The translations under genes were made by a program, and so were the position numbers. A DNA stretch of 64,000 nucleotides from Gammaproteobacteria bacterium. Its GTDB lineage: Bacteria > Pseudomonadota > Gammaproteobacteria > Ga0077536. A model generated the notes under the pieces. That model saw only the letters and a list, made by a program, of their open reading frames with translations, had not been told where the DNA came from and did not search any database. This document shows, piece by piece, positions 1-64,000 of the stretch. Location of the stretch: the NCBI GenBank assembly GCA_965216305.1, contig OZ244144.1, forward strand, positions 2,036,248-2,100,247. Reading direction: 5' to 3'. Position 1 is the stretch's first letter. Each line of letters starts with the position of its first letter.

Positions 1-74
1 AGACCTGATCCGGGGCCGTTCCCGGATCGTATGAATAAGCCTGAAAACAAGTTGAATTCAAGAGGACACCGATA

Positions 75-1511
<1,437 letters not shown>

Positions 1512-1628
1512 GCCTGCGGTTGTGGCCGCGCGGCCGGGGTCGTCGCGCTGTTATGCAGCGCGGCGCGCGGTCGCGGCAAGAATGTCCGCCGCGACGGTGA
1601 TTCGCGCGTCGTCAATGACGGTGCCGGC

Positions 1629-2174
1629 GTGAGATTCGCGAACTCGACCAGCCACTACGGGCTGATTTCCAAACTGTTGCACTGGACCATCGCGACGCTG
1701 ATGCTCGGCCTCGTGTGGCTGGGTGCGTACATGGTTGAGTTGTCGTATTTCGACAGGTGGTACAACCAGTCCCTGCAGCTGCATAAATCGTTCGGTTTAC
1801 TCGTGTTCGCGCTTGCGGGCATCTACTTCACCTGGAAAATGCTGTCGCCGTCTCCACGAGCGCTGACGACAGCGCCACGCTGGCAGCGGCTCAGTGCCGC
1901 CGGTGTACACGCGGGTCTGATGTTCCTGATGGTGGCTATCCCGCTAAGCGGCTACCTCATTTCCACCGCGGCCGGACAGGGGGTTGAATTCTTCGGCTGG
2001 TTTAACGTGCCCGCGCCGGCGCGCAACAACCGGGCGATCCGCGATCTCGCGATTCAGCTGCATTATTACTTCGCGTACGGGATCGTGTTGCTCGTGGTGG
2101 CTCACGCCGGCGCTGCGCTGAAGCATCAGCTGTTGGACAAGGACGGCACCTTGGCGCGGATGCTTTGGCGTTAG
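1629..2174 (+). CDS. Cytochrome b561 family membrane protein (CybB-like).
   Basis: 181 aa with four predicted TM helices. Has HW and H-rich motifs (LLHWTIATLM, HAGLMFLM, HYYFAYG) typical of the cytochrome b561/YceJ family. GTG start. Confidence 0.75.
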   Translation: MRFANSTSHYGLISKLLHWTIATLMLGLVWLGAYMVELSYFDRWYNQSLQLHKSFGLLVFALAGIYFTWKMLSPSPRALTTAPRWQRLSAAGVHAGLMFLMVAIPLSGYLISTAAGQGVEFFGWFNVPAPARNNRAIRDLAIQLHYYFAYGIVLLVVAHAGAALKHQLLDKDGTLARMLWR

Positions 2175-2218
2175 CTAACTGCCTTGGCAGGTCGTGATTG
2201 CCGGGGCCGTGCGCACCG

Positions 2219-2800
2219 CTACTGCCGGATCCCCTCGATGAACAGGTCGAAATGCATCGTGTTCGCGCTTGGTCCGAGGTCGTAGCTGATCCCGAAATCC
2301 GTGCGATCGATCGTTGTCTTCCCGGCGAAGCCTGCGCGGTAGCCACCCCACGGGTCGTCACCTTCGCCGACGGCATGCACCTCAAGGGTGACCGGTTTGC
2401 TGATGCCGTGCAGGGTAAGAACACCGTCGAGCGTGCCGCTTGTCGCATCGCCGGTGAATTTTGTGCTCCTGAATGAGGCCTCCGGAAACTGCTCGACGTC
2501 GAGAAAATCCTCGCCGCGGATATGCTTGTCGCGTTCGGCCCAGTTTGTATCAACGCTGGCGGTGTTAATCGTGACGGTAATCGCGGACGCAGCCGGATTG
2601 TCGCGGTCCCAGATAAACGAGCCGGCGAAATCATTGAAGCGGCCCGCGAGCACACTAAAACCCAGGTGAGAGATCCGGAACTGAATGAAGGCATGGCTCG
2701 GGTCGATCGTGTAGTCGGCCGCTTTGACGGCGCCACTGACCGCGGCCATGCAAAGAATGACGCCGAGCGATTTCAATCGGGTGAACAGGCGCGCAGACAT
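2219..2800 (-). CDS. YceI-like periplasmic polyisoprenoid-binding protein.
   Basis: Start was trimmed to ATG at 2800, which has an AAGGAG RBS. Signal peptide MSARLFTRLKSLGVILCMAAVSGAVKA. YceI-like motifs DPSHAFIQF and KPVTLEV. Confidence 0.8.
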   Translation of the reverse strand: MSARLFTRLKSLGVILCMAAVSGAVKAADYTIDPSHAFIQFRISHLGFSVLAGRFNDFAGSFIWDRDNPAASAITVTINTASVDTNWAERDKHIRGEDFLDVEQFPEASFRSTKFTGDATSGTLDGVLTLHGISKPVTLEVHAVGEGDDPWGGYRAGFAGKTTIDRTDFGISYDLGPSANTMHFDLFIEGIRQ

Positions 2801-3008
2801 GGGGTACTCCTTTGAGTGTGGATAGGGAGCGGCGTGCGCGGGGCAGCCGCATCCCATGGTAGCGCACAAGAACCGTCGCGCTGAACGTGCGCCGTGCCGA
2901 ATGCCCCATGGCCCGGCCGGACGGTACGTTGCAACGAGGTCGGCGTGCCCGCACCGGCGCTTGCGCATATAATCGCCACCTCCCGATTCAAGCCTTCATA
3001 TTCCGGTC

Positions 3009-4382
3009 ATGGCGCTGCAGCTTTACAATTCGATTTCCCGTCGCAAAACGCAATTCGAACCGCTGGATCCGCAGCGGGTAACGATGTATGCGTGTGGCCC
3101 GACGGTCTATAACCCGCCGCATATCGGCAATGCGCGCGCCGCTGTGGTTTACGATCTGCTGTATCGGGTATTGCGCCGTCACTATACGAATGTTGTGTAT
3201 GCCCGCAATATTACGGACGTCGATGACAAGATTAATGCGGCGGCCCGCGCCGAGGGTGTGCCGATCGAAGTAATTACGGCGCGCTATACCGAGGTTTATC
3301 ACTCGGACATGGCGCAATTGAACGTCCTGCCGCCGGTGATCGAACCTCGCGCAACGCATCACATCGATGCCATCATAGAAATGATCGAACGGCTCATTGA
3401 AGGTGATTTCGCTTACGCGGCCGAAGGGCACGTGTTATTTCACGTGCCGGCCTATGCCGGTTACGGCCGTCTTTCCGGTCGCAACCGCGATGACATGATC
3501 GCCGGCTCCCGGGTTGAGGTGGCACCCTACAAACGCGATCCCGCCGACTTCATCCTGTGGAAACCCTCGGATCCGGAAACCCCCGGCTGGGACAGCCCGT
3601 GGGGGCGCGGACGCCCGGGTTGGCATATCGAATGCTCCGCCATGGCCGAGCGCCACCTCGGGCAGACAATCGATATCCACGGGGGCGGTAACGATTTGAA
3701 GTTTCCGCATCACGAGAACGAGATCGCACAAAGTGTGTGTTCGCACGGGGGCGAAGAATTCGCACGCTATTGGGTGCACAACGGCTTTGTCGAGATCGAC
3801 AGCGAAAAAATGTCCAAATCGCTGGGCAATGTTTTGCTGGTTGAGAATCTGCTCCAGCGACATCCGGGCGAAGCGCTGCGCATGGCCTTGATCCGCACAC
3901 GCTACCGCGAACCTTTGAGCTGGGACGAAGCGCAGGTTGATCAGGCCAAGGCGCAACTCGACCGCTTGTACGGCGCCTTGCAACGCCTCGAGCACGTCCC
4001 GGTCGATCCCGCGGCGCGACCATCGGCGGCTTTTTGCGCGGCGATGGACGATGATCTGAATTCCGCCCTCGCAATCGCGACGCTGATGGAATCGGTGACG
4101 CGGGCGAATACCGCGGATGATCCGGCCGCGCAACAGCAGGCGAAAAACGAGTTGCTCGCCGGCGGTGCGGAACTCGGTATCCTGCAGCAATCGCCCCAGG
4201 ACTGGTTCGCCGGCGACCCGGGCGGTGACATCGATGTGGCGCGTGTCGATGCGCTCATCGCCGAGCGGAATCGCGCGCGTGGCGACCGCGACTGGGCGCG
4301 TGCCGACGCAATTCGCGATGAACTCGCAGCCATGGGCGTGCAAATTCAGGATGGACCGGACGGGACTGAATGGCGTACGTGA
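3009..4382 (+). CDS. cysS: Cysteinyl-tRNA synthetase.
   Basis: Class I aaRS with HIGH-like motif (PPHIGN) and KMSKS motif (KMSKSLGN). Zn-binding Cys residues present. 457 aa, typical for CysS. Confidence 0.95.
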   Translation: MALQLYNSISRRKTQFEPLDPQRVTMYACGPTVYNPPHIGNARAAVVYDLLYRVLRRHYTNVVYARNITDVDDKINAAARAEGVPIEVITARYTEVYHSDMAQLNVLPPVIEPRATHHIDAIIEMIERLIEGDFAYAAEGHVLFHVPAYAGYGRLSGRNRDDMIAGSRVEVAPYKRDPADFILWKPSDPETPGWDSPWGRGRPGWHIECSAMAERHLGQTIDIHGGGNDLKFPHHENEIAQSVCSHGGEEFARYWVHNGFVEIDSEKMSKSLGNVLLVENLLQRHPGEALRMALIRTRYREPLSWDEAQVDQAKAQLDRLYGALQRLEHVPVDPAARPSAAFCAAMDDDLNSALAIATLMESVTRANTADDPAAQQQAKNELLAGGAELGILQQSPQDWFAGDPGGDIDVARVDALIAERNRARGDRDWARADAIRDELAAMGVQIQDGPDGTEWRT

Positions 4383-4672
4383 AACCGGCTGCGGGCGCGT
4401 TCGATAGCCGCGCTTTGCGACGGCACCAGGACGACGTCGCGGTCGGAGTCGCTTGTCAGGCAGCTCGGCTTGCAGCGCCGCGTGGTAATCACGCTGCGTG
4501 ACTCCGCGGTCATTTCCGCTGCTGGCGGGGAGTGCGCCGGGACGGGCCGGGGAACTTTCTGCGCCGAGTCGCGTCAGCGAAGGATAATCCTGCGTCTCGG
4601 GCAGGGCACCGCGGACCTGCGCGCTGACCGACCATTTGCAGTACACTTTTTTGCATGAGGAATCGTTAAGCA

Positions 4673-5134
4673 ATGACGGCTACGTCCACACAACTCACTC
4701 CGGCGGCGGAAATTCTCGAAACGCAAAAGGAAATTGTCGAGACTTTCTCGTTCTTCGACGACTGGACGGACCGCTACCAGTACATCATCGATCTGGGCAA
4801 GGAACTGCCGGATCTCGCCGCCGATCAAAAAACCGAGGACAACCGCCTCAAGGGTTGTCAGTCGCAGGTCTGGATCGTTCCCGAAGCGAAGGATGAGCGG
4901 CTGTATTTTGCGGCCACAAGTGATTCCGCCATCGTGTGCGGGTTGATCGCGTTAATGCTTAAAGTCTATTCGGGGCGCCTGCCCGGCGACATCATCGCGA
5001 CCCCGCCGAATTTCATTCGGGAAATCGAGCTTGAATCCCATCTGTCACCCACGCGCAGTAACGGGCTGAGCGCGATGGTGCAGCAGATCCGCCAGTTCGC
5101 GGTAGAGGCGCTCGCGGCCGAGCGCGCGGAATGA
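4673..5134 (+). CDS. sufE: SufE-like cysteine desulfuration (sulfur acceptor) protein.
   Basis: 153 aa with conserved GCQSQVW active-site Cys motif of SufE/CsdE. Confidence 0.85.
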   Translation: MTATSTQLTPAAEILETQKEIVETFSFFDDWTDRYQYIIDLGKELPDLAADQKTEDNRLKGCQSQVWIVPEAKDERLYFAATSDSAIVCGLIALMLKVYSGRLPGDIIATPPNFIREIELESHLSPTRSNGLSAMVQQIRQFAVEALAAERAE

Positions 5135-5188
5135 GCCACGCGGTGCGGGTATTCGGGTAATCCGCGGCGCCGCGCGAACGACGACTGC

Positions 5189-6424
5189 TCAGTCGTCTTT
5201 GAGACGGATCCAGATTCGATCGAACTCCGCATGCTGGTCGCGGAAGAGATCGACGATCGTCGGATCGAAATGCCCGTGCGGATCGATGCGGTCGTCACCT
5301 ACGGTAAGGATGTTGACGGCTTTGTTGTGATCGAAGGCGGGTTTGTAAGGACGCTCGGAACGCAACGCATCATAGATGTCGGCGAGCTGCACAATGCGTG
5401 CCGACAGCGGGATATCGGTGCCCGAAAGTCCGTTCGGGTAGCCGGTGCCATCCCACTTCTCGTGATGATTGAGCGCGATTTCCGCGCCCATCTGCAAGCG
5501 CGGTGACGACGCGAGGATCTGGTATCCATACTCGGTGTGGCGGTTCATCTCCGCGCGTTCCGCATCGTCGAGACGGCCCTTCTTCTTCAGCACCGCGGCG
5601 TCGACGCTCATCTTGCCAACATCGTGCAACTGGGCGCTGTAGCGCACCTCATCACACCACTCGTCGGCCATGCCGAGTACTTTCGCGATGTAATAGCTGT
5701 ACTCGTTGACCCGCACGATGTGGTTGCCGGTTTCCTCATCGTGAATCTCCGCGGCGCGCGCGAGTAACTGGGTCGAAATCTGGAACGCGGCCTCGGTTTC
5801 TTCCTGCAGGGCTGCGATGTGCGTGCGCTGCTCGGCCAGCTGGCTGTTGCGGTCGCGCAAGGTTTTGTTCTTCGACTTGATCTGCTCGAGCATCTCGGCG
5901 CGTTCGATTGAATGGCCGACGACACGCGCGATCGGAACGACGAGCTTTTCGACACTCGGATCGAACGGGGTTGGCGCACGGTCCTTGCGCGGACGGCAAT
6001 TCAGCAGCTGTACGACGCCGATCACTTCGTCCTGGTAATTTTTCAGCGCGAAGCAGCACATGGAATGAGTCTTGTAGCTGCGGTGCTCGCGGGTGGGATC
6101 GAAGGAGTAGGGCGCGCGCTTCGGGATTTTATAGACGTCATCGATGAAAACAGTCTTGCCCTTATCGGCAACGTGTCCGGCGATAGAACCGGGGCCGATG
6201 GGCACGATGAAATCGCCTTTGCGCACCGTGATCGCGTCGTTCTGTACGCTCGCCGGCTCAAGCCAGCGCTTTTTACCGCCCTTGCGCGCGATGAAAATCG
6301 TCCCGGCTTCGGCCTTCGTCAGGAGCCGACTCTTGCGCAGAACACGATCGAGCAGGTCGCGGACAGACTGGTTTTTTTGTCCTTCGACGAATTGTAGAAA
6401 ATCGAGTACGGCGTCCGAATTCAC
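5189..6424 (-). CDS. GAF domain-containing HD-GYP phosphodiesterase (c-di-GMP hydrolase family).
   Basis: C-terminal HD...HHEKWDGTGYP motif defines HD-GYP. N-terminal GAF-like region and a coiled-coil linker. Start placed at GTG 6424, which has an AGGAGAAGG RBS. The longer ORF reaching 6451 is an alternative. Confidence 0.75.
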   Translation of the reverse strand: MNSDAVLDFLQFVEGQKNQSVRDLLDRVLRKSRLLTKAEAGTIFIARKGGKKRWLEPASVQNDAITVRKGDFIVPIGPGSIAGHVADKGKTVFIDDVYKIPKRAPYSFDPTREHRSYKTHSMCCFALKNYQDEVIGVVQLLNCRPRKDRAPTPFDPSVEKLVVPIARVVGHSIERAEMLEQIKSKNKTLRDRNSQLAEQRTHIAALQEETEAAFQISTQLLARAAEIHDEETGNHIVRVNEYSYYIAKVLGMADEWCDEVRYSAQLHDVGKMSVDAAVLKKKGRLDDAERAEMNRHTEYGYQILASSPRLQMGAEIALNHHEKWDGTGYPNGLSGTDIPLSARIVQLADIYDALRSERPYKPAFDHNKAVNILTVGDDRIDPHGHFDPTIVDLFRDQHAEFDRIWIRLKDD

Positions 6425-6690
6425 GCACCTTCTCCTGGCTCGGTCGGCCAACGGGGTCGACTAGCTTAACGATAGCACAATTGCCGGCGGCCGCAGGGGC
6501 AGCTTGCTGACTGTATTGACGGCCCGAACGTGACGATCGCTCAGGTTCATTGGGTTATAATCCGCGCGGGATTGGCTCCTTGAATGACGCTCCGGGGTCT
6601 ATCGAAGCGGAATTACCCGATCGACTGCAAAACCGGACCATAACCCAGCGCTGGCATGCCTGCCGCCGTGCCCGAACCCTGACGATAACG

Positions 6691-9600
6691 ATGAACAAAC
6701 GATTCCCTGAAACAAAGGGCCTTGATTTCGCCCGCATGGAGGACGAACTGCTGACCTGGTGGTCACAGGACGACATCTTCGAGCGCTGTATCGCGAACCG
6801 CAACGATGGTCCGCCATTCAGTTTTTACGAAGGCCCGCCGACGGCGAATGGCCGGCCCGGAATCCATCACGTTCTCGGACGGACGATTAAGGACACGTTC
6901 TGTCGCTACAAGACCCTGAAAGGCCACAAGGTAAATCGCAAGGCCGGCTGGGACACGCACGGGCTCCCGGTTGAGATCGAGGTCGAGAAGGAGCTTGGAC
7001 TCGACGGTCGCGAGCAGATCGAAGACTACGGCATCGATCGTTTCAACCAGGCGTGCAAATCGAGTATCGCGCGCTACAAGAAAGACTGGGACGACCTGAC
7101 CCGCAGAATCGGGTATTGGGTTGATCTCGATAACCCCTACATCACCTACGAGACGAACTACATCGAATCCGTCTGGTGGTTGATCAAGGAAATCCACAAA
7201 CGCGACTTGCTCTATCGGGGACACAAGATCCAGTGGTACAGCCCGGGTAGCGGAACCGTGCTTTCCTCGCACGAGGTGAGCCTCGGATACAAGGAAATCA
7301 CCGATCCCAGTGTCTATGTCCGCTTCGAGGCGACGGATGTCGACAACGAGAGCTTCCTCGCATGGACGACCACGCCGTGGACCCTGATTTCGAATGTTGC
7401 GCTCGCGGTGGGGCCGGATATCGAATACGCCCGTGTCCGCATTGACGAAGGCCCGCTCGCGGGTCAGACGCTGATCATCGCCGCCGCGAGGCTGGGTGTC
7501 ATCACCGAAGCGCATGAAGTGCTGGCGAAGATTCCCGGGCGGGATCTCGTGGGTCGCCGGTACCGTCCCGCATTTACGCTGCCGGACGTCGGCGATACGT
7601 CGACCGCGTGGCGCGTGGTTGCGGCTGATTACGTATCAACCGAAGACGGCACGGGAATTGTCCACCAGGCACCGGCCTTTGGTGCTGAGGACTACGAGGT
7701 GGCGCAGCGTGAAGGGCTGCCAATGTTCAATCCGATGCAAGCGGACGGTCATTTTGACGCTTCCACGCCGCTCGTGGGTGGCGAGTGGTTCAAGGACGCG
7801 AACCGGATCATCAACCGCGATCTGAAAGAACGTGGCTTGCTGTATCGCCAGGAATCCTACCTGCACAACTACCCGCACGACTGGCGTAAAGGTACGCCGT
7901 TGATGAGTTATCCGGTAGAAAGCTGGTTCGTGCGGACTACGGCAGTGAAGGATCGCCTCGTCGATCTGAATCGGACGGTCGACTGGCATCCGCAGGCGAT
8001 CCGCGATGGGCGCTTCGGCAACTGGCTTGAGAACAATATCGACTGGGCATTGAGCCGCAAACGCTACTGGGGGACGCCGTTGCCGGTGTGGATGTCGGAC
8101 CATCCGGGATCGGATTATTTCGAGGTGATCGGGTCTATCGCGGAATTGCGCGAGAAAGTTGGCGACGCGCTCCCCGCGGATGCGGCGCTCGATTTGCACC
8201 GCCCGTACGTTGACCAGTACACCTGGCCTGCACCGGACGGTGGCACCATGCGCCGCGTTTCCGATGTGATTGATGTCTGGTTCGACTCCGGGGCCATGCC
8301 GTTCGCGCAGTGGCATTACCCGTTCGAGAACAAGGCCGAGTTCGAGGAAAGCTTTCCCGCCGATTTCATTTGCGAAGGGCTCGATCAGACCCGCGGCTGG
8401 TTTTACACGCTGCACGCCATTGCAACGCTCGTGATGGACAGCGTCGCGTTCAAGAATTGCGTGGTGAACGGCCTGTTACTCGACGAGAACGGCGAGAAAA
8501 TGTCGAAATCGAAAGGCAATACGATAGACCCTTTCGAAACCGTGGCCACCTACGGGGCCGATGTCGTGCGCTGGTACATGCTGAGCAATTCGCCACCGTG
8601 GGACAACATGAAATTTTCGCTGCGCGGACTCACGGAAACGCGGAACAAGTTTTTCAGCACGCTGGAAAATGTCTACCGCTTCATGGCGAGCTACGCGAAC
8701 ATCGACGGCTTCGGCCACAGTGAAGCGGCGATCCCGCTCGGCGAGCGCTCGGAACTCGATCGCTGGATTCTGAGTCGGCTCAATTCGACGATACGACTCG
8801 TTGACGCCGCGTTCGATGGCTACGACGCCACGCGTGCTGCGCGAGCGATCGAAACGTTCGTCGATGAACTCTCAAACTGGTACATCCGGCGATCGCGGCC
8901 GCGTTTCTGGGCGGCGAAGAAGTCCGTTGACGAAACCGCCGGCGCCGGGGACAAGCTGGCTGCCTACCAGACAACGTATGAATGCCTGCTCGCGGTGGCG
9001 AAGATGATGAGCCCGATCGCGCCGTTTTTCTCGGAGTGGCTGTACCGCAGCCTGAATGAGACCACGGCGCTCGAGTCCGCCCCGTCGGTGCACATGACGG
9101 ACTTTCCGCGCGTCGATCCTGCGGCGACGCAGGCCGATCTCGAACACCGCATGCATACCGCGCGCACCATTGTCACGCTGGTGCTGTTATTGCGTAACAA
9201 GAGCCATCTGAATGTGCGCCAGCCTTTGTCGCGGGTACTGCTCGTTGTGGGCGGTGGTATCGACCAGCGTGTTGTGGAAAGCGTTAAGGACATTATTCTT
9301 GACGAGATCAACGTGCGCGCCATCGAGTACATCGAGGATTCCAGCGAGGTGGTGAAGCGTTCCGCAAAGGCGAATTTCAAACAACTGGGTTCGCGTCTCG
9401 GCAAGCGCATGAAGGGCGCGGCGGCAGCGATTGCGGCATTCGGCGAAGCCGATATTTCAGCACTGTTAACGAGCGGTTCATACACGATCGATGTCGACGG
9501 AGAAGCCATCTCCCTGGTACCGGATGATGTTGAAATCCTGAGCGAAGAGCTCGGCGACTGGAGTGTTGCACAGGAGGGGCGGGTAACGGTGGCGCTTGAT

Positions 9601-9891
9601 ACGCAGCTCACACCCGAGCTGTTGGCGCACGGCTTGTCGCGGGAGGTGGTGAATCGTATCCAGACGATGCGCAAGACAGCCGATCTCGACCTCGTCGATC
9701 GGATCCGCGTGCAATACCACGCTGAGGGAGAGTTGGCCGCCGCGATCGCGGAGCATGCGGACACGATTCGTCGTGAAACGCTGGCACTTTCACTGGAATA
9801 CTCGGACAATCCCCAAGGCGAGCATCGGGAAACTTTCGACATAAACGGCAGTCAACTTGTTGTGGCGCTCTCGGTGGACAAGACTGTATGA
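6691..9891 (+). CDS. ileS: Isoleucyl-tRNA synthetase, long type-2 (eukaryote-like) form.
   Basis: Start trimmed to ATG 6691 (MNKRFPETKGLDF...). HIGH region PPTANGRPGIHHVLGR and KMSKS region EKMSKSKGN. About 1066 aa with no C-terminal Zn-finger tail of the type-1 enzyme. No lspA downstream. Confidence 0.93.
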   Translation: MNKRFPETKGLDFARMEDELLTWWSQDDIFERCIANRNDGPPFSFYEGPPTANGRPGIHHVLGRTIKDTFCRYKTLKGHKVNRKAGWDTHGLPVEIEVEKELGLDGREQIEDYGIDRFNQACKSSIARYKKDWDDLTRRIGYWVDLDNPYITYETNYIESVWWLIKEIHKRDLLYRGHKIQWYSPGSGTVLSSHEVSLGYKEITDPSVYVRFEATDVDNESFLAWTTTPWTLISNVALAVGPDIEYARVRIDEGPLAGQTLIIAAARLGVITEAHEVLAKIPGRDLVGRRYRPAFTLPDVGDTSTAWRVVAADYVSTEDGTGIVHQAPAFGAEDYEVAQREGLPMFNPMQADGHFDASTPLVGGEWFKDANRIINRDLKERGLLYRQESYLHNYPHDWRKGTPLMSYPVESWFVRTTAVKDRLVDLNRTVDWHPQAIRDGRFGNWLENNIDWALSRKRYWGTPLPVWMSDHPGSDYFEVIGSIAELREKVGDALPADAALDLHRPYVDQYTWPAPDGGTMRRVSDVIDVWFDSGAMPFAQWHYPFENKAEFEESFPADFICEGLDQTRGWFYTLHAIATLVMDSVAFKNCVVNGLLLDENGEKMSKSKGNTIDPFETVATYGADVVRWYMLSNSPPWDNMKFSLRGLTETRNKFFSTLENVYRFMASYANIDGFGHSEAAIPLGERSELDRWILSRLNSTIRLVDAAFDGYDATRAARAIETFVDELSNWYIRRSRPRFWAAKKSVDETAGAGDKLAAYQTTYECLLAVAKMMSPIAPFFSEWLYRSLNETTALESAPSVHMTDFPRVDPAATQADLEHRMHTARTIVTLVLLLRNKSHLNVRQPLSRVLLVVGGGIDQRVVESVKDIILDEINVRAIEYIEDSSEVVKRSAKANFKQLGSRLGKRMKGAAAAIAAFGEADISALLTSGSYTIDVDGEAISLVPDDVEILSEELGDWSVAQEGRVTVALDTQLTPELLAHGLSREVVNRIQTMRKTADLDLVDRIRVQYHAEGELAAAIAEHADTIRRETLALSLEYSDNPQGEHRETFDINGSQLVVALSVDKTV

Positions 9892-9981
9892 CAGGGCGGC
9901 CGGTACTTCGGTAACGCGTACCGGAAACCGGCCGAACAGCGCCCAGAGAAAAATCTGAGTCTGAGATCGAACTGAACCACT

Positions 9982-10623
9982 ATGAAACCGATGTTGAAAC
10001 CGCTGCCTGTTATCCACGCGTACGTTTTTGCGCTGTTATTGTCCATTGTTCTATCCGCCGGTGCGTTCGCCGAAGGAATCGCAACGCCAACGGAACGCGT
10101 ACGCAGCGCGATTGGCGACATCATGAAGATTCTGAAGAACGACAATCTCGATCGCGATCAGAAGTGGTCCGAGGTCGGGCGTGTCGTTGACGCCGGTTTC
10201 GACTTCCGCAGCATGTCACAGAGCATTCTCGCGACAAACTGGCGCACCGCCACGGCGGAAGAGAAACGCCAGTTCGTGGAGTATTTCGCGCAGTATCTCG
10301 AAGCCACCTATCGCGACAAAATCGAGTCCTACACGAATCAGCGTGTGGAGTATATGAACGAATCGGTGCGCGGCGACCGGGCCGTCGTCGATACGATTAT
10401 CATGACTGACGCAACGCAGATCCCCGTCACCTACAAGCTGAAACTGAATGATGAAGGCTGGTTTGCCTACGACGTCGTCATCGAAGGTGTCAGCCTCGTC
10501 AATAATTACCGCAGCACGTTCTCGGCAATCATAAAATCCGAAGGGATGGAAGGATTGTTGACGGATTTGCAGGGTCGAATCGAACGTTACAAAGCACAAC
10601 ACGGCGGTTTACCGCCGCGATAG
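9982..10623 (+). CDS. mlaC: MlaC/Ttg2D-family periplasmic phospholipid-binding protein, standalone paralog.
   Basis: 213 aa with signal peptide. Clear similarity in family motifs (ATNW..A, EYxxESV...WxAYDVxIEGVSLVxNYRSxF) to the operon-encoded MlaC at 10766-11404. Confidence 0.8.
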   Translation: MKPMLKPLPVIHAYVFALLLSIVLSAGAFAEGIATPTERVRSAIGDIMKILKNDNLDRDQKWSEVGRVVDAGFDFRSMSQSILATNWRTATAEEKRQFVEYFAQYLEATYRDKIESYTNQRVEYMNESVRGDRAVVDTIIMTDATQIPVTYKLKLNDEGWFAYDVVIEGVSLVNNYRSTFSAIIKSEGMEGLLTDLQGRIERYKAQHGGLPPR

Positions 10624-10765
10624 CGTAGTCCGTTAACCCGCTGACGCAGCCACGCCAGGGGGCGCGAACCGGAAATCAGCGGGCCCGTGCGATATACCAA
10701 CGGCGGCCTGCGGTTCGCGCGTCACGCGCCAACGCACTGAGCCCGATACACGCCCTTTGGGATCG

Positions 10766-11404
10766 CTAGTGTTGCGCGGGCAACGAGGAGCGTGCGACTT
10801 TTGTTTCCAGTTGGGCAATCAACCCGTCGATGCCTGAATCCCTCACAAGCTGCTGAAAACTGCCGCGGTAATTGCGCACGAGACTGACCTGTTCGATGAC
10901 GACGTCGTACGCATACCACTTGCCGTCATCCTTGCGATACATTTTATAGTCGACCGGGATATCGACGCTATCCGTGTTGATCACGGTTTTTACGGTTGCC
11001 AGATTGTCAGTGCGTTTCGATTCGCCGACATACTCCACCGTTTCGTTCTTGTAGCCGGAAATCTTGAACCAGTAAGTGTTCGACAACAGCTCTTTGAACA
11101 GACTCGAAAAGCGGTTGCGCTGTTTCTTCGTCGCCTTCTTCCAGTTCGTGGCGAGCACGCGACTGGACATGGCGCGAAAATCGAAATGCGCGGAAATTAT
11201 GTTCTTCACCCGCCGCATCTTTGCCTCTTCACTGACCTCGCCGGCCTGCAGTGCATGGAGCACGGCATCCACGGTGGTGGTGACGGTTTCCATCGGTGTG
11301 TTGGCGATTGCTGATGCCGGGAGTAGCGTGAGCGCAAGCAGGAAGATCCATGTGCGGATCCCGTGCTGCGATGTACCAGGTGTTGTGTATTGTTCGGCTG
11401 TCAT
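10766..11404 (-). CDS. mlaC: MlaC, the ABC-transport auxiliary periplasmic component (lipid asymmetry).
   Basis: Directly downstream of mlaD. ATG at 11404 lies 4 nt after the mlaD stop. Signal peptide and Ttg2D family motifs present. Confidence 0.85.
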   Translation of the reverse strand: MTAEQYTTPGTSQHGIRTWIFLLALTLLPASAIANTPMETVTTTVDAVLHALQAGEVSEEAKMRRVKNIISAHFDFRAMSSRVLATNWKKATKKQRNRFSSLFKELLSNTYWFKISGYKNETVEYVGESKRTDNLATVKTVINTDSVDIPVDYKMYRKDDGKWYAYDVVIEQVSLVRNYRGSFQQLVRDSGIDGLIAQLETKVARSSLPAQH

Positions 11405-11409
11405 CGGGA

Positions 11410-11868
11410 TCAATCCTTGTCTCCGCTTTCGAAGATGTATTTGCTGATTAGCTCTTCGAGATTAATCGACGACTCGGTTTCATAGATTTCGCCGCCGGGT
11501 TCGATATAGGTATCCGAGCCGCCCGGTGAAATTTTGACGAACTTGTCGCCGATGATCCCCGATGTTCGAATCGATGCGATTGCGTCTTCCTGCAGTCTTA
11601 GGCGCGGGTCGAGCGCCATTGAGACAATGGATTCGTAACTGTCGAAATCGACTTCGATTTTCGACACCGTCCCGACGCGCACGCCGCCAACTTCAACGAG
11701 AGCGCCTTCATTGAGTCCCGAGGAGGAGACGAAGCGCGCCTCGATGGTGTACACGTCCTGCTTGAACAAACCGATATTGCCCAGGCGCAACGCGAGGTAG
11801 CTGAGTGCGAGCAAGCCGACCACCATAAAGAGGCCGACCGATAATTCGAGGGAGGATCGTTCCGTCAT
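11410..11868 (-). CDS. mlaD: MlaD, the MCE-domain periplasmic substrate-binding component.
   Basis: 152 aa with N-terminal TM anchor followed by an MCE domain. Position sits between mlaE and mlaC. Confidence 0.9.
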   Translation of the reverse strand: MTERSSLELSVGLFMVVGLLALSYLALRLGNIGLFKQDVYTIEARFVSSSGLNEGALVEVGGVRVGTVSKIEVDFDSYESIVSMALDPRLRLQEDAIASIRTSGIIGDKFVKISPGGSDTYIEPGGEIYETESSINLEELISKYIFESGDKD

Positions 11869-12030
11869 GATGGTCTAGCGGGGTGTCCCACGATAAACAG
11901 TCGTAATTCCTTGATGTTTTTTCCGCTTCTGTGTTGCTGCGATCACGCAGAGCGTGTGTCCATGTGTTCGGAACAGTGCTGTTGATGAAACAACGGGCAC
12001 GACAGTCTGCACTGGTCCTGGAGCCCCGTA

Positions 12031-12834
12031 CTAGAGCATCAATGCGCTGATAATGTAATCGGCGAACAACACTGAAATTGACGCCGCCACAACTGCGTCC
12101 GTTGTTACACGGCTGACGCCTTCGGCGCCAAATACCATACTCCGATTCAAATGCATGAGAAAGCTCTTGCCGGTGCAAATCCAGGCGATAACAAGCGCGA
12201 ACGCAACGGATTTAGCGCCACCCATGAGCAGATCCCGCCACAGCACACTATCGGCCATGCTCTGGAAATAGGTGCCCTGGTTGAGTCCGAAAATAACAAC
12301 GCCAACGAACCAGCCGCCGATGATGCCGACGACATTGAATATCGCCGTGAGCAGGGGAACCGTAACGAGAAACGCAAGCAATCGTGGCACGATCAGATAG
12401 CGATACGGATCGATCGCCATCGATTCGAGTGCATCGATTTGATTGTCGCTGCGCATGATTCCAATCTCGGCACACGTTGCCGAGCCGGCACGTCCGATGA
12501 TGATCAGCGCCGTGAGTACAGGGCCGAGCTCACGGATCAGGCTCAGACCCACGGCGGAACCGAGCAGGCTGACGGAGCCAAAGCGCACGAGCGTATCGTA
12601 GAACTGCAGCGCAACAACCATGCCGACGAACGCGCCGGCGACCGCGATCACGACGACGGAGCGTGCACCGACAAAGCGGATCTGCTGGAACAGGACACGG
12701 ATTTCAAACGGTCGCGCTGCGAGCTGTCGCACTACCAGCAGCAGATACAAACCCATCCGCCCCAACTCCTCGACCGCGGTCAGCGTGCGGCTGCCAAAAG
12801 CCCCAAGCCACGTTGTGACGGCTCCTGTCATCAT
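12031..12834 (-). CDS. mlaE: MlaE, the ABC transporter permease.
   Basis: 267 aa polytopic membrane protein with typical MlaE/Ttg2B sequence. Follows mlaF. Confidence 0.9.
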   Translation of the reverse strand: MMTGAVTTWLGAFGSRTLTAVEELGRMGLYLLLVVRQLAARPFEIRVLFQQIRFVGARSVVVIAVAGAFVGMVVALQFYDTLVRFGSVSLLGSAVGLSLIRELGPVLTALIIIGRAGSATCAEIGIMRSDNQIDALESMAIDPYRYLIVPRLLAFLVTVPLLTAIFNVVGIIGGWFVGVVIFGLNQGTYFQSMADSVLWRDLLMGGAKSVAFALVIAWICTGKSFLMHLNRSMVFGAEGVSRVTTDAVVAASISVLFADYIISALML

Positions 12835-12875
12835 TTCCTGCTCAGTAGTGGCGCATCTGCGCGTGGCGTTTCACG

Positions 12876-13697
12876 TCAGGACTCGTCATCGTGCGTCAGC
12901 TGTTCGAGATACTCGTCACCGGTGCGTTTCCGGTGCCGGGTACGGCGATGCAGCAGCGCCTGGATGGCTTCGTCCGGGGAACGCATGATTTCCTCGACCG
13001 TACCGAGGCCCGCGATGCGGCCGTCGGCGATGATGAGTATGCGATCGGCAATTTTCAGTGCACTCTCGAGCTCGTGCGTAACCACGACGACGGTCATGCG
13101 CAGAGCGTCGCGCATCTCAATGATGAGTTCGTCGAGCTCGGCCGATGTCACCGGGTCGAGGCCCGCCGAAGGCTCATCGAAAAACAGCACGTGCGGATCC
13201 ATGATGACGGCACGCGCCAGGCCGGCACGCTTGAGCATCCCCCCCGACAGTTGAGCCGGCATCAGGTCTTCGGCGTTGCCGAGCGACATCATGTCGAGCT
13301 TCATACGACTCATGATCCGGATCGTGCTGGGATCCAGCGACGTGTGCTGACGCAGGGGCAGCTCGACATTGTCGATGACGCTCATCGAATTAATCAGCGC
13401 ACCGCTTTGAAACGCAACCCCGATCCGCTTACGCAGCTCGTACATATCCTTTTTCGACAGCGTCGCGAGTGACTTACCGAGTAGTTCAACGCTGCCGATC
13501 GAGGATTTGTTGAGGCCGATCAGGTGACGCAACAATGTTGTCTTGCCGGACCCGCTTGCGCCCATGATGACGAATATTTCGCCTTTCCTTACCTGCAGGC
13601 TCACATCGCGCAATACCTGCCGATTACCGTAAGCAGTAGATAAACCCCGGACGCAAAGGACGCTGCTTGGACTGTTGGGGGCGGCGGATTCGGTCAC
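12876..13697 (-). CDS. mlaF: MlaF, the ABC transporter ATP-binding protein.
   Basis: Walker A GASGSGKTT, ABC signature LSGGM and Walker B LFFDEP. First gene of the mlaFEDC operon. No STAS-domain mlaB follows. Confidence 0.9.
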   Translation of the reverse strand: MTESAAPNSPSSVLCVRGLSTAYGNRQVLRDVSLQVRKGEIFVIMGASGSGKTTLLRHLIGLNKSSIGSVELLGKSLATLSKKDMYELRKRIGVAFQSGALINSMSVIDNVELPLRQHTSLDPSTIRIMSRMKLDMMSLGNAEDLMPAQLSGGMLKRAGLARAVIMDPHVLFFDEPSAGLDPVTSAELDELIIEMRDALRMTVVVVTHELESALKIADRILIIADGRIAGLGTVEEIMRSPDEAIQALLHRRTRHRKRTGDEYLEQLTHDDES

Positions 13698-13843
13698 GTT
13701 CGTGGCGGTGCCTGTGGGGACGCGGAAGCTGGATGGGTTCGTCGCCAGTATACCGTGCTCGGGAGCGGATCTTCGATGGCGCGAACAGAATCCGCGTGGT
13801 CGGTGGCCCGGCGGGATGGTACGCGGGTTCGTCGCCCGCGGGC

Positions 13844-13875
13844 AAAAAAAACCCCGGGCGAACCGGGGTTTTTTC
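13844..13875. terminator. Bidirectional rho-independent terminator.
   Basis: A8 tract, then stem CCCCGG with loop GCGAA and stem CCGGGG, then T6. On the minus strand it sits immediately 3' of the PEP-CTERM protein gene and upstream of mlaF. Confidence 0.8.
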
Positions 13876-13919
13876 GTTCGCCAACGATGATGAAATCGCT
13901 GGCGGGTTTCAAGCGGACA

Positions 13920-14582
13920 TCAGGAGGCTTGACCACCCCGACGACCAACAGTGACGAGCGCCGTGATTGCCGCACCCATCATCCAGATGGCGGGCGGAAT
14001 CGGAATCGCGGACAGACCTACCGTCAGCGTCGCTGAGGTCTTTTCGATCTGCGCCGTTTGCCCGGCACCGAAAGCGAACGCGAACAGGCTGTTCGTGATG
14101 TTTACGTCGATCGATTCCTTGTTGTCGATGGCAATCGGCAGCACCGAAATCGTCCACGCATTCGGCAGCGTGTTCGGCTGGAACACCTGGGTCAGGAAGT
14201 TAGATGGCGTGCCGTCCGCAACAATCGAGCCCGACGCCATGGCGACGCCGTTCGTCGTTTCGCCCTGACCCATTTCGGAGTAGCTGAGCGAGGTGATGCG
14301 GAATCCCGTAGGTGCCGTCAGCGTCATAAACAGTGTATCGACCGCCGACTGCGTCAGTCCGCTGGAACCGTCCGCCAGGAAGTTGTCGAGACCAAGCTGT
14401 ATTTCCACATCGCCGCCAACGTCCGACTGCGTGACCCCTGCGATGTCAAACAGTGACGAATTTCCGTTACCGTCTGCCAGATTCGAGATTGTGACCGACG
14501 CGGCGTTAGCCGTCGCGAACCCGGTCGTTAAGAGCAGCACTGCGACTGCCTTTCCAATTCCCTTTAAAAAGTTTCTGTCCAT
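13920..14582 (-). CDS. Secreted protein with C-terminal PEP-CTERM-like (VPLPA-type variant) exosortase sorting signal.
   Basis: Signal peptide MDRNFLKGIGKAVAVLLLTTGFATANA, followed by a Ser/Thr/Gly/Asn-rich domain. C-terminus is IPIPPAIWMMGAAITALVTVGRRGGQAS: a Pro motif, a hydrophobic helix and an Arg cluster. GGAGGG RBS. Strong terminator downstream. Confidence 0.6.
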   Translation of the reverse strand: MDRNFLKGIGKAVAVLLLTTGFATANAASVTISNLADGNGNSSLFDIAGVTQSDVGGDVEIQLGLDNFLADGSSGLTQSAVDTLFMTLTAPTGFRITSLSYSEMGQGETTNGVAMASGSIVADGTPSNFLTQVFQPNTLPNAWTISVLPIAIDNKESIDVNITNSLFAFAFGAGQTAQIEKTSATLTVGLSAIPIPPAIWMMGAAITALVTVGRRGGQAS

Positions 14583-14929
14583 TCTCTTTAACCCTCCAAT
14601 GGGTTGTGAAGTCCTTTGCCTTTAGTCCGGGAGCTCGTGTCACGCGCCCCGAGCGTGTTTTATGTTGTCGAACACAATATTGGACGATTGTTACGACATT
14701 GTGAACTGCGTTCGTTAAATTTGGTGAACTATTACGCAAAACGCTTGGCAATGTTTTGGTACGCGCCGGATGCGCAGGCAAATGCTGCCGGCGGAAAGGG
14801 ATTATAACAATAAAAACATAAATTTAATGTGGGTTTTCAGGGCGTTTGCGGCGGCCCGGGCAGGTTCTCTCACCAGGCGGCGAATGCGCGCGGGAGGCCT
14901 GAAACGCGCGCCTGGCGCCGGATCCGAGC

Positions 14930-17356
14930 TTACGCCGTCGCCTGCTCGGTTTCGAGTTTTTCCATCAAATCGCCGATTGCACGGTCGAAGATGGGGTCCG
15001 GCTTCGTATCAATCCGGCGTGCCACCCCGCGCGCAAACTGGTCCGCAAGGCCGGCCAGGGTCGTATCGAGAGCCTTCTCGCCCTGGCGCATCGTGAACAG
15101 ATAGCGCCCGGTCGAAGGGCTGATCCAGGTGAACCGCGCCCGCATGGTCGAGCCGTCGTCGTTGTCGAATTCCACCCAGTCGCCGAGATCGAGCGCCGTC
15201 ACCTGCTCGATGAACGCCATGATATCGGGACTCAGGTGTTCGGGCTCCGGTGCCGCGTCGGCCGCTTCGGGCTCGAACAGGGACAGGTCGAAGTCGAGTT
15301 CCTGCGTGTCGACGCCACGCTGGTCGAACAAGCGGGCCAGCCCCTGCTTCACGAAGTCTTCGTTATCGGTACGGTCGTTCTCCGCCACCAGCGGTTCGTC
15401 ATCTGCTTGCGAACTGAACAGGTGCCGCTCCGCGAGGCCGGCTTCCTCTGTGTGCTTTACTGCCACCACGTGAACGCTGGCGAGCATGCTGAGGAATTTG
15501 GAGCACGTCGGGGGATCCATTTCCAGCGCCGCCATGCCGCGGCGAATGTTCTTCAGGATCTGCGGCAGCTTTTTCGTCAGCGCCTGGCGTTCTTCCGGGC
15601 CGGACTTGGGCTGGATCGACCACACCAGGTCTTCGGCGGTGCGCAACTGGTCGTGCCAGATTTCGCTGTCCGGGCCGTGTTCGACGTGCGTGATGATCAT
15701 GAGCTGACGCCAGTAATCGAGCAGGAACTGGCGGATGAAGGTGCGCATTTCCTGTCCCCGAATACCCTCGTTAATCGCGTCGTCCACGGCCAGCTTCGCG
15801 AGTTCGATTTGCTCCCGCGCACGCAGTGATTGCGCGGAATCCGCCGCTCGCTGCTCCGCTTCAGCGGTTTCACGGGCGAGGAATGCCTCGAGATCGTCGA
15901 GGGCGCGTTCGAACACGCTGACATCGTCGTCAAATTCGTCAAGAATCGTGTGCACGATCCGATCGGCAGTGTGAAACAGACTGTCTTCGTCGCCCGCGGG
16001 TGCGCTCCAGCCCACCGCAGCTCCGGCCAGCGCATCGAGCAGACGTCGCGCCGGGTGCGATTTCTTCGAAAACAGGGCCTTGTCCAGCAAAGCGACTTTC
16101 AGCATCGGGATTTGCAGGCGCCCAATCAGCGCTTTCATTGCTGCGGGGATCGCCGGATCGTCGAGGATGTAGTCGAACAGGATGGACACGATATCCAGCG
16201 TCAGGCCGTCCGTTTGATTGACCTGACCGATGGCGCCCGTTTCCCGGATCGAGCGCAGCACGTTGACGTTGCCGGCCGTGAACTGCGCCGGATCGATCGG
16301 GGCGTCGCCAACGGCCTCGAGTGCGCTGAGATCGCCCTGTTGCAGCAGGGTCAGCGTGTCGACGAGGTTGGCAGTGCCAAACGTGTTCGTGCCGCTGGCG
16401 CCGTCGCCGCCTGCCGTACCGCCCGCGCCGAAGCCGGTGCCGGTATTCATGGCGACGCCATTGCCGCTGCTACCCGTCGCCGCCCCCGTGCCGCCGGCAG
16501 CACTGCCACCGAACCCGCCGCCACCGCCGCCGGAGAAATTCGCGATGGCGCGGCCACCCCCAAGCTGTCCGTTCGACATCATGGTCTGTAATGTCGAAAA
16601 CACATCCGGTCCGGTGGCTTCAACCTGCTCGTCGTCGCTCTCGATAATGACGCGTGTGCGGCGCGCGTTACTGCCTCCGGGCGTTGTCGAACCCGTGATC
16701 TTCGGCAGCACATCGCGTCTGATCAGGTGATCATTAACGTCGGTGTACATCTGGTGGATGCCGGCACCGGCAAATTTGTCGAACATTTTGAACAGGGTCA
16801 GTTTGACCTCGATATCCGATTCAAGCTGTTGGCAGGCGGTGCGAAACGCACTGCCGATGATCTGCGGGCCGAGCGGATTGTCGCGATCGCCGAGATCCGG
16901 CTGGCTCAGCAGATAACCCATGCGGCGGTCGAGGTGGAATAGCTGCTGCTTGCACTTCGTACGGACACTTTCGACGAAATTCGTCAGCGCAAGTGTTTCT
17001 TCAACCTCATCGGTTTCGACGAGCGAGAGTTCCAGTTCCGGCGCAAACGAGGCGGCGGGGCGCAGGGCTTTTTCAAGATCGATGCTGTCTTCAAATTCTT
17101 CGTTGAAACTGGCGATGAAGCTCGCCTCGAAGGAGTCACGTTTCAGTCGCAGTTCACGCATGGCGTCGAAGTACAAGTTCTGACGCTGCGAACTGTCGGC
17201 TTTGTTCGCGAGCTCGAACAGCGCGTCATCGACCTTGTCGAGCACTGTTTTGAGCGACGCGGGGAGGCGCTCGGATGCGAGGCGCTGACATTCCGTCAAC
17301 AGCTCCGCCGAGCGGGCCGGCACGAGCCGGGTCACGTTAGCCATGTTCAATTCCAT
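14930..17356 (-). CDS. Large uncharacterized protein resembling the DUF1631 family, with an internal Gly-rich low-complexity region.
   Basis: 808 aa single ORF. N-terminal region (ECQRLASERLPASLKTVLDKVDDALFELANKADSSQRQNLYFDAMRELRLKR) matches my recollection of DUF1631 proteins from gammaproteobacteria. About 70 aa G/A/S/T-rich insert at roughly 16366-16570. Confidence 0.55.
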   Translation of the reverse strand: MELNMANVTRLVPARSAELLTECQRLASERLPASLKTVLDKVDDALFELANKADSSQRQNLYFDAMRELRLKRDSFEASFIASFNEEFEDSIDLEKALRPAASFAPELELSLVETDEVEETLALTNFVESVRTKCKQQLFHLDRRMGYLLSQPDLGDRDNPLGPQIIGSAFRTACQQLESDIEVKLTLFKMFDKFAGAGIHQMYTDVNDHLIRRDVLPKITGSTTPGGSNARRTRVIIESDDEQVEATGPDVFSTLQTMMSNGQLGGGRAIANFSGGGGGGFGGSAAGGTGAATGSSGNGVAMNTGTGFGAGGTAGGDGASGTNTFGTANLVDTLTLLQQGDLSALEAVGDAPIDPAQFTAGNVNVLRSIRETGAIGQVNQTDGLTLDIVSILFDYILDDPAIPAAMKALIGRLQIPMLKVALLDKALFSKKSHPARRLLDALAGAAVGWSAPAGDEDSLFHTADRIVHTILDEFDDDVSVFERALDDLEAFLARETAEAEQRAADSAQSLRAREQIELAKLAVDDAINEGIRGQEMRTFIRQFLLDYWRQLMIITHVEHGPDSEIWHDQLRTAEDLVWSIQPKSGPEERQALTKKLPQILKNIRRGMAALEMDPPTCSKFLSMLASVHVVAVKHTEEAGLAERHLFSSQADDEPLVAENDRTDNEDFVKQGLARLFDQRGVDTQELDFDLSLFEPEAADAAPEPEHLSPDIMAFIEQVTALDLGDWVEFDNDDGSTMRARFTWISPSTGRYLFTMRQGEKALDTTLAGLADQFARGVARRIDTKPDPIFDRAIGDLMEKLETEQATA

Positions 17357-17602
17357 TTTATTCCGCTCGCAATACCTGATACTGCAATTTGTTTATCGTC
17401 CGTTCTTTGGCCGGACTTAATGCTTCATAATGAATTAGGAGAAGCGGCCCGGGCGGGCAATCCGAAATGCAAACGACTGTGAACTTCGTCACCGCGGCCC
17501 GGGTCCGTCTGTGACGTGTATCGCAGTCGCGTGCGGCAACGCAGCAGCCGCCGGCGACGCAAGCGGTAGCGGCCTGTTGCGCGCAAAGCACAATCTGGAG
17601 GC

Positions 17603-18598
17603 ATGACAACGGTGGAAAATGTCGATTTGGCGGTGCTGGAAACGGCCGTGAACTGGATCCGCGCAGACGGCGAGATCGTCCTCGCAACGGTCGCTAAAAC
17701 CTGGGGTTCGTCGCCGCGGCCGGCGGGCTCGATGATGGCCTGGCGGCGCGACGGGCAGTTTGAAGGCTCGCTTTCCGGTGGCTGCATCGAGCAGGAACTG
17801 CTCGAGCGATTCGCCGCTGAACCGCCACCAGCGCCGACCCGCGTCACCTTTGGCGTGACGAAGGAGCAGGCCGTTGCCCGCGGGCTCCCGTGCGGCGGCG
17901 AGGTGACGGTGGTGGTGGAGCGATGGCGCGCCGCGGACGAGGGCGAGGCCATCCTCGAGCGCCTCGGACGGCGGCAGCGGGTAGAGCGGGTGGTTGCTAT
18001 GAGCGGTCCCGATCTGTCATCGCTTACGACACCGGCGCCGGGGGCGCGAACCACGCTCGACGCGGAGCAGTTTCGCATTGTGTTCGAGCCGAAATGGCGC
18101 CTGCTCGTGATCGGCGCCGGCCAGCTGAGCGCTTACGTCGCGCGTTTCGCCGTCCCGCTTGGCTACGACGTGCGTGTTTGCGACCCGCGCGAGAACTATC
18201 GCGACTCGTGGATGGCCGACGGTCCCGAGGTGAATGGGGCGATGCCGGATGATTTCGTGCTCGCAGCCGGGTGCGATGCGCAAACGGCGGTCGTTGCGCT
18301 CACTCACGACCCTAAACTCGACGATCTGGCAATCATGGAAGCGCTGGATTCGCCCGCGTTCTACGTCGGCGCACTCGGCTCCAGCCGGACGAACCGGGCG
18401 CGGCGCGAGCGTCTCGCCGAACACTTCGACATACCCGCGGAACGCCTCGCGTTCATGAGCGGCCCCATCGGCGTCGATCTGAACACCCGCACGGCGGCGG
18501 AAATCGCGCTTGCGGTGATGGTCGAAATTACCGCCCGTCGTAACGGTGTGACGCTGACGAGCGAGCGGCAAGGCACGCACGAACACGCCGCCGCCTAG
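17603..18598 (+). CDS. xdhC: XdhC/CoxI-family molybdenum-cofactor insertion chaperone.
   Basis: 331 aa with N-terminal XdhC/CoxI domain and C-terminal Rossmann-like XdhC_C domain. GGAGG RBS. Confidence 0.8.
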   Translation: MTTVENVDLAVLETAVNWIRADGEIVLATVAKTWGSSPRPAGSMMAWRRDGQFEGSLSGGCIEQELLERFAAEPPPAPTRVTFGVTKEQAVARGLPCGGEVTVVVERWRAADEGEAILERLGRRQRVERVVAMSGPDLSSLTTPAPGARTTLDAEQFRIVFEPKWRLLVIGAGQLSAYVARFAVPLGYDVRVCDPRENYRDSWMADGPEVNGAMPDDFVLAAGCDAQTAVVALTHDPKLDDLAIMEALDSPAFYVGALGSSRTNRARRERLAEHFDIPAERLAFMSGPIGVDLNTRTAAEIALAVMVEITARRNGVTLTSERQGTHEHAAA

Positions 18599-18599
18599 A

Positions 18600-19178
18600 A
18601 TGCCGCGACTCGTCGGCCTCTTGCTGGCAGGTGGTGCGTCGTCGCGGTTCGGGGGCAACAAACTCGCCGCGCTGATCGACGGCGTGCCGATCGGACTGCG
18701 GTCGGCGCGTACGCTCGCGGCCGTTATGCAGGAAATCCTTGTCATCGTGCCGCCTGACAAAGCGTCGACACAGGCCCTGTTCGAGGGCGAATTTCCGGTT
18801 TCGGTGTGTCCCGACGCGCGCGTGGGGATCGGCTGTTCCATCGCTCACGGGGTGCGGCAAACATCAGCCGCGGACGGTTGGCTGATCGCCCTTGCAGACA
18901 TGCCATTGATTGAAAGCGGAACGATCGCGGCGGTGAAATCCGCGTTGTCGTCCCGTTCGGTGATCGTGCGGCCCTGTACCGGTGGTCGCGGTGGCCATCC
19001 GGTCGGATTCGGCGGGGATTTTGCGTCCGAGCTCGAACAATTGCGCGGTGACAGCGGCGCGGCGTCCGTTATCGCGCGCCATCCGGAGGCCGTTATCTCG
19101 CTGGATGTGGCCGATCCGGGCGTTCTTTTCGATGTCGACCGGCCGGCCGATATCGCCGCCGCTGACGCCTTGCGCTAA
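18600..19178 (+). CDS. MobA-like nucleotidyltransferase (molybdenum cofactor cytidylyl/guanylyl-transferase, MocA-like).
   Basis: 192 aa with N-terminal LLAGGASSRFGGNKL motif of the MobA/MocA NTP-transferase family. Starts 2 nt after xdhC, so translationally coupled. Confidence 0.75.
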   Translation: MPRLVGLLLAGGASSRFGGNKLAALIDGVPIGLRSARTLAAVMQEILVIVPPDKASTQALFEGEFPVSVCPDARVGIGCSIAHGVRQTSAADGWLIALADMPLIESGTIAAVKSALSSRSVIVRPCTGGRGGHPVGFGGDFASELEQLRGDSGAASVIARHPEAVISLDVADPGVLFDVDRPADIAAADALR

Positions 19179-21340
19179 AACTCGCTCAGCGGTTGCGGGC
19201 GCCCGATTTCGTAACCCTGAGCGTAGTCAACGCCAACCCGCTTGAGGATATCGAGCACCTTGCGATCCTCGACGAACTCGGCAATCGTGTGCTTGCCCAT
19301 CATGTGCCCGATTTCGTTGATCGACCGGACCATGGCGAGGTCAATTGAGTCGGTCGCGATATCACGAACGAAACTGCCGTCGATTTTCAGGAAGTCCACC
19401 GGCAGTTTCTTCAGATAGGAGAACGAAGAAAATCCACTGCCGAAATCGTCCAGCGCAAACTTGCAGCCGCGATCTTTCAGCAGGGTGATGAAATGATTCG
19501 CCTGCACGAGATCGCAAACCGCCGCCGTTTCCGTCACTTCAAAGCAAAGCTTTTCGCCTGGAATCCCGGTGTCATCGAGCTGTTCGAGGATAAAGCACAC
19601 GACATCCTCGTTGGACAGTGATTGCCCGGACAAATTGATACCGCACAGGTGCAGCCGGGCGGCGAGGGCCGGATTGCGGCGTAACCAGTCGAGCGCCGCG
19701 CCGATCACCCAGCGGTCGATTTTCGGTGAGAGGTCGTAGCGCTCGGCAGCCGGAAGAAACTCCGCCGGCATGACGATGTTGCCGAGCTCGTCGCGCATGC
19801 GCAGCAACAGCTCGTAGTGATCGCCGCGTGCACACGTATCCCCCACTGGTCTGATGCGCTGGAAGTTCAGTTCGAAGCGATTGTCGGCCAGGGCATCGTT
19901 GATGCGCGTGGCCCAGCGCATTTCGCCCTGGTGACGGCTCACCGCGGGGTGGTCTTTCTCGTAAACATGCACCCGGTTGCGACCGGAGTCCTTGGCCGCG
20001 AAGCAGGCCGTATCGGCCATGCTGAGCACCGAGTTCGCGTCGTCGCAGCGAGCGTTGACGATCACGAGGCCGATGCTGGCCGTCACGACGTGCTTGCGCC
20101 CCTGCCACACGAATTCGAACGCGTCGACCATCTGGCGCATCATCTCGACGGTCTCGCGCGCTTGCGCCGTATCGCAGTCTTCGATGAGCACCGCGAACTC
20201 ATCGCTGCTCAGACGCGCCAGCGTGTCGCGCTTGCGCACAATGGACTTGAGCAGTTTTGCCACCTGACGCAGAAGCTCGTCGCCCGCGTCATGGCCACTG
20301 CTGTCATTGACGAATTTGAACTGATCGAGGTTGACGATAGCGAGTGCGTGCTCGGTATTTTCGCTGTGCGCGGAGTCGAGCACCTGGGTAAGGCGTTCTC
20401 CCAGTGATTTGCGATTCGCCAGCCCGGTAAGTTCGTCGTGCGTCGACTGGAAAGTCAGCGATTCCGCCAGCACATGCGTATCGTTGATGTCTTCACTCGT
20501 CATCAAAATCATACCGTCGACGCCCTGCCGGATCGCGACCGCGGTTTCGCGCGCCCAGTAGATTGAACCATCCTTGCGCCGGCGCCGGATATCCCAGCGA
20601 CACGTTCTGCCAGGGGTCGCCGTGGTGGCGCCGAGTTGATCGGCCACGATCACCTGGTCGTCCGGCGCGTACAGCGAGTAGATCGATTTGTTGATCACTT
20701 CGTTGCGTTCATAGCCGAGGAACTGCAGCCCGAACTGGTTCGCGAACAGCACGTCACCGGCAAAGTTCAGCGTAAAGCACGTCATCGGGGTGTTGTCGTA
20801 CAACACGTGGTAGCGGAATTCGTCGGAGTTATCGAGATCGCCGAGCAGTTCTTCGTGCACCCGATGGTGGGCGAGGTTGTCGAGAGTGCGCTCGATGTCC
20901 TTGCGGTTGCGGTTGATGTTCGTGGTGGAGAATTCGGCGGCGCGTAGTTTTTCTGCTGTGCGCTTCAATGACAACTGGGTTTTGATCCGCGCGAGCAGCA
21001 TCGGCAGTTCGCCGGGCTTGGTGACGTAATCATTCGCGCCGAGCTCGAGTGAGCGGCGGATGTCGTTGCGGTCGGAACTCGCCGCCAGCATGATCACCGG
21101 GAGTTCGGTTTGCGAGAATTGCGTGCGAATTTCCTGCAGCACGTCCTCGCCGCGCATACCCGGCATCTGGAGATCAAGGAGGACGAGATCCACGTGCCGC
21201 CGTTTGACCACGTCGAGGGCACCCGGTCCATCGGCGGCGGTAATGACATCGTATCCACGGGACCCAAGACGCATGGAAATCGCCTTGCGGATAGTCGCAT
21301 TGTCGTCCACGGCAAGTACCGTAGCCGTACACTCGGCCAA
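19175..21340 (-). CDS. Response-regulator receiver-PAS-GGDEF-EAL protein (c-di-GMP turnover).
   Basis: REC domain with phospho-acceptor region (LAVDDN...LDLQMPGM). PAS region. GGDEF-like SSDEF motif. EAL domain (ELLLRMRD..., DDFGSG). TTG start with GGAGG RBS. Confidence 0.85.
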   Translation of the reverse strand: MAECTATVLAVDDNATIRKAISMRLGSRGYDVITAADGPGALDVVKRRHVDLVLLDLQMPGMRGEDVLQEIRTQFSQTELPVIMLAASSDRNDIRRSLELGANDYVTKPGELPMLLARIKTQLSLKRTAEKLRAAEFSTTNINRNRKDIERTLDNLAHHRVHEELLGDLDNSDEFRYHVLYDNTPMTCFTLNFAGDVLFANQFGLQFLGYERNEVINKSIYSLYAPDDQVIVADQLGATTATPGRTCRWDIRRRRKDGSIYWARETAVAIRQGVDGMILMTSEDINDTHVLAESLTFQSTHDELTGLANRKSLGERLTQVLDSAHSENTEHALAIVNLDQFKFVNDSSGHDAGDELLRQVAKLLKSIVRKRDTLARLSSDEFAVLIEDCDTAQARETVEMMRQMVDAFEFVWQGRKHVVTASIGLVIVNARCDDANSVLSMADTACFAAKDSGRNRVHVYEKDHPAVSRHQGEMRWATRINDALADNRFELNFQRIRPVGDTCARGDHYELLLRMRDELGNIVMPAEFLPAAERYDLSPKIDRWVIGAALDWLRRNPALAARLHLCGINLSGQSLSNEDVVCFILEQLDDTGIPGEKLCFEVTETAAVCDLVQANHFITLLKDRGCKFALDDFGSGFSSFSYLKKLPVDFLKIDGSFVRDIATDSIDLAMVRSINEIGHMMGKHTIAEFVEDRKVLDILKRVGVDYAQGYEIGRPQPLSEF

Positions 21341-21487
21341 AATGACGGACCTCCTGCACGGCTGGACTTGATAGTTAGATATTTTATTCCGTGCGCGCGT
21401 TGAGTGTAGACACGGAAAACCTGAAGTGGCAAGTACTTATTCGCAGCAAACCATTGTTAACAGTTGAATTCTGCCGCCGGGAGAGAG

Positions 21488-23200
21488 CTAGGAGCCGGAA
21501 ATTCGGTACAGATCGGGTAACGGCGCTTTTCCGCTCTCGTCCGCGGCCGCGCCCGCTTTCGGGGTTGCGCTGTGCTCGAACGCCTCGCGCAGCGCAAACG
21601 CATCCCACGTGGCGCCGCCCGCGCCGTACAGTGTCATGTCCAGCGCGCGGATCTCCTGGTCGAGCGGGGTTGCGGTGCGATCGGCGAGCGCGCCGAGCGT
21701 GCGCGGTGGGTCGTCGAATGCGACGCGCGCCCACTGCAGCAGCGCCTGTTTTGTCCCGCGTGCATCGTTCGCCTTGCACGCGCCGAGCACATCGCGGCGC
21801 GCTTTGGCGAGCGATTCGGTCTGCGCCGTGCCGGCGACCGACGGTTCGGACGGCACCGCGCGGCGCGATTGCCACCACCAGGCGGCGGCCGTCGCCATCC
21901 AGCCGAGTAAACATCCGAGCGCGATGAAGCGCATGCTCTGATCCGGCGCCGCGGCAGTAATCGTCGCCGCCGGCGGGCTCAATGGCGCGACAGTATCCGG
22001 TGTTGTCGGCGCCGCGGGCGCCGGGGAAGTGCTGGTAGCCGGTGGCGCATTCACGCGAAAACGCCGTTCCGCGATCCGCGCCAGCTCCATGCGGTCGGTT
22101 TCCGTATTCCACCAGGCCACCGTGATTTCCGGAAACACGATCTCACCGCCGTTAGCCGGAATGATTGCGTACTTCTGCTGGCGGATCGCGGTGTAGCCGT
22201 TCTCGGCCTGTTGCTCGCTCGTCTGCGCCTGGTCGGGGTAACTTTTCAGGCCATCCGGCAGCTTGATCGGCACCTCCGGCAACTGTCCGGCATTGAGACC
22301 GTCAGCCCACAGAAATACCGTACGCGTCAGCGGTTCGCCGGCCTCGATCGTGTCGCCGGCGGGTTCCCAGTCGTCGCGCAGACTCAGTCGTCGCGCGGGC
22401 AGCCACGTATCGCCGCGATAGTCCGGCGGGATGGGCTTAACCTCGAGCGTGATCGCGTTCGACTCGATCCGGCGTGTTTGCACCGGGCGGCGGAACGGGT
22501 CGAACAGCGACCGTGTCGCGGGGACGAGCTGGGTTGTCAGTACCATCGGTTCAATCGTCATCGGCCCGCTCGTCTGCGGGAAGATGCTGTAGCGCCGTTC
22601 GAACACCTCATAGCGCTTCTGATCGCGTTGCGTCTGGTAGGTTGAATCGTTCCCGAGTCGTTTGATGATGGCGTCCGCATCCGTGCCCGGATCGGTCATG
22701 TTGGCGTCGGATAATTCCACCCGGCGCAGCAAACGTGCGGTGAGGACGACTTCCTGCTGTACATAAGGGGTGCTTGTATCCACCTCGATTTCCAGCAGCA
22801 AACCGGGATCGTCCGTTGCGCCGCTACCGCTGCCGCTGCGTGATGCAAGCACTTCGACGGTTCGCGCCGCGCTGCGATCGCTGCCGAAGGCAATGGCCGG
22901 GATCGTCAGCGGGCCGGGCGCGCGCGCGAGCACGTCGAGCACCCATGTCGTGGTGCGGCTGTTGCGTCCGTTGATCCACTGGATTGAGGTTTGCCGGTTG
23001 CGACCGAGGACGTCGACGAGCGCCTCGAGTTCGCTGAAATCCGGTTCCGCATCCACCGGGCCATCGGCGCGAAAAATAATCCGGAACGATTCGTTCGCGA
23101 CGAGCTCCGGCGGCTCGATCGACACCGAGACGTCCGTTGCCGCGGCCGGCGCCATCACGGCCACCGCCAGCAGCAGCGCTGTTATCCATTTCATCACCAT
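21488..23200 (-). CDS. batD: BatD-like protein (oxygen-tolerance/Bat operon outer component).
   Basis: 570 aa with signal peptide, a C-terminal TM segment and a TPR-like tail. Last gene of the moxR-vWA operon. Its ATG overlaps the batBC stop. Confidence 0.7.
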   Translation of the reverse strand: MVMKWITALLLAVAVMAPAAATDVSVSIEPPELVANESFRIIFRADGPVDAEPDFSELEALVDVLGRNRQTSIQWINGRNSRTTTWVLDVLARAPGPLTIPAIAFGSDRSAARTVEVLASRSGSGSGATDDPGLLLEIEVDTSTPYVQQEVVLTARLLRRVELSDANMTDPGTDADAIIKRLGNDSTYQTQRDQKRYEVFERRYSIFPQTSGPMTIEPMVLTTQLVPATRSLFDPFRRPVQTRRIESNAITLEVKPIPPDYRGDTWLPARRLSLRDDWEPAGDTIEAGEPLTRTVFLWADGLNAGQLPEVPIKLPDGLKSYPDQAQTSEQQAENGYTAIRQQKYAIIPANGGEIVFPEITVAWWNTETDRMELARIAERRFRVNAPPATSTSPAPAAPTTPDTVAPLSPPAATITAAAPDQSMRFIALGCLLGWMATAAAWWWQSRRAVPSEPSVAGTAQTESLAKARRDVLGACKANDARGTKQALLQWARVAFDDPPRTLGALADRTATPLDQEIRALDMTLYGAGGATWDAFALREAFEHSATPKAGAAADESGKAPLPDLYRISGS

Positions 23201-25005
23201 GCGCGGAACCGCCTCTCTCCACCGTATTTCCGTTGATATTCCGCTTCGAACTTGCGCCGCAGCAGGCCGCCCGGGTCATCGGGGATCTGGCGCAACCACT
23301 GCTCCGTAGCCTGCTCGTTCTCGAGTTCCGAGTTCGCTGCCGCAAAGGCGTCCTCGGCTTGCTCGGCGGGGGCTTCCTCAGCCTGAGCCTGTTGTTCTTC
23401 GGCGGTTTGTTCCGCTTCCTGTGGCTCGGGTTCGCTCGCGGATTCCTCCTCTGAGGAAGTCGTCGATGCCGATTGCTCCTCGCTCCCGGGATCGGTTGGG
23501 GCCGAATCTTCCGCCTCGCTGTCGGACGGCTTCGCGTCGCTGCGCTGGTCGGACTGGTCGCCGCCGGATTCGCCGCTTTGATCCTCGCTGTCGTTGTCGT
23601 CTTTCGAATCCGATTCGCTTTGTTCCTGTTGTTGTTCTTCCAGCAGCTTCTCCAGCAGTTCCTTGTTGTGCCTGGCGTCCGCGTGGTCCGGCAGTGCCGC
23701 GAGCGCGTCTTCGTACGCCGCGATTGCATCCTCGAAGCGACCGAGGCGGGCCAGCGCATTGCCCTTGTTGTACAGCGTATCCGGTCCAGCGTCCTCACCG
23801 ATACTTTCGAGCGCGCCGGCGTAATCGTCGGCACGGTATTTCGCCGCGGCGCGCCAGCGCGGGTCGTCGAACTGCTCCGCCGCGGCGGCAAAGTTGCCAG
23901 CCTCGAACGCCGCCTGCGCGGCCTGATCGGGGGTCTGCCACCAACCGGCGGCCGCCGGTGTTGCTGGCCCGAAGCCGAGGCCAAGGGTGACAACGATGCC
24001 GGTAAACGTGAGGATCCCGCGGCGAAACGCGAGCGGTGCCAACGGCACTAAAGCGAGCAGCAGCCAGGGGCCGAATTCCCGCCAGCGATCGGCGAACAGA
24101 TCCGTCGCGCGGGCGTTGCGTTCATCGTGGTGCGCTGATAAATCGCCGAGCAGTCCGGCAACGTCGCCGTCGTCGGTGCGCAAGGTCGCATAGCGTCCGC
24201 CGCCCGCGGCCGCGAGTGATTCAAGTGCGGATGGGTCGAGTGCATTCACGACGATGGAGCCGGCGGCGTCGGTAACGAAGCCGCCGGACGTATCCGGGAT
24301 CGGTGCGCCATCGGGTGTGCCCACCCCCAGGATCGACAAGCGCGCGGCAGCGCCGCCGATCATCGCGCGCGAGCGCTGTTCGTCGTCGAGCCCGATGCCG
24401 TCGGTGATCAGCAGCAGATCGCCGCCGGCATTGCCGGCCTGCTGCAGCAGTTCAAGGCCTTTCGCGATCGCGGCCGCTGCGTCGCTGCCCTGGCTTGGCA
24501 TGATGTTCGTTTTCAATGCCGGCAGATGCGCCTCGATGGTGGCCACGTCTGTCGTCAGCGGCGCCACGACATAGGGTTCCGCGGCGTACACGACGAGCGC
24601 GGTCTGGCCGTCCCGGCGCAGGCGCAACATATCCGTGATCTTGAACTTCGCACGTTCGAGCCGGGTTGGACTGACATCCTCGGCATTCATCGAACGCGAC
24701 AAATCGAGCAGCAGGACAAGCGCGGACTCATCGCGAAATACCGGCGTTGGCAGACGCTCCCACGTGGGGCCGGCAAGGGCGACGATAGCGATAAAACCGC
24801 TGAGCAGGAACAACGCGGGATTCAGCCGGCTGCGCACGGCGGTGCGCGACACGAGCAAGTACGGCAACAGTGCATCGTCGCACACGGATTGCCATACGCC
24901 CGCTGCATCGCCGCGGCGGAATACGCGCCAGCACACGAAACCGAACGGCAGCAGCGCCAACAGGCACAACGGCCGCAGAAAATGAAAATCGGCCAGCGCG
25001 GTCAT
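23194..25005 (-). CDS. BatB-BatC fusion: vWA-domain membrane protein fused to a TPR domain and a long poly-acidic tail.
   Basis: N-terminal TM segments and a vWA domain (LLLDLSRSM...DGAAA). TPR segment (YNKGNALARLGRFEDAIAAYEDALAALPD). About 115 aa S/E/D/Q-rich region at roughly 23262-23601. ATG 25005 overlaps the batA stop (ATGA). Confidence 0.75.
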   Translation of the reverse strand: MTALADFHFLRPLCLLALLPFGFVCWRVFRRGDAAGVWQSVCDDALLPYLLVSRTAVRSRLNPALFLLSGFIAIVALAGPTWERLPTPVFRDESALVLLLDLSRSMNAEDVSPTRLERAKFKITDMLRLRRDGQTALVVYAAEPYVVAPLTTDVATIEAHLPALKTNIMPSQGSDAAAAIAKGLELLQQAGNAGGDLLLITDGIGLDDEQRSRAMIGGAAARLSILGVGTPDGAPIPDTSGGFVTDAAGSIVVNALDPSALESLAAAGGGRYATLRTDDGDVAGLLGDLSAHHDERNARATDLFADRWREFGPWLLLALVPLAPLAFRRGILTFTGIVVTLGLGFGPATPAAAGWWQTPDQAAQAAFEAGNFAAAAEQFDDPRWRAAAKYRADDYAGALESIGEDAGPDTLYNKGNALARLGRFEDAIAAYEDALAALPDHADARHNKELLEKLLEEQQQEQSESDSKDDNDSEDQSGESGGDQSDQRSDAKPSDSEAEDSAPTDPGSEEQSASTTSSEEESASEPEPQEAEQTAEEQQAQAEEAPAEQAEDAFAAANSELENEQATEQWLRQIPDDPGGLLRRKFEAEYQRKYGGERRFRAW

Positions 25006-25991
25006 GTTGTCATCCGCCGGCCGAGCAACCACGCGGCGCCGGCGCCGAGCAGCAGGGCAAGACCGAGTGGCCAGGGATACAGTGGGGTGGTGGGGCGAAA
25101 ATGCTCGCCGCCGCGTTCCACCGGTTCGAGGGCGTCGATTTCCGCGTAGATCTGTTCGAGTTCCTCGACATCACGCGCGCGGAAATAGCGTCCGTTCGTG
25201 TTCTCGGCAATCGCACGCAGGGTTTTTTCATCGAGGTCGCGCGAGGGATTGATCCGGAACGAGCCGAACAGGCGTCGCACCATGAGCTCGTCGGCACCGA
25301 TCCCGATGGTATGGATCGTGAGTCCCGCCTGGGCCGCGAGTTCCGCCGCGCGCACCGGGTCGATCACGCCGGCGGTGTTCGCGCCGTCAGTGATCAGGAT
25401 CAGGATTTTGTCGTCCGAATCGTTCGCGCGCAGCCGCTTCACGGCAAGACCAATCGCGTCGCCGATGGCGGTGCTGGGACCGGCGAGTCCGATCAGGGAC
25501 TCATTGAGTAACTGCTTCACTGTGGCGCGATCGAACGTGAGCGGTACGTGCAGATAGGCCTGGGTGCCGAACAGGACGAGCCCCACCCGATCGCCTACGC
25601 GCCGGTCGATAAAATCCCCCACCACGCGCTTCGTCGCGGTGAGTCGGTCCACCCGCTGTCCGTCGAGAATGAAATCCACTTCCTGCATGCTCTTCGACAG
25701 ATCCACGGCGAGCATCAGATCGCGACCGCTGATCGGAATTTCAATCGCGTCGCCGAGCCATTGCGGGCGCATTGCGGCGAGCAGCAGGCAAACCCAGGCA
25801 AGTATTGCGAGCCAGAACGCCGCGCGCGAACCGGCGTGGCCGCCAGCATCTGCGGCAATGACGGAGAAGTCCTGGATCGAGGGCACACGCAGGGCGGCGC
25901 TCGCGCCCGTCGCCTGCGGTGGCAGCAGGCGGCGGTACAGCCACGGCAACGGCAGCGCCAGCAAGACCCAGGGCCAGACGACTTCGATCAC
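25002..25991 (-). CDS. batA: BatA-like vWA-domain membrane protein.
   Basis: Start trimmed to GTG 25991, which overlaps the upstream stop (GTGA). N-terminal IEVVWPWVLLALPLPWL is typical of BatA. vWA MIDAS motif DLSKSM. Confidence 0.8.
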   Translation of the reverse strand: MIEVVWPWVLLALPLPWLYRRLLPPQATGASAALRVPSIQDFSVIAADAGGHAGSRAAFWLAILAWVCLLLAAMRPQWLGDAIEIPISGRDLMLAVDLSKSMQEVDFILDGQRVDRLTATKRVVGDFIDRRVGDRVGLVLFGTQAYLHVPLTFDRATVKQLLNESLIGLAGPSTAIGDAIGLAVKRLRANDSDDKILILITDGANTAGVIDPVRAAELAAQAGLTIHTIGIGADELMVRRLFGSFRINPSRDLDEKTLRAIAENTNGRYFRARDVEELEQIYAEIDALEPVERGGEHFRPTTPLYPWPLGLALLLGAGAAWLLGRRMTT

Positions 25992-26473
25992 GCCGCACGC
26001 TCCGGTTGCGGGCGCAGATCCTGAAGCCAGTGTTCGAACGCTTCGAGCAGGCGGGCGCCGTCGATATCGTTCGCGCGACGGTACGGCGCGGCAACGAGCG
26101 TGTCGCACAACCACGGCTCGATATCGCCGCTGCGGGTAAGCTGTGCGAGCACGGCTTGCCACTCCGTGCCGGTGGCCGCGGCAACGTGGCTATCCGGGGC
26201 CAGCGCGAGCGCACAGCGGCGCGCGAGTCGAGATAATTGCCGCACAAGCTCGGCCGTGTCCGCAGTTTGCGCATAGCGATCCGAGATCGCACGAAACTCC
26301 GTTCGCGCGGCCCGCACGATGCGTCCGCGCCGGCGTCGCCACCATGCGATTGCCGCCACCAGCGCCAGCAGCAGCACGCATCCCGCGAGCCACCACCAGC
26401 CGGGCGCCGGCGGCCACCAGGACACCGGCTCCGGCAGGTGGATGTCGCGTAGTGGAATTTCAGCCGGATCCAT
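25988..26473 (-). CDS. DUF4381-like small membrane protein of the Bat operon.
   Basis: Start trimmed to ATG 26473 (MDPAEIPLRDIHLPEPVSWWPPAPGWWWLAGCVLLLALVA). Single TM helix followed by a basic stretch. Conserved position between DUF58 and batA. Confidence 0.65.
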   Translation of the reverse strand: MDPAEIPLRDIHLPEPVSWWPPAPGWWWLAGCVLLLALVAAIAWWRRRRGRIVRAARTEFRAISDRYAQTADTAELVRQLSRLARRCALALAPDSHVAAATGTEWQAVLAQLTRSGDIEPWLCDTLVAAPYRRANDIDGARLLEAFEHWLQDLRPQPERAA

Positions 26474-26483
26474 CGCGCTACGC

Positions 26484-27452
26484 TCAGCGTCCGAGCACGC
26501 GCTGCAGCACGCCGAGCGGGTCGTCGTTGCTGGCGAGACGGGCAAACAGAAGCCGGTAGTCGCGGCACAACTTCGCGATTCGATCGGCGCGCGCGGTGAA
26601 ATTCTCGGCATAGCGGCGACTCGCGCGATCGCGGCCGAGCGTGATTTGCAGTTCGCCGTTGCCGTCGCTCACCCGGCCGGAGGCATGATCATTCGGCAAC
26701 GCGGCTTCGAACGGGTCGTAGACGAAAATCAGGGTGACATCGTTGTGCCGGGCGAGGTGGGCGATGTCGGATTCGCACGCCTCGGTCATGTCGCGGAAGT
26801 CGCTGATGATGAAGATCAGGCTGCCGGGTTTGGCCATGCGTTTCAGCCGTCCTATCGCACGCGGCAGCGAGTTTGCGGCCGCGTTTGGATCGCCGGCCTC
26901 CGGCAATTTTGCTGCGGCGACGAGTTTCTTCACCATGCGGATCACCGCGGGCTTACCGCCTTCCGGTGGCAGTTCTACGTGGGTGTCACGCGAGAACACG
27001 AGACCGCCCACCCGATCGCCGGACTGCTGTGCTTTCCAGGCCAGCAGCGCGGCGGCGCGCGCGGCCTGGACGCTCTTGAATACGCCGCGTGTTGCGAACA
27101 GCATTGACGGGGAGAAGTCCGCGCAGATGTACACCGGCCGTTCGCGTTCTTCGCGGAAGACTTTCGTATGTGGTTTGCCAGTGCGGGCGGTGACGCGCCA
27201 GTCGAGCGTGCGGAAATCGTCACCAGCCTGGTAGGGGCGCGATTCGTCGTACTCCATACCGCGACCTTTAAGCGCCGACAAATACCCACCGGCCTGATGC
27301 GCACGTATCGATCGCGCCCACGACGGCAACAGGCTGGCCGGGCGCGCGAGCGACATGAGATCCTTGGCCTGTGGTTCCACGCGTGCGAGCGCACCACCGT
27401 CGGCGCCGGTGCGAACCGGACGCGGCCAGATCGTTGCGGGGGCGGTGCTCAC
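26484..27452 (-). CDS. DUF58 family protein (vWA-like, MoxR-associated).
   Basis: 322 aa with conserved DUF58 core (GxxxSxxRGxGxEFxxxRxYxxGDDxRxIDWR-like: ALKGRGMEYDESRPYQAGDDFRTLDWR). Immediately downstream of moxR. Confidence 0.8.
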   Translation of the reverse strand: MSTAPATIWPRPVRTGADGGALARVEPQAKDLMSLARPASLLPSWARSIRAHQAGGYLSALKGRGMEYDESRPYQAGDDFRTLDWRVTARTGKPHTKVFREERERPVYICADFSPSMLFATRGVFKSVQAARAAALLAWKAQQSGDRVGGLVFSRDTHVELPPEGGKPAVIRMVKKLVAAAKLPEAGDPNAAANSLPRAIGRLKRMAKPGSLIFIISDFRDMTEACESDIAHLARHNDVTLIFVYDPFEAALPNDHASGRVSDGNGELQITLGRDRASRRYAENFTARADRIAKLCRDYRLLFARLASNDDPLGVLQRVLGR

Positions 27453-27477
27453 GTCGTTCCCTGGCTACGAACGGCGA

Positions 27478-28446
27478 TCAGGGCACCGCGATCCGGTTGA
27501 CCAGTTCGCCGATAAACTGATCAGGCGTGACGCCGTCGGCGACCGCTTCGTAATTGAGGATAATCCGGTGACGCAGGACGTCGGGCGCAATCGCCTGGAT
27601 ATCGTCCGGCCCCACGTAGTCGCGCCCGTCGAGCCAGGCATGCGCGCGGGCGCAGCGATCGAGCGCAATACTCGCGCGCGGGCTGGCACCGTATTCGATC
27701 CACTCGGCGAGGTCGTCGCCGTAGGCTTTCGGCGCGCGCGTGGCGAGGACGATTTCCAGCAGATACTGTTCCAGATCGTCGCTCAGATACATGTCGAGTA
27801 CGGCGCGGCGCGCGTCAAAGACTTCCTGCTGACCGATGATGTGCGGACTCTTCTCACCATTTGCCCCGGCCGCGCGGGCTTCGTCCCGCGCCAGGTGGAG
27901 GATCGATTTTTCTTCATCGTTGTTCGGGTAGGTAATGACCACGTGCATGAGAAAGCGGTCGAGCTGCGCTTCGGGCAGCGGATAAGTGCCTTCCTGTTCC
28001 AGCGGATTCTGTGTGGCCATGACGAGGAACAGTGCCGGCAGATCATAAGTGACCCGGCCGATCGTGATTTGCCGTTCCGCCATCGCCTCGAGCAGGGCGG
28101 ATTGCACTTTCGCCGGCGCACGGTTGATTTCGTCGGCGAGCACGAGGTTGTGGAACATTGGACCCTGCTGAAACTTGAACGTGCCGTCCTGGGGCCGGTA
28201 GACCTCGGTGCCCGTGAGATCCGCGGGCAGCAGATCGGGCGTGAACTGGATGCGGTGGAAGTCGCATTCGATGCCATCGCCGAGCACCTTGATGGCACGG
28301 GTTTTGGCGAGGCCGGGCGGCCCTTCAACAAGTAAATGCCCGTCGGCAAGCAAGGCGATCAGCAGTCGGTCGATCAGTTGCTTCTGTCCGACGATGTGCT
28401 GCTCGATATAGGTTTTCAGTTCAATGATGGCGGATTGCGTGGACAT
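27478..28446 (-). CDS. moxR: MoxR-family AAA+ ATPase.
   Basis: 322 aa with Walker A GPPGLAKT and Walker B LLADEINR. Typical MoxR N-terminus (IVGQ...LLIALLA.GHLLLEG). First gene of the 6-gene operon. Confidence 0.9.
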   Translation of the reverse strand: MSTQSAIIELKTYIEQHIVGQKQLIDRLLIALLADGHLLVEGPPGLAKTRAIKVLGDGIECDFHRIQFTPDLLPADLTGTEVYRPQDGTFKFQQGPMFHNLVLADEINRAPAKVQSALLEAMAERQITIGRVTYDLPALFLVMATQNPLEQEGTYPLPEAQLDRFLMHVVITYPNNDEEKSILHLARDEARAAGANGEKSPHIIGQQEVFDARRAVLDMYLSDDLEQYLLEIVLATRAPKAYGDDLAEWIEYGASPRASIALDRCARAHAWLDGRDYVGPDDIQAIAPDVLRHRIILNYEAVADGVTPDQFIGELVNRIAVP

Positions 28447-28716
28447 AGCGGATTAGGATGGCTTTCGGCGGAAATAGTTTCCAGGAAATAGGCGTCATCG
28501 CGACGTCGTTCATCGGCAGGTGGGTGTTCCAACCCGCATACTTGTGGCAATTTCAGCTGTGAGGTAGCGCGGCGAATTCTAAGTCATGCGCGCCAGCGCG
28601 AAAAGGCGCGGCACGCGTGTGCCAGTGCGCATCATGCCGCGGCGTAACGTGCAGGGCTTGCCGGGTGGGTGAGGCTTGCGCGCCGGATCGTTCAGACAAT
28701 CTTTATACTGCGCGCG

Positions 28717-29751
28717 ATGGTCGAATGGATTTGTTCAAGCTTGAACACGCGTGTATGCGTGACGCTGTGCCTGATCGTCTTTGCGGGCGGCTGCGAGGAT
28801 CCGCGCGCGAGTGTGCGCTTTTCCGGCGTGACCATGGCGACACAGTATGTGGTGACGATTGCGCGTGGGGGCGAACTCACGGCGCAATTTGTGAAACCGC
28901 AGGTTGATGCCTTGCTCGTGGGCGTTAATAAAAGCATGTCCACCTACGACCCGGCGTCGGAACTCTCGCGCTTGAATGCGAATCCGTCGACCGATTGGAT
29001 TGCCGTGTCCGCGCCGCTCTATCGCGTGATCGAGGTGGCTAAGCAGATCGGTGCGGCCTCCGATGGTGCGTTCGACGTGACCGTGGGCCCGCTCGTCAAC
29101 CTGTGGGGATTTGGACCGGATATGCGCGAGGATTTTCCGTCTGATTCCGCGATACGCGAGAGGCTCGAACGGGTGGGGCAGGAGCAGATTGAATTGCAGG
29201 CCGCGCCGCCGCGTCTGCGCAAGCGACGCGCGGATCTGGCCATTGATTTGTCCGGGATCGCGAAAGGTTACGCCGTGGACGCGGTGGCTGAATTGCTGGA
29301 GAGTCTCGGGGCGACGGATTATCTCGTCGAAATCGGCGGTGAAATACGCGCCCGTGGCCGCAATGCGGCGGGCGAGCCCTGGCGGATCGGGATCGAAAGC
29401 CCGGTGAGCGAGCGCCGCGAGATCGCGCAAACCGTGGCGCTGACGCGCTGGGGAATGGCAAGTTCCGGCACTTACCGCAACTATTTTGAGCGCGACGGTG
29501 TGCGTTACAGCCACATGCTCGACCCGACCACGGGCTATCCCGTCACCGGCGATCTCGCCGGGGTGACCGTGCTCCACGCTTCCGCGATGGTGGCGGACGC
29601 GTGGGCCACGGCACTGATGACACTCGGCGCGGACCGTGCACCGGCGCTAGCGGAAAAGGAAGGGATCGCAGCATTATTTTTCAGCGTCACTGCCGATAAG
29701 GTCGTGAGTGAACCGAACGCTGCGTTCAAAGCGGCACTTGGTCACGAATAA
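28717..29751 (+). CDS. apbE: ApbE-family FAD:protein FMN transferase, probable lipoprotein.
   Basis: ApbE family sequence throughout (…DVTVGPLVNLWGFGP…, …SGIAKGYAVD…). Lipobox-like LIVFAGGC if started at ATG 28717. The longer GTG-start ORF from 28669 is an alternative. Confidence 0.8.
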   Translation: MVEWICSSLNTRVCVTLCLIVFAGGCEDPRASVRFSGVTMATQYVVTIARGGELTAQFVKPQVDALLVGVNKSMSTYDPASELSRLNANPSTDWIAVSAPLYRVIEVAKQIGAASDGAFDVTVGPLVNLWGFGPDMREDFPSDSAIRERLERVGQEQIELQAAPPRLRKRRADLAIDLSGIAKGYAVDAVAELLESLGATDYLVEIGGEIRARGRNAAGEPWRIGIESPVSERREIAQTVALTRWGMASSGTYRNYFERDGVRYSHMLDPTTGYPVTGDLAGVTVLHASAMVADAWATALMTLGADRAPALAEKEGIAALFFSVTADKVVSEPNAAFKAALGHE

Positions 29752-29836
29752 ATAATGTGATTCGACTAACATACACCGCAGCGCAGCACGGACGGTTGTC
29801 GGTGCGGGACAATATTGAAACGTAATCGATAGCATC

Positions 29837-31294
29837 ATGAATCTACTACCCGTAATTCTCGCTGGTGGCGGCGGCACGCGCTTGTGGCCGCTCTCGCGCG
29901 GGCACTTTCCAAAACAGTTTCTGTCCGTGGTTGGCGATAAGACGCTGCTGCAGGACACGCTCATCCGCATGCCGCGCCTCGATGGGGCCAGCGAACAGCC
30001 ATTTACCGTGCAGGCGCCGATGGTGGTGTGTAATGAGGAACACCGCTTTATGGTTGGCGAGCAGGCACGCCAGATTGGCTGCGATCTCACCTCTATCGTG
30101 CTCGAACCGATCGGACGCAACACCGCCCCGGCGCTCACGTGCGCCGCGCTGCTGGCGCTGGCCGGCGGCGACGATCCCCTGCTGCTCATGATGCCGGCGG
30201 ATCAGCTTATCGCCGACCTCGACGGCTTTCGCCGTGCGGTGGCAGCCGGCGCCGCGGCGGCCGAGGCGGGCGCGCTCGTCACGTTTGGCGTGGTGCCGGA
30301 CAAACCGGAAACGGGTTACGGCTATATCCAGCTGGGTGATGCGATCGAAACCGGCGCGCTGCCGGCGAACGATATCGCGGCGTTCCGCGAGAAGCCCGAC
30401 CTGGACACCGCAACCGCCTACCTCGCCGACGGCGGCTACCGCTGGAACGCGGGGATATTTCTCATGCGTGCGAGCGTGTGGCTGCGCGCGATTGAAACGT
30501 TCAATGCCGACATCGCCGCCGCGAGCCGGCGTGCCGTGGACACGGCCACGGCGGACGGCGAATTCACCCGGCTCGGCAAAGACGCGTTCAGCGCGTGCCC
30601 GAGCGACTCGATCGATTATGCCGTGATGGAACCCGTGGTTGCCGCCGATGGCTTCACCGGTGCGGTGATATCACTCGACGTCGGCTGGTCTGATGTTGGC
30701 TCGTGGTCGAGCATGTGGGAAGTATCGGCACGGGACGGGGAGGGCAACGTCACCCGTGGCGATGTCCATCTTGAAGACTGCGCCGGCAATGTCGTCATCG
30801 CGGAACACCGGCTCGTGGCCGGGCTCGGTTGCGACGACCTCGTGATCGTGGAAACGCCCGATGCGGTGATGGTCGCAAAAAAGGATCGCGCCCAGGACGT
30901 AAAGAAAATCGTCGACTGGCTGAACGAACAGGGCCGCGAGGAACGCTTGTTCCATCGCCGCGTATATCGCCCTTGGGGCAGCTACGAAGGCGTGGACGCC
31001 GGTGCCCGGTTCCAGGTGAAACGGATCGTGGTGAATCCCGGCGCCTCACTGTCGCTGCAGATGCACCACCACCGCGCGGAGCACTGGATCGTGGTGAGCG
31101 GCACCGCAAAGGTCACGTGCGCGGAGCGGGAATTTCTGCTGTCGGAGAACGAATCCACCTACATCCCGATTGGCGCGACCCATCGCCTGGAAAATCCCGG
31201 CACCATTCCGTGCGAATTAATTGAAGTGCAATCAGGGAGTTATCTTGGCGAGGACGATATTGTGCGGTTTGAGGACAAGTACAATCGGGCGTAG
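29837..31294 (+). CDS. manC: Bifunctional mannose-1-phosphate guanylyltransferase / mannose-6-phosphate isomerase (type II PMI-GMP).
   Basis: N-terminal nucleotidyltransferase motif LAGGGGTRLWPLS. C-terminal cupin with HHHRAEHW...GATHRLENPG. 485 aa. Confidence 0.93.
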   Translation: MNLLPVILAGGGGTRLWPLSRGHFPKQFLSVVGDKTLLQDTLIRMPRLDGASEQPFTVQAPMVVCNEEHRFMVGEQARQIGCDLTSIVLEPIGRNTAPALTCAALLALAGGDDPLLLMMPADQLIADLDGFRRAVAAGAAAAEAGALVTFGVVPDKPETGYGYIQLGDAIETGALPANDIAAFREKPDLDTATAYLADGGYRWNAGIFLMRASVWLRAIETFNADIAAASRRAVDTATADGEFTRLGKDAFSACPSDSIDYAVMEPVVAADGFTGAVISLDVGWSDVGSWSSMWEVSARDGEGNVTRGDVHLEDCAGNVVIAEHRLVAGLGCDDLVIVETPDAVMVAKKDRAQDVKKIVDWLNEQGREERLFHRRVYRPWGSYEGVDAGARFQVKRIVVNPGASLSLQMHHHRAEHWIVVSGTAKVTCAEREFLLSENESTYIPIGATHRLENPGTIPCELIEVQSGSYLGEDDIVRFEDKYNRA

Positions 31295-31491
31295 GGATTG
31301 ATGGCCCGGGAGGCCAGATGTGCGGACCGTGCGAACATGATTGGGCGACATGCGCGTTCGAGAATGGAAAACTGTGTGCGGTGCCGCATTTATCTTCGTG
31401 GCGCTTACATCGGTGGGATGATAAACTTTTCAAATCATTAGCTTAGATAACTTTTGGAGAATCACTCCAAGGCTGCCGCCGAGGAAACAGC

Positions 31492-32385
31492 ATGTACGAA
31501 TCGTTCTTCGGTTTCACGGAAGCGCCGTTCAGTTTGAACCCTGATCCGGGGTTCCTGTACCTCGGGCGGGATCACAGCAAAGCCCTGAGCATGTTGGAAT
31601 TCGGCCTTGCGTCGGAATCCGGGATCACTGTCATTACTGGCGCAATTGGTTCAGGGAAAACTACGCTAGTACGTCAGTTGCTCAATGCCATGCCGTCCGA
31701 CCGCACCGTGGGACTCATCAGCAACACCCATAAGTCGTTCGGCGAGCTGATTCACTGGATTTCCCTTGCCTTTGATCTTGAGCATGAGGGCCGGGACAAG
31801 GTCTCGCTGTACAACCAGTTTGTGAAATTTATGATCGAGGAATACAGCCGTGGAAAACGCGTTGTCTTAATTGTCGATGAAGCGCAAAACCTCGACGCAG
31901 AAACAATTGAAGAACTGCGCGTGATTTCGAACATCAACGCTGACAAAGACCTCGTGCTACAGCTGGTCCTAGTAGGCCAGCCGGAGCTAAAGGAAATATT
32001 GAGCGGTGCGAACCTGGTCCAGTTCGTTCAGCGAATTTCCGCGTATTATCATTTGAAGCCGTTAACACGTGAAGAGACGCACAACTACATAAAACATCGC
32101 GTCGGTGTTGCGGGGCCCCGGCGTAATCCGTTTCGGAAAAAGGCTATGGACATGATCTTCGAGGCTGCCGGTGGCGTGCCGAGGTTGATCAACACTTTTT
32201 GTCATTTAGGACTGACATATTGTTTCGCCGAGGGGCGTAAGACTGTGAACGAAGACATCATGCGGGAGATTGTTAGCGATCGCGAAGAGCATAGCTTGTT
32301 CGAGAGCAAGGCGGCTTCGCAAACTGATGTCGACGAACGTGGGCTGCACCACTTGGCTGTAACACCATTAGAGAAAATACTATGA
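31492..32385 (+). CDS. PEP-CTERM/XrtA-locus secretion ATPase (GspA/ExeA-like AAA ATPase).
   Basis: 297 aa with Walker A GAIGSGKTT and Walker B VLIVDEAQNL. GspA-like architecture characteristic of the first gene of exosortase-A EPS loci. Confidence 0.75.
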   Translation: MYESFFGFTEAPFSLNPDPGFLYLGRDHSKALSMLEFGLASESGITVITGAIGSGKTTLVRQLLNAMPSDRTVGLISNTHKSFGELIHWISLAFDLEHEGRDKVSLYNQFVKFMIEEYSRGKRVVLIVDEAQNLDAETIEELRVISNINADKDLVLQLVLVGQPELKEILSGANLVQFVQRISAYYHLKPLTREETHNYIKHRVGVAGPRRNPFRKKAMDMIFEAAGGVPRLINTFCHLGLTYCFAEGRKTVNEDIMREIVSDREEHSLFESKAASQTDVDERGLHHLAVTPLEKIL

Positions 32386-32948
32386 ATCGACGCATTACAG
32401 TTTTGCCTATCTTCTTGTACGCGCTTTTGGGTGCAATGGCACCTCCAACCGCATACTCAGATTCATCCGACTACAAGATCAAGGCAGCGGATTTGTTGCT
32501 TGTTTCTGTGTGGAAGGAAGAAGACTTGCAACTCGAAACCATAGTGCGCCCAGACGGTAAATTCTCATTCCCCCTCGCCGGCGAAATTCGAGCTCAGGGA
32601 CGGACGATAAGTGAGGTCCAAGAATCCGTGACCGAAGCGATTAAACAATACATCCCCGATCCGGTTGTTACGGTGATATTACGCCAAAGTCTGGGTAATC
32701 GAGTTTTCGTGTTAGGGCAGGTAAATCGGCCGGGCGAATTTCCGCTAAGCCAAGACATGGATGTATTGCAGGCGCTTGCTCTTGGTGGCGGGCTTGCGAC
32801 ATTCGCCGATAGGAAAGACATCAAAATCCTAAGGCGAACCGAGAACGGGCAATCGTCAATCCCCTTTAACTATAAGAGTGCTATTAACGGCAGCGATCTT
32901 GGGCAGAATATTTTATTGGAACCAGGCGATATCGTCGTCGTGCCTTAG
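32382..32948 (+). CDS. Periplasmic polysaccharide export protein (Wza-like Poly_export/SLBB, PEP-CTERM-locus EpsE-like).
   Basis: 188 aa with signal peptide. Poly_export motif (Y.I..GD.L.V.V....L......V..DG.I..P..G.I...G.T..E) followed by one SLBB-like segment. ATGA overlap with the upstream gene. Confidence 0.8.
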   Translation: MNRRITVLPIFLYALLGAMAPPTAYSDSSDYKIKAADLLLVSVWKEEDLQLETIVRPDGKFSFPLAGEIRAQGRTISEVQESVTEAIKQYIPDPVVTVILRQSLGNRVFVLGQVNRPGEFPLSQDMDVLQALALGGGLATFADRKDIKILRRTENGQSSIPFNYKSAINGSDLGQNILLEPGDIVVVP

Positions 32949-32983
32949 CCGCTGAGCGATCGGATCGTCCAGATACGTTTCTA

Positions 32984-34201
32984 GTGAAAAACCCAGCGCT
33001 TATCGTCGTGATGATGCTTTCCGCGAGCATCCCAGCGCGTGCGGATTTTTCCGTTCGCCCGTTCGTGTCTGAGGAACTTTTAGTTAATGACAACAGGAGA
33101 GTTCGCGCAGCAGGCGGCCCTACAGTAATAGGATCTTTATCCACGGCCCAACTCGCGCTTAACTACTCCCGACCGACTTGGTTCGCGACGGCGATCCCGC
33201 GCGCGAAAATTTCAAGGTTTACTGAAGACTCTTCACTAAATAGCGAAGATTATCTTCTAATAGGAGCGACCGAAAAACGCTTTGAGTACCTAACAATCGC
33301 GCTGAATACACAGGCTAGCAGTGTGTCAGCTCTAACCACGGAATTGGCGGATATCGGTCTCGTCTTAGAAAACAAACAGCAGAATAGATTCAGTATTTCG
33401 CCTAGGGTGACGTATTTTGCAACTCCGACCTTGCAACTTGGTTTCTCGCTCAATTACGTAGATGTTGAGTTCCAAAACGCCGAAAATACCGCATTAATCG
33501 ACTATTCCAGCTATTCCTTCGGCCCTGACGTACAGTACCAATTTAGTGAGAATATCAGCTTCAATAGCAACTTCTCGGTTTCTGAATTCAAAACCCCGGA
33601 CACGCAAAGAAAGACGTTCAGTAAGTCCGTTAACGTAGGGGCTACGTATCGGTACTCCGAGAAGTTATTCGTGTCAGCGTCTCTCGGAGGGCGTTTTAAT
33701 AATATCGAGCAAGGGTTTCAAGCACTCGTCCCGAATCCTGATTTCCCAAACGGACCGGTTTTTGTCATTCAGGATCTCAAACAGGAAGACACGACGAAAG
33801 GGATCCTCGCGAACGTCCTGGTCGAAAGGACTATCGAGCGAGGTACCGTTTCCGCGTCGTATTCGCGCTTTGTATCGCCGGCGAGTATTGGTATTCAGCA
33901 GGTCAACGAAGAGTGGGGGCTGAATTTTGAATATGAGATGTCTCCTCGATGGACTAGCGAAATGGAATTTGAGTTCGCAAATCTCAAGGCCGATGGCGAC
34001 GATAGAACAGACCAGAATGAGCGAATACGGTTACGTCTAAAAACCGTCTACGCGTTCAGCCGTAACTGGTATTTTGACGCGGGATATACATTACGTCGGG
34101 TGAAATTTATGAGCGGCGGAACCCAGAGCAGCGGCAGCAAAGCAAAATCTAACGAAGTTTTCATTGCGCTTCGATATCAAGGCGATAATCTGCGCTTTTG
34201 A
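32984..34201 (+). CDS. Predicted outer-membrane beta-barrel protein of the EPS locus (EpsL-like).
   Basis: Signal peptide then alternating amphipathic beta-strand pattern. Aromatic-rich, with C-terminal ...NLRF (terminal Phe typical of OMPs). Conserved position between exporter and chain-length determinant. Confidence 0.55.
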   Translation: MKNPALIVVMMLSASIPARADFSVRPFVSEELLVNDNRRVRAAGGPTVIGSLSTAQLALNYSRPTWFATAIPRAKISRFTEDSSLNSEDYLLIGATEKRFEYLTIALNTQASSVSALTTELADIGLVLENKQQNRFSISPRVTYFATPTLQLGFSLNYVDVEFQNAENTALIDYSSYSFGPDVQYQFSENISFNSNFSVSEFKTPDTQRKTFSKSVNVGATYRYSEKLFVSASLGGRFNNIEQGFQALVPNPDFPNGPVFVIQDLKQEDTTKGILANVLVERTIERGTVSASYSRFVSPASIGIQQVNEEWGLNFEYEMSPRWTSEMEFEFANLKADGDDRTDQNERIRLRLKTVYAFSRNWYFDAGYTLRRVKFMSGGTQSSGSKAKSNEVFIALRYQGDNLRF

Positions 34202-35988
34202 GTTTTACGCCTGCGGAAAAACTTTCCCTTTACAAGAATATGAGTGATTTGGACCGGGTAATGGAAACGCTACAAACTGAAATGACCTTTCGAGATGCGG
34301 TAGACAAGCTCGGCCGTAGGTACCGGATGCTGGTTGCGGTAGTCATTTCGCTGATGCTGCTTACGTTCGCAATCGCCGTATTGCTACCTTCAATCTATCG
34401 AAGTCAGGCGACAATATTAATCGAACAGCAGGAAATTCCAGCTGAATTAGTTCGTTCAACGGTAACGAGTTTCGCAAGCCAGCGCATTCAAACTATCAGT
34501 CAACGCGTAATGACCTCGAGCAATCTTTCCGAAATAATCGAGAAATACGGTCTTTACGAAGAAGAACGCCGCCGAGATCCGCTCGAAGTTATCATCGATG
34601 GGATGCGTCGGAGTATCGTCCTTGAAATGATCAGTGCAGACGTCGTCGATCCACGAAGTGGTCGACCAACAGAGGCAACGATTGCATTCCAGTTGTCTTA
34701 CGATAGTGAATCTCCTGTCTTGGCGCAAAAAGTTACGAACGAACTAGTGTCTCTTTATCTCAATGAGAATCTTAAGTCGCGCCAGGCGTCTGCGACCGAA
34801 ACCTCCTCCTTTCTGGCCGATGAGTCATCTCGATTAGCGTCACGTCTCGCGGAACTAGAGCAGGAAATATCGACCTTCAAACAGGAGAACCTGGAAAAGC
34901 TACCCCAGTTGGAAGGCATTAATAGAGAGTTAATGAACCGAGCGGACCTTGAGATTACTGACATCGACCGGCGCCTCGACGTTGCCACCCAGCAAGAAAT
35001 TTACTTAAGTGCTCAGCTGTCAGAACTGCAACCTCATCAGGTGATTTTTGTCGGAGGAAGTATCAGTCCGGCAGAGCGGTTGCGTAGTATGGAAACGGAG
35101 TTGACCGCAGCAGAAGCTTCTTATGGTGACTCGCACCCGGACGTCCGTAAATTACGCGCCCAAGTCGAAGCAGTGCGAGCAGACGTCGAGCCGTCGGAAG
35201 CCCGCAATATCTACAGCGTGAAATTGGAAGCGGCGAAGCGGGAGCTTGCTGAATTATTGGAACGCTACAATCCAGATCATCCGGACGTCGCGAAAAGCCG
35301 GAAAAAGGTCGAAAATTTAGAATTGAAATATTTGTCGCTGGCCGGTAAAGAAGACGACAAACCGAATAATCCGGCCTACATAAACATACTCGCTCGTTTG
35401 GATGCAACGAAGGCGGAAATCAGAACGCTGCGTGCCCAGCGAGAAAAAATAAATAATAAGCGTGACGAAATGACGCAGCGCTTGATAGAAACTCCTCTGA
35501 TCGAACAACAATACAAAGGAATAATACGGGAATACGATAATACGCTGCTTAAGTACCAGGAAATTACAGCGAAACAAATGGAAGCTCAGTTGTCGGAGAA
35601 TCTTGAGACTGAACGCAAAGGCGAAAAATTCACGCTAATCGAACCGCCATTGCTCCCGGAAGCCCCCTCTGAACCAAATCGAATGGCGATACTTCTAATA
35701 GGATTAATCGTCTCAATCGGATCTGGCGTTGGATCGGTTTTTGCCGCAGAGGGACTTGACAATAAAGTCCGAGGAAGAAACGCCGTTCAAGAAATATTTT
35801 CGGTGCCCCCGCTGGCAATTATTCCCGATATGTCTCGGCTGGATCACCGTGCGAGGAACGGCAAGCTAGTTGTTAGTCTTGTTTTGACCGCAGTGGTGCT
35901 TGGCGCCATGACGCTTGCCGCCATTCATGTATTTATGATGCCGTTGGATGTGTTTTGGTACGTTTTAATGAGAAAGCTATCGCTCTAG
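34198..35988 (+). CDS. Polysaccharide chain-length determinant protein (Wzz/GumC-like, PEP-CTERM-locus subfamily).
   Basis: N-terminal TM (MLVAVVISLMLLTFAIAVLL). Long coiled-coil periplasmic domain. C-terminal TM (MAILLIGLIVSIGSGVG). Probable true start is ATG 34240; 34198 is a TTG overlapping the upstream stop. Confidence 0.8.
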   Translation: MSFTPAEKLSLYKNMSDLDRVMETLQTEMTFRDAVDKLGRRYRMLVAVVISLMLLTFAIAVLLPSIYRSQATILIEQQEIPAELVRSTVTSFASQRIQTISQRVMTSSNLSEIIEKYGLYEEERRRDPLEVIIDGMRRSIVLEMISADVVDPRSGRPTEATIAFQLSYDSESPVLAQKVTNELVSLYLNENLKSRQASATETSSFLADESSRLASRLAELEQEISTFKQENLEKLPQLEGINRELMNRADLEITDIDRRLDVATQQEIYLSAQLSELQPHQVIFVGGSISPAERLRSMETELTAAEASYGDSHPDVRKLRAQVEAVRADVEPSEARNIYSVKLEAAKRELAELLERYNPDHPDVAKSRKKVENLELKYLSLAGKEDDKPNNPAYINILARLDATKAEIRTLRAQREKINNKRDEMTQRLIETPLIEQQYKGIIREYDNTLLKYQEITAKQMEAQLSENLETERKGEKFTLIEPPLLPEAPSEPNRMAILLIGLIVSIGSGVGSVFAAEGLDNKVRGRNAVQEIFSVPPLAIIPDMSRLDHRARNGKLVVSLVLTAVVLGAMTLAAIHVFMMPLDVFWYVLMRKLSL

Positions 35989-36004
35989 AACAGTGGACAC
36001 TTAA

Positions 36005-36826
36005 ATGGAACGAATCAAACAAGCTTTGGAACGAGCTAAAAGCGAGAACAAGCAAAAGCCCAGTTTTCGCGGCCAGCAACCGGCGGCGAGTGATGCTAAT
36101 GCAGGCTCGGTCAGCGCGTTCAATGAGAAAGTGCAATATTCTGACACTGCGGTTATTGAAATTGACAAAAAGCTCCTAAAGAAAAACTATATTCTGCCCG
36201 AGACAAATGGAGATGAAGCAGCAACGGCATATAAAATCCTAAGGACGCAGATTGAACATCGCCTCACCGCTAATGGGTGGAATACCCTGGCAATTACAAG
36301 TCCGGGTTTAGATCAGGGCAAAACGCTGACAGCGATTAATTTGTCGATCGCGTTAGCACGGGAGGTCCACCGTACGGTTCTTTTGGTGGATCTGGATTTC
36401 CGCAACCCAAGTATTCATCGTCGACTTGGTCTCAACGTGACCCAAGGCGTTACTGACTATCTCCTTGACGATGTGCCATTGAGCGACCTTCTAATAAACC
36501 CTGGGATTGATCGACTCGTAATTCTACCGACTACTAGAACGATCGCGAACTCGTCTGAGTTGCTGTCGTCGCCGAGAATGATAAACCTCGTTGAGGAACT
36601 GAAATCCCGTTACCCCTCGAGAATAATCGTTTTTGACCTCCCGCCGATATTGATGGCAGACGATGCATTGGCATTTTGCCCTGCGGTGGACTCAACGTTA
36701 CTGGTGATTGAGGAAGGCGCCAATACTAAGGATCAGCTTGTCCGCTGCACCGAAATACTTGGTTCAATCAAACTGATCGGGACCGTACTTAACAAGGCGG
36801 AAGAACGTCAGCCAACATATTACTGA
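36005..36826 (+). CDS. BY-kinase-like ATPase (exopolysaccharide tyrosine autokinase, cytoplasmic partner of the chain-length determinant).
   Basis: MinD/ParA-type deviant Walker A ITSPGLDQGKTLTAINLS. Walker B VLLVDLDFR. C-terminal Tyr pair ...QPTYY. Confidence 0.75.
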   Translation: MERIKQALERAKSENKQKPSFRGQQPAASDANAGSVSAFNEKVQYSDTAVIEIDKKLLKKNYILPETNGDEAATAYKILRTQIEHRLTANGWNTLAITSPGLDQGKTLTAINLSIALAREVHRTVLLVDLDFRNPSIHRRLGLNVTQGVTDYLLDDVPLSDLLINPGIDRLVILPTTRTIANSSELLSSPRMINLVEELKSRYPSRIIVFDLPPILMADDALAFCPAVDSTLLVIEEGANTKDQLVRCTEILGSIKLIGTVLNKAEERQPTYY

Positions 36827-37113
36827 CGCGATCGAAATCGCAAACTTCGCGGATGGCGGCGCAGAAACCGCATTCGGTATTTAGCAGGAAGAAACGGCAG
36901 CTTACTTGAACATTCGACGGAATCCGGAGTGGCTTTGGTGTTGCTCTTGGCTACGAGCCCTGCCTGGTTACGCTCGATTCCACGTAACTTGCGCTTGTTC
37001 CAAGCGAATAACGTCTGTTGAGAAACCAAATGCATTCGCACCGTTGCGCTATCTACCGAAGAACAGTGCATGTGAAGCTATTCCATGACCGAGTGTAATT
37101 TGAGCGTTTATTT

Positions 37114-38244
37114 ATGAAATCCAAACGATCAGAGCTGCAAGGGAAAATCAAGCTTATGCTCGTTGCGGGCGCGCGGCCGAACTTCATGAAGATTGCACCT
37201 ATTATTAGGGCAATCGAAAAGAGTAAGGATTCATTCGATTATCAGCTAGTGCATACCGGGCAGCATTACGATGAAAAAATGAGCGGCGTGTTTTTCCGGG
37301 GGCTAGGTATACCGGAACCGGATCACAATTTAAACGTTGGCAGCGGAACACACGCTCAACAGACTGCCGCGATCATGATGGCGTTCGAGCCTGTACTTCA
37401 AGCTTACAATCCGGATTACGTACTTGTCGTCGGAGATGTGAACTCAACTCTTGCGTGTTCAATTGTGGCCAAAAAATTGGGCACGAAAGTGGCACATGTC
37501 GAGGCCGGCCTTCGAAGTGGCGACATGAATATGCCCGAGGAGATAAATCGTCTAGTAACTGATTCAATAAGCGATCAATTTTTTGTTACCGAAGAAAGCG
37601 GGATGGAGCATCTGCGCCGGGAGGGTAAATCCGAATCGGCTATTCACCACGTTGGCCATGTGATGATAGACAATCTGCTCTATGAGGTCGCTAAGCTGGA
37701 TAAGCGCGGTTACCAATCGATTCCGCTACTCGACCAGTTGCCGTCAAACGCCCAATACGGCGTAGTAACCCTGCATCGCCCGTCGAATGTTGATGATCAG
37801 AAGGTCCTGGCGCGTATTTTGGAAGCGTTGATTTCAATCAGCAAACGAATCCCGCTCATATTTCCGATTCATCCCCGTACCCGTGCAAATCTTGAGCAAT
37901 TCCAATTAGCCATTCCGCCTGAGATTGTTCTTACGGAACCGCTTCAATACGACGAGTTTTTGCAAGTCTGGCGTGGCGCGACGATCGTTTTAACGGACAG
38001 TGGTGGCTTGCAAGAAGAAACTACCGCTTTAGGCGTCCCGTGCCTCACACTTCGCGAAAACACTGAGCGACCTATAACGGTGGCTGAAGGTTCCAACAAG
38101 ATCGTTGGCACAGACCCTGAGGTGATTGTAAGAGCAGCACTCGCGATCATTGATGGGCCACCTGTTCGTGTACGAAAGCGACCAAAGCTCTGGGACGGCA
38201 AGTCCTCAGAACGAATTTTGCACCTTCTATCTGAGTCTTTGTAG
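37114..38244 (+). CDS. wecB: UDP-N-acetylglucosamine 2-epimerase (non-hydrolysing).
   Basis: Full-length WecB/MnaA-family sequence (…TGQHYD…, HVEAGLRS, …DSGGLQEE…). 376 aa. Confidence 0.9.
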   Translation: MKSKRSELQGKIKLMLVAGARPNFMKIAPIIRAIEKSKDSFDYQLVHTGQHYDEKMSGVFFRGLGIPEPDHNLNVGSGTHAQQTAAIMMAFEPVLQAYNPDYVLVVGDVNSTLACSIVAKKLGTKVAHVEAGLRSGDMNMPEEINRLVTDSISDQFFVTEESGMEHLRREGKSESAIHHVGHVMIDNLLYEVAKLDKRGYQSIPLLDQLPSNAQYGVVTLHRPSNVDDQKVLARILEALISISKRIPLIFPIHPRTRANLEQFQLAIPPEIVLTEPLQYDEFLQVWRGATIVLTDSGGLQEETTALGVPCLTLRENTERPITVAEGSNKIVGTDPEVIVRAALAIIDGPPVRVRKRPKLWDGKSSERILHLLSESL

Positions 38245-38248
38245 AGAA

Positions 38249-39544
38249 ATGCCCGCTGTTACGACCAAAGTAATTGTGGCAATCCTGTTCCTTGTTTTCG
38301 CAGGTGACGGCATAGCCTGGAGCGACATCCATCCTGAGGACTATGGTGCAATAGGTGACGGAATATCTGATGACAGCCGAGCGCTGCAGAGGGCACTCAA
38401 ATTATGCTCAAACAGAGGTGCGGTTTGTAGATTATCTCCCAACAAATCCTATCGAGTTACCCGGCCAATATTTATATGGGGGCAGGCCGACTTAATCGGC
38501 GAGGCTGGAAGTAGCACGCTGATTTTTGATGTTGATGAGGCTCCGTATCTGTTCAACGTAGGTATTAGCGGCAAGAACAATTTGAAACCTCCGTTTTCGG
38601 GATTGATACAAGGGGTAACCTTCAGGATTGTCAGCGGGAAGCGTGGGCGACTCATCTATTTTTGGAGGACTGACGGTGCTCGAGTTCTTGGAAACACATT
38701 TGATCTCGGCTCCTTTGAATATTCTGCAACGTCGTCCGGGAACAATAACAATTGGGTTCGAAACGGTTTTAAAGGATGCGTCCGTAAGAATATCGAGATT
38801 TCCCGCAATACGGTTATCGCATCAGCCGACGCCAAGGGTAACGAAGGAATTGGACTTTCAAACTTTGAGGGCGTATTGATTCGAGAGAACTCCATTCACG
38901 GTGTAGGAGATGACCCGATTGGGATCCATTTCTCTAAGGATGTGCTGATTACGAATAACGCACTAACTAGCGTCGATGGACGGATATTTGTAGGTAATTC
39001 GCGAAATGTTCGCGTTTCTGCCAATTCGCATTCGCGAATTGCGTCTCCGAAGGATCGAAAGTTTCGCAAGGGAATCGGTTTGATTTATATAGGATTCGAG
39101 AAATTTACTAAGCACGAGCACATGGCACCGACTGATATTGTGGTTTCAGAGAATCGCCTGACGTATCCGAAGGGGGCGATTGATGGAGGTGCAGCAATCT
39201 ATCTTTACGCCCCGCGCGGCGCGAAGATCACGGACAACGTAATTATCAATGATTCGCCTAAGGTGAAAGCATCAGCGGTGCACTTGCTGCCGATAGAATT
39301 CAAGCAGGGTTGGAATGATCCGGATCACATCGACTCCGGAAAGACTGCGAAAGTTGGCTCAGTAGAAATTAGCGGCAACTCTAGTCTTGGTAAATATCCA
39401 CTGCGATTTCTGATGACTGGGAATTGCGAGGATTATCGGGGGCCAGTTAGAGTCGCGAATAATGTGGCGCCGCGCTTTCAGTTCTATTGTGCCGGAGTGA
39501 CGCAACAAGATAATACGAGTACCGATCGCGGCGTTCTGCGTTAG
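38249..39544 (+). CDS. Secreted right-handed parallel beta-helix protein (pectate-lyase-superfamily fold; putative EPS glycanase or epimerase).
   Basis: Start trimmed to ATG 38249, just after the wecB stop. Signal peptide MPAVTTKVIVAILFLVFAGDGIAWS. N-terminal motif EDYGAIGDGISDDSRALQRAL typical of the Pectate_lyase_3/beta-helix family. Repeated Asn/Gly-rich beta-helix coils. Confidence 0.65.
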   Translation: MPAVTTKVIVAILFLVFAGDGIAWSDIHPEDYGAIGDGISDDSRALQRALKLCSNRGAVCRLSPNKSYRVTRPIFIWGQADLIGEAGSSTLIFDVDEAPYLFNVGISGKNNLKPPFSGLIQGVTFRIVSGKRGRLIYFWRTDGARVLGNTFDLGSFEYSATSSGNNNNWVRNGFKGCVRKNIEISRNTVIASADAKGNEGIGLSNFEGVLIRENSIHGVGDDPIGIHFSKDVLITNNALTSVDGRIFVGNSRNVRVSANSHSRIASPKDRKFRKGIGLIYIGFEKFTKHEHMAPTDIVVSENRLTYPKGAIDGGAAIYLYAPRGAKITDNVIINDSPKVKASAVHLLPIEFKQGWNDPDHIDSGKTAKVGSVEISGNSSLGKYPLRFLMTGNCEDYRGPVRVANNVAPRFQFYCAGVTQQDNTSTDRGVLR

Positions 39545-39568
39545 GTTTTCTGTTTCAAGATTACACCG

Positions 39569-40816
39569 GTGTTTTCGTTTAAAAAGCTGGTCCCGAATTT
39601 GTCGGTCAGTTACCTCTCAAGCGTGTTGGGTTTCGTAACGATCCTTTTTGTTGCAAGGTGTCTCGGCGCGGAAAATTTCGGTGTGTTTGCTTTTGGAATC
39701 GCTATCGGCGGTTTCCTGATGCCACTGTTGAATCTGGGCAGTGATCGCGCTTTTGTGAAGGATGCGGTTAATGCGCCATCGAAACAAGACGTATTCCGAC
39801 TTGCCAGGGTAAACCGGAATATTCGGACCTTCGCGGCATTGATAATCGCTTCACTCTTGCTACTTGGGTTGTCTGTATACGACCCATACCCGGGGGCGCT
39901 CTTATCCGTATTTTGCGTCGGCCTATGGGCCGCGCTCATGGGGCTCTATCCCGCTGCGTGGTATGACTACTCGGGACAAACGTACAAGCAAAATCTGATA
40001 GTGCTGGGCGAAAGGGTGACAGCGATAGTTGCCGTATTCATGCTGGCAGAACTGTATACTGGTCATCGACTCCAGGCTGCTATTTCTGCCGGACTTTTGT
40101 TTATTCGACTCGGGTTCATCTTAGCGCAGGTAGTACTCTGGCGCCGTATGGAGGGGGATCCCGGTTCCGCAGAAGGTAATATGTTTCCGCGCTTCCATTC
40201 CGAGGGAATCAACCTCCCTGTGACAGTCGCGATATTCTCAAACGCACTGTTAACGTACGGTAATCAATTGTTTCTAAACTCCCGGGGTGAAACTGAGATT
40301 GCTGCGTACGGGTTGGCGTTTCAGTTGCTGAGTCCGATATTTCTTTTTCACGGCCAAGCATTGCGCCTGTTCCAACGACAGATAGCGCATGCCTGCCAAT
40401 CCGGCACTGAGATTCTTGCGTCTGTGTTCAAATCAGCGGCAACCTTGGCCGGCGGCGCCCTGATGCTAGCCGTGCTAATTGCAGTTCTGATGCGCTTTAT
40501 TCCGAGCCTGTTAGCTGATGACAGATTTAGCGCGATGTCCGATTATTCACCAATACTAATGACGTGGTCCGTCTTTCTCGGAGTAGGAATCGTCGTAACG
40601 CAACATCTAATCGCCTTAGGAGAAGAGAAATTCTTCGTAACGGTCGCATTACTCGGAGGACTCGTCGCCATTCTGGCAGGCATGTGGTTTATTCCGCGGC
40701 ATGGCGGTATCGCGGTGGCGCTAATTCTTTTGTGTGTACATTTGGTGATGATTTCGACAAACGGCATTCGCCTCTATGTTGTTGCGTCATCGTCGGCCCG
40801 TTCACGTGTCTCCTAA
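39569..40816 (+). CDS. Wzx-like oligosaccharide flippase (polysaccharide biosynthesis protein, MOP superfamily).
   Basis: 415 aa with about 12 predicted TM helices and a GTG start. Typical polysaccharide-transporter hydropathy profile. Position in the EPS locus next to a Wzy-like gene. Confidence 0.65.
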   Translation: MFSFKKLVPNLSVSYLSSVLGFVTILFVARCLGAENFGVFAFGIAIGGFLMPLLNLGSDRAFVKDAVNAPSKQDVFRLARVNRNIRTFAALIIASLLLLGLSVYDPYPGALLSVFCVGLWAALMGLYPAAWYDYSGQTYKQNLIVLGERVTAIVAVFMLAELYTGHRLQAAISAGLLFIRLGFILAQVVLWRRMEGDPGSAEGNMFPRFHSEGINLPVTVAIFSNALLTYGNQLFLNSRGETEIAAYGLAFQLLSPIFLFHGQALRLFQRQIAHACQSGTEILASVFKSAATLAGGALMLAVLIAVLMRFIPSLLADDRFSAMSDYSPILMTWSVFLGVGIVVTQHLIALGEEKFFVTVALLGGLVAILAGMWFIPRHGGIAVALILLCVHLVMISTNGIRLYVVASSSARSRVS

Positions 40817-40861
40817 CTGCACCCTCGAGGGGCCTTGAGACCGTAATTACCAAGAGCGAAG

Positions 40862-42244
40862 TTGAAGGCGACTGTACAAATGCGCATTGACTATCACCAA
40901 ATCTCAAGGAACTTGAGTCTTATCTGCTGGGCAGGGTGGTCGCTGTATTCAATTTATTTACTATCTGCCGCAAATTCGAGATCCGACTTATTTTTGACCT
41001 ACTTGCTTTATCTGATGTTGAGCGGGTTCATGGTGTGGATTTCTAGGAAGGATCTGCTTTCCCCCATAGGATTGTTTACGCTAGCCGGGTTCATGGCGTT
41101 CGGATCTAACATTCCCTTCATAAATGCCGATAGTTATTTCGGATTTGGCATCAGCGAGAAAACCCTTACTAAAGTACTTGTTCTATTTTTAGTAGCGTAC
41201 AGTGCGTTCATATTGGGTACGGTTAGCCGGGTAAATCGCATTTTTCCATTCAAGCGCTTGATTGGGTCAGATCATGGCAGCTTGTCTGCCTCGATTCCCA
41301 TTTATGGTCTCTTGCTAGGAATGGTTTTGGTGGCGGGCTTCATCAGGGCTAAATATCACCTTGGCGAGGCAGGTATTCAGCCAGCCATCAGGTATGCCGG
41401 TTATTTTCAGTACTTACTCTATGATGGCTTGTTAGTATTTTGCGGGTGGTTTCTGGCCTCATCCATTAGGCGCGGAACGGTTTTTATCCTTCTTGCTTTA
41501 TCGCTTCTTGTTAGCTTGGCGATTGTGCAAGCGTATCTCGGTTGGCGAGGAGGGATCTTCCAAGTATTTATATTGGCAGTAGGTATATTTTGGTATCAAA
41601 GCTCCAACAGCCGGACCGTCTCGAGCGCTTCTATGAATTGGGTGCTGATATTAGTCGTGCTCGCAGGAACAATTACAAACTTGGGTAATCAGGTGAGGTC
41701 TGAGCGCTTGGGCGGGCAGCGTACGTTTGCGGAGAATAGGGTTGAGTTCGCCGAGAAGGTCGTAGTGAGGACGCAAGGAACCTCTCGGTTGGCCGCGGTT
41801 GTGAATCATTTCGGAGATTTGACGTGGGTGAACAATTACAAAATTGTTGAACTCTACAAGTCCGGTACCACGTCAACTGTTTACGTTGATAGAGCTATTC
41901 ATGGCGTCGGTAAGAACCAGTCTCACAGTGTCGGTGCGTCAGGACCTGGAGGGCCCTATGTGGCACTTGGGATGCTTGGGATTTTCGGCGCGTACTACTT
42001 CCTCGGCGTGTTTTATCGGGGTTGTTACGAGACGATATTGGCATCGCGTAATAAGGTGTTCGCCACAGTTCTTTACTCCTATTTAATGTACGTTCTGTTC
42101 CAGCTGTTGTCTGGAAATTTTGGCTTGAATTCTGTTAAAAAAATTGGTGCGGTACTCGCACTCACCGTCGTCCTCAAACTGATTGTGAGTCGGCTCGGGG
42201 TTAGCGACGCACCGCAATCCCTGAGGTTGTTCAGAAAGCCATGA
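40862..42244 (+). CDS. Wzy-like polysaccharide polymerase (O-antigen ligase/polymerase-type membrane protein).
   Basis: 460 aa polytopic membrane protein with a large hydrophilic loop (residues ~270-340) between TM blocks. Low sequence conservation is expected for Wzy. Confidence 0.5.
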   Translation: MKATVQMRIDYHQISRNLSLICWAGWSLYSIYLLSAANSRSDLFLTYLLYLMLSGFMVWISRKDLLSPIGLFTLAGFMAFGSNIPFINADSYFGFGISEKTLTKVLVLFLVAYSAFILGTVSRVNRIFPFKRLIGSDHGSLSASIPIYGLLLGMVLVAGFIRAKYHLGEAGIQPAIRYAGYFQYLLYDGLLVFCGWFLASSIRRGTVFILLALSLLVSLAIVQAYLGWRGGIFQVFILAVGIFWYQSSNSRTVSSASMNWVLILVVLAGTITNLGNQVRSERLGGQRTFAENRVEFAEKVVVRTQGTSRLAAVVNHFGDLTWVNNYKIVELYKSGTTSTVYVDRAIHGVGKNQSHSVGASGPGGPYVALGMLGIFGAYYFLGVFYRGCYETILASRNKVFATVLYSYLMYVLFQLLSGNFGLNSVKKIGAVLALTVVLKLIVSRLGVSDAPQSLRLFRKP

Positions 42245-42298
42245 ACCGGATCACTCAAGCAAATACCAAAGCCGAATTCCCTTCTTTTGGCTAGCACA

Positions 42299-42826
42299 AT
42301 GCGTAAATTGATATTTAGAGCTCGGCGCTTGTGGAAGATTCGCAATAACAGCTACCCGTCGTACGTACCAGCAACATCGTTTGTGCAAACGTCGTCATCG
42401 TTTGTCGAACCGGCAAAACTGTCCTTAGGCGAGCACGTTTACATTGGCGCCGAATGTTTTATTAATTGCAAAGGTGGCGTCGCAATTGGTGACGGTTGCA
42501 TGGTATCGGCGTACGTCGTGATCCTTTCTGAGGATCATGATTTTCGTGAGGTGGTCCGCATGCCCTTCAACCGCGGTATGCGGTTTGATCCTGTAACGAT
42601 CGAAGCTGGTGTCTGGCTTGGGATTCGATCGATGATTCTGCCTGGAACTATTATCGGGCAAGGTGCAATCGTCGCCGCAGGTTCGGTGGTAACAAAGAAC
42701 GTAGAGCAGGGCACCATCGTTGCAGGAAATCCCGCGAGGGTCGTAGGCAAGCGGATCGATGGCTGGCGTTCAGTCCTCGATGCCAAACAGTACTACCTCG
42801 CCGGGCATGCGTTAATTGGCGGATAG
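42299..42826 (+). CDS. Hexapeptide-repeat (left-handed beta-helix) acyl/acetyltransferase, probable polysaccharide O-acetyltransferase.
   Basis: LbH repeats (IGAECFINCKGGVAIGDGCMVSAYVVI...VWLGIRSMILPGTIIGQGAIVAAGSVV). Trimmed to ATG 42299. Similar to the WcaF/maltose-O-acetyltransferase type. Confidence 0.8.
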   Translation: MRKLIFRARRLWKIRNNSYPSYVPATSFVQTSSSFVEPAKLSLGEHVYIGAECFINCKGGVAIGDGCMVSAYVVILSEDHDFREVVRMPFNRGMRFDPVTIEAGVWLGIRSMILPGTIIGQGAIVAAGSVVTKNVEQGTIVAGNPARVVGKRIDGWRSVLDAKQYYLAGHALIGG

Positions 42827-42862
42827 CCGTATAGCCCGCAGATAGACCGGATGAATTGAGAA

Positions 42863-43825
42863 GTGGAGAAAGGACCGATATTTGTCGTTGGGCCGCCTCG
42901 TAGCGGCACGCACCTGATGCGTTATTGCTTGAGTCAGCATCCAAATGTCTATATTGGCCCAGAGTCTAACTTTTTCCAGGCGATCTATGGCAGCCGCACC
43001 GTCGTCCCAGATTCTCTAATTAAATCAAACAGCGGATTGATTCTGGAGATGCTGTTCGCCAGCGGCGACCCAAGCATGTCTGAATTTGAACCGAACAAAG
43101 ATGCGATCGAGAAATCGATCAAGATGCAGGCCAATAATTATCGAGAACTCTCCCGGATAATTTTTAGTAGTTTCGCAATTTACAAGCAGAAGCCACGATG
43201 GGGCGAGAAAACGCCGCTGCATCTATATTATCTGGATAAGCTGTTCGATTACTTCCCGAACGCAAGAGTCATTTGTATGCGGCGTGATCCGAAAAACATA
43301 ATCGCGTCCTACATAAAAAGTAGTCACATGCCTAATAGATTGTCATTCGCTATGGCTGAAGTCAGGCATTGCTGGAAAATTATGCAGCGTATTACTGACA
43401 AAAGATTACAAATCGTCGAGTACGAAGATCTGCTGGCAAACCCGTCCGCTACATTGCGAATGGTTTGTGATTTTTTGGATGAGGAATTTAAGGAGGCCAT
43501 GCTCAACCCAAAAATGCGGGATTCTTCATACAGTGGCGGGATCATGGAGTTCGACGAATCGATAAAAATCGAACAGGAACCCGGTGCAAACGAGAAATGG
43601 AAACGCGTATTGAGCGAAGAAGAGGCTCGCAGCGTCATGACATGGGTGAACGTGGGCGCGATATCGCTGTTTTCTCCCGAAGTTAGTTGGCTGCTAATTG
43701 GGCGCGCGATTATTGCGTCGTGGGTCTATCGTATGCGATTAATGAAGTCAAGAATGGGGCTTTTCCACTGGAAGCGCGTCGTGCAAGTAAGTCGGCGGCG
43801 CGCCGACTATCCGCAAGCGGATTAG
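42863..43825 (+). CDS. Sulfotransferase family protein (PAPS-dependent).
   Basis: 5'-PSB loop VVGPPRSGTHLM and 3'-PB motif RDPKNIIASY. About 320 aa, typical of the Sulfotransfer_3-like family. Hydrophobic C-terminal tail. Confidence 0.75.
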   Translation: MEKGPIFVVGPPRSGTHLMRYCLSQHPNVYIGPESNFFQAIYGSRTVVPDSLIKSNSGLILEMLFASGDPSMSEFEPNKDAIEKSIKMQANNYRELSRIIFSSFAIYKQKPRWGEKTPLHLYYLDKLFDYFPNARVICMRRDPKNIIASYIKSSHMPNRLSFAMAEVRHCWKIMQRITDKRLQIVEYEDLLANPSATLRMVCDFLDEEFKEAMLNPKMRDSSYSGGIMEFDESIKIEQEPGANEKWKRVLSEEEARSVMTWVNVGAISLFSPEVSWLLIGRAIIASWVYRMRLMKSRMGLFHWKRVVQVSRRRADYPQAD

Positions 43826-43858
43826 CAACCCCAGCACGATGAGGTGTAATTAACACAA

Positions 43859-45106
43859 GTGAATATCTTATTCGTTGTGAACGAGGTGCCCTATCCGCCG
43901 GATAACGGTGTAAAGATCGTCTCCTATAACGCCATGCGAATGATGAGCGAAGCTGGGCACAACGTTAGTATTTGTGTTCTGTGCGAAAAGAGCCCTTCAT
44001 CGATTTCGGATTACGAATCGCTGTGTTCGGAGTTTGGAATCGAAAACAGGTGTATCGAATTCACCGACGAAAGTAAGAAACTGAGAAATATCGTGCGTAC
44101 CGCGTTATGCGGCAAGCTATATTTCATTGAGCGGTTCCGATCACTGTCGTTTCGGGTTGCGCTGGAGGTCTTGGTTGCGAAGTTTGAACCCGATGTTATT
44201 CATTTTGATCTGATCACCTTGTGTCAATACTATGATGTAGCCCCGCTCGGCATCGGAACTGTTGCGTCAATAAACGATTGCTATTCGCTCAAACTTGAGA
44301 ACTCGCTGGCTGCCGGGAATTACTCCGGAGTTGAAGTGCCGTATCGAGTTTGGCAACTTCGGCGGTCCAGAAAGTACGAATCGCAGATGTATCCAAATTT
44401 CGACTTCGTTCATGTGATGAGCGAAGTCGACAGCGGGTACCTCGAAAAGCTAAACCCGAAGATCGAAACGAGAGTTATTCCGAATGGTGTCAGTGCCGAG
44501 TTGTTCAATTTGCCACAGGTGAATAGCGCAAATGTCACAGTACTATTCATTGCTCATCTGGCTGGTGATAATTTGGTGTACTTGGCGAACCTTCTAGACA
44601 AATGTTGGCCGGTTGTCGCTCGTGAATTTCCCCAAAGCGTGTTGCGAATCGTAGGCAAGATTCCAGAGTCTTCACGTCCGCTACAAACGAAATACGAAAA
44701 CGTTGAGGGTGTGCGATTCGCTGGCTACGCCGAGAATCTTGTGGACGCCTACGAAGGATGTGATATCGCAGTTGTTCCCATTAATAAGAGCGGCGGCATT
44801 CTGAATAAGGCTATTGAGGCCATGGCGGCAGGCCTTGCGGTCGTTGGCTTCGACAAATCCTTCGCCGGAATCGCCGGTGCGCGTAGTGGACAACATTACC
44901 TAACCGCTAAAGATTATGAGGGAATAGGAGAGGTCTTGATTGCACTGATTCGAGACCAGAATCGTCGGGACGAGATACGAGCGCAGGCGCGTAAATTTGC
45001 TCGCGATAATTTTTCCTGGAACCAGCGTGTTGAGGCTTACGAGTCGATGTATTGGCAAGCTGCACGACTGTCGATCGAGAAGCGCAGCGGACATGGATCA
45101 ACGTAG
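43859..45106 (+). CDS. Glycosyltransferase family 4 (GT-B, Glycos_transf_1).
   Basis: C-terminal GT4 signature (…EGCDIAVVPINKSGGILNKAIEAMAAGLAVVG…). GTG start. Confidence 0.8.
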   Translation: MNILFVVNEVPYPPDNGVKIVSYNAMRMMSEAGHNVSICVLCEKSPSSISDYESLCSEFGIENRCIEFTDESKKLRNIVRTALCGKLYFIERFRSLSFRVALEVLVAKFEPDVIHFDLITLCQYYDVAPLGIGTVASINDCYSLKLENSLAAGNYSGVEVPYRVWQLRRSRKYESQMYPNFDFVHVMSEVDSGYLEKLNPKIETRVIPNGVSAELFNLPQVNSANVTVLFIAHLAGDNLVYLANLLDKCWPVVAREFPQSVLRIVGKIPESSRPLQTKYENVEGVRFAGYAENLVDAYEGCDIAVVPINKSGGILNKAIEAMAAGLAVVGFDKSFAGIAGARSGQHYLTAKDYEGIGEVLIALIRDQNRRDEIRAQARKFARDNFSWNQRVEAYESMYWQAARLSIEKRSGHGST

Positions 45107-45896
45107 TCAATTTCGAATTCACCTTGAAGCCGCTAAGCGGTTATTCATGGTCAATGCCCTTTCTGGTGTACTACCGCTTTACATCGTTACGGAATATCCG
45201 AAATCTGGCGGAACCTGGATATCTCAGGTTCTTTCGGAATGTTTGGGTATCCCCTTTCCTCGAAACAGGCCACCAAAACTTGAATCCTGCCTAATGCACG
45301 GCCACATGACTTTTTCGCCACTTATGAAAAACGTTGTCGTTGTACAACGCGACGGCAGAGACGTGATGATATCGTGGTATTACCATATGTTGTTTCAGCA
45401 TGATCGAAATACGCAACATCTCGTAGAAAAGACGAGGCAACGCCTAGCATTCCCTGATTTTGAGGATATTGAGGAGAACTTACCGAAGTTTATTGAGTAT
45501 GTTTTCGAGTCGGAGCAGCGATCTCGAAGTCCATTTCATTTCACGTGGAGCCAGTTCGTTGACAGCTGGCACGACAAAGATGTCCCGAAAGTAAGTTATG
45601 AGGAAATGATTGAGGGGCCTGTCCGTGCTGTACAGAACGTGATAGGGCGACTGGGGGTAGATGAAGTTGACGCCGAAACCGTAGCGACGATAGTTGATAA
45701 GTATAGCTTTCAGGCGCAATCACAGCGTGCGCCAGGTCAGGAGGATAAATCTAGTTTTCTCCGGCGTGGAAAGCCCGGTGATTGGAAGAACAAGTTTAAC
45801 CGACGTGCGGCAGAAGTTTTCGATCAACTGGCAGGAACTCAATTGGTCCAACTTGGGTACGAGCCAGATACAAGTTGGGTTAGGAAGCTCCTGTGA
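45093..45896 (+). CDS. Sulfotransferase (Sulfotransfer_1-like, PAPS-dependent).
   Basis: Trimmed to ATG 45093, which overlaps the GT4 end by 14 nt. 5'-PSB motif EYPKSGGTWISQVL. C-terminal RRGKPGDWKNKF matches the canonical RKGxxGDWKNxF sulfotransferase motif. Confidence 0.8.
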   Translation: MDQRSQFRIHLEAAKRLFMVNALSGVLPLYIVTEYPKSGGTWISQVLSECLGIPFPRNRPPKLESCLMHGHMTFSPLMKNVVVVQRDGRDVMISWYYHMLFQHDRNTQHLVEKTRQRLAFPDFEDIEENLPKFIEYVFESEQRSRSPFHFTWSQFVDSWHDKDVPKVSYEEMIEGPVRAVQNVIGRLGVDEVDAETVATIVDKYSFQAQSQRAPGQEDKSSFLRRGKPGDWKNKFNRRAAEVFDQLAGTQLVQLGYEPDTSWVRKLL

Positions 45897-47059
45897 CGTC
45901 TGACGCGAACGGGTACGATTTCTTGCTTAATGGCGCGTCGATAGTCGTCGGTGGCGGCATTCAATCGTGCTCTGCATTCGTTAGATATTTGATCGCCCGC
46001 GGGATTAGTGAACGCTGCTTCTTCGTCGTTTCGGATGAAATACATCAGGAACTATTGAAGTTTGGTGTGGATATTGCCTCGATGGGCGGGGTAGTTACGA
46101 TTGATGCGCCCTCGAAGCATCTCGCGACGAGACGTTTGCTCGCGGACGTAGAGCGAAAGTGTAAACCTGCGGTGGTGTTCACGTTCTTCGGTCCGTCTTA
46201 TGTCAAGTTTCGAGCTAAGCATATATGCGGTGTGGCTGACGGGTGGGTGACGCACTCCACTCCTTTGGCGTTTAAAACACTCCGAGGTTGGTCAGCGAAA
46301 TTGCGTATGCTTGCCGCGCTAATCTACAAAGCATTCCATTTTCGAAGAGCGGACTACTGGATAGTAGAGCACGACTGTGCGAAGCAAGGCCTTATCCGTC
46401 GGCTGAGGCTGGCGCCTGGTAAAATATCGGTCGTGCCAAATAATTGTGCACCCCATTACGTCGCCTCGACTGAACGGACTGTGCTCTTGGAGGAAACAGC
46501 CAAGTGCCGAATTCTGGTATTCGGGGCTTACTATCCGAATAAGCGGTTAGAAATCATTCCCCTGGTTGCAAAGGCCTTAAGATCGCTCGATCAAGAATTC
46601 TCGTTTGAATTCATCATCACTGTTAAACCTGGTCTGCCTATTTGCGATGAACTTGCTACGAGCTTGAAAAGGATCGGACTGAATCACAGCTTCAAAAATA
46701 TCGGACCGATTCCATTACGAGACGGGCCGGCGCTATACAGGTCGTGCGACGTCGTGTTTCACCCTTCGGTATTGGAAACGTTTTCGGCGGTATACCCGGA
46801 AGCAATGGCGATGGCTGTACCGATCGTTACCAGTGATCTAGATTTCGCTCGATCGATTTGCGGAGAAGGGGCACTTTATTTCAATCCAAACGATCCTGGC
46901 GATGCGGCAAAGAAGATTCACGAAGTTCACACAAATGTGAATGCTCGAAAGCGACTAATCGAGCGAGCGAGAAAGCGCCAATCTGATATGCCTACCATTG
47001 ATCAGAACCACAAGTCACTCGTAGACATCATTAGCGGTATCGTGGACCGTCACTCCTAA
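45893..47059 (+). CDS. Glycosyltransferase family 4.
   Basis: 388 aa. GT4 E-x7-E region (ETFSAVYPEAMAMAVPIVTSD). Overlaps neighbours by 4 and 1 nt, suggesting translational coupling. Confidence 0.75.
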   Translation: MTSDANGYDFLLNGASIVVGGGIQSCSAFVRYLIARGISERCFFVVSDEIHQELLKFGVDIASMGGVVTIDAPSKHLATRRLLADVERKCKPAVVFTFFGPSYVKFRAKHICGVADGWVTHSTPLAFKTLRGWSAKLRMLAALIYKAFHFRRADYWIVEHDCAKQGLIRRLRLAPGKISVVPNNCAPHYVASTERTVLLEETAKCRILVFGAYYPNKRLEIIPLVAKALRSLDQEFSFEFIITVKPGLPICDELATSLKRIGLNHSFKNIGPIPLRDGPALYRSCDVVFHPSVLETFSAVYPEAMAMAVPIVTSDLDFARSICGEGALYFNPNDPGDAAKKIHEVHTNVNARKRLIERARKRQSDMPTIDQNHKSLVDIISGIVDRHS

Positions 47060-48621
47060 TGAATACGCAAGATCTGCCAAACGTTCCCTTACCGGGCATT
47101 GATTATTACCGTGGCCAAGGTGATTTACGGATTAAGGTTGCCGTTTTTCTCAATGTATCGCGAATTGAAGGTCTATATTTCGAACGCGAGAAAAGTCTTA
47201 GGCTACTCTGGAACTATTGGCGCGAAATTGGCTTTAAGGCAGTTCTGACGAAGATCCGTTCGAGACACGCGGAGCGAGCGCGGAATGTCAAGTTTCTTTC
47301 GGTGGGAGTCGGCTACGTCGAGGAAGCGGATAGTGGCAGTCAGTTCGCGCGTGAACTGGTGATGTTCGTAGCACCTCAGCACCCGCGGTTATTGGATTCG
47401 ATTGTATTGTGCGAGGCGTTGGTGCATCGCATTACAAACGATCACGATCTCCCAGAAAAAGCCGGTGTGCTGATTCACGACGAGATTGATTCGAGTGTGT
47501 CGTCTGCGCTGGAACCTTTGTGTGGTTGGGACAAAATTTCCCAAACGCCGATTCCAGCCATCGATTGGTCGTTGATTTCGCGAATGTTACATGACCACAA
47601 TTATTCGGCCGCAAAAAGATATCGGAATAACGCTCGGGATTACCACGATATCTTACCCGCCAGCTTCCAACGGAAGACTTCGGGGAATGTAAAATACGCG
47701 ACTCTGTTCGGGTACGGAAATTACGCGAAGTCCGTTATTCTCGCAAACCTGCCTGACAGCTTAGTAGTGACACGCATACACGAACTGGATCCGATTCAGA
47801 TACCTCACCGGGAACGGCATGTAACATGGGATACGAGTCCAGGCCCGCGCACTAATGACGCTAATCGCGTATTTTTTACTGCCGGTTACCATCACACGCA
47901 CACGGATCAGGCGGTTATCTGCTTACGCTCGGGAGGCGACGCAGTAATCGAGAAACCGCTTGTGGTCAATGAACAGCAACTCTCCGACCTACTAGATGGC
48001 TTGCAGGCGTCCCGGGGACGCGCATTTGCGTGCTTCCAAAAGCGTTACAGTATATTTAACCAGCACGCGCGAGAGGATTTGGAGGTAGCCGAGGGCGAGC
48101 CGGTTTCGTACCACTGTATTGTTTACGAAGTTCCATTGCCGCCGTTGCACTGGTATCGGTGGCCCTCTTCGAGATCCAGACTCATATCCAATGGCTGCCA
48201 TTGGATTGATCACGCGCTGTATCTAAATGGATTCCCCGCGTTCGAAACCATTAGTGTTTTTCAGAGTTCTTCCTCAGAGATAAATGTGTCTGTTGAGTTT
48301 TCTAATGGAGCGTTCTTTACGATGATTCTTACAGACAAAGGGAGTTCGCGGATTGGTATGCAGGACTATGTTGAATTAAGGGCGAACGGAAAGACAGTCA
48401 AAATTGCGAATAGCACTAGCTATCAGAGCGAAAGCTCTGATCGAATTATCAGGAAATGTCGTGCTAATAAAATGAAAAGTTACGCAAATATGTATCGAAC
48501 GATTGGCCAAAGAATTTTAGGCGATGGCCCAGGAGACTCGCTTGAATCCGTCGTTAGTAGTTGCAAACTGACCGTTGAGTTGGATAAAAAAGCCGGCGGG
48601 ACTCAAGGGGTGCCCTCGTGA
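47059..48621 (+). CDS. Two-domain protein: uncharacterized N-terminal domain (~200 aa) fused to a Gfo/Idh/MocA-family NAD(P)-dependent oxidoreductase.
   Basis: C-terminal half has Rossmann GxGxxA (LFGYGNYAKS), the EKP motif (AVIEKPL) and a GCHWIDHALYL-type C-terminal-domain motif of the Gfo/Idh/MocA family. N-terminal 200 aa has no motif I recognise. Confidence 0.65.
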   Translation: MNTQDLPNVPLPGIDYYRGQGDLRIKVAVFLNVSRIEGLYFEREKSLRLLWNYWREIGFKAVLTKIRSRHAERARNVKFLSVGVGYVEEADSGSQFARELVMFVAPQHPRLLDSIVLCEALVHRITNDHDLPEKAGVLIHDEIDSSVSSALEPLCGWDKISQTPIPAIDWSLISRMLHDHNYSAAKRYRNNARDYHDILPASFQRKTSGNVKYATLFGYGNYAKSVILANLPDSLVVTRIHELDPIQIPHRERHVTWDTSPGPRTNDANRVFFTAGYHHTHTDQAVICLRSGGDAVIEKPLVVNEQQLSDLLDGLQASRGRAFACFQKRYSIFNQHAREDLEVAEGEPVSYHCIVYEVPLPPLHWYRWPSSRSRLISNGCHWIDHALYLNGFPAFETISVFQSSSSEINVSVEFSNGAFFTMILTDKGSSRIGMQDYVELRANGKTVKIANSTSYQSESSDRIIRKCRANKMKSYANMYRTIGQRILGDGPGDSLESVVSSCKLTVELDKKAGGTQGVPS

Positions 48622-48624
48622 AAA

Positions 48625-48866
48625 AACTCTTAACGGTCTACGCACTGGGACCACGATCGTTGAGTATTTACCGCCGCTAATGCCGTTGCTCGGGCAATTA
48701 TAAAGTCGCATGAGCGTTACGGTTATCTCTGCGGGGTCGAAGCGAATGTTAATGGGTTTTGGGAAAGGCAACCGTATCGCAAAAGCACGGCAACAACCCG
48801 ACAAGGGGAGGCAGGTGATAACAAAGCTGCGCACCGACGGTATTGTTCCCGCGGTCGATCTGGTTC
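48625..48866 (+). pseudogene. Decayed duplicate of the first ~80 codons of the downstream bi-domain oxidoreductase gene (gene remnant / recombination scar).
   Basis: Translating 48625-48866 gives K T L N G L R T G T T I V E Y L P P L M P L L G Q L * S R M S V T V I S A G S K R M L M G F G K G N R I A K A R Q Q P D K G R Q V I T K L R T D G I V P A V D L V R F G *. This aligns colinearly with MKQVLQDLSSGQTIVEDVPEPMPAPGALLIRTSRTLISAGTEKMLIDFGKGNLISKAMQQPDKVKQVLDKVRTDGLGPTLQTVRSKLG of the gene starting at 48959. The remnant has internal stop codons. Confidence 0.75.
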
Positions 48867-48958
48867 GGTTCGGCTAAGGTGCCCTTGCACGTAAACCGAT
48901 TGCTCGGACTGGCGGGTCCGATTTTCGCTATTCTAATTGAACCGTAAGATTTTCATAA

Positions 48959-51100
48959 ATGAAACAAGTACTTCAGGATTTGTCGTCAGGACAAACTATC
49001 GTTGAGGACGTCCCGGAACCAATGCCCGCGCCGGGCGCGTTACTGATCAGAACTTCCAGGACCTTAATTTCCGCGGGGACCGAGAAGATGCTTATAGATT
49101 TCGGGAAAGGGAACCTGATTTCGAAGGCGATGCAGCAACCCGATAAAGTGAAACAGGTTCTGGATAAGGTTAGAACGGATGGGCTCGGGCCCACGCTCCA
49201 AACCGTGCGTAGCAAGCTTGGTCAGCCGTTACCAACTGGCTACTGCAATGTCGGAGTTGCCGAATCCATTGGTGCTGGCGTGGCGGGTTTCGATGTAGGC
49301 GACCGAATTGCTTCAAATGGAAAGCACGCCGGTGTGGTCTCGGTTCCCCAAAACCTGTGCGCCAGGATCCCCGATTCAGTTCCCGATGACGAAGCGGCAT
49401 TTACAGTGGTGGGAGCCATAAGTCTCCAGGGCGTCCGCCTCGTTGCGCCTGCTTTAGGCGAATGTGTCGTCGTGATTGGCCTGGGGTTGATAGGTCTCAT
49501 CACCGTCCAACTCCTGCGGGCACATGGATGTCGGGTTCTCGGCATCGACTACGATTCGCGGAAGGTCGACATGGCCAAGGAGTTCGGTGCAACGGCAATC
49601 AATCTCGCGAGCGGTGATGACCCCATTGCTGCCGCAATGACCTTCTCGCGAAAGCGGGGTGTTGACGCAGTAATTATTACCGCTTCAACAAAGAGTAACG
49701 AACCGGTGCATCAGGCCGCGACGATGTGCCGGAAAAGGGGACGCATCGTTCTCGTCGGTGTGGTTGGTCTCGAACTATCGCGCGCCGACTTTTTCGAGAA
49801 GGAACTCACGTTCCAGGTCTCCTGCTCGTATGGCCCGGGTCGGTACGATCCGCGCTATGAGGAGGGCGGGCAGGATTACCCGGTGGGCTATGTCCGGTGG
49901 ACGGAACAGCGAAATTTCGAAGCGTTTCTGGACATGATTGCGGAGCGTCGTTTGGACATGCGGCCGCTAATTTCCCATCATTTCGATATTGAACGCGCAA
50001 CTGAAGCATACGACCTAATCAGCGGCGATTCGCCGTCGCTCGGCGTGCTCCTCCGCTATCCGAAGTCGGACGAAAACCCGCGACACGCAAATACAGTTGA
50101 ACTCGCAACCCGAGATCCGAAAGAACGGCCGGGCAATGCTACAGTTGGGTTCATCGGTGCAGGAAACTACGCGTCGCAAGTTCTGATTCCCGCGTTCGCG
50201 AAAACCGAGGCGCAGCTGCGTGCGGTTGTATCTGCGTCCGGAGTGAGCGCGGTACACATAGGCAAAACTTTCGCTATCTCACAAGCCTCGACCGACACGG
50301 ACGGGGTAATAAGCGACGAAGAGACGAACACCGTCGTAATAACAACACGGCATGATTCGCATGCGCGGCTGGTCTGCGCAGCATTGTCTGCAGCTAAAAG
50401 CGTGTTCGTCGAGAAACCGCTCGCTCTGAATAATGCGCAATTGGATCAGATCGCAGAGGCCTACGAGAGCGTCTCCGCTGACAAGGGCGTAAGACCGAAT
50501 TTGATGGTTGGGTTCAATCGACGTTTCTCCCCGCAAATTGTTGAGCTAAAACGTCTGCTGGATTCCACGAGCCAACCAAAGAGTTTTATTGTTACGGTAA
50601 ATGCTGGTGAAATTCCTCCTGAACATTGGACTCAGGACAAACACATCGGCGGCGGTAGAATTATCGGCGAGGCATGCCACTTCATTGACTTACTTCGTCA
50701 CCTCGCGGGCGTGCCGATTGCCGAGGTTCAGGCAGTCCGCATGGGTTCGAAACCCGGCGTGTCTACCCCGGATGACAAAGCAACGTTCACCCTGGCATTC
50801 GAAGACGGATCTTTTGGAACCGTGCATTATTTTGCTAACGGCAGCAAATCGTTTCCGAAAGAACGCATCGAGGTGTTCTCTGGTGGCGGTATTATCCAAC
50901 TCGACAATTTCCGCAAGATGAAAGGCTATGGCTGGCCTGGTTTCAAATCGATGAACCTCAGGCGTCAGGACAAGGGCAACGGTGCGTGCGTACAGGCGTT
51001 TGTGGACAGTGTCACCACCGGCGCCGAGTCTCCGATCCCATATAACGAATTAATGGAAGTCCATCGACGCACATTCCAAATCGCAGATCTGCTCGGCTGA
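48959..51100 (+). CDS. Bi-domain oxidoreductase: N-terminal Zn-dependent alcohol dehydrogenase (MDR) domain fused to a C-terminal Gfo/Idh/MocA oxidoreductase domain.
   Basis: 713 aa. Residues ~1-340 have MDR features (GroES-like fold, Rossmann VVIGLGLIGL). Residues ~380-713 have Gfo/Idh/MocA motifs (VGFIGAGNYAS, VFVEKPLA, GGRIIGEACHFIDLLRHL). Confidence 0.8.
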   Translation: MKQVLQDLSSGQTIVEDVPEPMPAPGALLIRTSRTLISAGTEKMLIDFGKGNLISKAMQQPDKVKQVLDKVRTDGLGPTLQTVRSKLGQPLPTGYCNVGVAESIGAGVAGFDVGDRIASNGKHAGVVSVPQNLCARIPDSVPDDEAAFTVVGAISLQGVRLVAPALGECVVVIGLGLIGLITVQLLRAHGCRVLGIDYDSRKVDMAKEFGATAINLASGDDPIAAAMTFSRKRGVDAVIITASTKSNEPVHQAATMCRKRGRIVLVGVVGLELSRADFFEKELTFQVSCSYGPGRYDPRYEEGGQDYPVGYVRWTEQRNFEAFLDMIAERRLDMRPLISHHFDIERATEAYDLISGDSPSLGVLLRYPKSDENPRHANTVELATRDPKERPGNATVGFIGAGNYASQVLIPAFAKTEAQLRAVVSASGVSAVHIGKTFAISQASTDTDGVISDEETNTVVITTRHDSHARLVCAALSAAKSVFVEKPLALNNAQLDQIAEAYESVSADKGVRPNLMVGFNRRFSPQIVELKRLLDSTSQPKSFIVTVNAGEIPPEHWTQDKHIGGGRIIGEACHFIDLLRHLAGVPIAEVQAVRMGSKPGVSTPDDKATFTLAFEDGSFGTVHYFANGSKSFPKERIEVFSGGGIIQLDNFRKMKGYGWPGFKSMNLRRQDKGNGACVQAFVDSVTTGAESPIPYNELMEVHRRTFQIADLLG

Positions 51101-52770
51101 TGAGTTTCAACAAGCTGTGCCGTTACTGGCGCACGGTTAAGTATTTAAAGGCAAGCCAGATACTCTTCTACGGCATTCGGCGGGGGCTGAAATTTCCCCG
51201 CCGATTATCGCCGCCGCGTTCTCCCTCTATAAGGCGCGGTTTTGCGTTGCAACCGCCGTTGCCCGCAAAGACCACATACAGTCCGAAGGCTTGTTTCGTG
51301 TTCCTTCGCCGGGAACTCGATTTCGGCGAATTCATCGACTGGAACTGCTCTGAAATGCCCGCGCTGTGGCGATATAACCTGCATTATTTCGACTACCTGC
51401 GCCAGGAGCAGATGCCGCTCGAGCAAGGTCTTGCGTTAATTAATGACTGGATTCTGCGTCACAGCCACATTGACGGCATCGGCTGGCACCCCTACCCGAC
51501 GTCATTGCGACTCGTTAACTGGATTTACTTTCTTTCCTCAGAACCGGGCGATTCGGTGCTTGAGCGGCAAATCGTGGACAGCATCGCAACGCAGGCCGAG
51601 TGGCTACACAAGAACGTTGAGTACCACATTCTCGCCAATCACTTGTTCGAAAACGCGAAGGGGCTGCTATTCGCCGGTGCATTTCTGGGCGGTGCTATTG
51701 GAAATAAACACATCAAAAGAGGGCTCGGGATCTTACGGACCGAGCTCGACGAGCAATTCCTTGACGACGGGGGGCATTATGAGCGTACCCCGATGTATCA
51801 CGCCATACTGACTCAAGATCTACTCGATTTGAGTAATCTGTTTTCAAGTAACCCGGGAATATTCACACAGGGCGACCTCGATGCCGTGAATGGCCGCGCC
51901 CGCCTGGCGCTCGATTTTCTCGATGCGCTGGATCCGCCGGACAGTTCAACGCTCTTCTTTAATGATTCGACGAATGCGATCGCGCCGGAGCCGCCGCAAC
52001 TGATGCAATTCGCCCGTCGGCTCATGGATTATCCTGATCCGGGCAGGCCGCGAGACCTGGGTGTTATGCCGTTTGCTAGCTCGGGTTACTACATCGTACG
52101 GGAACCCGGCAATCTTCTGGTGTTCGATTGCGGCGAAATTGGCCCGGATTACCAGCCGGGTCATGCTCACTGTGACACACTGAGCTATGAGTACTTTTTA
52201 AATGGCCGTAAAGTCATCACGAATTGTGGAAACTTTGATTACGAAACGAGCGATGAGCGACAGTTCGCGCGCAGCACGGCAGCACACAACACAGTTGTCG
52301 TCGATGGGGAAGAGCAATCAGAGGTTTGGGGCGCATTCAGGGTCGCACGGCGAGCGCGGCCAGTTTATGCGACGTTAACCCGCATTGACCCCGCTCATGC
52401 CAGGTTCAGCGGTGCGCACAACGGCTATCAACGCTTGCGTCCGGGGGCGATTCACGAGCGCACGATGGACTACTTCCGCGGCGGTGCATTCAGGGTTGAA
52501 GATACAATAGCGGCAGAAAGTACACATAGCGTCGAGAGCTACGTACATTTCGTAGCTGGTATGCGAATTGTGCCGACAGAAGAGGGGTTCCTGATCTTCG
52601 ATGAGTATGAAGAACTCGTTTTGAAACTCACTCCATTTGGTGCCGACGCCGTGGAAGTTGTTGCTTCAATACGATTTCCCGAATTCGGTGTGAAGGAAGA
52701 CGCAATGTCGATCAGGATCCGAAAATCCGGCGCCGCTCCTTTCAGCTTCGGATATGAAGTAACGCCATAA
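51100..52770 (+). CDS. Heparinase II/III-like family protein, cytoplasmic (no signal peptide); candidate polymer/sugar-modifying lyase or uronyl epimerase.
   Basis: 556 aa. Central region with the conserved W/H/Y-rich alpha-toroid (WHPYPTSLRLVNWIY..., HILANHLFENAKGL, GGHYERTPMYH) and a C-terminal beta-sandwich (GHAHCDTLSYEYF...AAHNTVVVDG) typical of the Hepar_II_III family. ATGA overlap with the upstream gene. Confidence 0.7.
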   Translation: MSFNKLCRYWRTVKYLKASQILFYGIRRGLKFPRRLSPPRSPSIRRGFALQPPLPAKTTYSPKACFVFLRRELDFGEFIDWNCSEMPALWRYNLHYFDYLRQEQMPLEQGLALINDWILRHSHIDGIGWHPYPTSLRLVNWIYFLSSEPGDSVLERQIVDSIATQAEWLHKNVEYHILANHLFENAKGLLFAGAFLGGAIGNKHIKRGLGILRTELDEQFLDDGGHYERTPMYHAILTQDLLDLSNLFSSNPGIFTQGDLDAVNGRARLALDFLDALDPPDSSTLFFNDSTNAIAPEPPQLMQFARRLMDYPDPGRPRDLGVMPFASSGYYIVREPGNLLVFDCGEIGPDYQPGHAHCDTLSYEYFLNGRKVITNCGNFDYETSDERQFARSTAAHNTVVVDGEEQSEVWGAFRVARRARPVYATLTRIDPAHARFSGAHNGYQRLRPGAIHERTMDYFRGGAFRVEDTIAAESTHSVESYVHFVAGMRIVPTEEGFLIFDEYEELVLKLTPFGADAVEVVASIRFPEFGVKEDAMSIRIRKSGAAPFSFGYEVTP

Positions 52771-52904
52771 AGAGTGCGAACTACGTTCTAATACCCTTAT
52801 TTTTCATGCATTTGACATAGAAACTAAACTATACTCGGCCGCTCGAAATTTCATCGGCCGCATCATTTGAGTGCGGGTACGTAACGGCAATTGGCGCGGC
52901 ATTC

Positions 52905-54161
52905 ATGCGGATCCTGTTTCTCTCCCACTATTTTCCTCCGGAAGTTAACGCCCCGGCATCGCGGACGTTTGAGCACTGCCGCGAATGGGTTCGCCTCGGC
53001 CATGAGGTTACCGTCGTAACTTGCGCGCCGAATCATCCGCGAGGCCAGGTCTACGACGGCTACCGTAATCGCTTGTTTCAACGTGAAGAAATCGAAGGCA
53101 TAAACGTAATCAGGGTTTGGACCTATCTTTCCGCGAACGAGGGTTTTATCAAGCGCACCATGAATTACGTCTCGTTCATGCTGGCCTGCATTTTCACGGT
53201 GCCGGGCATGCCGAAGTGCGATATCGTGATCTCGACGTCTCCGCAGTTCTTTAATGGATTAGCCGGTTTTTTCGTCAGTCGTCTGAAATCGGCGCCCTGG
53301 CTACTCGAAATCAGAGACCTTTGGCCGGAGTCCATTCTGGCAGTAGGCGCCATAACAAATACCACCTTGATTCGCAGCCTGCGCTGGCTCGAATCGTTCG
53401 CTTACCGAAAGTGCAACCACATAGTGCCGGTAACGGATGCTTTCAGGCGACATATGCTCGACATGGGAATTGCCGCGGACAAGATTACAGTAATCAAGAA
53501 TGGCGCTTCCCTGGATTTCTACGACGACACTAACTCGGACGGTGGTTTGCGAACTCAGTTGGGGTTACAGGACAAGTTCATTGCGGCGTATTTTGGTACC
53601 CACGGAATGGCGCACCATCTCGAAACAGTCCTGGAAGCTGCAGCAGAACTCCAAGACAATGAACACGTCGTATTCTTGCTCGTTGGTGATGGTGCGGAAC
53701 GAGTCAGGCTCGAACAGCAACTGGCATCCATGAAGCTAGATAACGTAATGATGCTTGGTCAACAGCCGAAAGAAAAAATGCCAGCATTGTGGGCGATGAG
53801 CGACGCAAGTTTAGTGCTGCTGCGACGGACCGACCTGTTCAAAACGGTCATTCCATCGAAAATATTCGAAGCGATGGCGATGGCAAAGCCGATTATCCTT
53901 GGTGTCGAAGGTGAGTCGAAAGAAATCGTTGAAACTGCCGGAGCAGGGATTGCGATACCCCCCGAAGACGCCAAGGCGCTTGCGTCGGCTGTCTCGACAC
54001 TCGCCGAAGACGCCGGCGCCTGTGAGTCTTATGGCCGCAATGGCAAGTCCTATGTGCACGAATATTTTGACCGTAAGGTGCTTGCGAAACGATACGAGGG
54101 CTTACTTGCGGAAGTGGCGAAATCGCGTAACGCACAAGGAATGAAGAGGAAAGCAAATTGA
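52905..54161 (+). CDS. Glycosyltransferase family 4 (WbuB/WcaI-like).
   Basis: 418 aa. N-terminal MRILFLSHYFPPEVNAPASR is typical of WbuB-like GT4. C-terminal E-x7-E (EAMAMAKPIILGVEGESKE). Confidence 0.85.
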   Translation: MRILFLSHYFPPEVNAPASRTFEHCREWVRLGHEVTVVTCAPNHPRGQVYDGYRNRLFQREEIEGINVIRVWTYLSANEGFIKRTMNYVSFMLACIFTVPGMPKCDIVISTSPQFFNGLAGFFVSRLKSAPWLLEIRDLWPESILAVGAITNTTLIRSLRWLESFAYRKCNHIVPVTDAFRRHMLDMGIAADKITVIKNGASLDFYDDTNSDGGLRTQLGLQDKFIAAYFGTHGMAHHLETVLEAAAELQDNEHVVFLLVGDGAERVRLEQQLASMKLDNVMMLGQQPKEKMPALWAMSDASLVLLRRTDLFKTVIPSKIFEAMAMAKPIILGVEGESKEIVETAGAGIAIPPEDAKALASAVSTLAEDAGACESYGRNGKSYVHEYFDRKVLAKRYEGLLAEVAKSRNAQGMKRKAN

Positions 54162-55732
54162 ACACAGCCGCCACGCAGTATTGGAAGAATTCGACGCTCG
54201 GCTGGCTTTTAGTCATTGTCGCTGCGTCGGCCGGTGCGTATATCTTCTACGAAAGCGTCGAATTAATGGTGAGTTGGTGGTCGAATCGCGAAGAATACAG
54301 CCACGGTTTCCTTATTCCGCTGATCACCGTCTACCTTATTTGGCAGCGCAGCGACCAATTGCGCAAGATTGAGTTCTCGGGGTCGTGGCTCGGTGTTCTG
54401 GTCGTCTTATTTGGCCTGTTTCTGTATTTTCTGGGTGAACTCAGCACAATCTACACGGTTGTGCAGTACGGTTTTGTGCTGGTGATTTACGGTGTTGTCT
54501 GGGCATACATCGGCACGAAGGCTTTCAAGGTAGTAGCCATCCCCCTGCTGCTGCTCTTCTTCATGATCCCGTTCCCCAACTTCATCTACAACAACCTCTC
54601 CTCCCAGCTCCAACTGCTTTCTTCCGAAATCGGCGTTGCCGTAATCCGCCTGTTCGGCATCAGCGTATTCCTCGAAGGCAATGTCATCGATCTCGGAACG
54701 TACAAGCTCCAGGTCGTCGAAGCGTGCAACGGCTTGCGCTATCTGTTTCCGCTGATGACGCTTGGCCTGATCGTGGCCTATCTCTATCACGCAGCGTTAT
54801 GGAAGCGCGCGATTATTTTCTTCTCGACAATTCCTATCACGATCCTGATGAACAGTTTCCGGATCGGCGTGATCGGTGTGATGGTGGAGTACTGGGGGCA
54901 GTCGATGGCGGAGGGGTTCCTCCACGACTTCGAGGGCTGGGTAATCTTTATGGCGTGTTTCGGGATCTTGTTCCTGGAAATGTGGCTATTGATGCGCATT
55001 ACGAAGGATAAACGGCCGCTCAACGAGGTGTTCGGTATCGATCCGCCCGAGCCTGTTGATGAGAACGCCCAATGGCGTACCCGCCCGTTGCCGGTGACGA
55101 TGATAGTAGCCACCGTGCTGATCGTGGGCGCCCTGGTGCCGGCTACGGCGATTCCTAACCGGGTTGAATCCGTTCCCGAGCGCGAATCATTCGCGACGTT
55201 CCCGTTGTCGTTCGATGGTTGGACGGGACGGTCGGAAACGCTGGAACAAATCTACCTCGACGCGCTCAAGCTCACGGACTACGCGCTCATTAACTATACG
55301 AACGACACGGACAACGTCGTGAATTTCTATGCAGCGTACTACGCGTCGCAGCGTAAGGGTCAGTCCGCTCATTCGCCGCGCTCGTGCATACCGGGTGGCG
55401 GCTGGCGCATCGAGTCGCTCACACAGGTTTCGGTGCCGGAAGGCGCACCGGGGGGCGGGGATTTGCCGGTGAACCGGGTACTGATTACGAACGGCAATCA
55501 CAAACAACTCGTCTACTACTGGTTTCAGCAGCGGGGTCGGATCATCACGAATGAATACCTCGTGAAGTGGTTCGTGTTCTGGGATGCGATGACGAAGAAC
55601 CGCACGGATGGATCCTTGATCCGGTTGACGATACCGATTGCTCCGGGCAAGGACGTCGATGAACTTGAGAAGTTGTTGCGCAAGTTCGCCCGCGATGCCC
55701 GCGACATCCTGCCGGCCTACGTGCCTGGGTAG
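54158..55732 (+). CDS. xrtA: Exosortase A (XrtA) fused to a C-terminal EpsI-family domain.
   Basis: N-terminal ~300 aa with 8 TM helices and exosortase active-site Cys motif (VVEACNGLRYLFP) plus conserved Arg/Asn positions. C-terminal ~200 aa periplasmic domain resembling EpsI. TTG start with AAGAGGAAAG RBS, overlapping the upstream stop. Confidence 0.8.
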   Translation: MNTAATQYWKNSTLGWLLVIVAASAGAYIFYESVELMVSWWSNREEYSHGFLIPLITVYLIWQRSDQLRKIEFSGSWLGVLVVLFGLFLYFLGELSTIYTVVQYGFVLVIYGVVWAYIGTKAFKVVAIPLLLLFFMIPFPNFIYNNLSSQLQLLSSEIGVAVIRLFGISVFLEGNVIDLGTYKLQVVEACNGLRYLFPLMTLGLIVAYLYHAALWKRAIIFFSTIPITILMNSFRIGVIGVMVEYWGQSMAEGFLHDFEGWVIFMACFGILFLEMWLLMRITKDKRPLNEVFGIDPPEPVDENAQWRTRPLPVTMIVATVLIVGALVPATAIPNRVESVPERESFATFPLSFDGWTGRSETLEQIYLDALKLTDYALINYTNDTDNVVNFYAAYYASQRKGQSAHSPRSCIPGGGWRIESLTQVSVPEGAPGGGDLPVNRVLITNGNHKQLVYYWFQQRGRIITNEYLVKWFVFWDAMTKNRTDGSLIRLTIPIAPGKDVDELEKLLRKFARDARDILPAYVPG

Positions 55733-55738
55733 ACATCC

Positions 55739-57391
55739 ATGCTGTCGTTCTTCACCTTCATCATCGCGATGTTCATTACGATGGTGTTGATTCCGCCGTT
55801 GATGCGCTCGGCCGAAAAATTATCGTTCATCGATGCGCCCGGCGAGCGCAAGGTTCACGAAATCCCGATCCCGCGCATTGGCGGCGTCGCGATGGTGGCC
55901 GGTGCGGTAACGCCGATACTCATGTGGGTAGAGCGTCCGCCGCTTGTGCTCGCGTTTCTCGTGGGGATTGGGATTATTCTGGTTTTCGGCGTTTGGGACG
56001 ATCGCAAGGCGCTCGATTTCAGGTTGAAATTCCTCGGGCAATTTCTCGCGATCAGCGTGGTCGTGATTTATGGCGGTGTCGAGATCCGCTATTTGCCATT
56101 TCACAGTATCGATCCCGTGCCGGCCTACGTGTCGATCCCGTTTACGTATTTTGCCTTGCTCGGGGTGACGAATGCGATCAATCTCGCGGACGGCCTCGAC
56201 GGCCTGGCGGGCGGTACGATGCTCCTCAGCATTGCGGCCATCGGACTGCTCGCGTTCCTGGCCGGTGACGATCTGCTCGTGATCTTTTGCCTCGCCGTGA
56301 TGGGCAGCATCATCGGCTTTCTGCGCTACAACACGTATCCCGCGCAGGTTTTCATGGGCGACTGCGGCAGCCAGTTTCTTGGTTTTTCGGTGGGTGTGCT
56401 TGTGATCATTCTCACCCAAACCAGCAATCCGGCGCTGAGCCCGTCCATGACGTTACTAATACTCGGGCTACCGATCGTCGACACCTTCATCGTGATGGGG
56501 CAGCGAGTATACGAGGGACGCTCGCCGTTCAAGCCCGATCGCAATCACGTGCATCATCGTCTGCTCGAATTCGGCTTCGATCACTATGAAGCCGTGCTTA
56601 TCATTTATATCGCGCAGGCCGCGCTAGTAACCAGCGCATTCGTCTTCCGCTTCGAAACGGATCTGTTCAATTTGCTTGTGTTTGCCGCGGCGATGGTTGG
56701 CATTCTTTTCGCGTTCAACACCGCGGAAAGACTTGGCTGGTCGGCACATGGCAGCCTTGGCGCGGGGTCGCGCACGCAGTTGGGTACGTTCGTGCGCAGG
56801 CTGCGGGCGAGCGGCGTGTTGTCAGACTACCCGGTGGTATTCGTCGCGGTAGCCGTGCCGTGCTATCTGCTGTACGCAATTATGCATTCAGGTCAGATCC
56901 CGCTGGATGGCACCGTCTCATCGCTCGTGCTGTTCATCATTGCCGCGGCAGCGCTGGCGTTGTTTCGGCAATCCGAGGGGATTCATCTGATCGAGCGCGT
57001 GGTGGTTTACGTCGCGGCAACGATGGCCGTGTATTACTGGCATACCACCACCATGCGCTACCAGGGTCCGTACAGCTTCGAAAACGTGTTCTTCCTGCTG
57101 CTCACAACCGCGATTGTCGTGAGCTATCGCTTTGCTCAACCGCGCAAGTTCACCGTCACCCCAACGGATTTTCTCGTGATCTTCCTCGCCGTTGTCGCGC
57201 CGGGGCTGCTCGGATCGCTGGTGACACAAAGCAATATCATGGCGATCGGCGCGAAAACCGTCATTTTGTTCTATGCGATCGAAATGCTCATCGCCCGCTC
57301 GCTCGGGCGCGAACTCGTGTATCGCAGTGCCGTTGCCGGGATTCTTGCGCTGATGACGCTGAAGTGTGGAATCAATCCCGCGTTGTTCTGA
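55739..57391 (+). CDS. Polyprenyl-phosphate N-acetylhexosamine-1-phosphate transferase (WecA/WbpL/MraY-family initiating enzyme) with extended C-terminal membrane domain.
   Basis: PNPT signature motifs (GVWDD, NAINLADGLDGLAGG, VFMGDCGSQFLGF, DRNHVHHRLL). 550 aa versus about 350 aa for canonical WecA; the extra ~200 aa form additional TM helices. Confidence 0.8.
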   Translation: MLSFFTFIIAMFITMVLIPPLMRSAEKLSFIDAPGERKVHEIPIPRIGGVAMVAGAVTPILMWVERPPLVLAFLVGIGIILVFGVWDDRKALDFRLKFLGQFLAISVVVIYGGVEIRYLPFHSIDPVPAYVSIPFTYFALLGVTNAINLADGLDGLAGGTMLLSIAAIGLLAFLAGDDLLVIFCLAVMGSIIGFLRYNTYPAQVFMGDCGSQFLGFSVGVLVIILTQTSNPALSPSMTLLILGLPIVDTFIVMGQRVYEGRSPFKPDRNHVHHRLLEFGFDHYEAVLIIYIAQAALVTSAFVFRFETDLFNLLVFAAAMVGILFAFNTAERLGWSAHGSLGAGSRTQLGTFVRRLRASGVLSDYPVVFVAVAVPCYLLYAIMHSGQIPLDGTVSSLVLFIIAAAALALFRQSEGIHLIERVVVYVAATMAVYYWHTTTMRYQGPYSFENVFFLLLTTAIVVSYRFAQPRKFTVTPTDFLVIFLAVVAPGLLGSLVTQSNIMAIGAKTVILFYAIEMLIARSLGRELVYRSAVAGILALMTLKCGINPALF

Positions 57392-57517
57392 TCGTTCGCC
57401 ACGGCGCAGGCCCATATTAGAACGCTCGTTCGACAGCGAAACCCCGGTGTTTTTTTAGCAGCCACGCATCGCATCGAGTAGAATCCGCGCGTCCACATTC
57501 CAATCGGCAACAGGTTC

Positions 57518-58609
57518 ATGACGAAGAAAATCGCACTCATCACCGGAGTCACCGGCCAGGACGGCGCCTACCTGTCGGAGTTTCTGATCAAAAAAGGTTA
57601 CGAGGTGCACGGTATCAAGCGCCGCTCATCAAGCTTTAATACAAATCGAATCGACCATCTCTACCAGGATCCGCACACCGCGAATGCGAATTTCGTGCTC
57701 CATTACGGTGATCTCACCGACGCGACGAATCTGATCCGGATTGTGCAGGAAGTGCAACCGGACGAAATTTACAACCTCGCGGCCCAGAGTCACGTGGCGG
57801 TCTCGTTCGAAACACCGGAATACACCGCGAACGCCGATGCGCTCGGCACGCTGCGATTGCTCGAGGCGATCCGGATCCTCGGGCGCGAAGAACAAACCCG
57901 TTTTTACCAGGCGTCCACGAGCGAAATGTACGGTGCCGTACGCGAAGTGCCGCAAACGGAATCCACGCCGTTCTATCCGCGCAGCCCGTATGGCGCAGCG
58001 AAGGTTTATGCCTACTGGATTTGCGTGAACTACCGCGAGGCCTACAACATGTTTTGCTGTAACGGGATCCTGTTCAATCATGAATCCCCGATCCGGGGTG
58101 AGACGTTCGTTACCCGTAAAATCACGCGGGCCGCGGCGCGGATCAGCCTTGGACTGCAGGACATTCTGTATCTCGGCAACATGGATTCGCTGCGCGACTG
58201 GGGCCATGCCCGCGATTACGTCGAAGCGATGTGGCTGATGCTGCAACAGGACGAGCCGGACGACTACGTCGTGGCCACCGGCAAACAGGTTTCCGTGCGC
58301 GATTTTGCGGAAATGGCGTTTGCGGAAGTGGGGATCCGGATCGAATGGCGCGGCGAAGGGGTGAAAGAAGAGGGCGTTGATGCCAAGACCGGGATCGTCC
58401 GGATAGCGGTCGACCCGCGCTATTTTCGCCCGACGGAAGTTGAAACGCTGCTGGGGGATCCGAGTAAGGCGCAGGAAAAACTCGGCTGGCGCGCGCGGAC
58501 GTCGCTGTCGGTGATGGTGAAGGAAATGATGGCCGACGACGTGAATGGCGCGGAGAAAGACGAGATGCTCCGCCGTGAAGGCTTCCAGACGTTCGACTAT
58601 TTCGAGTAA
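57518..58609 (+). CDS. gmd: GDP-mannose 4,6-dehydratase.
   Basis: N-terminal [28 protein letters not shown] and active-site STSEMYG plus Yxxx K region. 363 aa. Confidence 0.95.
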
Positions 58610-58616
58610 GCATACG

Positions 58617-59564
58617 ATGAAAAAATCGGATCCCGTTCTTATCGCCGGCGCCGGCGGCATGGTGGGTGCGGCAATTAAGCGCAAACTCGAAGCCGACGGG
58701 TTCACGAACCTGCTCACGCCGCGTCACGCCGAGCTCGACCTCTGCGACACGCGCGCGGTTGATGCCTACCTGCGCGAACACCGTCCGCGCGGAGTCTATG
58801 TGGCCGCGGCGAAAGTCGGCGGCATCCACGCCAATAACACGTACGCGGCAGACTTCATCTACGACAACCTGATGATTGAAGCGAACCTGATCAAGGGCGC
58901 GCATGATGTTGGCGTGGAGAAACTGCTGTTCCTCGGCAGCACTTGTATCTATCCGAAAATGAGCTCGCAGCCGATCAGGGAAGACTATTTGCTCACCGGC
59001 CCGCTCGAACCCACGAACGAGTGGTATGCCGTGGCGAAGATCGCCGGCATCAAATTGTGCCAGGCATTCCGGCGGCAGCACGGCGACCGGTTTATTTGCG
59101 CCATGCCCACGAATCTTTACGGACAAAACGACAGCTTCGATCTCGAGAACTCGCACGTACTGCCGGCGCTGATGCGGAAATTCCACGAAGCGAGGGAAGC
59201 GGGCGCGCCATCGGTCACGGTGTGGGGCAGTGGCGCGCCGCTGCGCGAATTCCTGCACGTCGACGACTGCGCCGCCGCGTGCACGTTTTTGATGCAAAAC
59301 TACGATGAACCTGAAATCGTGAACATCGGGGTGGGCCACGACATTTCCATTCTCGACCTCGCCCACCTCATCCGCGAGATCGTCGGTTTTGAAGGGGAAT
59401 TGCATTTCGATGCTTCAAAGCCCGACGGTACCCCGCGCAAGCTCGTCGATGTTACGAAAATCACGGAACTTGGCTGGCGCGCGAACATCGAACTTCGCGA
59501 CGGCATAGCGGCAACGTATGCCTGGTACCGCGAGGCCCTGCGCGACGGCAGCGTGCGGCAGTAG
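58617..59564 (+). CDS. fcl: GDP-L-fucose synthase (GDP-4-keto-6-deoxymannose 3,5-epimerase/4-reductase).
   Basis: Trimmed to ATG 58617 (MKKSDPVLIAGAGGMVGAAI). SDR-extended fold with STCIYP and YAVAK motifs. Directly follows gmd. Confidence 0.92.
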   Translation: MKKSDPVLIAGAGGMVGAAIKRKLEADGFTNLLTPRHAELDLCDTRAVDAYLREHRPRGVYVAAAKVGGIHANNTYAADFIYDNLMIEANLIKGAHDVGVEKLLFLGSTCIYPKMSSQPIREDYLLTGPLEPTNEWYAVAKIAGIKLCQAFRRQHGDRFICAMPTNLYGQNDSFDLENSHVLPALMRKFHEAREAGAPSVTVWGSGAPLREFLHVDDCAAACTFLMQNYDEPEIVNIGVGHDISILDLAHLIREIVGFEGELHFDASKPDGTPRKLVDVTKITELGWRANIELRDGIAATYAWYREALRDGSVRQ

Positions 59565-59756
59565 CCCACGCGCTGATCCGCGCATCCGGCTCAGGTCGGG
59601 CGCGCGGGGAACGCCATACCCTGGCAAGACCAATGTCAGCGGCTGTTCCCGATTCCACGGGCTGCAGGCGGTGATTGCGAACATTGTTACAGTTTTTTCA
59701 TCTGTGCCGCGTTAAAATCGCGCGCAATTTGCAGCGTTTACACAACGGAATTCCCT

Positions 59757-62147
59757 ATGAGATACATTCGTACAGTCCTGACCCTCGGCGTACTCGCATT
59801 GCTCGTCGCCTGTGGTGGAGCCGAGGATCGCAAAGCGGCACACATGGAGAAAGGTCAGGAAATGTTCGATGCGGGTAACTACGAGAAAGCCCGCCTCGAG
59901 TTCAAGAACGTCCTGCAGATCGACCCGAAAGACATTCCCGCCCGTTACGCCCTCGCCCAGACGCTCGAGAAAACCCAGAACTGGCGCGGCGCGGCCGGAC
60001 ACTATCTCGCCGTCCTCGAGGCAGACCCCACTCATCGCGACGCCCTGTCGCGCATGGGGCAGATTTACCTGCTCGGGCGCAACCTTGAAAAGGCCACAGA
60101 GCACGCGGAAAAGCTGCTGGGCCAGGATCCGAACGACGCCGACGGCCTCACCCTGCGCGCCGGCGTGCGCGCGGTTGAGAAAAATCTGGACGGGGCAAAA
60201 ACCGACGTCCTGCAGGCGCTGGAACACACGCCTGGTCACGGTAACGCCTCGGCGCTGCTCGCCTCCCTGTATCTGCGCGAAGGCGATTCGGCGAAGAGTA
60301 TCGAAACGCTCGAGACGGCGCTGGCAACGGATCCGGGTAATGCGACGATCCGCACCTTGCTCGCCCGGGTGCACACCCAGCTCGGTAATAACGATGAGGC
60401 GGCAACACTTTACGCCGACATCATCGCGCAGGAACCGGACGTGCTCGCGCATCGGCTCAGACTCGCGAATTTCCATGTCGCCGTGGAGCAACTCGACGAA
60501 GCCGAGACCGTGCTGAAACAGGCGATTGCCGAAGTCGAGGATGTGAATGCGAAGCTTGCCTACGCGGAATTCCTCGCCAAAAACCGCAGTGCGCAGCGGG
60601 CTGCCGACGAACTGAACGCGATGATCGAGGCCGAACCGGCTGAATACCGTCTGCGCTTCGCGCTCGGCAAGCTGTACGAAGTGGCGAACGATATGAACGA
60701 AGCGAAGCGGATTTACACGGACATCCTCGAGCGTACGCAAAGCGAGGACGAAAATCCGAATGCACTGGTCGCGAAAACCCGCCTCGCCGTCGTCGAAACC
60801 CGCCTTGGTGATCGCGATACCGCGCGCACCCTGGTTGAGGAGGTGCTGGCGGAAAACCCGCGCGATCAGGAGGCTCTGAAGTTGCGCGGCACCCTGTCGC
60901 TGGCTAACGGGGATGCCACGGCCGCCATCGCGGATTACCGCGCGGCGCTGCGTGACGATGCGAACAATGTAGAACTCTTGCGTCTGCTCGCGCGCGCCCA
61001 TCTCGCGAACGAGGAAATCGAACTCGCGAAAGACACCTTGCTCAAGGGCATCGAGGCCGATCAGACCGCCATCGCGCTGCGCGCCGACCTCGTCAATATC
61101 TACTCCCGGCAGCAGGAGCTCGACAACGCACTCGCGCAGCTCGAAGCCATTGCGAAATTGCAACCGACGAATGCGCAGTCCTATGAAGGCATTTTCCGTA
61201 TCCACACGCATCGCAAGGAGTGGGACAAGGCGCTGGCGGTGACGGAACGTATCAAGGCAACGTTTCCGGATCAGCCCACGGGCTTCTACCTTGCCGGTCT
61301 CGTCTACCAGGCGCAGCAGAAATTACCCGAGAGTATCGAGCAGTTCGAATCCGCGCTCGCGGTATCGCCCGATGCCGTGCAACCGCTGTCGCAGTTGATC
61401 AAGAGTCATCTTGCGCTCGACCAGCGTGACGTGGCGGAGCAGCGCTTGCTCGATGTGGTGGAGCGTAACGAAAAGAACTTCGTCGCCTACAACCTGTTCG
61501 GTGAGCTGAAGCTCGCGGCAAAGCAGCTGGAGGAGGCGAAAACCGCATTCAACAAGGCGATCGAGCTGAATCCGAAATGGGCGATCCCGTATCGTAATCT
61601 GGCCAGCGTACAGATCTCGGAAGAGCAGACCGACGCCGCGATCGAGACGATGGAAAAAGGCATCGAGGCGACGGACGGATCGGCGTTGCTCGTCACGGGA
61701 CTCGCCGCCTACCTCGAACGCACGGGCAAGCTTGATTCTGCGATCGAGCAATACCGCAAGCTGCTGGTCGACAGCCCGGATTCGACGCTGGCGGTGAACA
61801 ATCTTGCGATGCTGCTCATCGAATACAAGGACGATGAGGCAAGCCGCGACGAAGCGCGTGAGCTCGCCCGGACGCTGGAGACTTCCACGAACGCGGCGTA
61901 TCTCGATACGTTCGGTTGGGTAGAGTACAAGTTTGGCGAATACGGCCGCGCCATCGAGGCGCTGGAGAAAGCAGTGGCCGTAGCGCCGAATGCCGCGATC
62001 ATGCGCTACCACCTCGGCATGGCTTACATGGCGCAGGGTAACGAAGTGCTCGCGAAGGACAATCTCACCCAGGCGATCGAAGCGAACGTGGAATTTCGTG
62101 GCCTCGACGAAGCGAAATCCACGCTCGCGGAAATCGACGCGGGCTAA
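59757..62147 (+). CDS. prsT: PEP-CTERM system TPR-repeat lipoprotein (PrsT-like).
   Basis: Lipoprotein signal MRYIRTVLTLGVLALLVACGG, then about 20 TPR repeats over 796 aa. Located at the end of an XrtA locus, as is typical for PrsT. Confidence 0.8.
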   Translation: MRYIRTVLTLGVLALLVACGGAEDRKAAHMEKGQEMFDAGNYEKARLEFKNVLQIDPKDIPARYALAQTLEKTQNWRGAAGHYLAVLEADPTHRDALSRMGQIYLLGRNLEKATEHAEKLLGQDPNDADGLTLRAGVRAVEKNLDGAKTDVLQALEHTPGHGNASALLASLYLREGDSAKSIETLETALATDPGNATIRTLLARVHTQLGNNDEAATLYADIIAQEPDVLAHRLRLANFHVAVEQLDEAETVLKQAIAEVEDVNAKLAYAEFLAKNRSAQRAADELNAMIEAEPAEYRLRFALGKLYEVANDMNEAKRIYTDILERTQSEDENPNALVAKTRLAVVETRLGDRDTARTLVEEVLAENPRDQEALKLRGTLSLANGDATAAIADYRAALRDDANNVELLRLLARAHLANEEIELAKDTLLKGIEADQTAIALRADLVNIYSRQQELDNALAQLEAIAKLQPTNAQSYEGIFRIHTHRKEWDKALAVTERIKATFPDQPTGFYLAGLVYQAQQKLPESIEQFESALAVSPDAVQPLSQLIKSHLALDQRDVAEQRLLDVVERNEKNFVAYNLFGELKLAAKQLEEAKTAFNKAIELNPKWAIPYRNLASVQISEEQTDAAIETMEKGIEATDGSALLVTGLAAYLERTGKLDSAIEQYRKLLVDSPDSTLAVNNLAMLLIEYKDDEASRDEARELARTLETSTNAAYLDTFGWVEYKFGEYGRAIEALEKAVAVAPNAAIMRYHLGMAYMAQGNEVLAKDNLTQAIEANVEFRGLDEAKSTLAEIDAG

Positions 62148-62159
62148 GCGCGAGCGCCG

Positions 62160-63764
62160 CTAACTGTCGCGAACCCCGGCCCCCGCTGGCGGGCTGGCCG
62201 GGGGCGAGACGGATCCCACGTAACGCCAGACCACACCCGCACCGGCCAGCGCAAGCAGGCCCGCGATCAGCATCACGAGCCGTGCGCCGCGCAGAAACGC
62301 CGTGTTGATAACATCGGCAACCGCCGTTCGTGTCGCCGGATCGACGTTCTCCGGGATCTCGATCGCGGCCATATTGATCAACTCCCGCTGCAAGTAGGCC
62401 GCGAGGCCGGGTTCGAGTTCCAGCGTGGCGAACCGCGCGGCGGCGGCTCGCTCGAAGACGCCGTAGTGGATCGCACCCAGCACGGCCACGGACAACAGGA
62501 TCGCACTGCGTGCAACGGCGCTGTTAACCCCCGATGCAATTCCCGAATGTTTCACATCGACCGCGCCCATTACCACGGTCGTTACCGGCCCCACGATCAG
62601 CGCAATGCCGAGCGCGGTCGCCAGTACGCCCGGTAGATAGCCAAGCCAGAACGACGTGCCGATTGCCGGCAAGGTCCAGCTGAAAAAACCGCCGGCGAGC
62701 AACAGCATGCCGGCCGTCAGCGGAATGCGCGGCCCCACCCGGGCAACGAGGTTGCCCACCGCATGCGCGAGCCCGGCGGTGAAAAACATGAACGGCAAGG
62801 TGATCGCACCGGCTGCCAGCGGCGCGTAGCCCTGGATCTGGATCCATGTGAGCATCATCACGTAGAACCCACCGCCGATCGTGCAGTAGGCGAGAAACGT
62901 GGCGATATTGACCGCGCTGAAATCACGCGAATGGAACATGCTCAGTGGCAACAACGGCGCCGGCGTGCGCGATTGCGTGCGAATAAACATCCAGGCGCCG
63001 ACGCCGGCAAGGCAAAAGCCGGTGACGATGAGGGGGTGCGAGAGGCCGAATACCGAGGTTTCGATCGCCGCGAACGTGAATATGCCGAGCGTGGCTATCG
63101 AGCACGCGGCACCGGTCCAGTCGAACGGATGATCGCGATGGGGGATGTCCTTAACCGCGTACGAGGTGGTTAGCATCCACCATGCGGCGAGCGCGATGGG
63201 AACGTTCATCCAGAACATGTAGCGCCACGACGCGTAGTCGACCATGAATCCGCCGATCAAGGGACCGAGACCGGCGCCCACCGCACTGAAACTGGACCAC
63301 AGGCCAACGGCCCGGCCGCGGCTGGCGGCAGGATAGGCCGAGTTGACGAGCCCGAGACTCGATGGCACCAGCAGGGCGGCCGCGAAACCCTGCAGCACGC
63401 GCGCCACAATCATGAGTTGCGGATCCGTGGCCGCGCCGCAGAGAACCGACGCCACGGTGTAGCACCACAAACCGAGGCAGAATGTTCTGCGATGACCGAA
63501 GCGATCGGAGAATGCGCCGGCGCCGAGCAGGAGCGAGGCGATCGCAAGGTTATAGCCGGAAACGATCCATTGAATGTCGGTGGCGTCCGCGCCGAGTTGT
63601 CGTTGAAACGTCGGCAGCGCAACGTTGACCACGCTCGCACCGATAAAGCCGAGGCTCGCGCCGCTTACCGCAGCGACAAGGACCCGTCCCGTGCGCGGTG
63701 TGTGCTCATGCCCGGGCATTTGTTCGGCCTGCGCACGCCGGGACGATGAGCTGGGGCGCAGCAC
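62160..63764 (-). CDS. MFS transporter, DHA2 (EmrB/QacA) 14-TM drug/H+ antiporter family.
   Basis: 14 predicted TM helices. MFS motif A-like GxLaDRxGrR (GAFSDRFGHRR). Alternative start at ATG 63719 (MPGHEH...). Confidence 0.8.
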   Translation of the reverse strand: MLRPSSSSRRAQAEQMPGHEHTPRTGRVLVAAVSGASLGFIGASVVNVALPTFQRQLGADATDIQWIVSGYNLAIASLLLGAGAFSDRFGHRRTFCLGLWCYTVASVLCGAATDPQLMIVARVLQGFAAALLVPSSLGLVNSAYPAASRGRAVGLWSSFSAVGAGLGPLIGGFMVDYASWRYMFWMNVPIALAAWWMLTTSYAVKDIPHRDHPFDWTGAACSIATLGIFTFAAIETSVFGLSHPLIVTGFCLAGVGAWMFIRTQSRTPAPLLPLSMFHSRDFSAVNIATFLAYCTIGGGFYVMMLTWIQIQGYAPLAAGAITLPFMFFTAGLAHAVGNLVARVGPRIPLTAGMLLLAGGFFSWTLPAIGTSFWLGYLPGVLATALGIALIVGPVTTVVMGAVDVKHSGIASGVNSAVARSAILLSVAVLGAIHYGVFERAAAARFATLELEPGLAAYLQRELINMAAIEIPENVDPATRTAVADVINTAFLRGARLVMLIAGLLALAGAGVVWRYVGSVSPPASPPAGAGVRDS

Positions 63765-63846
63765 TACGGGGCCGCGCTCAGCGGATCCTGGGATAAAAAA
63801 TTAATAGCGGGGAGGGGAAGATTACGGGGTGACGGGAAGTGAGCAG

Positions 63847-63868
63847 GCCCGCGCCGTGCGGCGCGGGC
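63847..63868. terminator. GC-rich perfect hairpin (9-bp stem, 4-nt loop) between the partial gene and the MFS transporter gene.
   Basis: GCCCGCGCC-GTGC-GGCGCGGGC. No adjacent U-tract on the minus strand, so terminator function is uncertain. Confidence 0.3.
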
Positions 63869-63884
63869 CCGGGCCGGATGCGCC

Positions 63885-64000
63885 TTACGCGGCGTCCTTC
63901 GTGATCACTTTGGCGGTTTCGTTGTCCACCACGATCGGGCAGTCGAGGTATTCAAGCAGCGGCGGTTCGCCCCAGGCTTCGGTCATGTATTTTTCCCAGT
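63885..64000 (-). CDS. 3' end of an unidentified gene (C-terminal ~38 codons only).
   Basis: Open frame running off the window edge and ending ...WEKYMTEAWGEPPLLEYLDCPIVVDNETAKVITKDAA*. No family assignment attempted. Confidence 0.3.
   Translation of the reverse strand, partial: WEKYMTEAWGEPPLLEYLDCPIVVDNETAKVITKDAA

Follow-up and report, generated by a model that had tools for sequence, protein, structure and literature searches.

Two PAPS-dependent sulfotransferases of different families encoded in a probable XrtD exosortase-type exopolysaccharide locus of a gammaproteobacterium

Pairs of sulfotransferases from different families have been described before in Wzx/Wzy clusters, namely xss of Synechocystis and wps-1 of Actinoplanes, and Vibrio and Cobetia have clusters for sulfated capsules, so that sulfotransferase-bearing polysaccharide clusters are not new (PMC8205485, PMC13390465, PMC11641403, PMC11766843). 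The xss cluster of Synechocystis sp. PCC 6803 is of the Wzx/Wzy type and contains two sulfotransferases, its product synechan carries 2 sulfates per 8 sugars, about 2 in each repeat, and EPS accumulation and bloom formation changed little when XssE was deleted (PMC8205485). In Actinoplanes missouriensis, the two sulfotransferases of the Wzx/Wzy/Wzz cluster wps-1, WpsB and WpsH, belong to different families and are both required for the phenotype, and the sulfated EPS was deduced from the genes, as in the locus described here (PMC13390465). In Vibrio sp. KMM 8419 and Cobetia marina KMM 1449, both marine gammaproteobacteria with sulfotransferase genes within polysaccharide clusters, NMR has proved that the polysaccharide is sulfated, as Rha2S in Cobetia (PMC11641403, PMC11766843).

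The present locus was analysed in a window of 64 kb (the whole stretch of DNA under study) from a gammaproteobacterium. It resembles xss in its predicted Wzx/Wzy-dependent EPS system with a flippase, a polymerase, a co-polymerase, several glycosyltransferases (GTs) and two sulfotransferases of distinct subfamilies, here called ST1 and ST2 (PMC8205485). ST1 is remotely homologous to XssE (hhalign probability 99.8%, E 1e-29; in tblastn, 93% of the query aligned at 23% identity), while ST2 and XssA had no detectable relation beyond the common fold (hhalign 18%). The slight effect of deleting XssE, the ST1-like enzyme of Synechocystis, weighs against a sulfating role of ST1 here. Within the xss region, one gene bears the annotation 'cyanoexosortase A system-associated protein', a likeness to the exosortase setting here. 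The xss cluster differs in having eight GTs against four transferases here, and the sugars of synechan are Rha, Man, Gal and Glc, without fucose (PMC8205485). Conversely, the present locus has WecA priming, XrtD/EpsI, PrsT, an acetyltransferase, WecB, gmd-fcl and an oxidoreductase/heparinase-like cassette, and no XssQ/R/S-type regulators were seen in it. The wps-1 cluster differs in its actinomycete host, in the absence of an exosortase system, and in its sulfotransferases of Gal/GlcNAc/GalNAc type and heparan-sulfate type, which are set apart from ST1 and ST2 by InterPro domain descriptions. The Vibrio cluster shares an acyltransferase with the present locus, but the Vibrio and Cobetia capsules are of the ABC-transporter (Kps) type, not Wzx/Wzy with exosortase, and their sugars are Rha, Glc and Man.

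All genes named in an earlier note on this DNA were found at their coordinates on the + strand, the strand of every gene given below. The region from 31.5 to 62 kb lies in a low-GC island (~49% GC against 60-65% in the flanks), and we consider it fairly probable that it is an XrtD-type exosortase locus for Wzx/Wzy-dependent exopolysaccharide synthesis, working by the mechanism of repeat-unit decoration set out below. XrtD fused to an EpsI domain (54158..55732) was identified by TIGR04152 (599 bits, cut-off 400) and Pfam Exosortase_EpsH and DUF3485. The scaffold shared with XrtA/PEP-CTERM EPS loci (TIGR03007, 03015, 03018, 03027, 02917) consists of an exosortase-system AAA ATPase, pepcterm_ATPase-like (31492..32385; TIGR03015 288.9 bits, cut-off 324.5; Pfam AAA_22), a Wza-like outer-membrane polysaccharide export protein, OPX (32382..32948; Pfam Poly_export and SLBB; TIGR03027 143.7 bits, cut-off 180), a polysaccharide co-polymerase or chain-length determinant (34198..35988; TIGR03007 232.9 bits, cut-off 278.9; weak Wzz Pfam match) and its partner tyrosine autokinase (36005..36826; TIGR03018 169 bits, cut-off 230.65; TIGR01007 98 bits, cut-off 108). 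Further common parts are exosortase with EpsI, stp-type GT4 enzymes and the TPR lipoprotein PrsT (here PrsT-like, 59757..62147; TIGR02917 310.4 bits, just below the cut-off of 312.2). The XrtD score together with the XrtA-system-like co-polymerase, kinase, OPX, ATPase and PrsT argues for an exosortase-type EPS locus; since the exosortase is XrtD (VPLPA-CTERM type), not XrtA, and every accessory protein fell below its XrtA-system cut-off, a sister system to XrtA fits. No mention of XrtD was found in the literature searched. A putative outer-membrane beta-barrel protein (32984..34201) was assigned from weak, sub-cut-off porin/beta-barrel Pfam matches and partly from its position.

The sulfotransferase genes form a single tightly packed operon with those for a hexapeptide acetyltransferase, three GT4 enzymes, Wzx, a Wzy-like protein and XrtD. 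The Wzx-type flippase (39569..40816) was recognised by Polysacc_synt (32.6 bits, cut-off 28.2) and many TM-like segments. The putative Wzy-type polymerase (40862..42244) had no Pfam or NCBIfam HMM match and was assigned from its place behind Wzx and from a hydropathy profile with 10 TM-like segments that partly overlap; its counterparts in two related loci, L004 and L081, are ~40% identical and keep that position. The probable O-acetyltransferase with hexapeptide repeats (42299..42826; Hexapep 54 bits, cut-off 27) had WcaF-family, WbbJ and maltose O-acetyltransferase as best NCBIfam matches, all under their cut-offs. It is followed after 36 nt by ST1, which is separated by 33 nt from GT4a, a stp1-like family 4 enzyme (43859..45106; Pfam Glyco_trans_1_4, Glycos_transf_1 and Glyco_transf_4; TIGR03087 113 bits, below cut-off). 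The end of GT4a and the start of ST2 share 14 nt, and ST2 overlaps by 4 nt the translationally coupled GT4b (45893..47059; Pfam Glycos_transf_1 and Glyco_trans_1_4). Both sulfotransferases are thus within the GT block of an XrtD locus, adjoining the acetyltransferase, and manC lies on one side and gmd-fcl on the other, as had been claimed.

ST1 (42863..43825) was classified by PF13469, motifs and a predicted model as a PAPS-dependent sulfotransferase of Sulfotransfer_3 / TPST-CurM type. It scored 115.3 bits with Sulfotransfer_3 (cut-off 27, E 6e-33) and 44 bits with Sulfotransfer_1, and contains the motifs PRSGTH (residues 12-17) and RDPKN (residues 141-145). Residues R13, G15, T16, E34, K116, R141 and S149 are invariant, and in the alignment E34 falls on the Glu of PPEL, a motif of the CurM and OLS domains. 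The predicted model (pLDDT 92) matched PAPS sulfotransferases only (TPST, CurM, OLS and Stf9), the best matches being TPST1/2 and the CurM and OLS sulfotransferase domains. We know of no characterised member of the close ST1 clade. The rhizobial enzymes NodH, NoeE, LpsS and KpsS are PAPS-dependent sulfotransferases that act on GlcNAc, fucose or polysaccharide, NoeE being the fucose-specific one for Nod factors. They are like ST1 of Sulfotransfer_3 type with an RxG(T/S) PSB loop, but similarity is very low: NoeE, the sole NCBIfam match of ST1, scored 31 bits against a cut-off of 500, over the PAPS-binding half only. Their substrates differ as well, being the Nod factors, LPS or KPS of symbionts, and they are encoded outside Wzx/Wzy repeat-unit operons like the present one. 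A sulfotransferase encoded on a Sinorhizobium plasmid matched ST1 with E 3e-7.

ST2 (45093..45896) was classified by PF00685, motifs and a model as a PAPS-dependent sulfotransferase of Sulfotransfer_1 / cytosolic SULT-like type (73 bits, cut-off 22, E 3e-20). It contains the motifs PKSGGTW and RRGKPGDWKNKF, and its start Met is the same in homologues. In the hhalign alignment, K37, H71, R86, S94 and R224-G226 correspond to K48, H108, R130, S138 and R257-G259 of SULT1A1, and H71, which is aligned on His108, is invariant among homologues. The model (pLDDT 90.5) matched best SULT1E1 and SULT1A1, and the models of both enzymes matched sulfotransferase structures only. To our knowledge, the ST2 clade has no characterised member.

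Both proteins exceed curated Pfam cut-offs, retain the PAPS-binding motifs and the catalytic residues and gave confident models, and the claim of two PAPS-type sulfotransferases was borne out; the analysis supports the family, fold and motifs of the enzymes, the tight packing of the operon and conserved synteny. They had been called unrelated; they do belong to different Pfam families, and BLASTP aligned no homologous regions between them, but they have a common fold and the same motifs for PAPS binding, so that the word goes too far. Two distinct sulfation positions would be plausible.

The nearest structures do not themselves point to glycans. The substrates are peptides or polyketide intermediates for those of ST1, a tyrosylprotein and polyketide-pathway group, and small phenols and steroids for the small-molecule SULTs nearest to ST2. 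One or both enzymes might accordingly act off the polysaccharide, on tyrosines of secreted or VPLPA-CTERM proteins (TPST/RaxST-like), on a lipid or on a small metabolite, with their placement incidental, and the tie of the locus to a protein-sorting enzyme, XrtD, would suit this. We regard it as quite improbable, since both genes are translationally packed between GTs, members of both families are found again in unrelated phyla beside genes for Wzx, GT4 and acetyltransferases, and the 64-kb window has neither a candidate peptide substrate nor a VPLPA-CTERM gene. The best reading is that the polymer is sulfated, because both enzymes are real and lie inside the GT block of an XrtD EPS locus beside an acetyltransferase.

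The gene neighbourhoods in other genomes were surveyed in 80 loci, out of 415 ST2-type loci in 185,579 species genomes, a frequency with which the description of bacterial polysaccharide sulfation as uncommon is fair. Most of the 80 loci contained polysaccharide-synthesis genes, and a GT4 gene was directly downstream of ST2 in 28/73. Two modules, Wzx-Wzy-AcT-ST1-GT4 (AcT, acetyltransferase) and GT4-ST2-GT4, recur separately: L081 has Wzx, Wzy, AcT, ST1 and GT4a without ST2, and L004 has beta-helix, Wzx, Wzy, GT4a, ST2, GT4b, oxidoreductase, HepIII and WcaI genes in the order seen here, without AcT and ST1. L001, L003, L004, L005 and L006 also keep ST2 and GT4b as a pair, and the acetyltransferase is paired with ST1 homologues in L081, L084 and L085. 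ST1 relatives in Roseovarius indicus and metagenome contigs come after Wzx, beside hexapeptide, GT4 and further sulfotransferase genes. Two genuine sulfotransferases and an acetyltransferase in a polysaccharide-export cluster make it probable that the organism produces a sulfated, acetylated slime polymer.

No cysD, cysN, cysC or cysQ gene for PAPS synthesis was found in the 64-kb window, whereas the Vibrio and Cobetia clusters contain cysDN, cysC and cysQ, and PAPS genes within the cluster are, according to one group, a hallmark of sulfated-polysaccharide loci (PMC11641403). This, the lower GC content of the island and a public gene call of ST1, which begins at Met19 and misses the PAPS loop, would agree with a polymer left unsulfated in vivo, through want of PAPS, silent or decaying genes, or a recent, unintegrated island. 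We consider such an outcome very improbable: the GTG start at 42863 brings back the loop and a separate 320-aa gene call agrees with it, both enzymes retain every catalytic and PAPS-binding residue, and their full-length frames match homologues end to end. Many gammaproteobacteria, moreover, carry cysDN and cysC for sulfate assimilation.

For a sulfated polymer, the acceptor sugars, the sulfation positions, the timing and sulfate addition itself may be pictured from gene content and known Wzx/Wzy topology. The WecA/MraY-family HexNAc-1-phosphate transferase (55739..57391; TIGR02380 167 bits, E 5.6e-49, cut-off 326; many TM segments) would place HexNAc-1-phosphate on undecaprenyl phosphate, and this primer would be lengthened to a repeat of about four sugars by the cytoplasmic GT4a, GT4b and a WcaI-like GT. 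Precursors would be UDP-GlcNAc, a UDP-ManNAc-derived sugar (WecB and the oxidoreductase/heparinase-like cassette) and GDP-L-fucose (ManC, Gmd and Fcl). The repeat would be modified while lipid-linked at the cytoplasmic face, where PAPS and acetyl-CoA are supplied, receiving O-acetyl from the hexapeptide acetyltransferase and up to two sulfate esters from ST1 and ST2, both predicted to be soluble, as sequence and hydropathy scans detected no TM or signal segment in either. The catalytic base would be the TPST/CurM-type Glu in ST1 and the SULT-type His in ST2. The decorated unit would then be flipped by Wzx, polymerised by the Wzy-like protein and exported via the co-polymerase, tyrosine kinase and OPX proteins, and XrtD would process VPLPA-CTERM proteins encoded elsewhere.

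Bifunctional manC/manA (mannose-1-phosphate guanylyltransferase / mannose-6-phosphate isomerase, 29837..31294; TIGR01479 653.8 bits, cut-off 373; NTP_transferase and MannoseP_isomer) and gmd (57518..58609; TIGR01472 605.4 bits, cut-off 415) were found above cut-off. The GDP-L-fucose synthase-like fcl (58617..59564), whose frame opens at 58545 with its likely start at 58617, matched NF047922 from residue 6 with 484.3 bits, just under the cut-off of 500, and phosphomannomutase (manB) had no match in the 64-kb window. The GDP-fucose pathway, which the earlier note had called complete, is thus not supported as complete. That note had proposed a fucose-rich, fucoidan-like polymer with fucose sulfated at two positions by ST1 and ST2, which we judge unlikely. 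It would draw on the flanking manC/PMI, gmd and fcl-like genes, on the weak NoeE match of ST1, on a gmd gene ~6 kb from the Roseovarius ST1 relative, and on the rhizobial polysaccharide sulfotransferase KpsS, which has fucosyl sulfotransferase activity (PMC11625862). In addition, PrsT follows WecA in L001, L013 and L016, directly abutting it in the last two, and gmd-fcl, placed here between these genes, therefore looks like locus-specific cargo. The WcaI-family-like GT4 (52905..54161; NF007640 205.8 bits, cut-off 276) is a candidate fucosyltransferase, and GTs like it (at least 40% identity) occurred near a true gmd in 4/5 evaluable loci against 2/72 others (Fisher p = 5e-5). However, it is at most the one plausible fucosyltransferase among only four glycosyl/sugar-phosphate transferases (WecA and three GT4), and a true gmd was nearby in only 6/80 ST2 loci, with L013, L016 and L006 having neither gmd nor fcl in the locus. 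In L001, the closest XrtD locus, ST2-GT4b is kept while fcl has decayed to a fragment (residues 206-308).

WecA, wecB and the conserved cassette of oxidoreductase, heparinase-like and WcaI-like GT genes imply amino sugars and probably oxidised sugars instead. The wecB product (37114..38244; TIGR00236 313.5 bits, cut-off 210; Epimerase_2 E 6e-106) is a non-hydrolysing UDP-GlcNAc 2-epimerase forming UDP-ManNAc. The bi-domain oxidoreductase (48959..51100; Pfam ADH_zinc_N and Gfo/Idh/MocA) is 63-64% identical to counterparts in L004, L007, L012 and L081. A 520-aa protein (47059..48621) reached no Pfam or NCBIfam threshold, but its divergent Gfo/Idh/MocA-like C-terminal half (residues 216-451) aligned by BLASTP to the Gfo domain of that oxidoreductase (E 5e-12). 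The heparinase II/III-like protein (51100..52770; Hepar_II_III_C 165.5 bits, Hepar_II_III_N 46.7 bits), which matches PDB heparinase III (E 1e-9), has no signal or TM segment and was assigned to the cytoplasm. The four transferases together with the UDP-ManNAc and oxidoreductase genes suggest a mixed heteropolymer that contains amino sugars and no more than about one fucose in each repeat. Between wecB and wzx lies the gene for a secreted right-handed beta-helix protein, possibly a glycanase, lyase or epimerase (38249..39544; Pfam Beta_helix and Pect-lyase_RHGA_epim), the frame of which opens at 38150 with Met34 as the likely start, followed by a hydrophobic signal-like segment; it is ~51% identical to its counterparts in L004 and L081.

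Between 29.8 and 62.1 kb, an unbroken series of genes was read in the same direction on the + strand, and all of the genes and motifs named in the earlier note were present in it at their places, with HMM scores far beyond chance. The series was opened by manC/PMI (29837-31294; 654 bits, equivalog cut-off 373), followed by genes for an exosortase-system ATPase, an OPX exporter, a beta-barrel protein, a chain-length determinant and a tyrosine kinase, in that order (31492-36826), and by wecB (37114-38244; 313 bits, equivalog cut-off 210). A secreted beta-helix (pectate-lyase-like) protein (38150-39544) was encoded next, then Wzx (39569-40816; above the Pfam cut-off) and a Wzy-like membrane protein (40862-42244), the latter assigned by TM-like hydropathy segments and gene position only. 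The central block consisted of a hexapeptide acetyltransferase (AcT, 42299-42826; 54 bits on Hexapep), the first sulfotransferase (ST1, 42863-43825), a glycosyltransferase of family GT4 (GT4a, 43859-45106), the second sulfotransferase (ST2, 45093-45896), a second GT4 (GT4b, 45893-47059) and a 520-aa protein (47059-48621). Downstream of these were located an XrtD exosortase fused to EpsI (54158-55732; TIGR04152, 599 bits against a cut-off of 400; EpsI domain, 144.5 bits against 42.8), by which the exosortase-type character of the EPS locus was borne out, a WecA-like priming enzyme (55739-57391), gmd (57518-58609; 605 bits, equivalog cut-off 415), fcl (58617-59564) and a PrsT-like TPR lipoprotein (59757-62147). 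The co-polymerase, kinase, OPX and WecA-like proteins were recognised but scored below equivalog cut-offs.

The GC content was 0.60-0.65 in the flanks and about 0.49 at 32-48 kb, and climbed gradually to 0.59 by gmd-fcl. Such a dip is usual in variable polysaccharide islands, and the GC drop suggests horizontal acquisition of the locus in its variable part. The beta-helix protein most likely starts at Met34 (38249), just behind the stop codon of wecB, and a signal-peptide-like segment comes next; the protein was conserved at about 51% identity in two comparison loci, L004 (a gammaproteobacterial MAG) and L081 (a metagenome contig), and probably modifies EPS in the periplasm or after secretion. 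Family searches with the 520-aa protein gave no match, and its C-terminal half (residues 216-451) was a divergent paralogue of the Gfo/Idh/MocA domain encoded by the next gene (BLASTP, E 5e-12).

ST1 matched PF13469 (Sulfotransfer_3) with 115.3 bits (gathering threshold 27; E 6e-33) over profile positions 1-215 of 216. Its PPRSGTH motif occupies residues 11-17, R141 and S149 are contained in RRDPKNIIAS, and the residues invariant in 30 homologues were R13, G15 and T16 (5'-PSB loop), E34, K116-T117-P118, and R141 and S149 (3'-PB). In this family the catalytic Glu lies about 21 residues past the PSB arginine (E99 of TPST2, E60 of the CurM ST domain), the place taken by E34 in ST1. Alignments by phmmer were obtained with TPST1/2 and with the sulfotransferase domains of CurM and olefin synthase, in which E34 fell on the Glu of the PPEL motif (4GOX, 4GBM). 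The AlphaFold model (pLDDT 92.2, pTM 0.91) was compared with the PDB using Foldseek, and all 50 of the 50 listed matches had the PAPS/PAP-binding sulfotransferase fold (best E 2e-10), led by TPSTs, CurM/OLS and Stf9. In the public gene call, ST1 is a 302-aa protein from Met19 that does not include the PAPS-binding PRSGTH loop (affected positions 42863-42917); this start was ruled out because the conserved loop would be lost. Past an in-frame stop, the earliest start is the GTG at 42863, which was backed by homologues and by an independent 320-aa Logan gene call. The C-terminal helices were considered as a membrane anchor, an idea that was dropped because hydropathy and hydrophobic moment were unremarkable. 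From alignments and model, ST1 belongs to the TPST/CurM-type PAPS sulfotransferases, and PAPS-dependent sulfotransfer is its predicted activity.

ST2 matched PF00685 (Sulfotransfer_1) with 73 bits (threshold 22; E 3e-20), the best stretch being limited to profile positions 92-251 of 255, and its N-terminal PSB segment was matched separately, to SULT1A1. The motifs YPKSGGTW (35-42; 5'-PSB), RDGRDVMIS (86-94; 3'-PB) and FLRRGKPGDW (222-231; C-terminal) were identified, and S38-G39-G40, W42, H71, R86-D87-G88-R89-D90, S94, R224, G226, D230 and W231 were invariant in 34 homologues, K37 and H69 being conserved in at least 90% of them. In alignments with SULT1A1, K37 corresponded to K48, R86/S94 to R130/S138, R224-G226 to R257-G259, and H71 presumably to the catalytic H108, the last by hhalign with a SULT1A1 sequence that agrees with the stretches shown in the other SULT1A1 alignment. 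The predicted model (pLDDT 90.5) had SULT1E1, SULT1A1 and SULT2B1 as top Foldseek matches (TM-scores 0.55-0.61, E down to 4e-9). A longer protein from the TTG at 44997 was ruled out because the homologues begin at the Met of 45093. ST2 likewise belongs to the cytosolic SULT-like PAPS sulfotransferases, with the corresponding activity predicted. The earlier note had described the two enzymes as unrelated, which overstates the difference: they do belong to different families, with no homologous regions in BLASTP, yet the fold and the cofactor motifs are common to both.

Neither a signal nor a transmembrane segment was detected in ST1 or ST2 by hydropathy scan. Both genes are tightly packed in the operon, ST1 with gaps of 36 nt before it and 33 nt after it, and ST2 with overlaps of 14 nt with GT4a and 4 nt with GT4b. 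The strongest argument for an action on the polysaccharide is comparative. Relatives of ST2 were found in 415 loci in a scan of 185,579 species genomes, distributed over Gammaproteobacteria, Planctomycetota, Bacteroidota, Actinomycetota (Rubrobacter), Cyanobacteria, Desulfobacterota, Chloroflexota, Gemmatimonadota, Acidobacteriota and others. In the best 80 of the 415 loci the neighbours were polysaccharide genes, including those for WcaI-like GT4 (37), WecB (29), oxidoreductase (11) and tyrosine kinase (10), and a GT4 gene was immediately downstream of ST2 in 28 of 73 loci. Close relatives of ST1 are rare, with 25 representative clusters at E ≤ 1e-30 among 1.84 billion; all of the contexts recovered for this subfamily were Wzx-type polysaccharide loci, often with a hexapeptide transferase, GT4 and further sulfotransferases. 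Among the matches listed from a metagenome scan with the ST1 alignment, distant Sulfotransfer_3 proteins were found (identity ≤33%).

The gene order of the window (beta-helix, Wzx, Wzy, GT4a, ST2, GT4b, oxidoreductase, heparinase II/III-like protein, WcaI) was retained in L004 without AcT and ST1, and Wzx, Wzy, AcT, ST1 and GT4a were found in L081 without ST2; the window therefore joins two modules that also exist apart. Judged from gene order, this shows Wzx-Wzy-AcT-ST1-GT4 and GT4-ST2-GT4 as modules recombining between loci. ST2 was accompanied by an ST1 relative in two Gemmatimonadota MAGs (43% and 37% identity). Together with hexapeptide or MBOAT acyltransferases, three sulfotransferase genes were present in each of two further loci (L084 from Roseovarius indicus, and L085); a locus with several sulfotransferases is therefore a design that recurs among environmental bacteria. 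Cultured carriers of the ST2 family include Rubrobacter marinus SCSIO 52915, Desulfonema magnum 4be13, Rivularia sp. UHCC 0363 and Calothrix sp. CCY 0018, and R. indicus is a cultured carrier of an ST1 relative.

A sulfated, fucose-rich polymer resembling fucoidan, made with a complete GDP-fucose pathway, had been proposed from the sequence, and this proposal fared less well. Of that pathway, manC/PMI and gmd passed their cut-offs, fcl fell just short (484 bits against 500), and the window ORFs that were scanned included no phosphomannomutase gene (manB), which may be located in another part of the genome. The gmd-fcl pair was counted as part of this locus because WecA directly abuts PrsT in two other loci (L013 and L016) and because in L001, the closest XrtD locus (XrtD 70% identical), an fcl fragment alone (residues 206-308; L001 19064-19372) is kept between WecA and PrsT. 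In L001 the pair seems, from this remnant, to have decayed with ST2-GT4b retained, and ST2 was kept without functional gmd-fcl in L001, L006, L013 and L016. The best candidate for a fucosyltransferase is the WcaI-like GT4 (52905-54161; 205.8 bits, cut-off of 276 not reached): among loci carrying its relatives at ≥40% identity, a true gmd was present within about 2.5 kb in four of the five evaluable loci versus 2 of the 72 others (p = 5e-5), an association that is suggestive only, the four loci not being independent because two of them are closely related. With this single candidate, a true gmd in 6 of the 80 best ST2 loci, ST2 maintained without gmd-fcl and manB absent from the window, a fucose-rich or sulfated-fucose polymer was disfavoured, and a fucose-dominated backbone was further opposed by the four transferases, WecA, WecB, the oxidoreductases and the gmd-fcl content. 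As an observation the earlier note was confirmed, and its interpretation was partly supported. The product would be better described as an amino-sugar-containing heteropolysaccharide in which one fucose is possible.

The WcaI-like enzyme is the last member of a cassette (48959-54161) that also comprises a bi-domain oxidoreductase (ADH_zinc_N+Gfo/Idh/MocA, 48959-51100) and a cytoplasmic heparinase II/III-like protein (51100-52770). The same cassette, often adjoining WecB, was found in six other loci (L004, L012, L033, L034, L036 and L053), the hosts being Gammaproteobacteria, Saprospiraceae and delta/epsilon MAGs. Literature searches gave no paper on the oxidoreductase/heparinase II/III-like/WcaI-like combination, nor on XrtD.

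From the Wzx/Wzy topology, the following pathway may be proposed. The encoded precursors would be UDP-GlcNAc, UDP-ManNAc and GDP-fucose, with a possible additional conversion of UDP-ManNAc by the cytoplasmic heparinase-like protein and the two proteins of oxidoreductase type, and WecA with three GT4 enzymes would build a repeat of about four sugars. Because PAPS and acetyl-CoA are cytoplasmic, sulfation (with Glu as the presumed base in ST1 and His in ST2) and acetylation would take place on the undecaprenyl-diphosphate-linked repeat ahead of flipping by Wzx, and each repeat would be expected to bear at most two sulfates and at least one O-acetyl group. None of the PAPS-supply genes cysD, cysN, cysC and cysQ was found in the 64-kb window; relative to the combination used elsewhere as a criterion (sulfotransferases with cysDN and cysC inside the cluster; PMC11641403), the sulfotransferases were present and PAPS-synthesis genes were not. 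A six-frame motif scan of the window for VPLPA-CTERM proteins gave no credible C-terminal VPLPA signal, and the genes for XrtD substrates may lie outside the window.

Clusters of comparable content have been described. The xss cluster of Synechocystis is of the Wzx/Wzy type with two sulfotransferases of distinct subfamilies, and its product, synechan, carries 2 sulfates per 8 sugars (PMC8205485). ST1 was a remote homologue of XssE; ST2 was also considered as a homologue of XssA and rejected (hhalign, 18%), the fold being all that they have in common. A gene in the xss region of pSYSM (L083, 5284-5724) is annotated 'cyanoexosortase A system-associated protein'. By annotation, the link between sulfated-EPS clusters and exosortases may not be unique to this window. 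In Actinoplanes, the Wzx/Wzy/Wzz cluster wps-1 encodes 'two sulfotransferases in different families' (PMC13390465), and sulfated capsules of proven structure are known from Vibrio sp. KMM 8419 and Cobetia marina KMM 1449 (PMC11641403, PMC11766843), whose clusters are of the ABC-transporter type with sulfotransferase and PAPS genes inside. A putative sulfated GAG cluster has been described in Pontiella, and sulfated polysaccharides have been noted in six bacterial genera in a review, with a fucosyl-sulfating KpsS in Mesorhizobium (PMC11625862). The locus thus introduces no new principle, as two-sulfotransferase clusters and sulfated capsules of proven structure have been published before; its particular features are the scaffold with the XrtD exosortase, the SULT-like ST2 clade, for which no characterised member was found in the searches made, and the combination with the AcT-ST1 module.

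As a tentative reading, which we consider possible and somewhat short of probable, the ST2 clade (415 loci, at least about 10 phyla) would be a large family of polysaccharide repeat-unit sulfotransferases working by a SULT-like Lys/His mechanism, usually encoded beside GT4, and ST2 together with the rare ST1-AcT module and the heparinase-like/oxidoreductase cassette would give a glycosaminoglycan-like heteropolymer that is doubly sulfated and O-acetylated and is linked to protein sorting by XrtD. If this reading of the clade is true, sulfated extracellular polysaccharides are far commoner in bacteria than the small number of cases with structural or genetic proof would suggest, and the prediction is directly testable in cultured ST2 carriers. 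The characterised polysaccharide sulfotransferases of bacteria are few, and such enzymes are wanted for sulfated glycans without animal or algal sources; the locus offers two candidate enzymes, each with an intact active site, within a compact Wzx/Wzy operon that could be transplanted. The most valuable by-products are the phylum-spanning ST2 family and the conserved oxidoreductase/heparinase-like/WcaI-like GT cassette.

Upstream of the EPS locus, on the - strand, a response-regulator/PAS/GGDEF/EAL protein (19175-21340) and a BatD/VWA/TPR operon (21488-26162) were located; the former, a c-di-GMP protein, could regulate EPS production. The other genes of the window encode SAH hydrolase, CysRS, IleRS, an ABC ATPase, DUF1631, XdhC, ApbE, an MFS transporter and two MlaC-family paralogues, which are adjacent and convergent (9982-10623 on the + strand and 10766-11413 on the - strand).

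Follow-up and report, generated by a model that had tools for sequence, protein, structure and literature searches.

L-Hexosaminuronic acids (L-GalNAcA, L-GulNAcA) are found in emulsan, in a number of capsules and in the exopolysaccharide (EPS) of R. solanacearum, on which the virulence of this species largely depends; according to a 2023 paper the Ralstonia EPS pathway has not been elucidated. The closest described system is GnlA/GnlB from K loci of A. baumannii, the same pair as WeeE/WeeF from the RAG-1 emulsan cluster of A. venetianus, which has been postulated to make UDP-L-GalNAcA. Acinetobacter polymers of this type of system are reported to contain L-GalNAcA, and where a locus has only gnlB, the prediction of the Acinetobacter curators was L-GalNAc. 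Published domain matches are ADH_N, Rossmann and GH188 (Gfo-type) for GnlA, and Hepar_II_III_C and PL12 for GnlB, whose best PDB match is 4fnv; a 2026 preprint states that the heparinase fold of GnlB suggests a different functional role. VpsJ of Vibrio cholerae has been proposed as a C5-epimerase which converts ManNAcA to L-GulNAcA on a bactoprenyl-linked disaccharide. The EPS operon of R. solanacearum begins with a 2-epimerase and wecC and continues, further on, with a glycosyltransferase (GT), an acyltransferase, a Gfo/Idh/MocA protein, a heparinase and another GT. Ralstonia EPS I is said to contain L-GalNAcA, as Orgambide et al. reportedly found in 1991.

Organization of the locus

The stretch of DNA analyzed here (64 kb, the window) carries an EPS island of 49% GC in a genome of 60% GC. 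The island contains three open reading frames, g1, g2 and g3, which the original prediction had placed, correctly, at 47059-48621, 48959-51100 and 51100-52770, all on the + strand. It also codes for Wza/Wzc-like export proteins, a flippase, GTs, two sulfotransferases, XrtD and a WecA-like transferase; a search of the window for a VPLPA-CTERM substrate of XrtD was negative. The features discussed below are:

37114..38244, + strand, non-hydrolysing UDP-GlcNAc 2-epimerase of the WecB family (Pfam Epimerase_2, E 6e-106; NCBIfam TIGR00236 wecB, 313 bits, above the cut-off of 210)
45893..47059, + strand, GT4-type glycosyltransferase, 388 aa (Pfam Glycos_transf_1), its stop overlapping the start of g1
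47059..48621, + strand, g1, Gfo/Idh/MocA-fold oxidoreductase, 520 aa (fold at aa ~210-520, preceded by a ~205-aa N-domain)
48620..48868, + strand, pseudogene remnant of the 5' end of a g2-type gene, codons 2-84 (blastx to g2)
48959..51100, + strand, g2, MDR and Gfo/Idh/MocA fusion of the GnlA/WeeE type, 713 aa (Pfam ADH_zinc_N, GFO_IDH_MocA N and C domains)
51100..52770, + strand, g3, heparinase-III-fold (PL12-like) protein, 556 aa, GnlB/WeeF-like but of a different subfamily (Pfam; predicted model)
52905..54161, + strand, GT4 glycosyltransferase, 418 aa, WcaI-like (Pfam GT4 domains; NCBIfam WcaI family, 206 bits, under the cut-off of 276)
55739..57391, + strand, WecA/MraY-family polyprenyl-phosphate HexNAc-1-P transferase, 550 aa (Pfam Glycos_transf_4; NCBIfam WecA, 167 bits, under the cut-off)

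The 2-epimerase is the probable entry step to the ManNAc series, and the WecA-like transferase, homologues of which lie downstream of the cassette in about 20 of 83 loci, is the probable initiator that supplies the acceptor. Along its whole length the GT upstream of g1 shares 27% identity with the Ralstonia GT encoded two genes upstream of the g2 homologue, and a GT of ~380 aa precedes g1 at the equivalent position in loci L005-L007. Of the genes that accompany GnlA/GnlB, the 2-epimerase was found (37114-38244), and no UDP-ManNAc or UDP-GlcNAc 6-dehydrogenase was found within the 64-kb window.

The oxidoreductases g1 and g2

As in the original prediction, g2 is an MDR domain (aa 1-390) fused to a Gfo/Idh/MocA domain (aa 395-713), with the Pfam matches listed above. 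At the positions of the catalytic zinc ligands the MDR domain has SAGTE and GYC in place of CGSD and GHE, and S38, G40, T41, E42, G94 and Y95 are invariant across the g2 family, in which mean column identity is 70% across phyla. Over 712 aa, g2 shares 60% identity with the Gfo/Idh/MocA protein encoded in the EPS operon of R. solanacearum. The possibility that g2 simply substitutes for WecC was ruled out, because Ralstonia and several other loci have both. The Gfo domain of g2, like g1, resembles the UDP-sugar 3-dehydrogenases GnnA and WlbA, and an invariant Cys-His pair is found in both (C380-H381 in g1, C573-H574 in g2). WlbA/WbpB and GnnA differ in that they are single-domain proteins (~310-350 aa) which feed a transaminase, while the g2-g3 cassette comes without an aminotransferase.

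The other oxidoreductase, g1, has a Gfo/Idh/MocA fold behind an unannotated N-domain of 205 aa, in accordance with the original prediction. It was found without a Pfam match to PF01408 or PF02894 at the gathering threshold; many of its homologues carry a precomputed PF01408 match, and g1 itself has a Rossmann domain with GxGxxG/A at its N-terminus, the EKP motif, and an alpha/beta domain at its C-terminus. Residues 216-451 are paralogous to the Gfo domain of g2 (BLASTP E 5e-12). g1 is a divergent member of the Gfo/Idh/MocA family. Invariant residues are present in both of its domains, and 726 homologues span its full length. The fold of the N-domain had been left for structure prediction to decide; what was obtained is a weak alignment to the GroES-like domain of g2 (hhalign P 2e-4; score 32.5, with 20 shuffles reaching at most 24.0). 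g1 is probably a paralogue of g2 in which the GroES-like and Gfo domains remain and the MDR Rossmann domain has been lost. In other loci no more than ~35-50 bp separate g1 from g2. In the window the spacer holds a pseudogene remnant (48620..48868) that is 53% identical to aa 2-84 of g2 (blastx E 3e-24) with one in-frame stop, the leftover of an earlier g2-type gene.

The heparinase-fold protein g3

The predicted model of g3 (pLDDT 88.5) has an (alpha/alpha) toroid and beta-sandwich fold. No signal peptide or TM segment was found in g3, and its gene is part of an EPS biosynthesis operon; the view that it is cytoplasmic and stands in a biosynthetic rather than degradative setting is upheld, and a degradative periplasmic lyase is ruled out by localization and biosynthetic context. 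The catalytic His/Tyr positions were inspected, as had been suggested: the Asn/His, Tyr/His and His positions align with the matching motifs of HepIII, and N180, H181, Y233, H234, H355, H357, Y381 and H396 are invariant in 32 homologues and kept in the Ralstonia and IncC-plasmid homologues. Fold and catalytic positions, which both g3 subfamilies retain, are those of PL12 heparinase III (Bacteroides BT4657, 5jmf/5jmd; Pedobacter HepIII, 4mmh), from which g3 differs in having no secretion signal, in being ~100 aa shorter and in lying in a biosynthetic operon instead of a degradative locus. Sequence similarity to heparinase III is marginal (E 1e-9), and g3 reaches 39 and 33 bits with the NCBIfam HepC equivalog models, whose cut-offs are 700 and 600. 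Heparinase III fold and catalytic layout are also shared with human dermatan sulfate epimerase 1 (DS-epi1, PDB 6hzn), to which g3 has no detectable sequence similarity; DS-epi1 is a eukaryotic Golgi-luminal glycoprotein that acts on finished polymer, whereas g3 is cytoplasmic, and its substrate is most likely a nucleotide- or lipid-linked sugar. We propose that g3 is a C5-epimerase.

An exact-sequence database look-up of g3 returned no record. The family comprises more than 4,800 cluster representatives at E <= 1e-3, and its members routinely carry the annotation "heparinase" or "alginate lyase".

The start of g3 overlaps the stop of g2 by 1 nt, and the two are translationally coupled. In a close relative, a strain of the same species, g3 and the GT4 are kept and g1 and g2 are absent. 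The three genes are therefore separable, and g3 has a role independent of g2.

Conservation of the gene neighbourhood

Gene order was examined from both sides. The g3 set comprised 46 genome loci in which a g3 homologue has 5 kb or more of sequence on each side, and the g2 set 49 metagenome loci where g2 is followed by 2 kb or more. Around g3 an adjacent GT4 was present in 40 of the 46 loci, directly downstream and with 45-71% identity, g2 in 31 and a 2-epimerase (45-62% identity) in 21. Starting from g2, a heparinase-like gene lies within ~3 kb in 41 of the 49 loci: it is the direct neighbour in 26, close by in 10, and in the remaining 5 a divergent one that Pfam confirmed. In contrast to this wide linkage of g2 with g3, g1 occurs in only 2 of 46 loci sampled from the g3 side and in none of 56 from the g2 side, so the original grouping of g1, g2 and g3 holds for its last two genes; g1 is a rare accessory to the cassette, and the GT4 belongs to the unit. 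Where all three genes do occur, their adjacency is not due to chance, since the same order recurs in unrelated genomes. The conserved unit is g2-g3-GT4, often together with a UDP-GlcNAc 2-epimerase, in polysaccharide-biosynthesis loci of many phyla. The downstream GT4 is the most constant partner of g3, its subfamily co-varies with that of g3, and we propose it as the transferase for the modified sugar.

The three genes had been described beforehand as an unexplained module, which is true insofar as a function has only been postulated, but the two-protein architecture of g2 and g3 already bears the names GnlA/GnlB and WeeE/WeeF and is also present in the R. solanacearum EPS operon. The likeness to GnlA/GnlB, an MDR and Gfo/Idh/MocA fusion beside a PL12-like protein, rests on published domain and PDB matches. 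With the Ralstonia pair the window shares the order oxidoreductase, heparinase-like protein, GT4, as well as the kept catalytic positions of the heparinase-like protein and a 2-epimerase in the locus. However, g3 shares just 23% identity with its Ralstonia counterpart and belongs to another subfamily, with a correspondingly different GT4 subfamily. Six residues invariant in the window's g3 subfamily differ in Ralstonia, and the two subfamilies may therefore handle different substrates. The window also differs from both systems in having no wecC/mnaB dehydrogenase in its 64 kb and in possessing the extra paralogue g1. Finally, it is an XrtD/exosortase-type EPS locus with sulfotransferases, while GnlA/GnlB and WeeE/WeeF belong to capsule or emulsan loci.

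Proposed pathway and alternatives

The most likely task of the cassette is epimerization: stereocentres in an N-acetyl-amino sugar would be inverted to give the polymer a rare L-sugar, and nothing would be degraded. We give about even odds to g2, g3 and the downstream GT4 acting together in the cytoplasm to tailor a sugar for an EPS pathway that is of the Wzx/Wzy type and linked to an exosortase. The cassette would start from a 2-acetamido sugar in the D configuration, from the GlcNAc/ManNAc series and most likely in its uronic acid form, and turn it into an L-GalNAcA-type residue of the repeat unit. The L-galacto configuration is the 3,5-epimer of D-manno and L-gulo its 5-epimer, a relationship also seen in GDP-mannose 3,5-epimerase. 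The WecB-type 2-epimerase would give UDP-ManNAc, and a 6-dehydrogenase encoded outside the window would convert it to the uronic acid. g2 would then invert C3, the Gfo/Idh/MocA domain oxidizing the 3-OH in the manner of the UDP-sugar 3-dehydrogenases and the MDR domain, which is without zinc ligands, giving the hydride back to the opposite face; the assignment of these roles to the domains and the choice of carbon go beyond what the sequence shows. With its heparinase-III catalytic set g3 would remove and re-add the C5 proton beside the carboxylate without elimination, as a C5-epimerase comparable to the DS-epimerase fold in animals. The WcaI-like GT4 would move the L-sugar onto the HexNAc-PP-undecaprenol made by the WecA-like enzyme; in an alternative order the GT would act first and g3 on the lipid-linked disaccharide. 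In the minority of loci that have it, g1 probably performs an additional redox step. Redox epimerization at C3 by g2, lyase-type epimerization at C5 by g3 and transfer of the L-sugar by the GT4 have, in our estimate, an equal chance of being right or wrong. The step proposed for g3 is of the same kind as that of VpsJ, which is fed by a WecB/WecC-type module: in both proposals an N-acetyl-hexosaminuronic acid is inverted at C5 while the repeat unit is being assembled in the cytoplasm. The likeness is one of reaction steps.

If the 6-dehydrogenase is missing there is no carboxylate, and lyase-type chemistry at C5 would have no obvious basis. Such a dehydrogenase is absent from the window, and just 9 of the 62 loci with a g3 of the window's subfamily have one in the neighbourhood. 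This leads to a neutral-sugar scheme, in which g2 oxidizes C4 of UDP-GlcNAc or UDP-ManNAc, g3 acts as a 3,5-epimerase on the 4-keto sugar (compare RmlC, GME and FnlA), the second g2 domain reduces C4, and the WecB-type enzyme comes last, like FnlC in the L-FucNAc pathway. The product would be an L-HexNAc, e.g. L-GalNAc or L-TalNAc, with no uronic acid, to be transferred by the WcaI/WbuB-like GT4. It is in accordance with this scheme that the downstream GT4 is WcaI-like, a family which transfers L-fucose or L-FucNAc. The 2-epimerases linked to the window's g3 subfamily also form a separate group, only ~33% identical to the wecC-linked ones, and the curators' prediction for the gnlB-only locus was L-GalNAc. 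However, the conserved residues of g3 are those that neutralize and deprotonate the uronate in heparinase III, and g2 is just as conserved (~60%) in wecC-containing operons, which suggests one common substrate. Moreover, g3 homologues in loci without g2 are accompanied by wecB together with wecC or a different NDP-sugar dehydrogenase, an indication that the substrate is a uronic acid. We regard the neutral-sugar scheme as unlikely.

Since g3 keeps the full lyase catalytic set, it could also be a true cytoplasmic lyase or dehydratase producing a 4,5-unsaturated uronate; the Gfo domain of g2 would oxidize C3 to an enone and the MDR domain would reduce the C=C bond like an enoyl reductase, giving a 4-deoxy or otherwise rearranged sugar. 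The lack of zinc ligands in the MDR domain fits, as it is typical of MDRs of the ene-reductase type. We nevertheless hold this to be very improbable, because a nucleotide sugar has no 4-O-linked leaving group of the kind a lyase needs, g3 is also present without g2, and the polymers of the two homologous systems whose composition is known, in Acinetobacter and Ralstonia, reportedly contain L-GalNAcA and not a 4-deoxy sugar. Least probable of all is that g3, as its lyase fold and residues and its presence without g1 and g2 in the sister strain might suggest, is a housekeeping or quality-control lyase. It would then resemble AlgL in its clearing role: on the cytoplasmic side it would cut polymer, or undecaprenyl-linked oligosaccharide that has stalled or been wrongly assembled, and so free the lipid carrier for reuse, while g1 and g2 would be unrelated sugar dehydrogenases that happen to lie beside it. 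The 1-nt overlap and the reciprocal linkage of g2 and g3 across phyla speak instead for a single pathway. The g3 subfamilies also vary together with those of the neighbouring GT, which would be expected if the two enzymes have a substrate in common, and AlgL-type lyases are periplasmic while g3 is without an export signal.

Implications

The C3/C5 inversion pathway makes the cassette a concrete two-enzyme hypothesis for the synthesis of L-hexosaminuronic acids. If it is true, a polysaccharide-lyase fold has been recruited to biosynthesis in bacteria, as it was for DS-epimerase in animals. The labels "heparinase" and "alginate lyase" on the g3 family mislead genome and CAZyme surveys into counting degradative capacity. 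A more far-reaching version, to which we give perhaps one chance in four, sees in g3 a large and so far unrecognised family of bacterial cytoplasmic uronyl C5-epimerases on the PL12/DS-epimerase fold, active at the membrane face, where their substrate would be an undecaprenyl-linked disaccharide from the co-evolving GT4, with g2 as a two-headed redox 3-epimerase and g1 as a third redox inversion. In the present locus, given its two sulfotransferases, the product would be a sulfated, L-hexuronate-containing, glycosaminoglycan-like EPS, and the family would be a candidate prokaryotic relative of the animal DS-epimerases. If this membrane-face reading is true, the EPS is made by a route without characterized precedent.

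Gene organization and locus

All three ORFs lie exactly where the original prediction had placed them:

47059-48621, +: g1, Gfo/Idh/MocA-fold protein with a 205-aa N-domain (520 aa)
48959-51100, +: g2, fusion of MDR and Gfo/Idh/MocA domains (713 aa)
51100-52770, +: g3, PL12-like protein of heparinase III fold (556 aa)

The stop of an upstream glycosyltransferase (GT) overlaps the g1 start, and g2 and g3 overlap in the same way. Pfam assigns ADH_zinc_N and the N- and C-terminal Gfo/Idh/MocA domains to g2 and Hepar_II_III_N and Hepar_II_III_C to g3; g1 had no match in Pfam or NCBIfam. Hydrophobic N-termini and TM segments are absent from both g1 and g3, and the sole hydrophobic peak of g2 is its Rossmann strand-helix.

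The genes sit within about 24 kb of 49-52% G+C, a Wzx/Wzy-type exopolysaccharide (EPS) locus of the exosortase kind. It coincides with a low-G+C island (~32000-56000, 48-54%), compared to ~60% in the genome background, which suggests horizontal acquisition or exchange. The locus encodes a PEP-CTERM-system ATPase, a Wza-like exporter, a chain-length determinant, a tyrosine kinase, a WecB-type UDP-GlcNAc 2-epimerase, a flippase-like protein, an acetyltransferase, several GT4 enzymes and a 550-aa WecA-like initiating transferase, followed by a GDP-mannose dehydratase (GMD) and a PrsT-like TPR protein. It also contains:

38150-39544, +: right-handed beta-helix protein, 464 aa (Beta_helix; Pect-lyase_RHGA_epim), adjoining the 2-epimerase
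42863-43825 and 44997-45896, +: two sulfotransferases (NoeE-like; Sulfotransfer_1), inside the locus
54158-55732, +: VPLPA-CTERM exosortase XrtD (599 bits) fused to an EpsI domain, mid-locus

Because two sulfotransferase genes are present, the polymer is probably sulfated. As called, the second of them shares ~110 bp with the preceding GT ORF, so one start codon was probably called too far upstream. The beta-helix ORF, as called, shares ~95 bp with the 2-epimerase gene, and its product could be a lyase or epimerase acting on the polymer after export. No VPLPA-CTERM ORF was found within the window; related loci have a ~230-aa VPLPA-CTERM protein between GT4 and xrtD (L021 12579-13241).

A contig of a sister strain from another sample, L004, shows how such loci differ. 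From inside g3 rightwards (L004 10238-21674, window 51334-62770) the two are 97.9% identical in DNA, and the GT4, XrtD, WecA-like and GMD proteins are 100% identical; its g3 is 78% identical. To the left the variable region of L004 differs: it contains genes for a pyruvyl transferase, Wzy and GT2, and g1, g2 and the sulfotransferases are absent. This looks like serotype-like variation of the EPS locus with a breakpoint within g3.

Conservation of the cassette

The g3 family comprises more than 4,800 cluster representatives among the matches listed (E <= 1e-3) and at least 594 loci in species-representative genomes. We surveyed 46 genome loci in which g3 is flanked on either side by at least 5 kb. 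A WcaI-like GT4 followed g3 in 40 of them (45-71% identity) and g2 preceded it in 31; 21 had a 2-epimerase nearby, 11 an AsnB-like amidotransferase and two a full-length g1. Counted from g2, a heparinase-like gene lay within ~3 kb downstream in 41 of 49 metagenome loci; five of these genes, too divergent for the BLAST filter, were confirmed by Pfam. Seen from both sides, therefore, the conserved unit is g2-g3-GT4, with or without the 2-epimerase, and g1 is optional. Of the original three genes, g2 and g3 co-occur widely and g1 is rare (it is missing from most cassettes, including all 56 metagenome loci); GT4 also belongs to the unit.

AsnB-like amidotransferases were found near the cassette in 17 of 83 loci (L011, L014, L028 and others; neighbour family 6) and CapK/PaaK-like adenylate-forming enzymes in nine, often directly upstream of g2 (L008, L010, L012 and others; neighbour family 9). 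Since both types typically modify carboxyl groups, these neighbours fit a uronic-acid product.

In g2 the MDR domain lacks the catalytic zinc ligands: the CGSD and GHE of zinc enzymes are replaced by SAGTE and GYC. The Gfo domain of g2 resembles UDP-sugar 3-dehydrogenases. Conservation of the g2 family is unusually high, with a mean column identity of 70% across Nitrospirota, Planctomycetota and several proteobacterial classes. Both Gfo domains carry an invariant Cys-His pair at the catalytic-His position (g1 C380-H381, g2 C573-H574; CHWID and CHFID). The cysteine could be relevant to the chemistry, for example through thiohemiacetal formation during aldehyde oxidation.

The 205-aa N-domain is kept throughout the g1 family. 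It was described as having no recognizable motifs, and indeed neither Pfam families nor PDB sequences gave a match, but profile-profile comparison aligned it to the GroES-like N-domain of g2, helical insertion included (P 2e-4; score 32.5, with 20 column shuffles scoring no higher than 24.0). On this alignment g1 is a probable, if unproven, paralogue of g2 minus the MDR Rossmann domain. Sampled g1 homologues always lie directly upstream of g2. Within the 337-bp g1-g2 spacer, 83 codons survive from the 5' end of a further g2-type gene (48620-48868, +; 53% identity to aa 2-84 of g2 at E 3e-24, with a single in-frame stop); apparently an older g2 abutting g1 was replaced by the present one through recombination.

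Known relatives

Annotated contexts of g2 and g3 homologues were taken from plasmid records. In E. coli, Enterobacter and Citrobacter, part of a surface-polysaccharide cluster, flanked by IS26, resides on conjugative IncC resistance plasmids; its gene order is wecB, wecC, DUF2837, polymerase, GT, heparinase-like, GT4, nucleotidyltransferase (e.g. E. coli pCRE10.2, L088, NZ_CP034402.1 57183-76781). Its heparinase-like "alginate lyase family protein" is 35% identical to g3 and its GT4 46% to that of the window. On a Sulfitobacter plasmid wecB is followed by heparinase-like, GT4 and NDP-sugar dehydrogenase genes. The EPS operon of the R. solanacearum megaplasmid (132 Ralstonia records) runs phosphatase, kinase, 2-epimerase, wecC, two transporters, GT, acyltransferase, then Gfo/Idh/MocA (714 aa), heparinase (611 aa), GT (417 aa), sugar transferase, acetyltransferase and aminotransferase. 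The Gfo/Idh/MocA protein is 60% identical to g2 and the heparinase only 23% to g3. This heparinase belongs to a second subfamily of ~610 aa (L170, R. solanacearum CP047137.1; L096, L099, L104, L150, L163), with 41-55% identity among members and ~23% to g3. Its catalytic residues are kept, six positions invariant in the g3 subfamily differ, and its partner is a different GT4 subfamily; the adjacent g2 is ~60% identical in both groups. Ralstonia EPS I was reportedly described by Orgambide et al. in 1991 as containing L-GalNAcA, GalNAc and a bacillosamine derivative.

By published domain and PDB matches, the homologous pair in Acinetobacter is GnlA/GnlB, postulated to make UDP-L-GalNAcA and named in the K-locus literature after the WeeE/WeeF pair from the emulsan cluster of A. 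venetianus RAG-1. In the supplement of a 2026 preprint GnlA matches ADH_N, Rossmann and GH188, and GnlB matches Hepar_II_III_C and PL12 (best PDB match 4fnv); its text states that the heparinase fold of GnlB points to a different role. According to a 2023 paper the Ralstonia EPS pathway is not elucidated. To call the module unexplained was an overstatement, because homologues carry names and a postulated function.

Proposed chemistry

D-manno is converted to L-gulo by inversion at C5 and to L-galacto by inversion at C3 and C5 (Fischer), which is the chemistry of GDP-mannose 3,5-epimerase; UDP-D-ManNAcA, the product of WecB and WecC, is therefore two inversions from UDP-L-GalNAcA. As a two-headed NAD(P) enzyme, g2 would oxidize a secondary alcohol and then re-reduce it with inversion. 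The heparinase-type site of g3 would abstract the C5 proton beside the carboxylate, and re-protonation instead of elimination would give the epimer, as in DS-epimerase 1; the authors of that structure argue that small active-site changes turn a lyase into an epimerase. With g3 and wecB/wecC in the absence of g2, the product would be the 5-epimer, of L-GulNAcA type, so a C5-epimerase role would account for wecB/wecC-linked g3 occurring without g2.

The g2 proteins are ~60% identical everywhere, while g3 has two subfamilies, which vary together with the GT downstream. From this pattern the substrate of g2 would be an invariant nucleotide sugar, and g3 and the GT would have a common substrate, possibly a lipid-linked disaccharide, or form a complex. 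A 2026 study proposed C5 epimerization at the lipid level, the same kind of step, for VpsJ of Vibrio cholerae.

There is no 6-dehydrogenase in the window, and one is nearby in only 9 of 62 loci of its g3 subfamily. Either the enzyme is encoded elsewhere or the substrate of this subfamily is a neutral sugar, processed via a 4-keto intermediate. As for g1, its role in the cassette is a guess.

The biosynthetic, epimerase-leaning reading of the original prediction was largely right, with module boundaries to be redrawn to g2-g3-GT4 and optional g1. We regard the finding as of moderate interest because the g3-type family is huge, its annotation as degradative is a systematic error, and the route to L-hexosaminuronic acids proposed for the cassette can be tested directly.

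Follow-up and report, generated by a model that had tools for sequence, protein, structure and literature searches.

A decayed oxidoreductase gene fragment at the border of a polysaccharide cassette, probably left by cassette exchange in a gammaproteobacterial XrtD locus

In the window, the whole 64,000-nucleotide stretch of gammaproteobacterial DNA analyzed here, 337 bp separate the last gene of a low-GC block from an intact bi-domain oxidoreductase gene, which we call the resident gene. What does this interval contain, and how did it come to lie there? We found that tblastn with the 713-aa resident protein gave a single match within 48560-48960, in which residues 2-84 aligned with 48620-48868 (E = 4 × 10−25) at 53% amino acid identity and 71% positives, with zero gaps over 83 aa. 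This bears out a preliminary description in which the interval was colinear with the first ~80 residues of the oxidoreductase at 48959 (here, residues 1-84). The nucleotide alignment of the two segments that had been proposed as a check also returned significant, though weak, similarity (blastn, 68% over 92 nt, E = 3 × 10−6). Aligned codon by codon, the two segments share 57% of nucleotides (109 of 252 nt differ) and 53.6% of amino acids over 84 aa. The homology had been placed after 48621, in the interval 48622-48958; it is real at 48618-48868, and the last 90 nt of the interval are instead the spacer of the resident gene.

This remnant is both incomplete and damaged. Its oxidoreductase homology ends at codon 84 of about 713, at ...VDLVR, and it is interrupted by a TAA nonsense codon opposite family Leu29. 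The preliminary description mentioned in-frame stop codons in the plural; we found this one and no further in-frame stop, as the TAA at 48875-48877, which closes a 55-aa open reading frame (ORF), sits in the resident spacer and not in the remnant. The GTG that overlaps the stop codon of the upstream 520-aa gene is the probable original start codon. The remnant frame is offset relative to this GTG, and a 1-nt deletion (−1 frameshift) in the adjoining A6 run is probable: with one A added to the run, the remnant reads MKKTLNGL... and aligns with the family sequence MKQVLQDL... from residue 1. Against 104 family N-termini the remnant aligned gap-free at 40-52% identity, and it retains 31 of the 47 family columns that are at least 90% conserved (16 of 47 are lost). 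The best match among 1.84 billion representatives was only 62-64% identical over 55 aa. Having significant colinear homology to a family as well as a missing remainder and disabling lesions, the remnant is by all appearances a truncated pseudogene. Its base composition (GC 0.52, GC3 0.57) is like that of the resident gene's 5' end (GC 0.52, GC3 0.61), so composition cannot assign its origin.

Table 1. Features of the remnant, its junction and the surrounding locus (positions in the window)
Feature	Position	Strand	Basis
XrtA/PEP-CTERM-type system ATPase gene; conserved body forms the left-hand homology arm	31492-32385	+	TIGR03015-like
Variable polysaccharide cassette, about 16.6 kb, GC about 0.49	32300-48868	+	Homology to relatives interrupted
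Cassette export genes: Wza-like, beta-barrel, Wzz-like, kinase-like			Pfam/NCBIfam
Other cassette genes: UDP-GlcNAc 2-epimerase, beta-helix protein, flippase, 460-aa unknown protein, acetyltransferase			Pfam/NCBIfam
Further cassette genes: two sulfotransferases, two glycosyltransferases, 520-aa gene, remnant			Pfam/NCBIfam
520-aa divergent Gfo/Idh/MocA-like gene, last intact cassette gene	47059-48621	+	Alignment to 713-aa protein
Remnant: first ~84 codons of what is probably the cassette's own bi-domain oxidoreductase gene, truncated and inactivated	48618-48868 (251 nt)	+	tblastn
GTG (48618-48620) overlapping TGA (48619-48621) of the 520-aa gene, then A6 run (48621-48626)	48618-48626	+	Sequence
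In-frame TAA nonsense codon of remnant, opposite family Leu29	48701-48703	+	Sequence; also in L001
55-aa ORF within remnant, ATG-initiated (76 aa in L001)	48710-48877	+	ORF list
Recombination junction (within a few nt): last remnant codon CGG to 48868, resident-type DNA from 48869	48868-48869		
Resident 90-nt spacer upstream of oxidoreductase operon	48869-48958	+	Alignment to L005 9908-10000
Conserved spacer block TTCGGCTAA	48869-48877	+	Common to window and L005
Conserved spacer block AACCGATTGC	48894-48903	+	Common to window and L005
Weak terminator-like hairpin in resident spacer	48904-48921	+	
Resident intact 713-aa bi-domain oxidoreductase, MDR/ADH-like N-terminal and Gfo/Idh/MocA C-terminal half	48959-51100	+	Pfam, NCBIfam

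To which genes does the remnant belong? The gene immediately upstream encodes a 520-aa protein that can be aligned over residues 216-451 with the Gfo/Idh/MocA half of the 713-aa protein (22% identity, E = 5 × 10−12); its family is ~528 aa long, and its best non-self matches are 47% identical. In five of five distinct other loci carrying a 520-like gene (L002, L003, L069, L171 and L172), a full bi-domain oxidoreductase gene begins 36-102 nt after it and is itself followed by a heparinase II/III gene. A 520-like gene precedes the oxidoreductase in a minority of loci only (the same five, with L003 counted as L003/L004), and judging from these genomes the 520-aa gene appears to be the usual upstream partner of the bi-domain oxidoreductase. 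Since the partner relationship is found in all five loci and the remnant starts at the stop codon of the 520-aa gene, the remnant would be the cassette's own oxidoreductase. Divergence is similar for the two: identity is 43-47% between the 520-aa protein and its homologues, and 43-46% between the remnant and the partner genes of those homologues. A calibration on the 520-like proteins predicted 60-73%, leaving the remnant 15-25 percentage points more divergent than predicted; we attribute this excess to decay, on a calibration of only 10 locus pairs.

The two sides of the remnant have different relationships to related genomes. The locus is chromosomal, and the fused XrtD exosortase-EpsI gene at 54158-55732 (TIGR04152, 599 bits versus a cut-off of 400) marks it as an XrtD (VPLPA-CTERM) exosortase-associated exopolysaccharide locus. 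Its conserved right-hand block opens with the oxidoreductase, followed by heparinase II/III-like, GT4, XrtD-EpsI and WecA-like genes and onward. In the closest relative (L005/L167), the genes from the oxidoreductase rightwards are syntenic at 61-91% amino acid identity, the resident oxidoreductase itself being 82% identical to P0122 of L005 and synteny extending beyond 61 kb. Within this block the heparinase gene is 61% identical to that of L005, versus 80-85% for neighboring genes. Left of the oxidoreductase, L005/L167 has 10.6 kb without orthologues of the window, and the export genes further left are just 28-62% identical; overall, cassette genes are 28-62% identical to those of L167/L005 or have no orthologue, versus 78-91% for most flanking genes. 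Nucleotide homology to L167 and L170 is lost at 32300-32305 and found again from 48869/48924. The left limit falls in the ATPase gene: amino acid identity to the related genomes is 78-81% as far as about residue 270, and the variable 3' end that follows marks the start of the cassette. The sister pair L169 and L167 shows the same border sharply, identity being 97.4% along 10.8 kb and no more than 73% once the 3' end of the ATPase gene is reached; this drop between close relatives concerns the left border, there being no equally close pair for the right one. L169, whose contig ends inside its own cassette, and L170 have flanks in common with the window and different centers. L170 also carries an IS21 element. 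For L005, a metagenome-contig search with ManC for the left side of its contig yielded matches of 67% or less only, and the left side of its locus was reached through the ATPase orthologue.

Taken with these relatives, the conserved flanks and the non-orthologous or highly divergent center are what would be expected of cassette exchange in a polysaccharide locus. The relatives L005/L167, L169 and L170 agree with the earlier suggestion of a footprint left by recombination where a variable upstream module meets a block that is conserved from the oxidoreductase onward, and the comparison of related genomes proposed with it came out as anticipated. The variable block, first given as about 31.5-48.6 kb, is indeed variable, with its limits moved to about 32.3 kb (the ATPase 3' end) and 48,868. 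The reported meeting of low-GC and higher-GC DNA at the remnant is likewise real (GC 0.48-0.50 at 32-49 kb, 0.52-0.57 at 49-55 kb and 0.58-0.66 in the flanks), but low GC is not specific to the window lineage, as the variable blocks of L167/L005 and L169 are low-GC too. More widely, the genes at 48959-54161 form a typical copy of an oxidoreductase/heparinase II/III-like/GT4 module: among 80 genome-contig loci (L007-L086), a heparinase II/III-like match lies downstream of the oxidoreductase in 69, and a match to the window's GT4 protein is present in 66. The window lineage (the window and the near-identical L001) differs from the module elsewhere in being the only one with a second, partial oxidoreductase among 86 loci scanned. 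The genome-contig search used the 713-aa protein, had a best match of 66% and returned neither the window's genome nor close relatives. Its best named matches point to Gammaproteobacteria, for example Thiohalobacterales.

We placed the right junction between 48868 and 48869, since coding homology ends at 48868 and similarity to the closest relative, L005, resumes at 48869. Two exact blocks common to the window and L005 lie on one diagonal from 48869, an arrangement reached in 0 of 5000 shuffles; shuffling under global alignment gave no significance for the distal spacer against L005 (p = 0.37), and blastn homology to L005 is unbroken from 48924 to beyond 61 kb. The window reads GGTTCGG directly before TTCGGCTAA, and L005 reads GGGGAC before TTCGGCTAA at the same place, these being the two lineages comparable here. 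The local GGTTCGGTTCGG at the join could be chance, and microhomology is not clearly assignable. The junction is also crossed by L001, a Logan assembly (SRR23272282) that reaches 6.2 kb to one side and 5.6 kb to the other and is 99.19% identical to the window over 11,746 bp without gaps. L001 likewise has the remnant, with its TAA at 48701 and its A6 run, and just 2 SNPs separate it from the window within the remnant region. Insertion of a mobile or site-specific element (IS, integrase, tRNA-linked island) was considered and rejected: no IS element, transposase or integrase Pfam domain was found among the 20 tested proteins encoded from 29.8 to 57.4 kb (a 179-aa ORF was checked against NCBIfam only), no tRNA was found at the cassette borders, and a search for boundary repeats returned chance-level repeats only.

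We consider it likely that the remnant is the dead stump of an oxidoreductase gene from the cassette, joined illegitimately upstream of the resident gene during cassette exchange. The full oxidoreductase gene would have been the native downstream partner of the 520-aa gene inside the cassette (about 32.3-48.87 kb), the center of the locus would have been exchanged between lineages while the flanks were conserved, and the cassette would have been attached to the conserved right-hand block by an illegitimate join. This join would have fused codon 84 of the cassette oxidoreductase to a site 90 bp ahead of the resident start codon, leaving the resident oxidoreductase and its conserved upstream spacer intact. 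At 57% nucleotide identity the two oxidoreductase genes are too different for a homologous crossover, which argues for an illegitimate join. An in-register exchange would moreover have left a hybrid gene and no remnant, and breakpoints at non-equivalent positions point to a non-homologous join. The crossover inside the 5' end of the oxidoreductase gene proposed in the preliminary description is thus replaced by two non-equivalent breakpoints, codon 84 on the cassette side and −90 on the resident side. The left end coincides with the conserved ATPase gene, which may have been a one-sided homologous anchor, as in homology-facilitated illegitimate recombination. Decay would have followed, leaving the stump with one nonsense codon, probably a 1-nt deletion and some 15 amino acid changes beyond expectation, and it would be without function today. 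This account supposes a single event; the left boundary and the right junction may also stem from separate events. Searches for a native donor or a pre-event form of the locus found none: the best homologues of the 520-aa protein are those at 47%, and the only other carrier of the 520-aa gene, L001, already has the junction. The exchange is therefore reconstructed rather than observed.

Import of the right-hand segment (the spacer and the oxidoreductase onward) into a cassette-bearing genome fits the data equally well. Under such a reversed polarity, the genome would already have had a cassette with a complete set of 520-like gene, oxidoreductase (A) and heparinase (A). Its right part would then have given way to a fragment from a related strain that brought the spacer and oxidoreductase (B), perhaps with heparinase (B) and more, was anchored by homology on the right at GT4/XrtD and was joined illegitimately inside oxidoreductase (A). 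We regard this history as less likely, though it is the most serious of the alternatives. It is suggested by the SNPs between the window and L001, which are denser right of the junction (0.45% to its left, 1.2% to its right, p = 7 × 10−6) and clustered at 48959-49650 (2.75%) and 51901-52450 (2.9%), as if the oxidoreductase and heparinase genes had separate histories; the low identity of the heparinase to L005 and the intermediate GC of 49-55 kb point the same way. Against it, the oxidoreductase, GT4 and XrtD onward match L005 at the level of the flanks (80-91%), as vertical descent predicts, and the left edge of the divergent block is a demonstrated breakpoint at the ATPase, which is simplest if 32.3-48.87 kb moved as a unit.

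Could the remnant have been kept for a purpose? One possibility, to which we give little credence, is that the spacer and the first ~700 nt of the oxidoreductase are a preferred right-hand docking zone for cassette exchange in XrtD loci and that the remnant or its ORF has been retained for expression of the downstream operon or as a small protein, and so would be more than a passive scar. The cluster of SNPs right of the junction (2.75% versus 0.45%) and the exact preservation of the spacer are compatible with this reading. Still more doubtful is that the region is functional in its own right, either encoding a small protein (through the ORF of 55 aa, or 76 aa in L001) or serving the oxidoreductase operon as a transcribed leader or regulatory element co-opted from the remnant. 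The ORF does begin with ATG, and a gene caller called it in L001; the adjoining 90-nt spacer has the blocks conserved in L005 and the terminator-like hairpin. Yet the two available strains differ in the ORF by a non-synonymous change (Gly to Ser, 48755) and by its stop codon (48877, TAA to TAC, lost in L001), its only homologues are the N-termini of full oxidoreductases, and the conserved blocks belong to the resident spacer rather than to the remnant. No Rfam family matched the spacer and remnant region above threshold, and its RNA folding is not exceptional (z = −1.5). A search of the resident spacer for a sigma-70-like promoter found none, and the conserved spacer motifs had no repeats above chance elsewhere in the window. 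The 55-aa ORF is thus most likely not a gene. The two mutually similar antisense ORFs of the preliminary description, at 48517-48834 and 48973-49215 on the minus strand, are present (56% identity over 57 aa), a trivial by-product of the sense-strand homology.

Taken literally, the description of the interval as a decayed copy of the next gene implies that the 5' end of the resident gene was duplicated locally in tandem and that the upstream copy then decayed neutrally. The two segments do lie 90 nt apart on the same strand, and the resident gene is nominally the top match to the remnant among 121 family N-termini (87.0 bits, the next being 84.3). The pattern of divergence is that of two working genes. 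Differences between the remnant and the resident gene at codon positions 1, 2 and 3 number 33, 23 and 53 (chi-square p = 0.0016), whereas simulated neutral decay to 109 of 252 differences gave a mean amino acid identity of 29% (maximum 43%) and 2.9 stop codons on average. The remnant has 53.6% and one stop, and neither this amino acid identity nor the third-position excess was reached in any of 5000 runs. This selection-type codon pattern and the high amino acid identity argue that the remnant and the resident gene diverged while both were functioning. Nor does the remnant stand closer to the resident gene (53.6%) than to unrelated members of the family (40-52% for the 104 others). It also begins exactly at the stop codon of the 520-like gene, the native position of such a gene, and none of the 84 loci from other lineages that we searched for recurrent remnants has such a partial copy. 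A duplication is accordingly very improbable, and the remnant is, as far as its codons indicate, part of a distant homologue that arrived together with the 520-aa gene, not a decayed copy. Least credible of all is an assembly chimera of two strains or loci misjoined at a region of partial similarity: the data are of environmental or MAG type and contigs do break inside such cassettes (L169), but 57% nucleotide identity is too low to mislead an assembler, and L001, an independent read set whose 95 SNPs show that it is not the same sequence re-deposited, spans the junction with the same structure, which is therefore not an assembly artefact.

Gene remnants at polysaccharide-cluster junctions and homology-facilitated illegitimate recombination are both documented (PMC3715488, PMC5361080, PMC3240628). 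Remnants of wzy and the H-repeat occur at O-antigen cluster junctions of Salmonella groups B1, D1 and D2 (Reeves et al. 2013, PMC3715488), and a review of the E. coli O-antigen treats gene remnants at O-antigen and capsule cluster junctions (PMC7685785). The window resembles these clusters in its conserved flanks, its low-GC variable center and its dead fragment at a border of ancestry. It differs in being an XrtD exopolysaccharide locus of an uncultured organism, without an IS or H-repeat at the junction, and in that its remnant is a homologue of the very next gene, since an oxidoreductase-heparinase-GT4 module was common to both parental loci. Homology-facilitated illegitimate recombination, as represented by the studies cited in PMC5361080 (de Vries & Wackernagel 2002; Prudhomme et al. 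2002; Meier & Wackernagel 2003) and by PMC3240628, offers a likeness in that one end of the block lies at the conserved ATPase and the other between non-equivalent, divergent positions; here the process is reconstructed from sequence and not itself observed. Displaced or orphaned gene fragments are also found in T6SS effector-immunity and Rhs arrays (Kirchberger et al. 2017, PMC5361080), where, as here, an incoming module sits beside a conserved region and a leftover piece of a homologue lies next to the functional copy. Those leftovers are often kept as useful immunity genes and pile up serially, whereas the window has one stump only, which carries disabling mutations and shows no sign of selection.

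The remnant is an ordinary footprint of a well-known kind, cassette exchange in a polysaccharide locus, and leaves the current understanding of how such loci diversify unchanged. What it adds is a breakpoint, placed at 48868/48869 to near base-pair resolution, for the exchange of a 16.6-kb surface-polysaccharide cassette in an uncultured bacterium; with their shared oxidoreductase genes too divergent between the two loci, that exchange would have been completed by a non-homologous join. Together with L167/L005, L169 and L170, it outlines the plastic zone of XrtD loci as running from the ATPase 3' end to just upstream of the oxidoreductase. For annotation, the 337-bp "intergenic" region is better described as a pseudogene fragment and a 90-nt spacer, small ORFs on either strand should not be called genes, and the oxidoreductase start is the ATG at 48959. 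The public call of the resident oxidoreductase gene, P0121, is 692 aa long.

Directly 3′ of the 520-aa gene, the last intact gene of the variable polysaccharide cassette, lies the beginning of a second bi-domain oxidoreductase gene, colinear with the 5′ end of the resident gene as the preliminary description had read it. Searching the resident 713-aa protein against 48560–48960 by tblastn gave one ungapped match, in which residues 2–84 correspond to window 48620–48868 (53% identity, 71% positives, E = 4 × 10−25). Nucleotide similarity between the two segments is modest and significant, with 68% identity over 92 nt by blastn (E = 3 × 10−6) and 57% over 252 nt in a codon-by-codon alignment. The remnant has nothing past codon 84. 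Several in-frame stop codons had been proposed; a stop exists, though just one, a TAA at 48701–48703, and the matching frame has no in-register start codon. A GTG (48618–48620) overlapping the TGA of the 520-aa gene precedes a run of six A; with one extra A, the remnant reads MKKTLNGL... and aligns with the family N-terminus MKQVLQDL... from residue 1, which makes the loss of 1 nt in this homopolymer probable. The two antisense ORFs noticed earlier are present and 56% identical over 57 aa, because homology on the sense strand automatically yields such similarity, and the remnant does lie at a step in GC content (0.48–0.50 up to 49 kb, 0.52–0.57 beyond). An assembly chimera is ruled out: the remnant, its TAA and the A6 run are all present in L001, an independent Logan assembly of a near-identical strain (SRR23272282) that matches window 42693–54438 at 99.19% identity with 95 mismatches and 0 gaps, so the structure is real.

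Features of the junction, and amino acid identity of the surrounding genes to the closest relative (L167/L005)
Feature	Window position	Reading	Amino acid identity (%)
Left chromosomal flank			68, 84, 91, 59, 80
ATPase			78
Wza-like, beta-barrel, Wzz-like, kinase-like, epimerase			58, 28, 48, 56, 62
Genes of the cassette centre	38.2–48.9 kb		no orthologues
Stop of 520-aa ORF	48619–48621	TGA	
Upstream spacer of resident oxidoreductase	48869–48958	90 nt	
Spacer block shared with L005	48869–48877	TTCGGCTAA	
Spacer block shared with L005	48894–48903	AACCGATTGC	
Start of 713-aa ORF	48959	ATG	
Oxidoreductase onward			82, 61, 80, 85, 85, 91, 81, 84

The remnant had been taken for a decayed copy of the next gene, and its best match among 121 family N-termini is the resident gene, marginally (87.0 bits vs 84.3 for the next). 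The substitution pattern rejects that reading. The 109 differences between remnant and resident gene are distributed as 33, 23 and 53 over codon positions 1, 2 and 3 (chi-square p = 0.0016), a pattern that indicates two genes diverging with both under purifying selection. When we simulated neutral decay by mutating the resident 5′ end to the same difference count in 5000 runs, amino acid identity averaged 29% and reached 43% at most, vs 53.6% observed, with a mean of 2.9 stops; none of the 5000 runs reached the third-position excess. These results identify the remnant as part of a distant homologue. Searched against 1.84 billion representative proteins, its 55 stop-free residues had top matches of 62–64% identity, the L001 copy aside, which points to a source lineage that is unsampled and distant.

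At all five distinct loci inspected (the Nitrosomonas-like L002, L003/L004, L069, L171 and L172), a 520-like gene is followed, within 36–102 nt, by a full-length bi-domain oxidoreductase gene and a heparinase II/III-like gene. By this comparison of gene order, the remnant occupies exactly the native position of the partner oxidoreductase 3′ of the 520-aa gene. The divergences match as well, at 43–46% identity over 84 aa between the remnant and the partner genes and 43–47% between the 520-aa protein and its homologues. Where 520-like proteins of two loci are 45–50% identical, the partner N-termini are 60–73% identical; on this small calibration of 10 pairs, the remnant has probably gained about 15 further amino acid changes since inactivation. 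It retains 31 of the 47 columns of at least 90% conservation. The 520-aa protein itself had no Pfam match at threshold and no NCBIfam match; even so, the Gfo/Idh/MocA half of the 713-aa protein can be aligned with its residues 216–451. Its family is populous, with members of about 528 aa, and its top non-self matches are 47% identical. The Gfo/Idh/MocA core of the family is degenerate, and in a subset of polysaccharide loci a member is found upstream of the bi-domain oxidoreductase-heparinase-GT4 module as its fixed partner.

This exopolysaccharide locus is chromosomal and adjoins housekeeping genes (ahcY, cysS, ileS, a Bat operon, apbE and manC). It opens with an XrtA/PEP-CTERM-type ATPase and export genes, continues with an epimerase, a flippase, an acetyltransferase, sulfotransferases, glycosyltransferases, the 520-aa gene and the remnant, and then carries the bi-domain oxidoreductase, a heparinase II/III-like protein and a WcaI-like GT4, followed by an XrtD-EpsI exosortase (TIGR04152, 599 bits), a WecA-like transferase and epimerases. 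The nearest relative of the resident oxidoreductase (P0122, 82% identical) is encoded on a 410-kb JGI contig, on which L005 and L167 overlap; we combined them into a 40-kb locus for comparison. Nucleotide homology with this locus ends at ~32300 and restarts at 48924, and the upstream block proved variable and the block from the oxidoreductase onward conserved (61–91% amino acid identity), as had been anticipated. The centre of L167/L005 is low in GC as well (0.46–0.52), so in both lineages the variable region stands out by its low GC. The left flank is common to the window, L167 and the further relatives L169 and L170. L169 (1–10820) is 97.4% identical to L167 (7–10820) over 10.8 kb, to the 3′ end of the ATPase gene, past which the export genes are abruptly 64–73% identical or without similarity; we read this drop as a sharp, textbook cassette breakpoint at a position equivalent to window ~32300. 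L170 (10001–18014) has the same flanks but lacks all export genes, the cassette and the oxidoreductase-heparinase-GT4 module; between its ATPase gene and XrtD lie, in order, an IS21-type element (an IstB-like gene with a 429-aa ORF) and two minus-strand genes, of which one encodes a glycosyltransferase. These comparisons thus delimit the plastic part of the locus to the zone from the ATPase gene to the oxidoreductase/XrtD block.

Two exact blocks on a single diagonal are common to the window and L005 in the DNA preceding the resident ATG (Table), an outcome matched in 0 of 5000 shuffles. The coding homology of the remnant stops at CGG (48866–48868) and the shared blocks begin at the next nucleotide, which places the join between 48868 and 48869, within a few nt; the TAA closing the 55-aa ORF (48875–48877) is part of the resident spacer. 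The breakpoints fall at codon 84 of one oxidoreductase gene and 90 nt 5′ of the start of the other, so an in-register homologous crossover, which would give a hybrid gene without a stump, is ruled out. The crossover within the oxidoreductase gene envisaged in the preliminary description gives way to an illegitimate join, and its broader proposal, that a module was replaced at the border of a conserved block and left this footprint, is supported. Homologous exchange between genes at 57% nucleotide identity is not expected. The pattern would fit homologous anchoring in the conserved ATPase gene combined with an illegitimate join at the far end; the process would be homology-facilitated illegitimate recombination, which is described in literature cited in PMC5361080 and PMC3240628. 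In the window, searches of the locus found neither an IS element nor an integrase, a tRNA or boundary repeats. It is equally possible that the right-hand segment, rather than the cassette, is the imported DNA.

We found no evidence for a function of the remnant region. The region had no Rfam match near threshold and an RNA fold z-score of −1.5. The resident spacer has no promoter-like site; it holds a weak terminator-like hairpin 5′ of the oxidoreductase start (48904–48921, TCGGAC-TGGCGG-GTCCGA, then TTTTCGC) that is not conserved in L005. The spacer blocks shared with L005 may have a regulatory role for the oxidoreductase operon, and their exact preservation could, speculatively, reflect selection on recombinants. 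Between the window and L001, the 55-aa ORF differs by one non-synonymous change and a lost stop codon: the TAA ending at 48877 is TAC in L001 (L001 6185), extending the ORF to 76 aa. This 76-aa ORF was annotated by the gene caller and appears in the representative library as P0245, a spurious remnant-derived protein entering databases. None of 84 loci from other lineages had a similar partial oxidoreductase copy, which was confined to the window and the near-identical L001, so this scar is a one-off rather than something that recurs.

Gene remnants bordering differently derived blocks, like the one here, are classic in O-antigen and capsule loci, as in the wzy and H-repeat remnants of Salmonella (PMC3715488), and O-antigen gene remnants are also covered by an E. 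coli review (PMC7685785). T6SS and Rhs arrays likewise carry leftover fragments beside newly inserted modules (PMC5361080). The present case adds a new, well-resolved junction remnant, from the XrtD-exosortase locus of an uncultured bacterium; it is of use in annotation and makes a clean example, and it would not surprise a specialist.

Of the SNPs against L001 across window 42693–54438, 28 lie in the 6176 nt left of the junction and 67 in the 5570 nt right of it, densities of 0.45% and 1.2% (binomial p = 7 × 10−6), with clusters, in windows chosen post hoc, at 48959–49650 (2.75%) and 51901–52450 (2.9%). This step and the clusters suggest that the cassette and the right-hand block differ in recent recombination history. 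The densest cluster lies in the heparinase II/III-like gene (51100–52770), which is 61% identical to its L005 orthologue, with the genes either side at 80–85%; this gene is either fast-evolving or separately exchanged. The putative outer-membrane beta-barrel of the export set (32984–34201) is 26–28% identical to its positional counterparts in L167 and L169, its neighbours being at 48–68%; it is a hypervariable component, probably exposed at the surface.

The public protein for the resident gene (P0121, on a 5.85-Mb NCBI/ENA contig) has 692 aa and begins at Met22. The 21 residues 5′ of Met22 (window 48959–49021) are conserved across the oxidoreductase family, and the Logan call runs to 713 aa, so that the deposited start looks to be 63 nt too far downstream. 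The mechanical ORFs at 44997–45896 and 38150–39544 overlap the preceding genes by ~100 nt. The sulfotransferase was called at 267 aa in L001, vs 299 aa for the ORF, which probably puts its true start further downstream.
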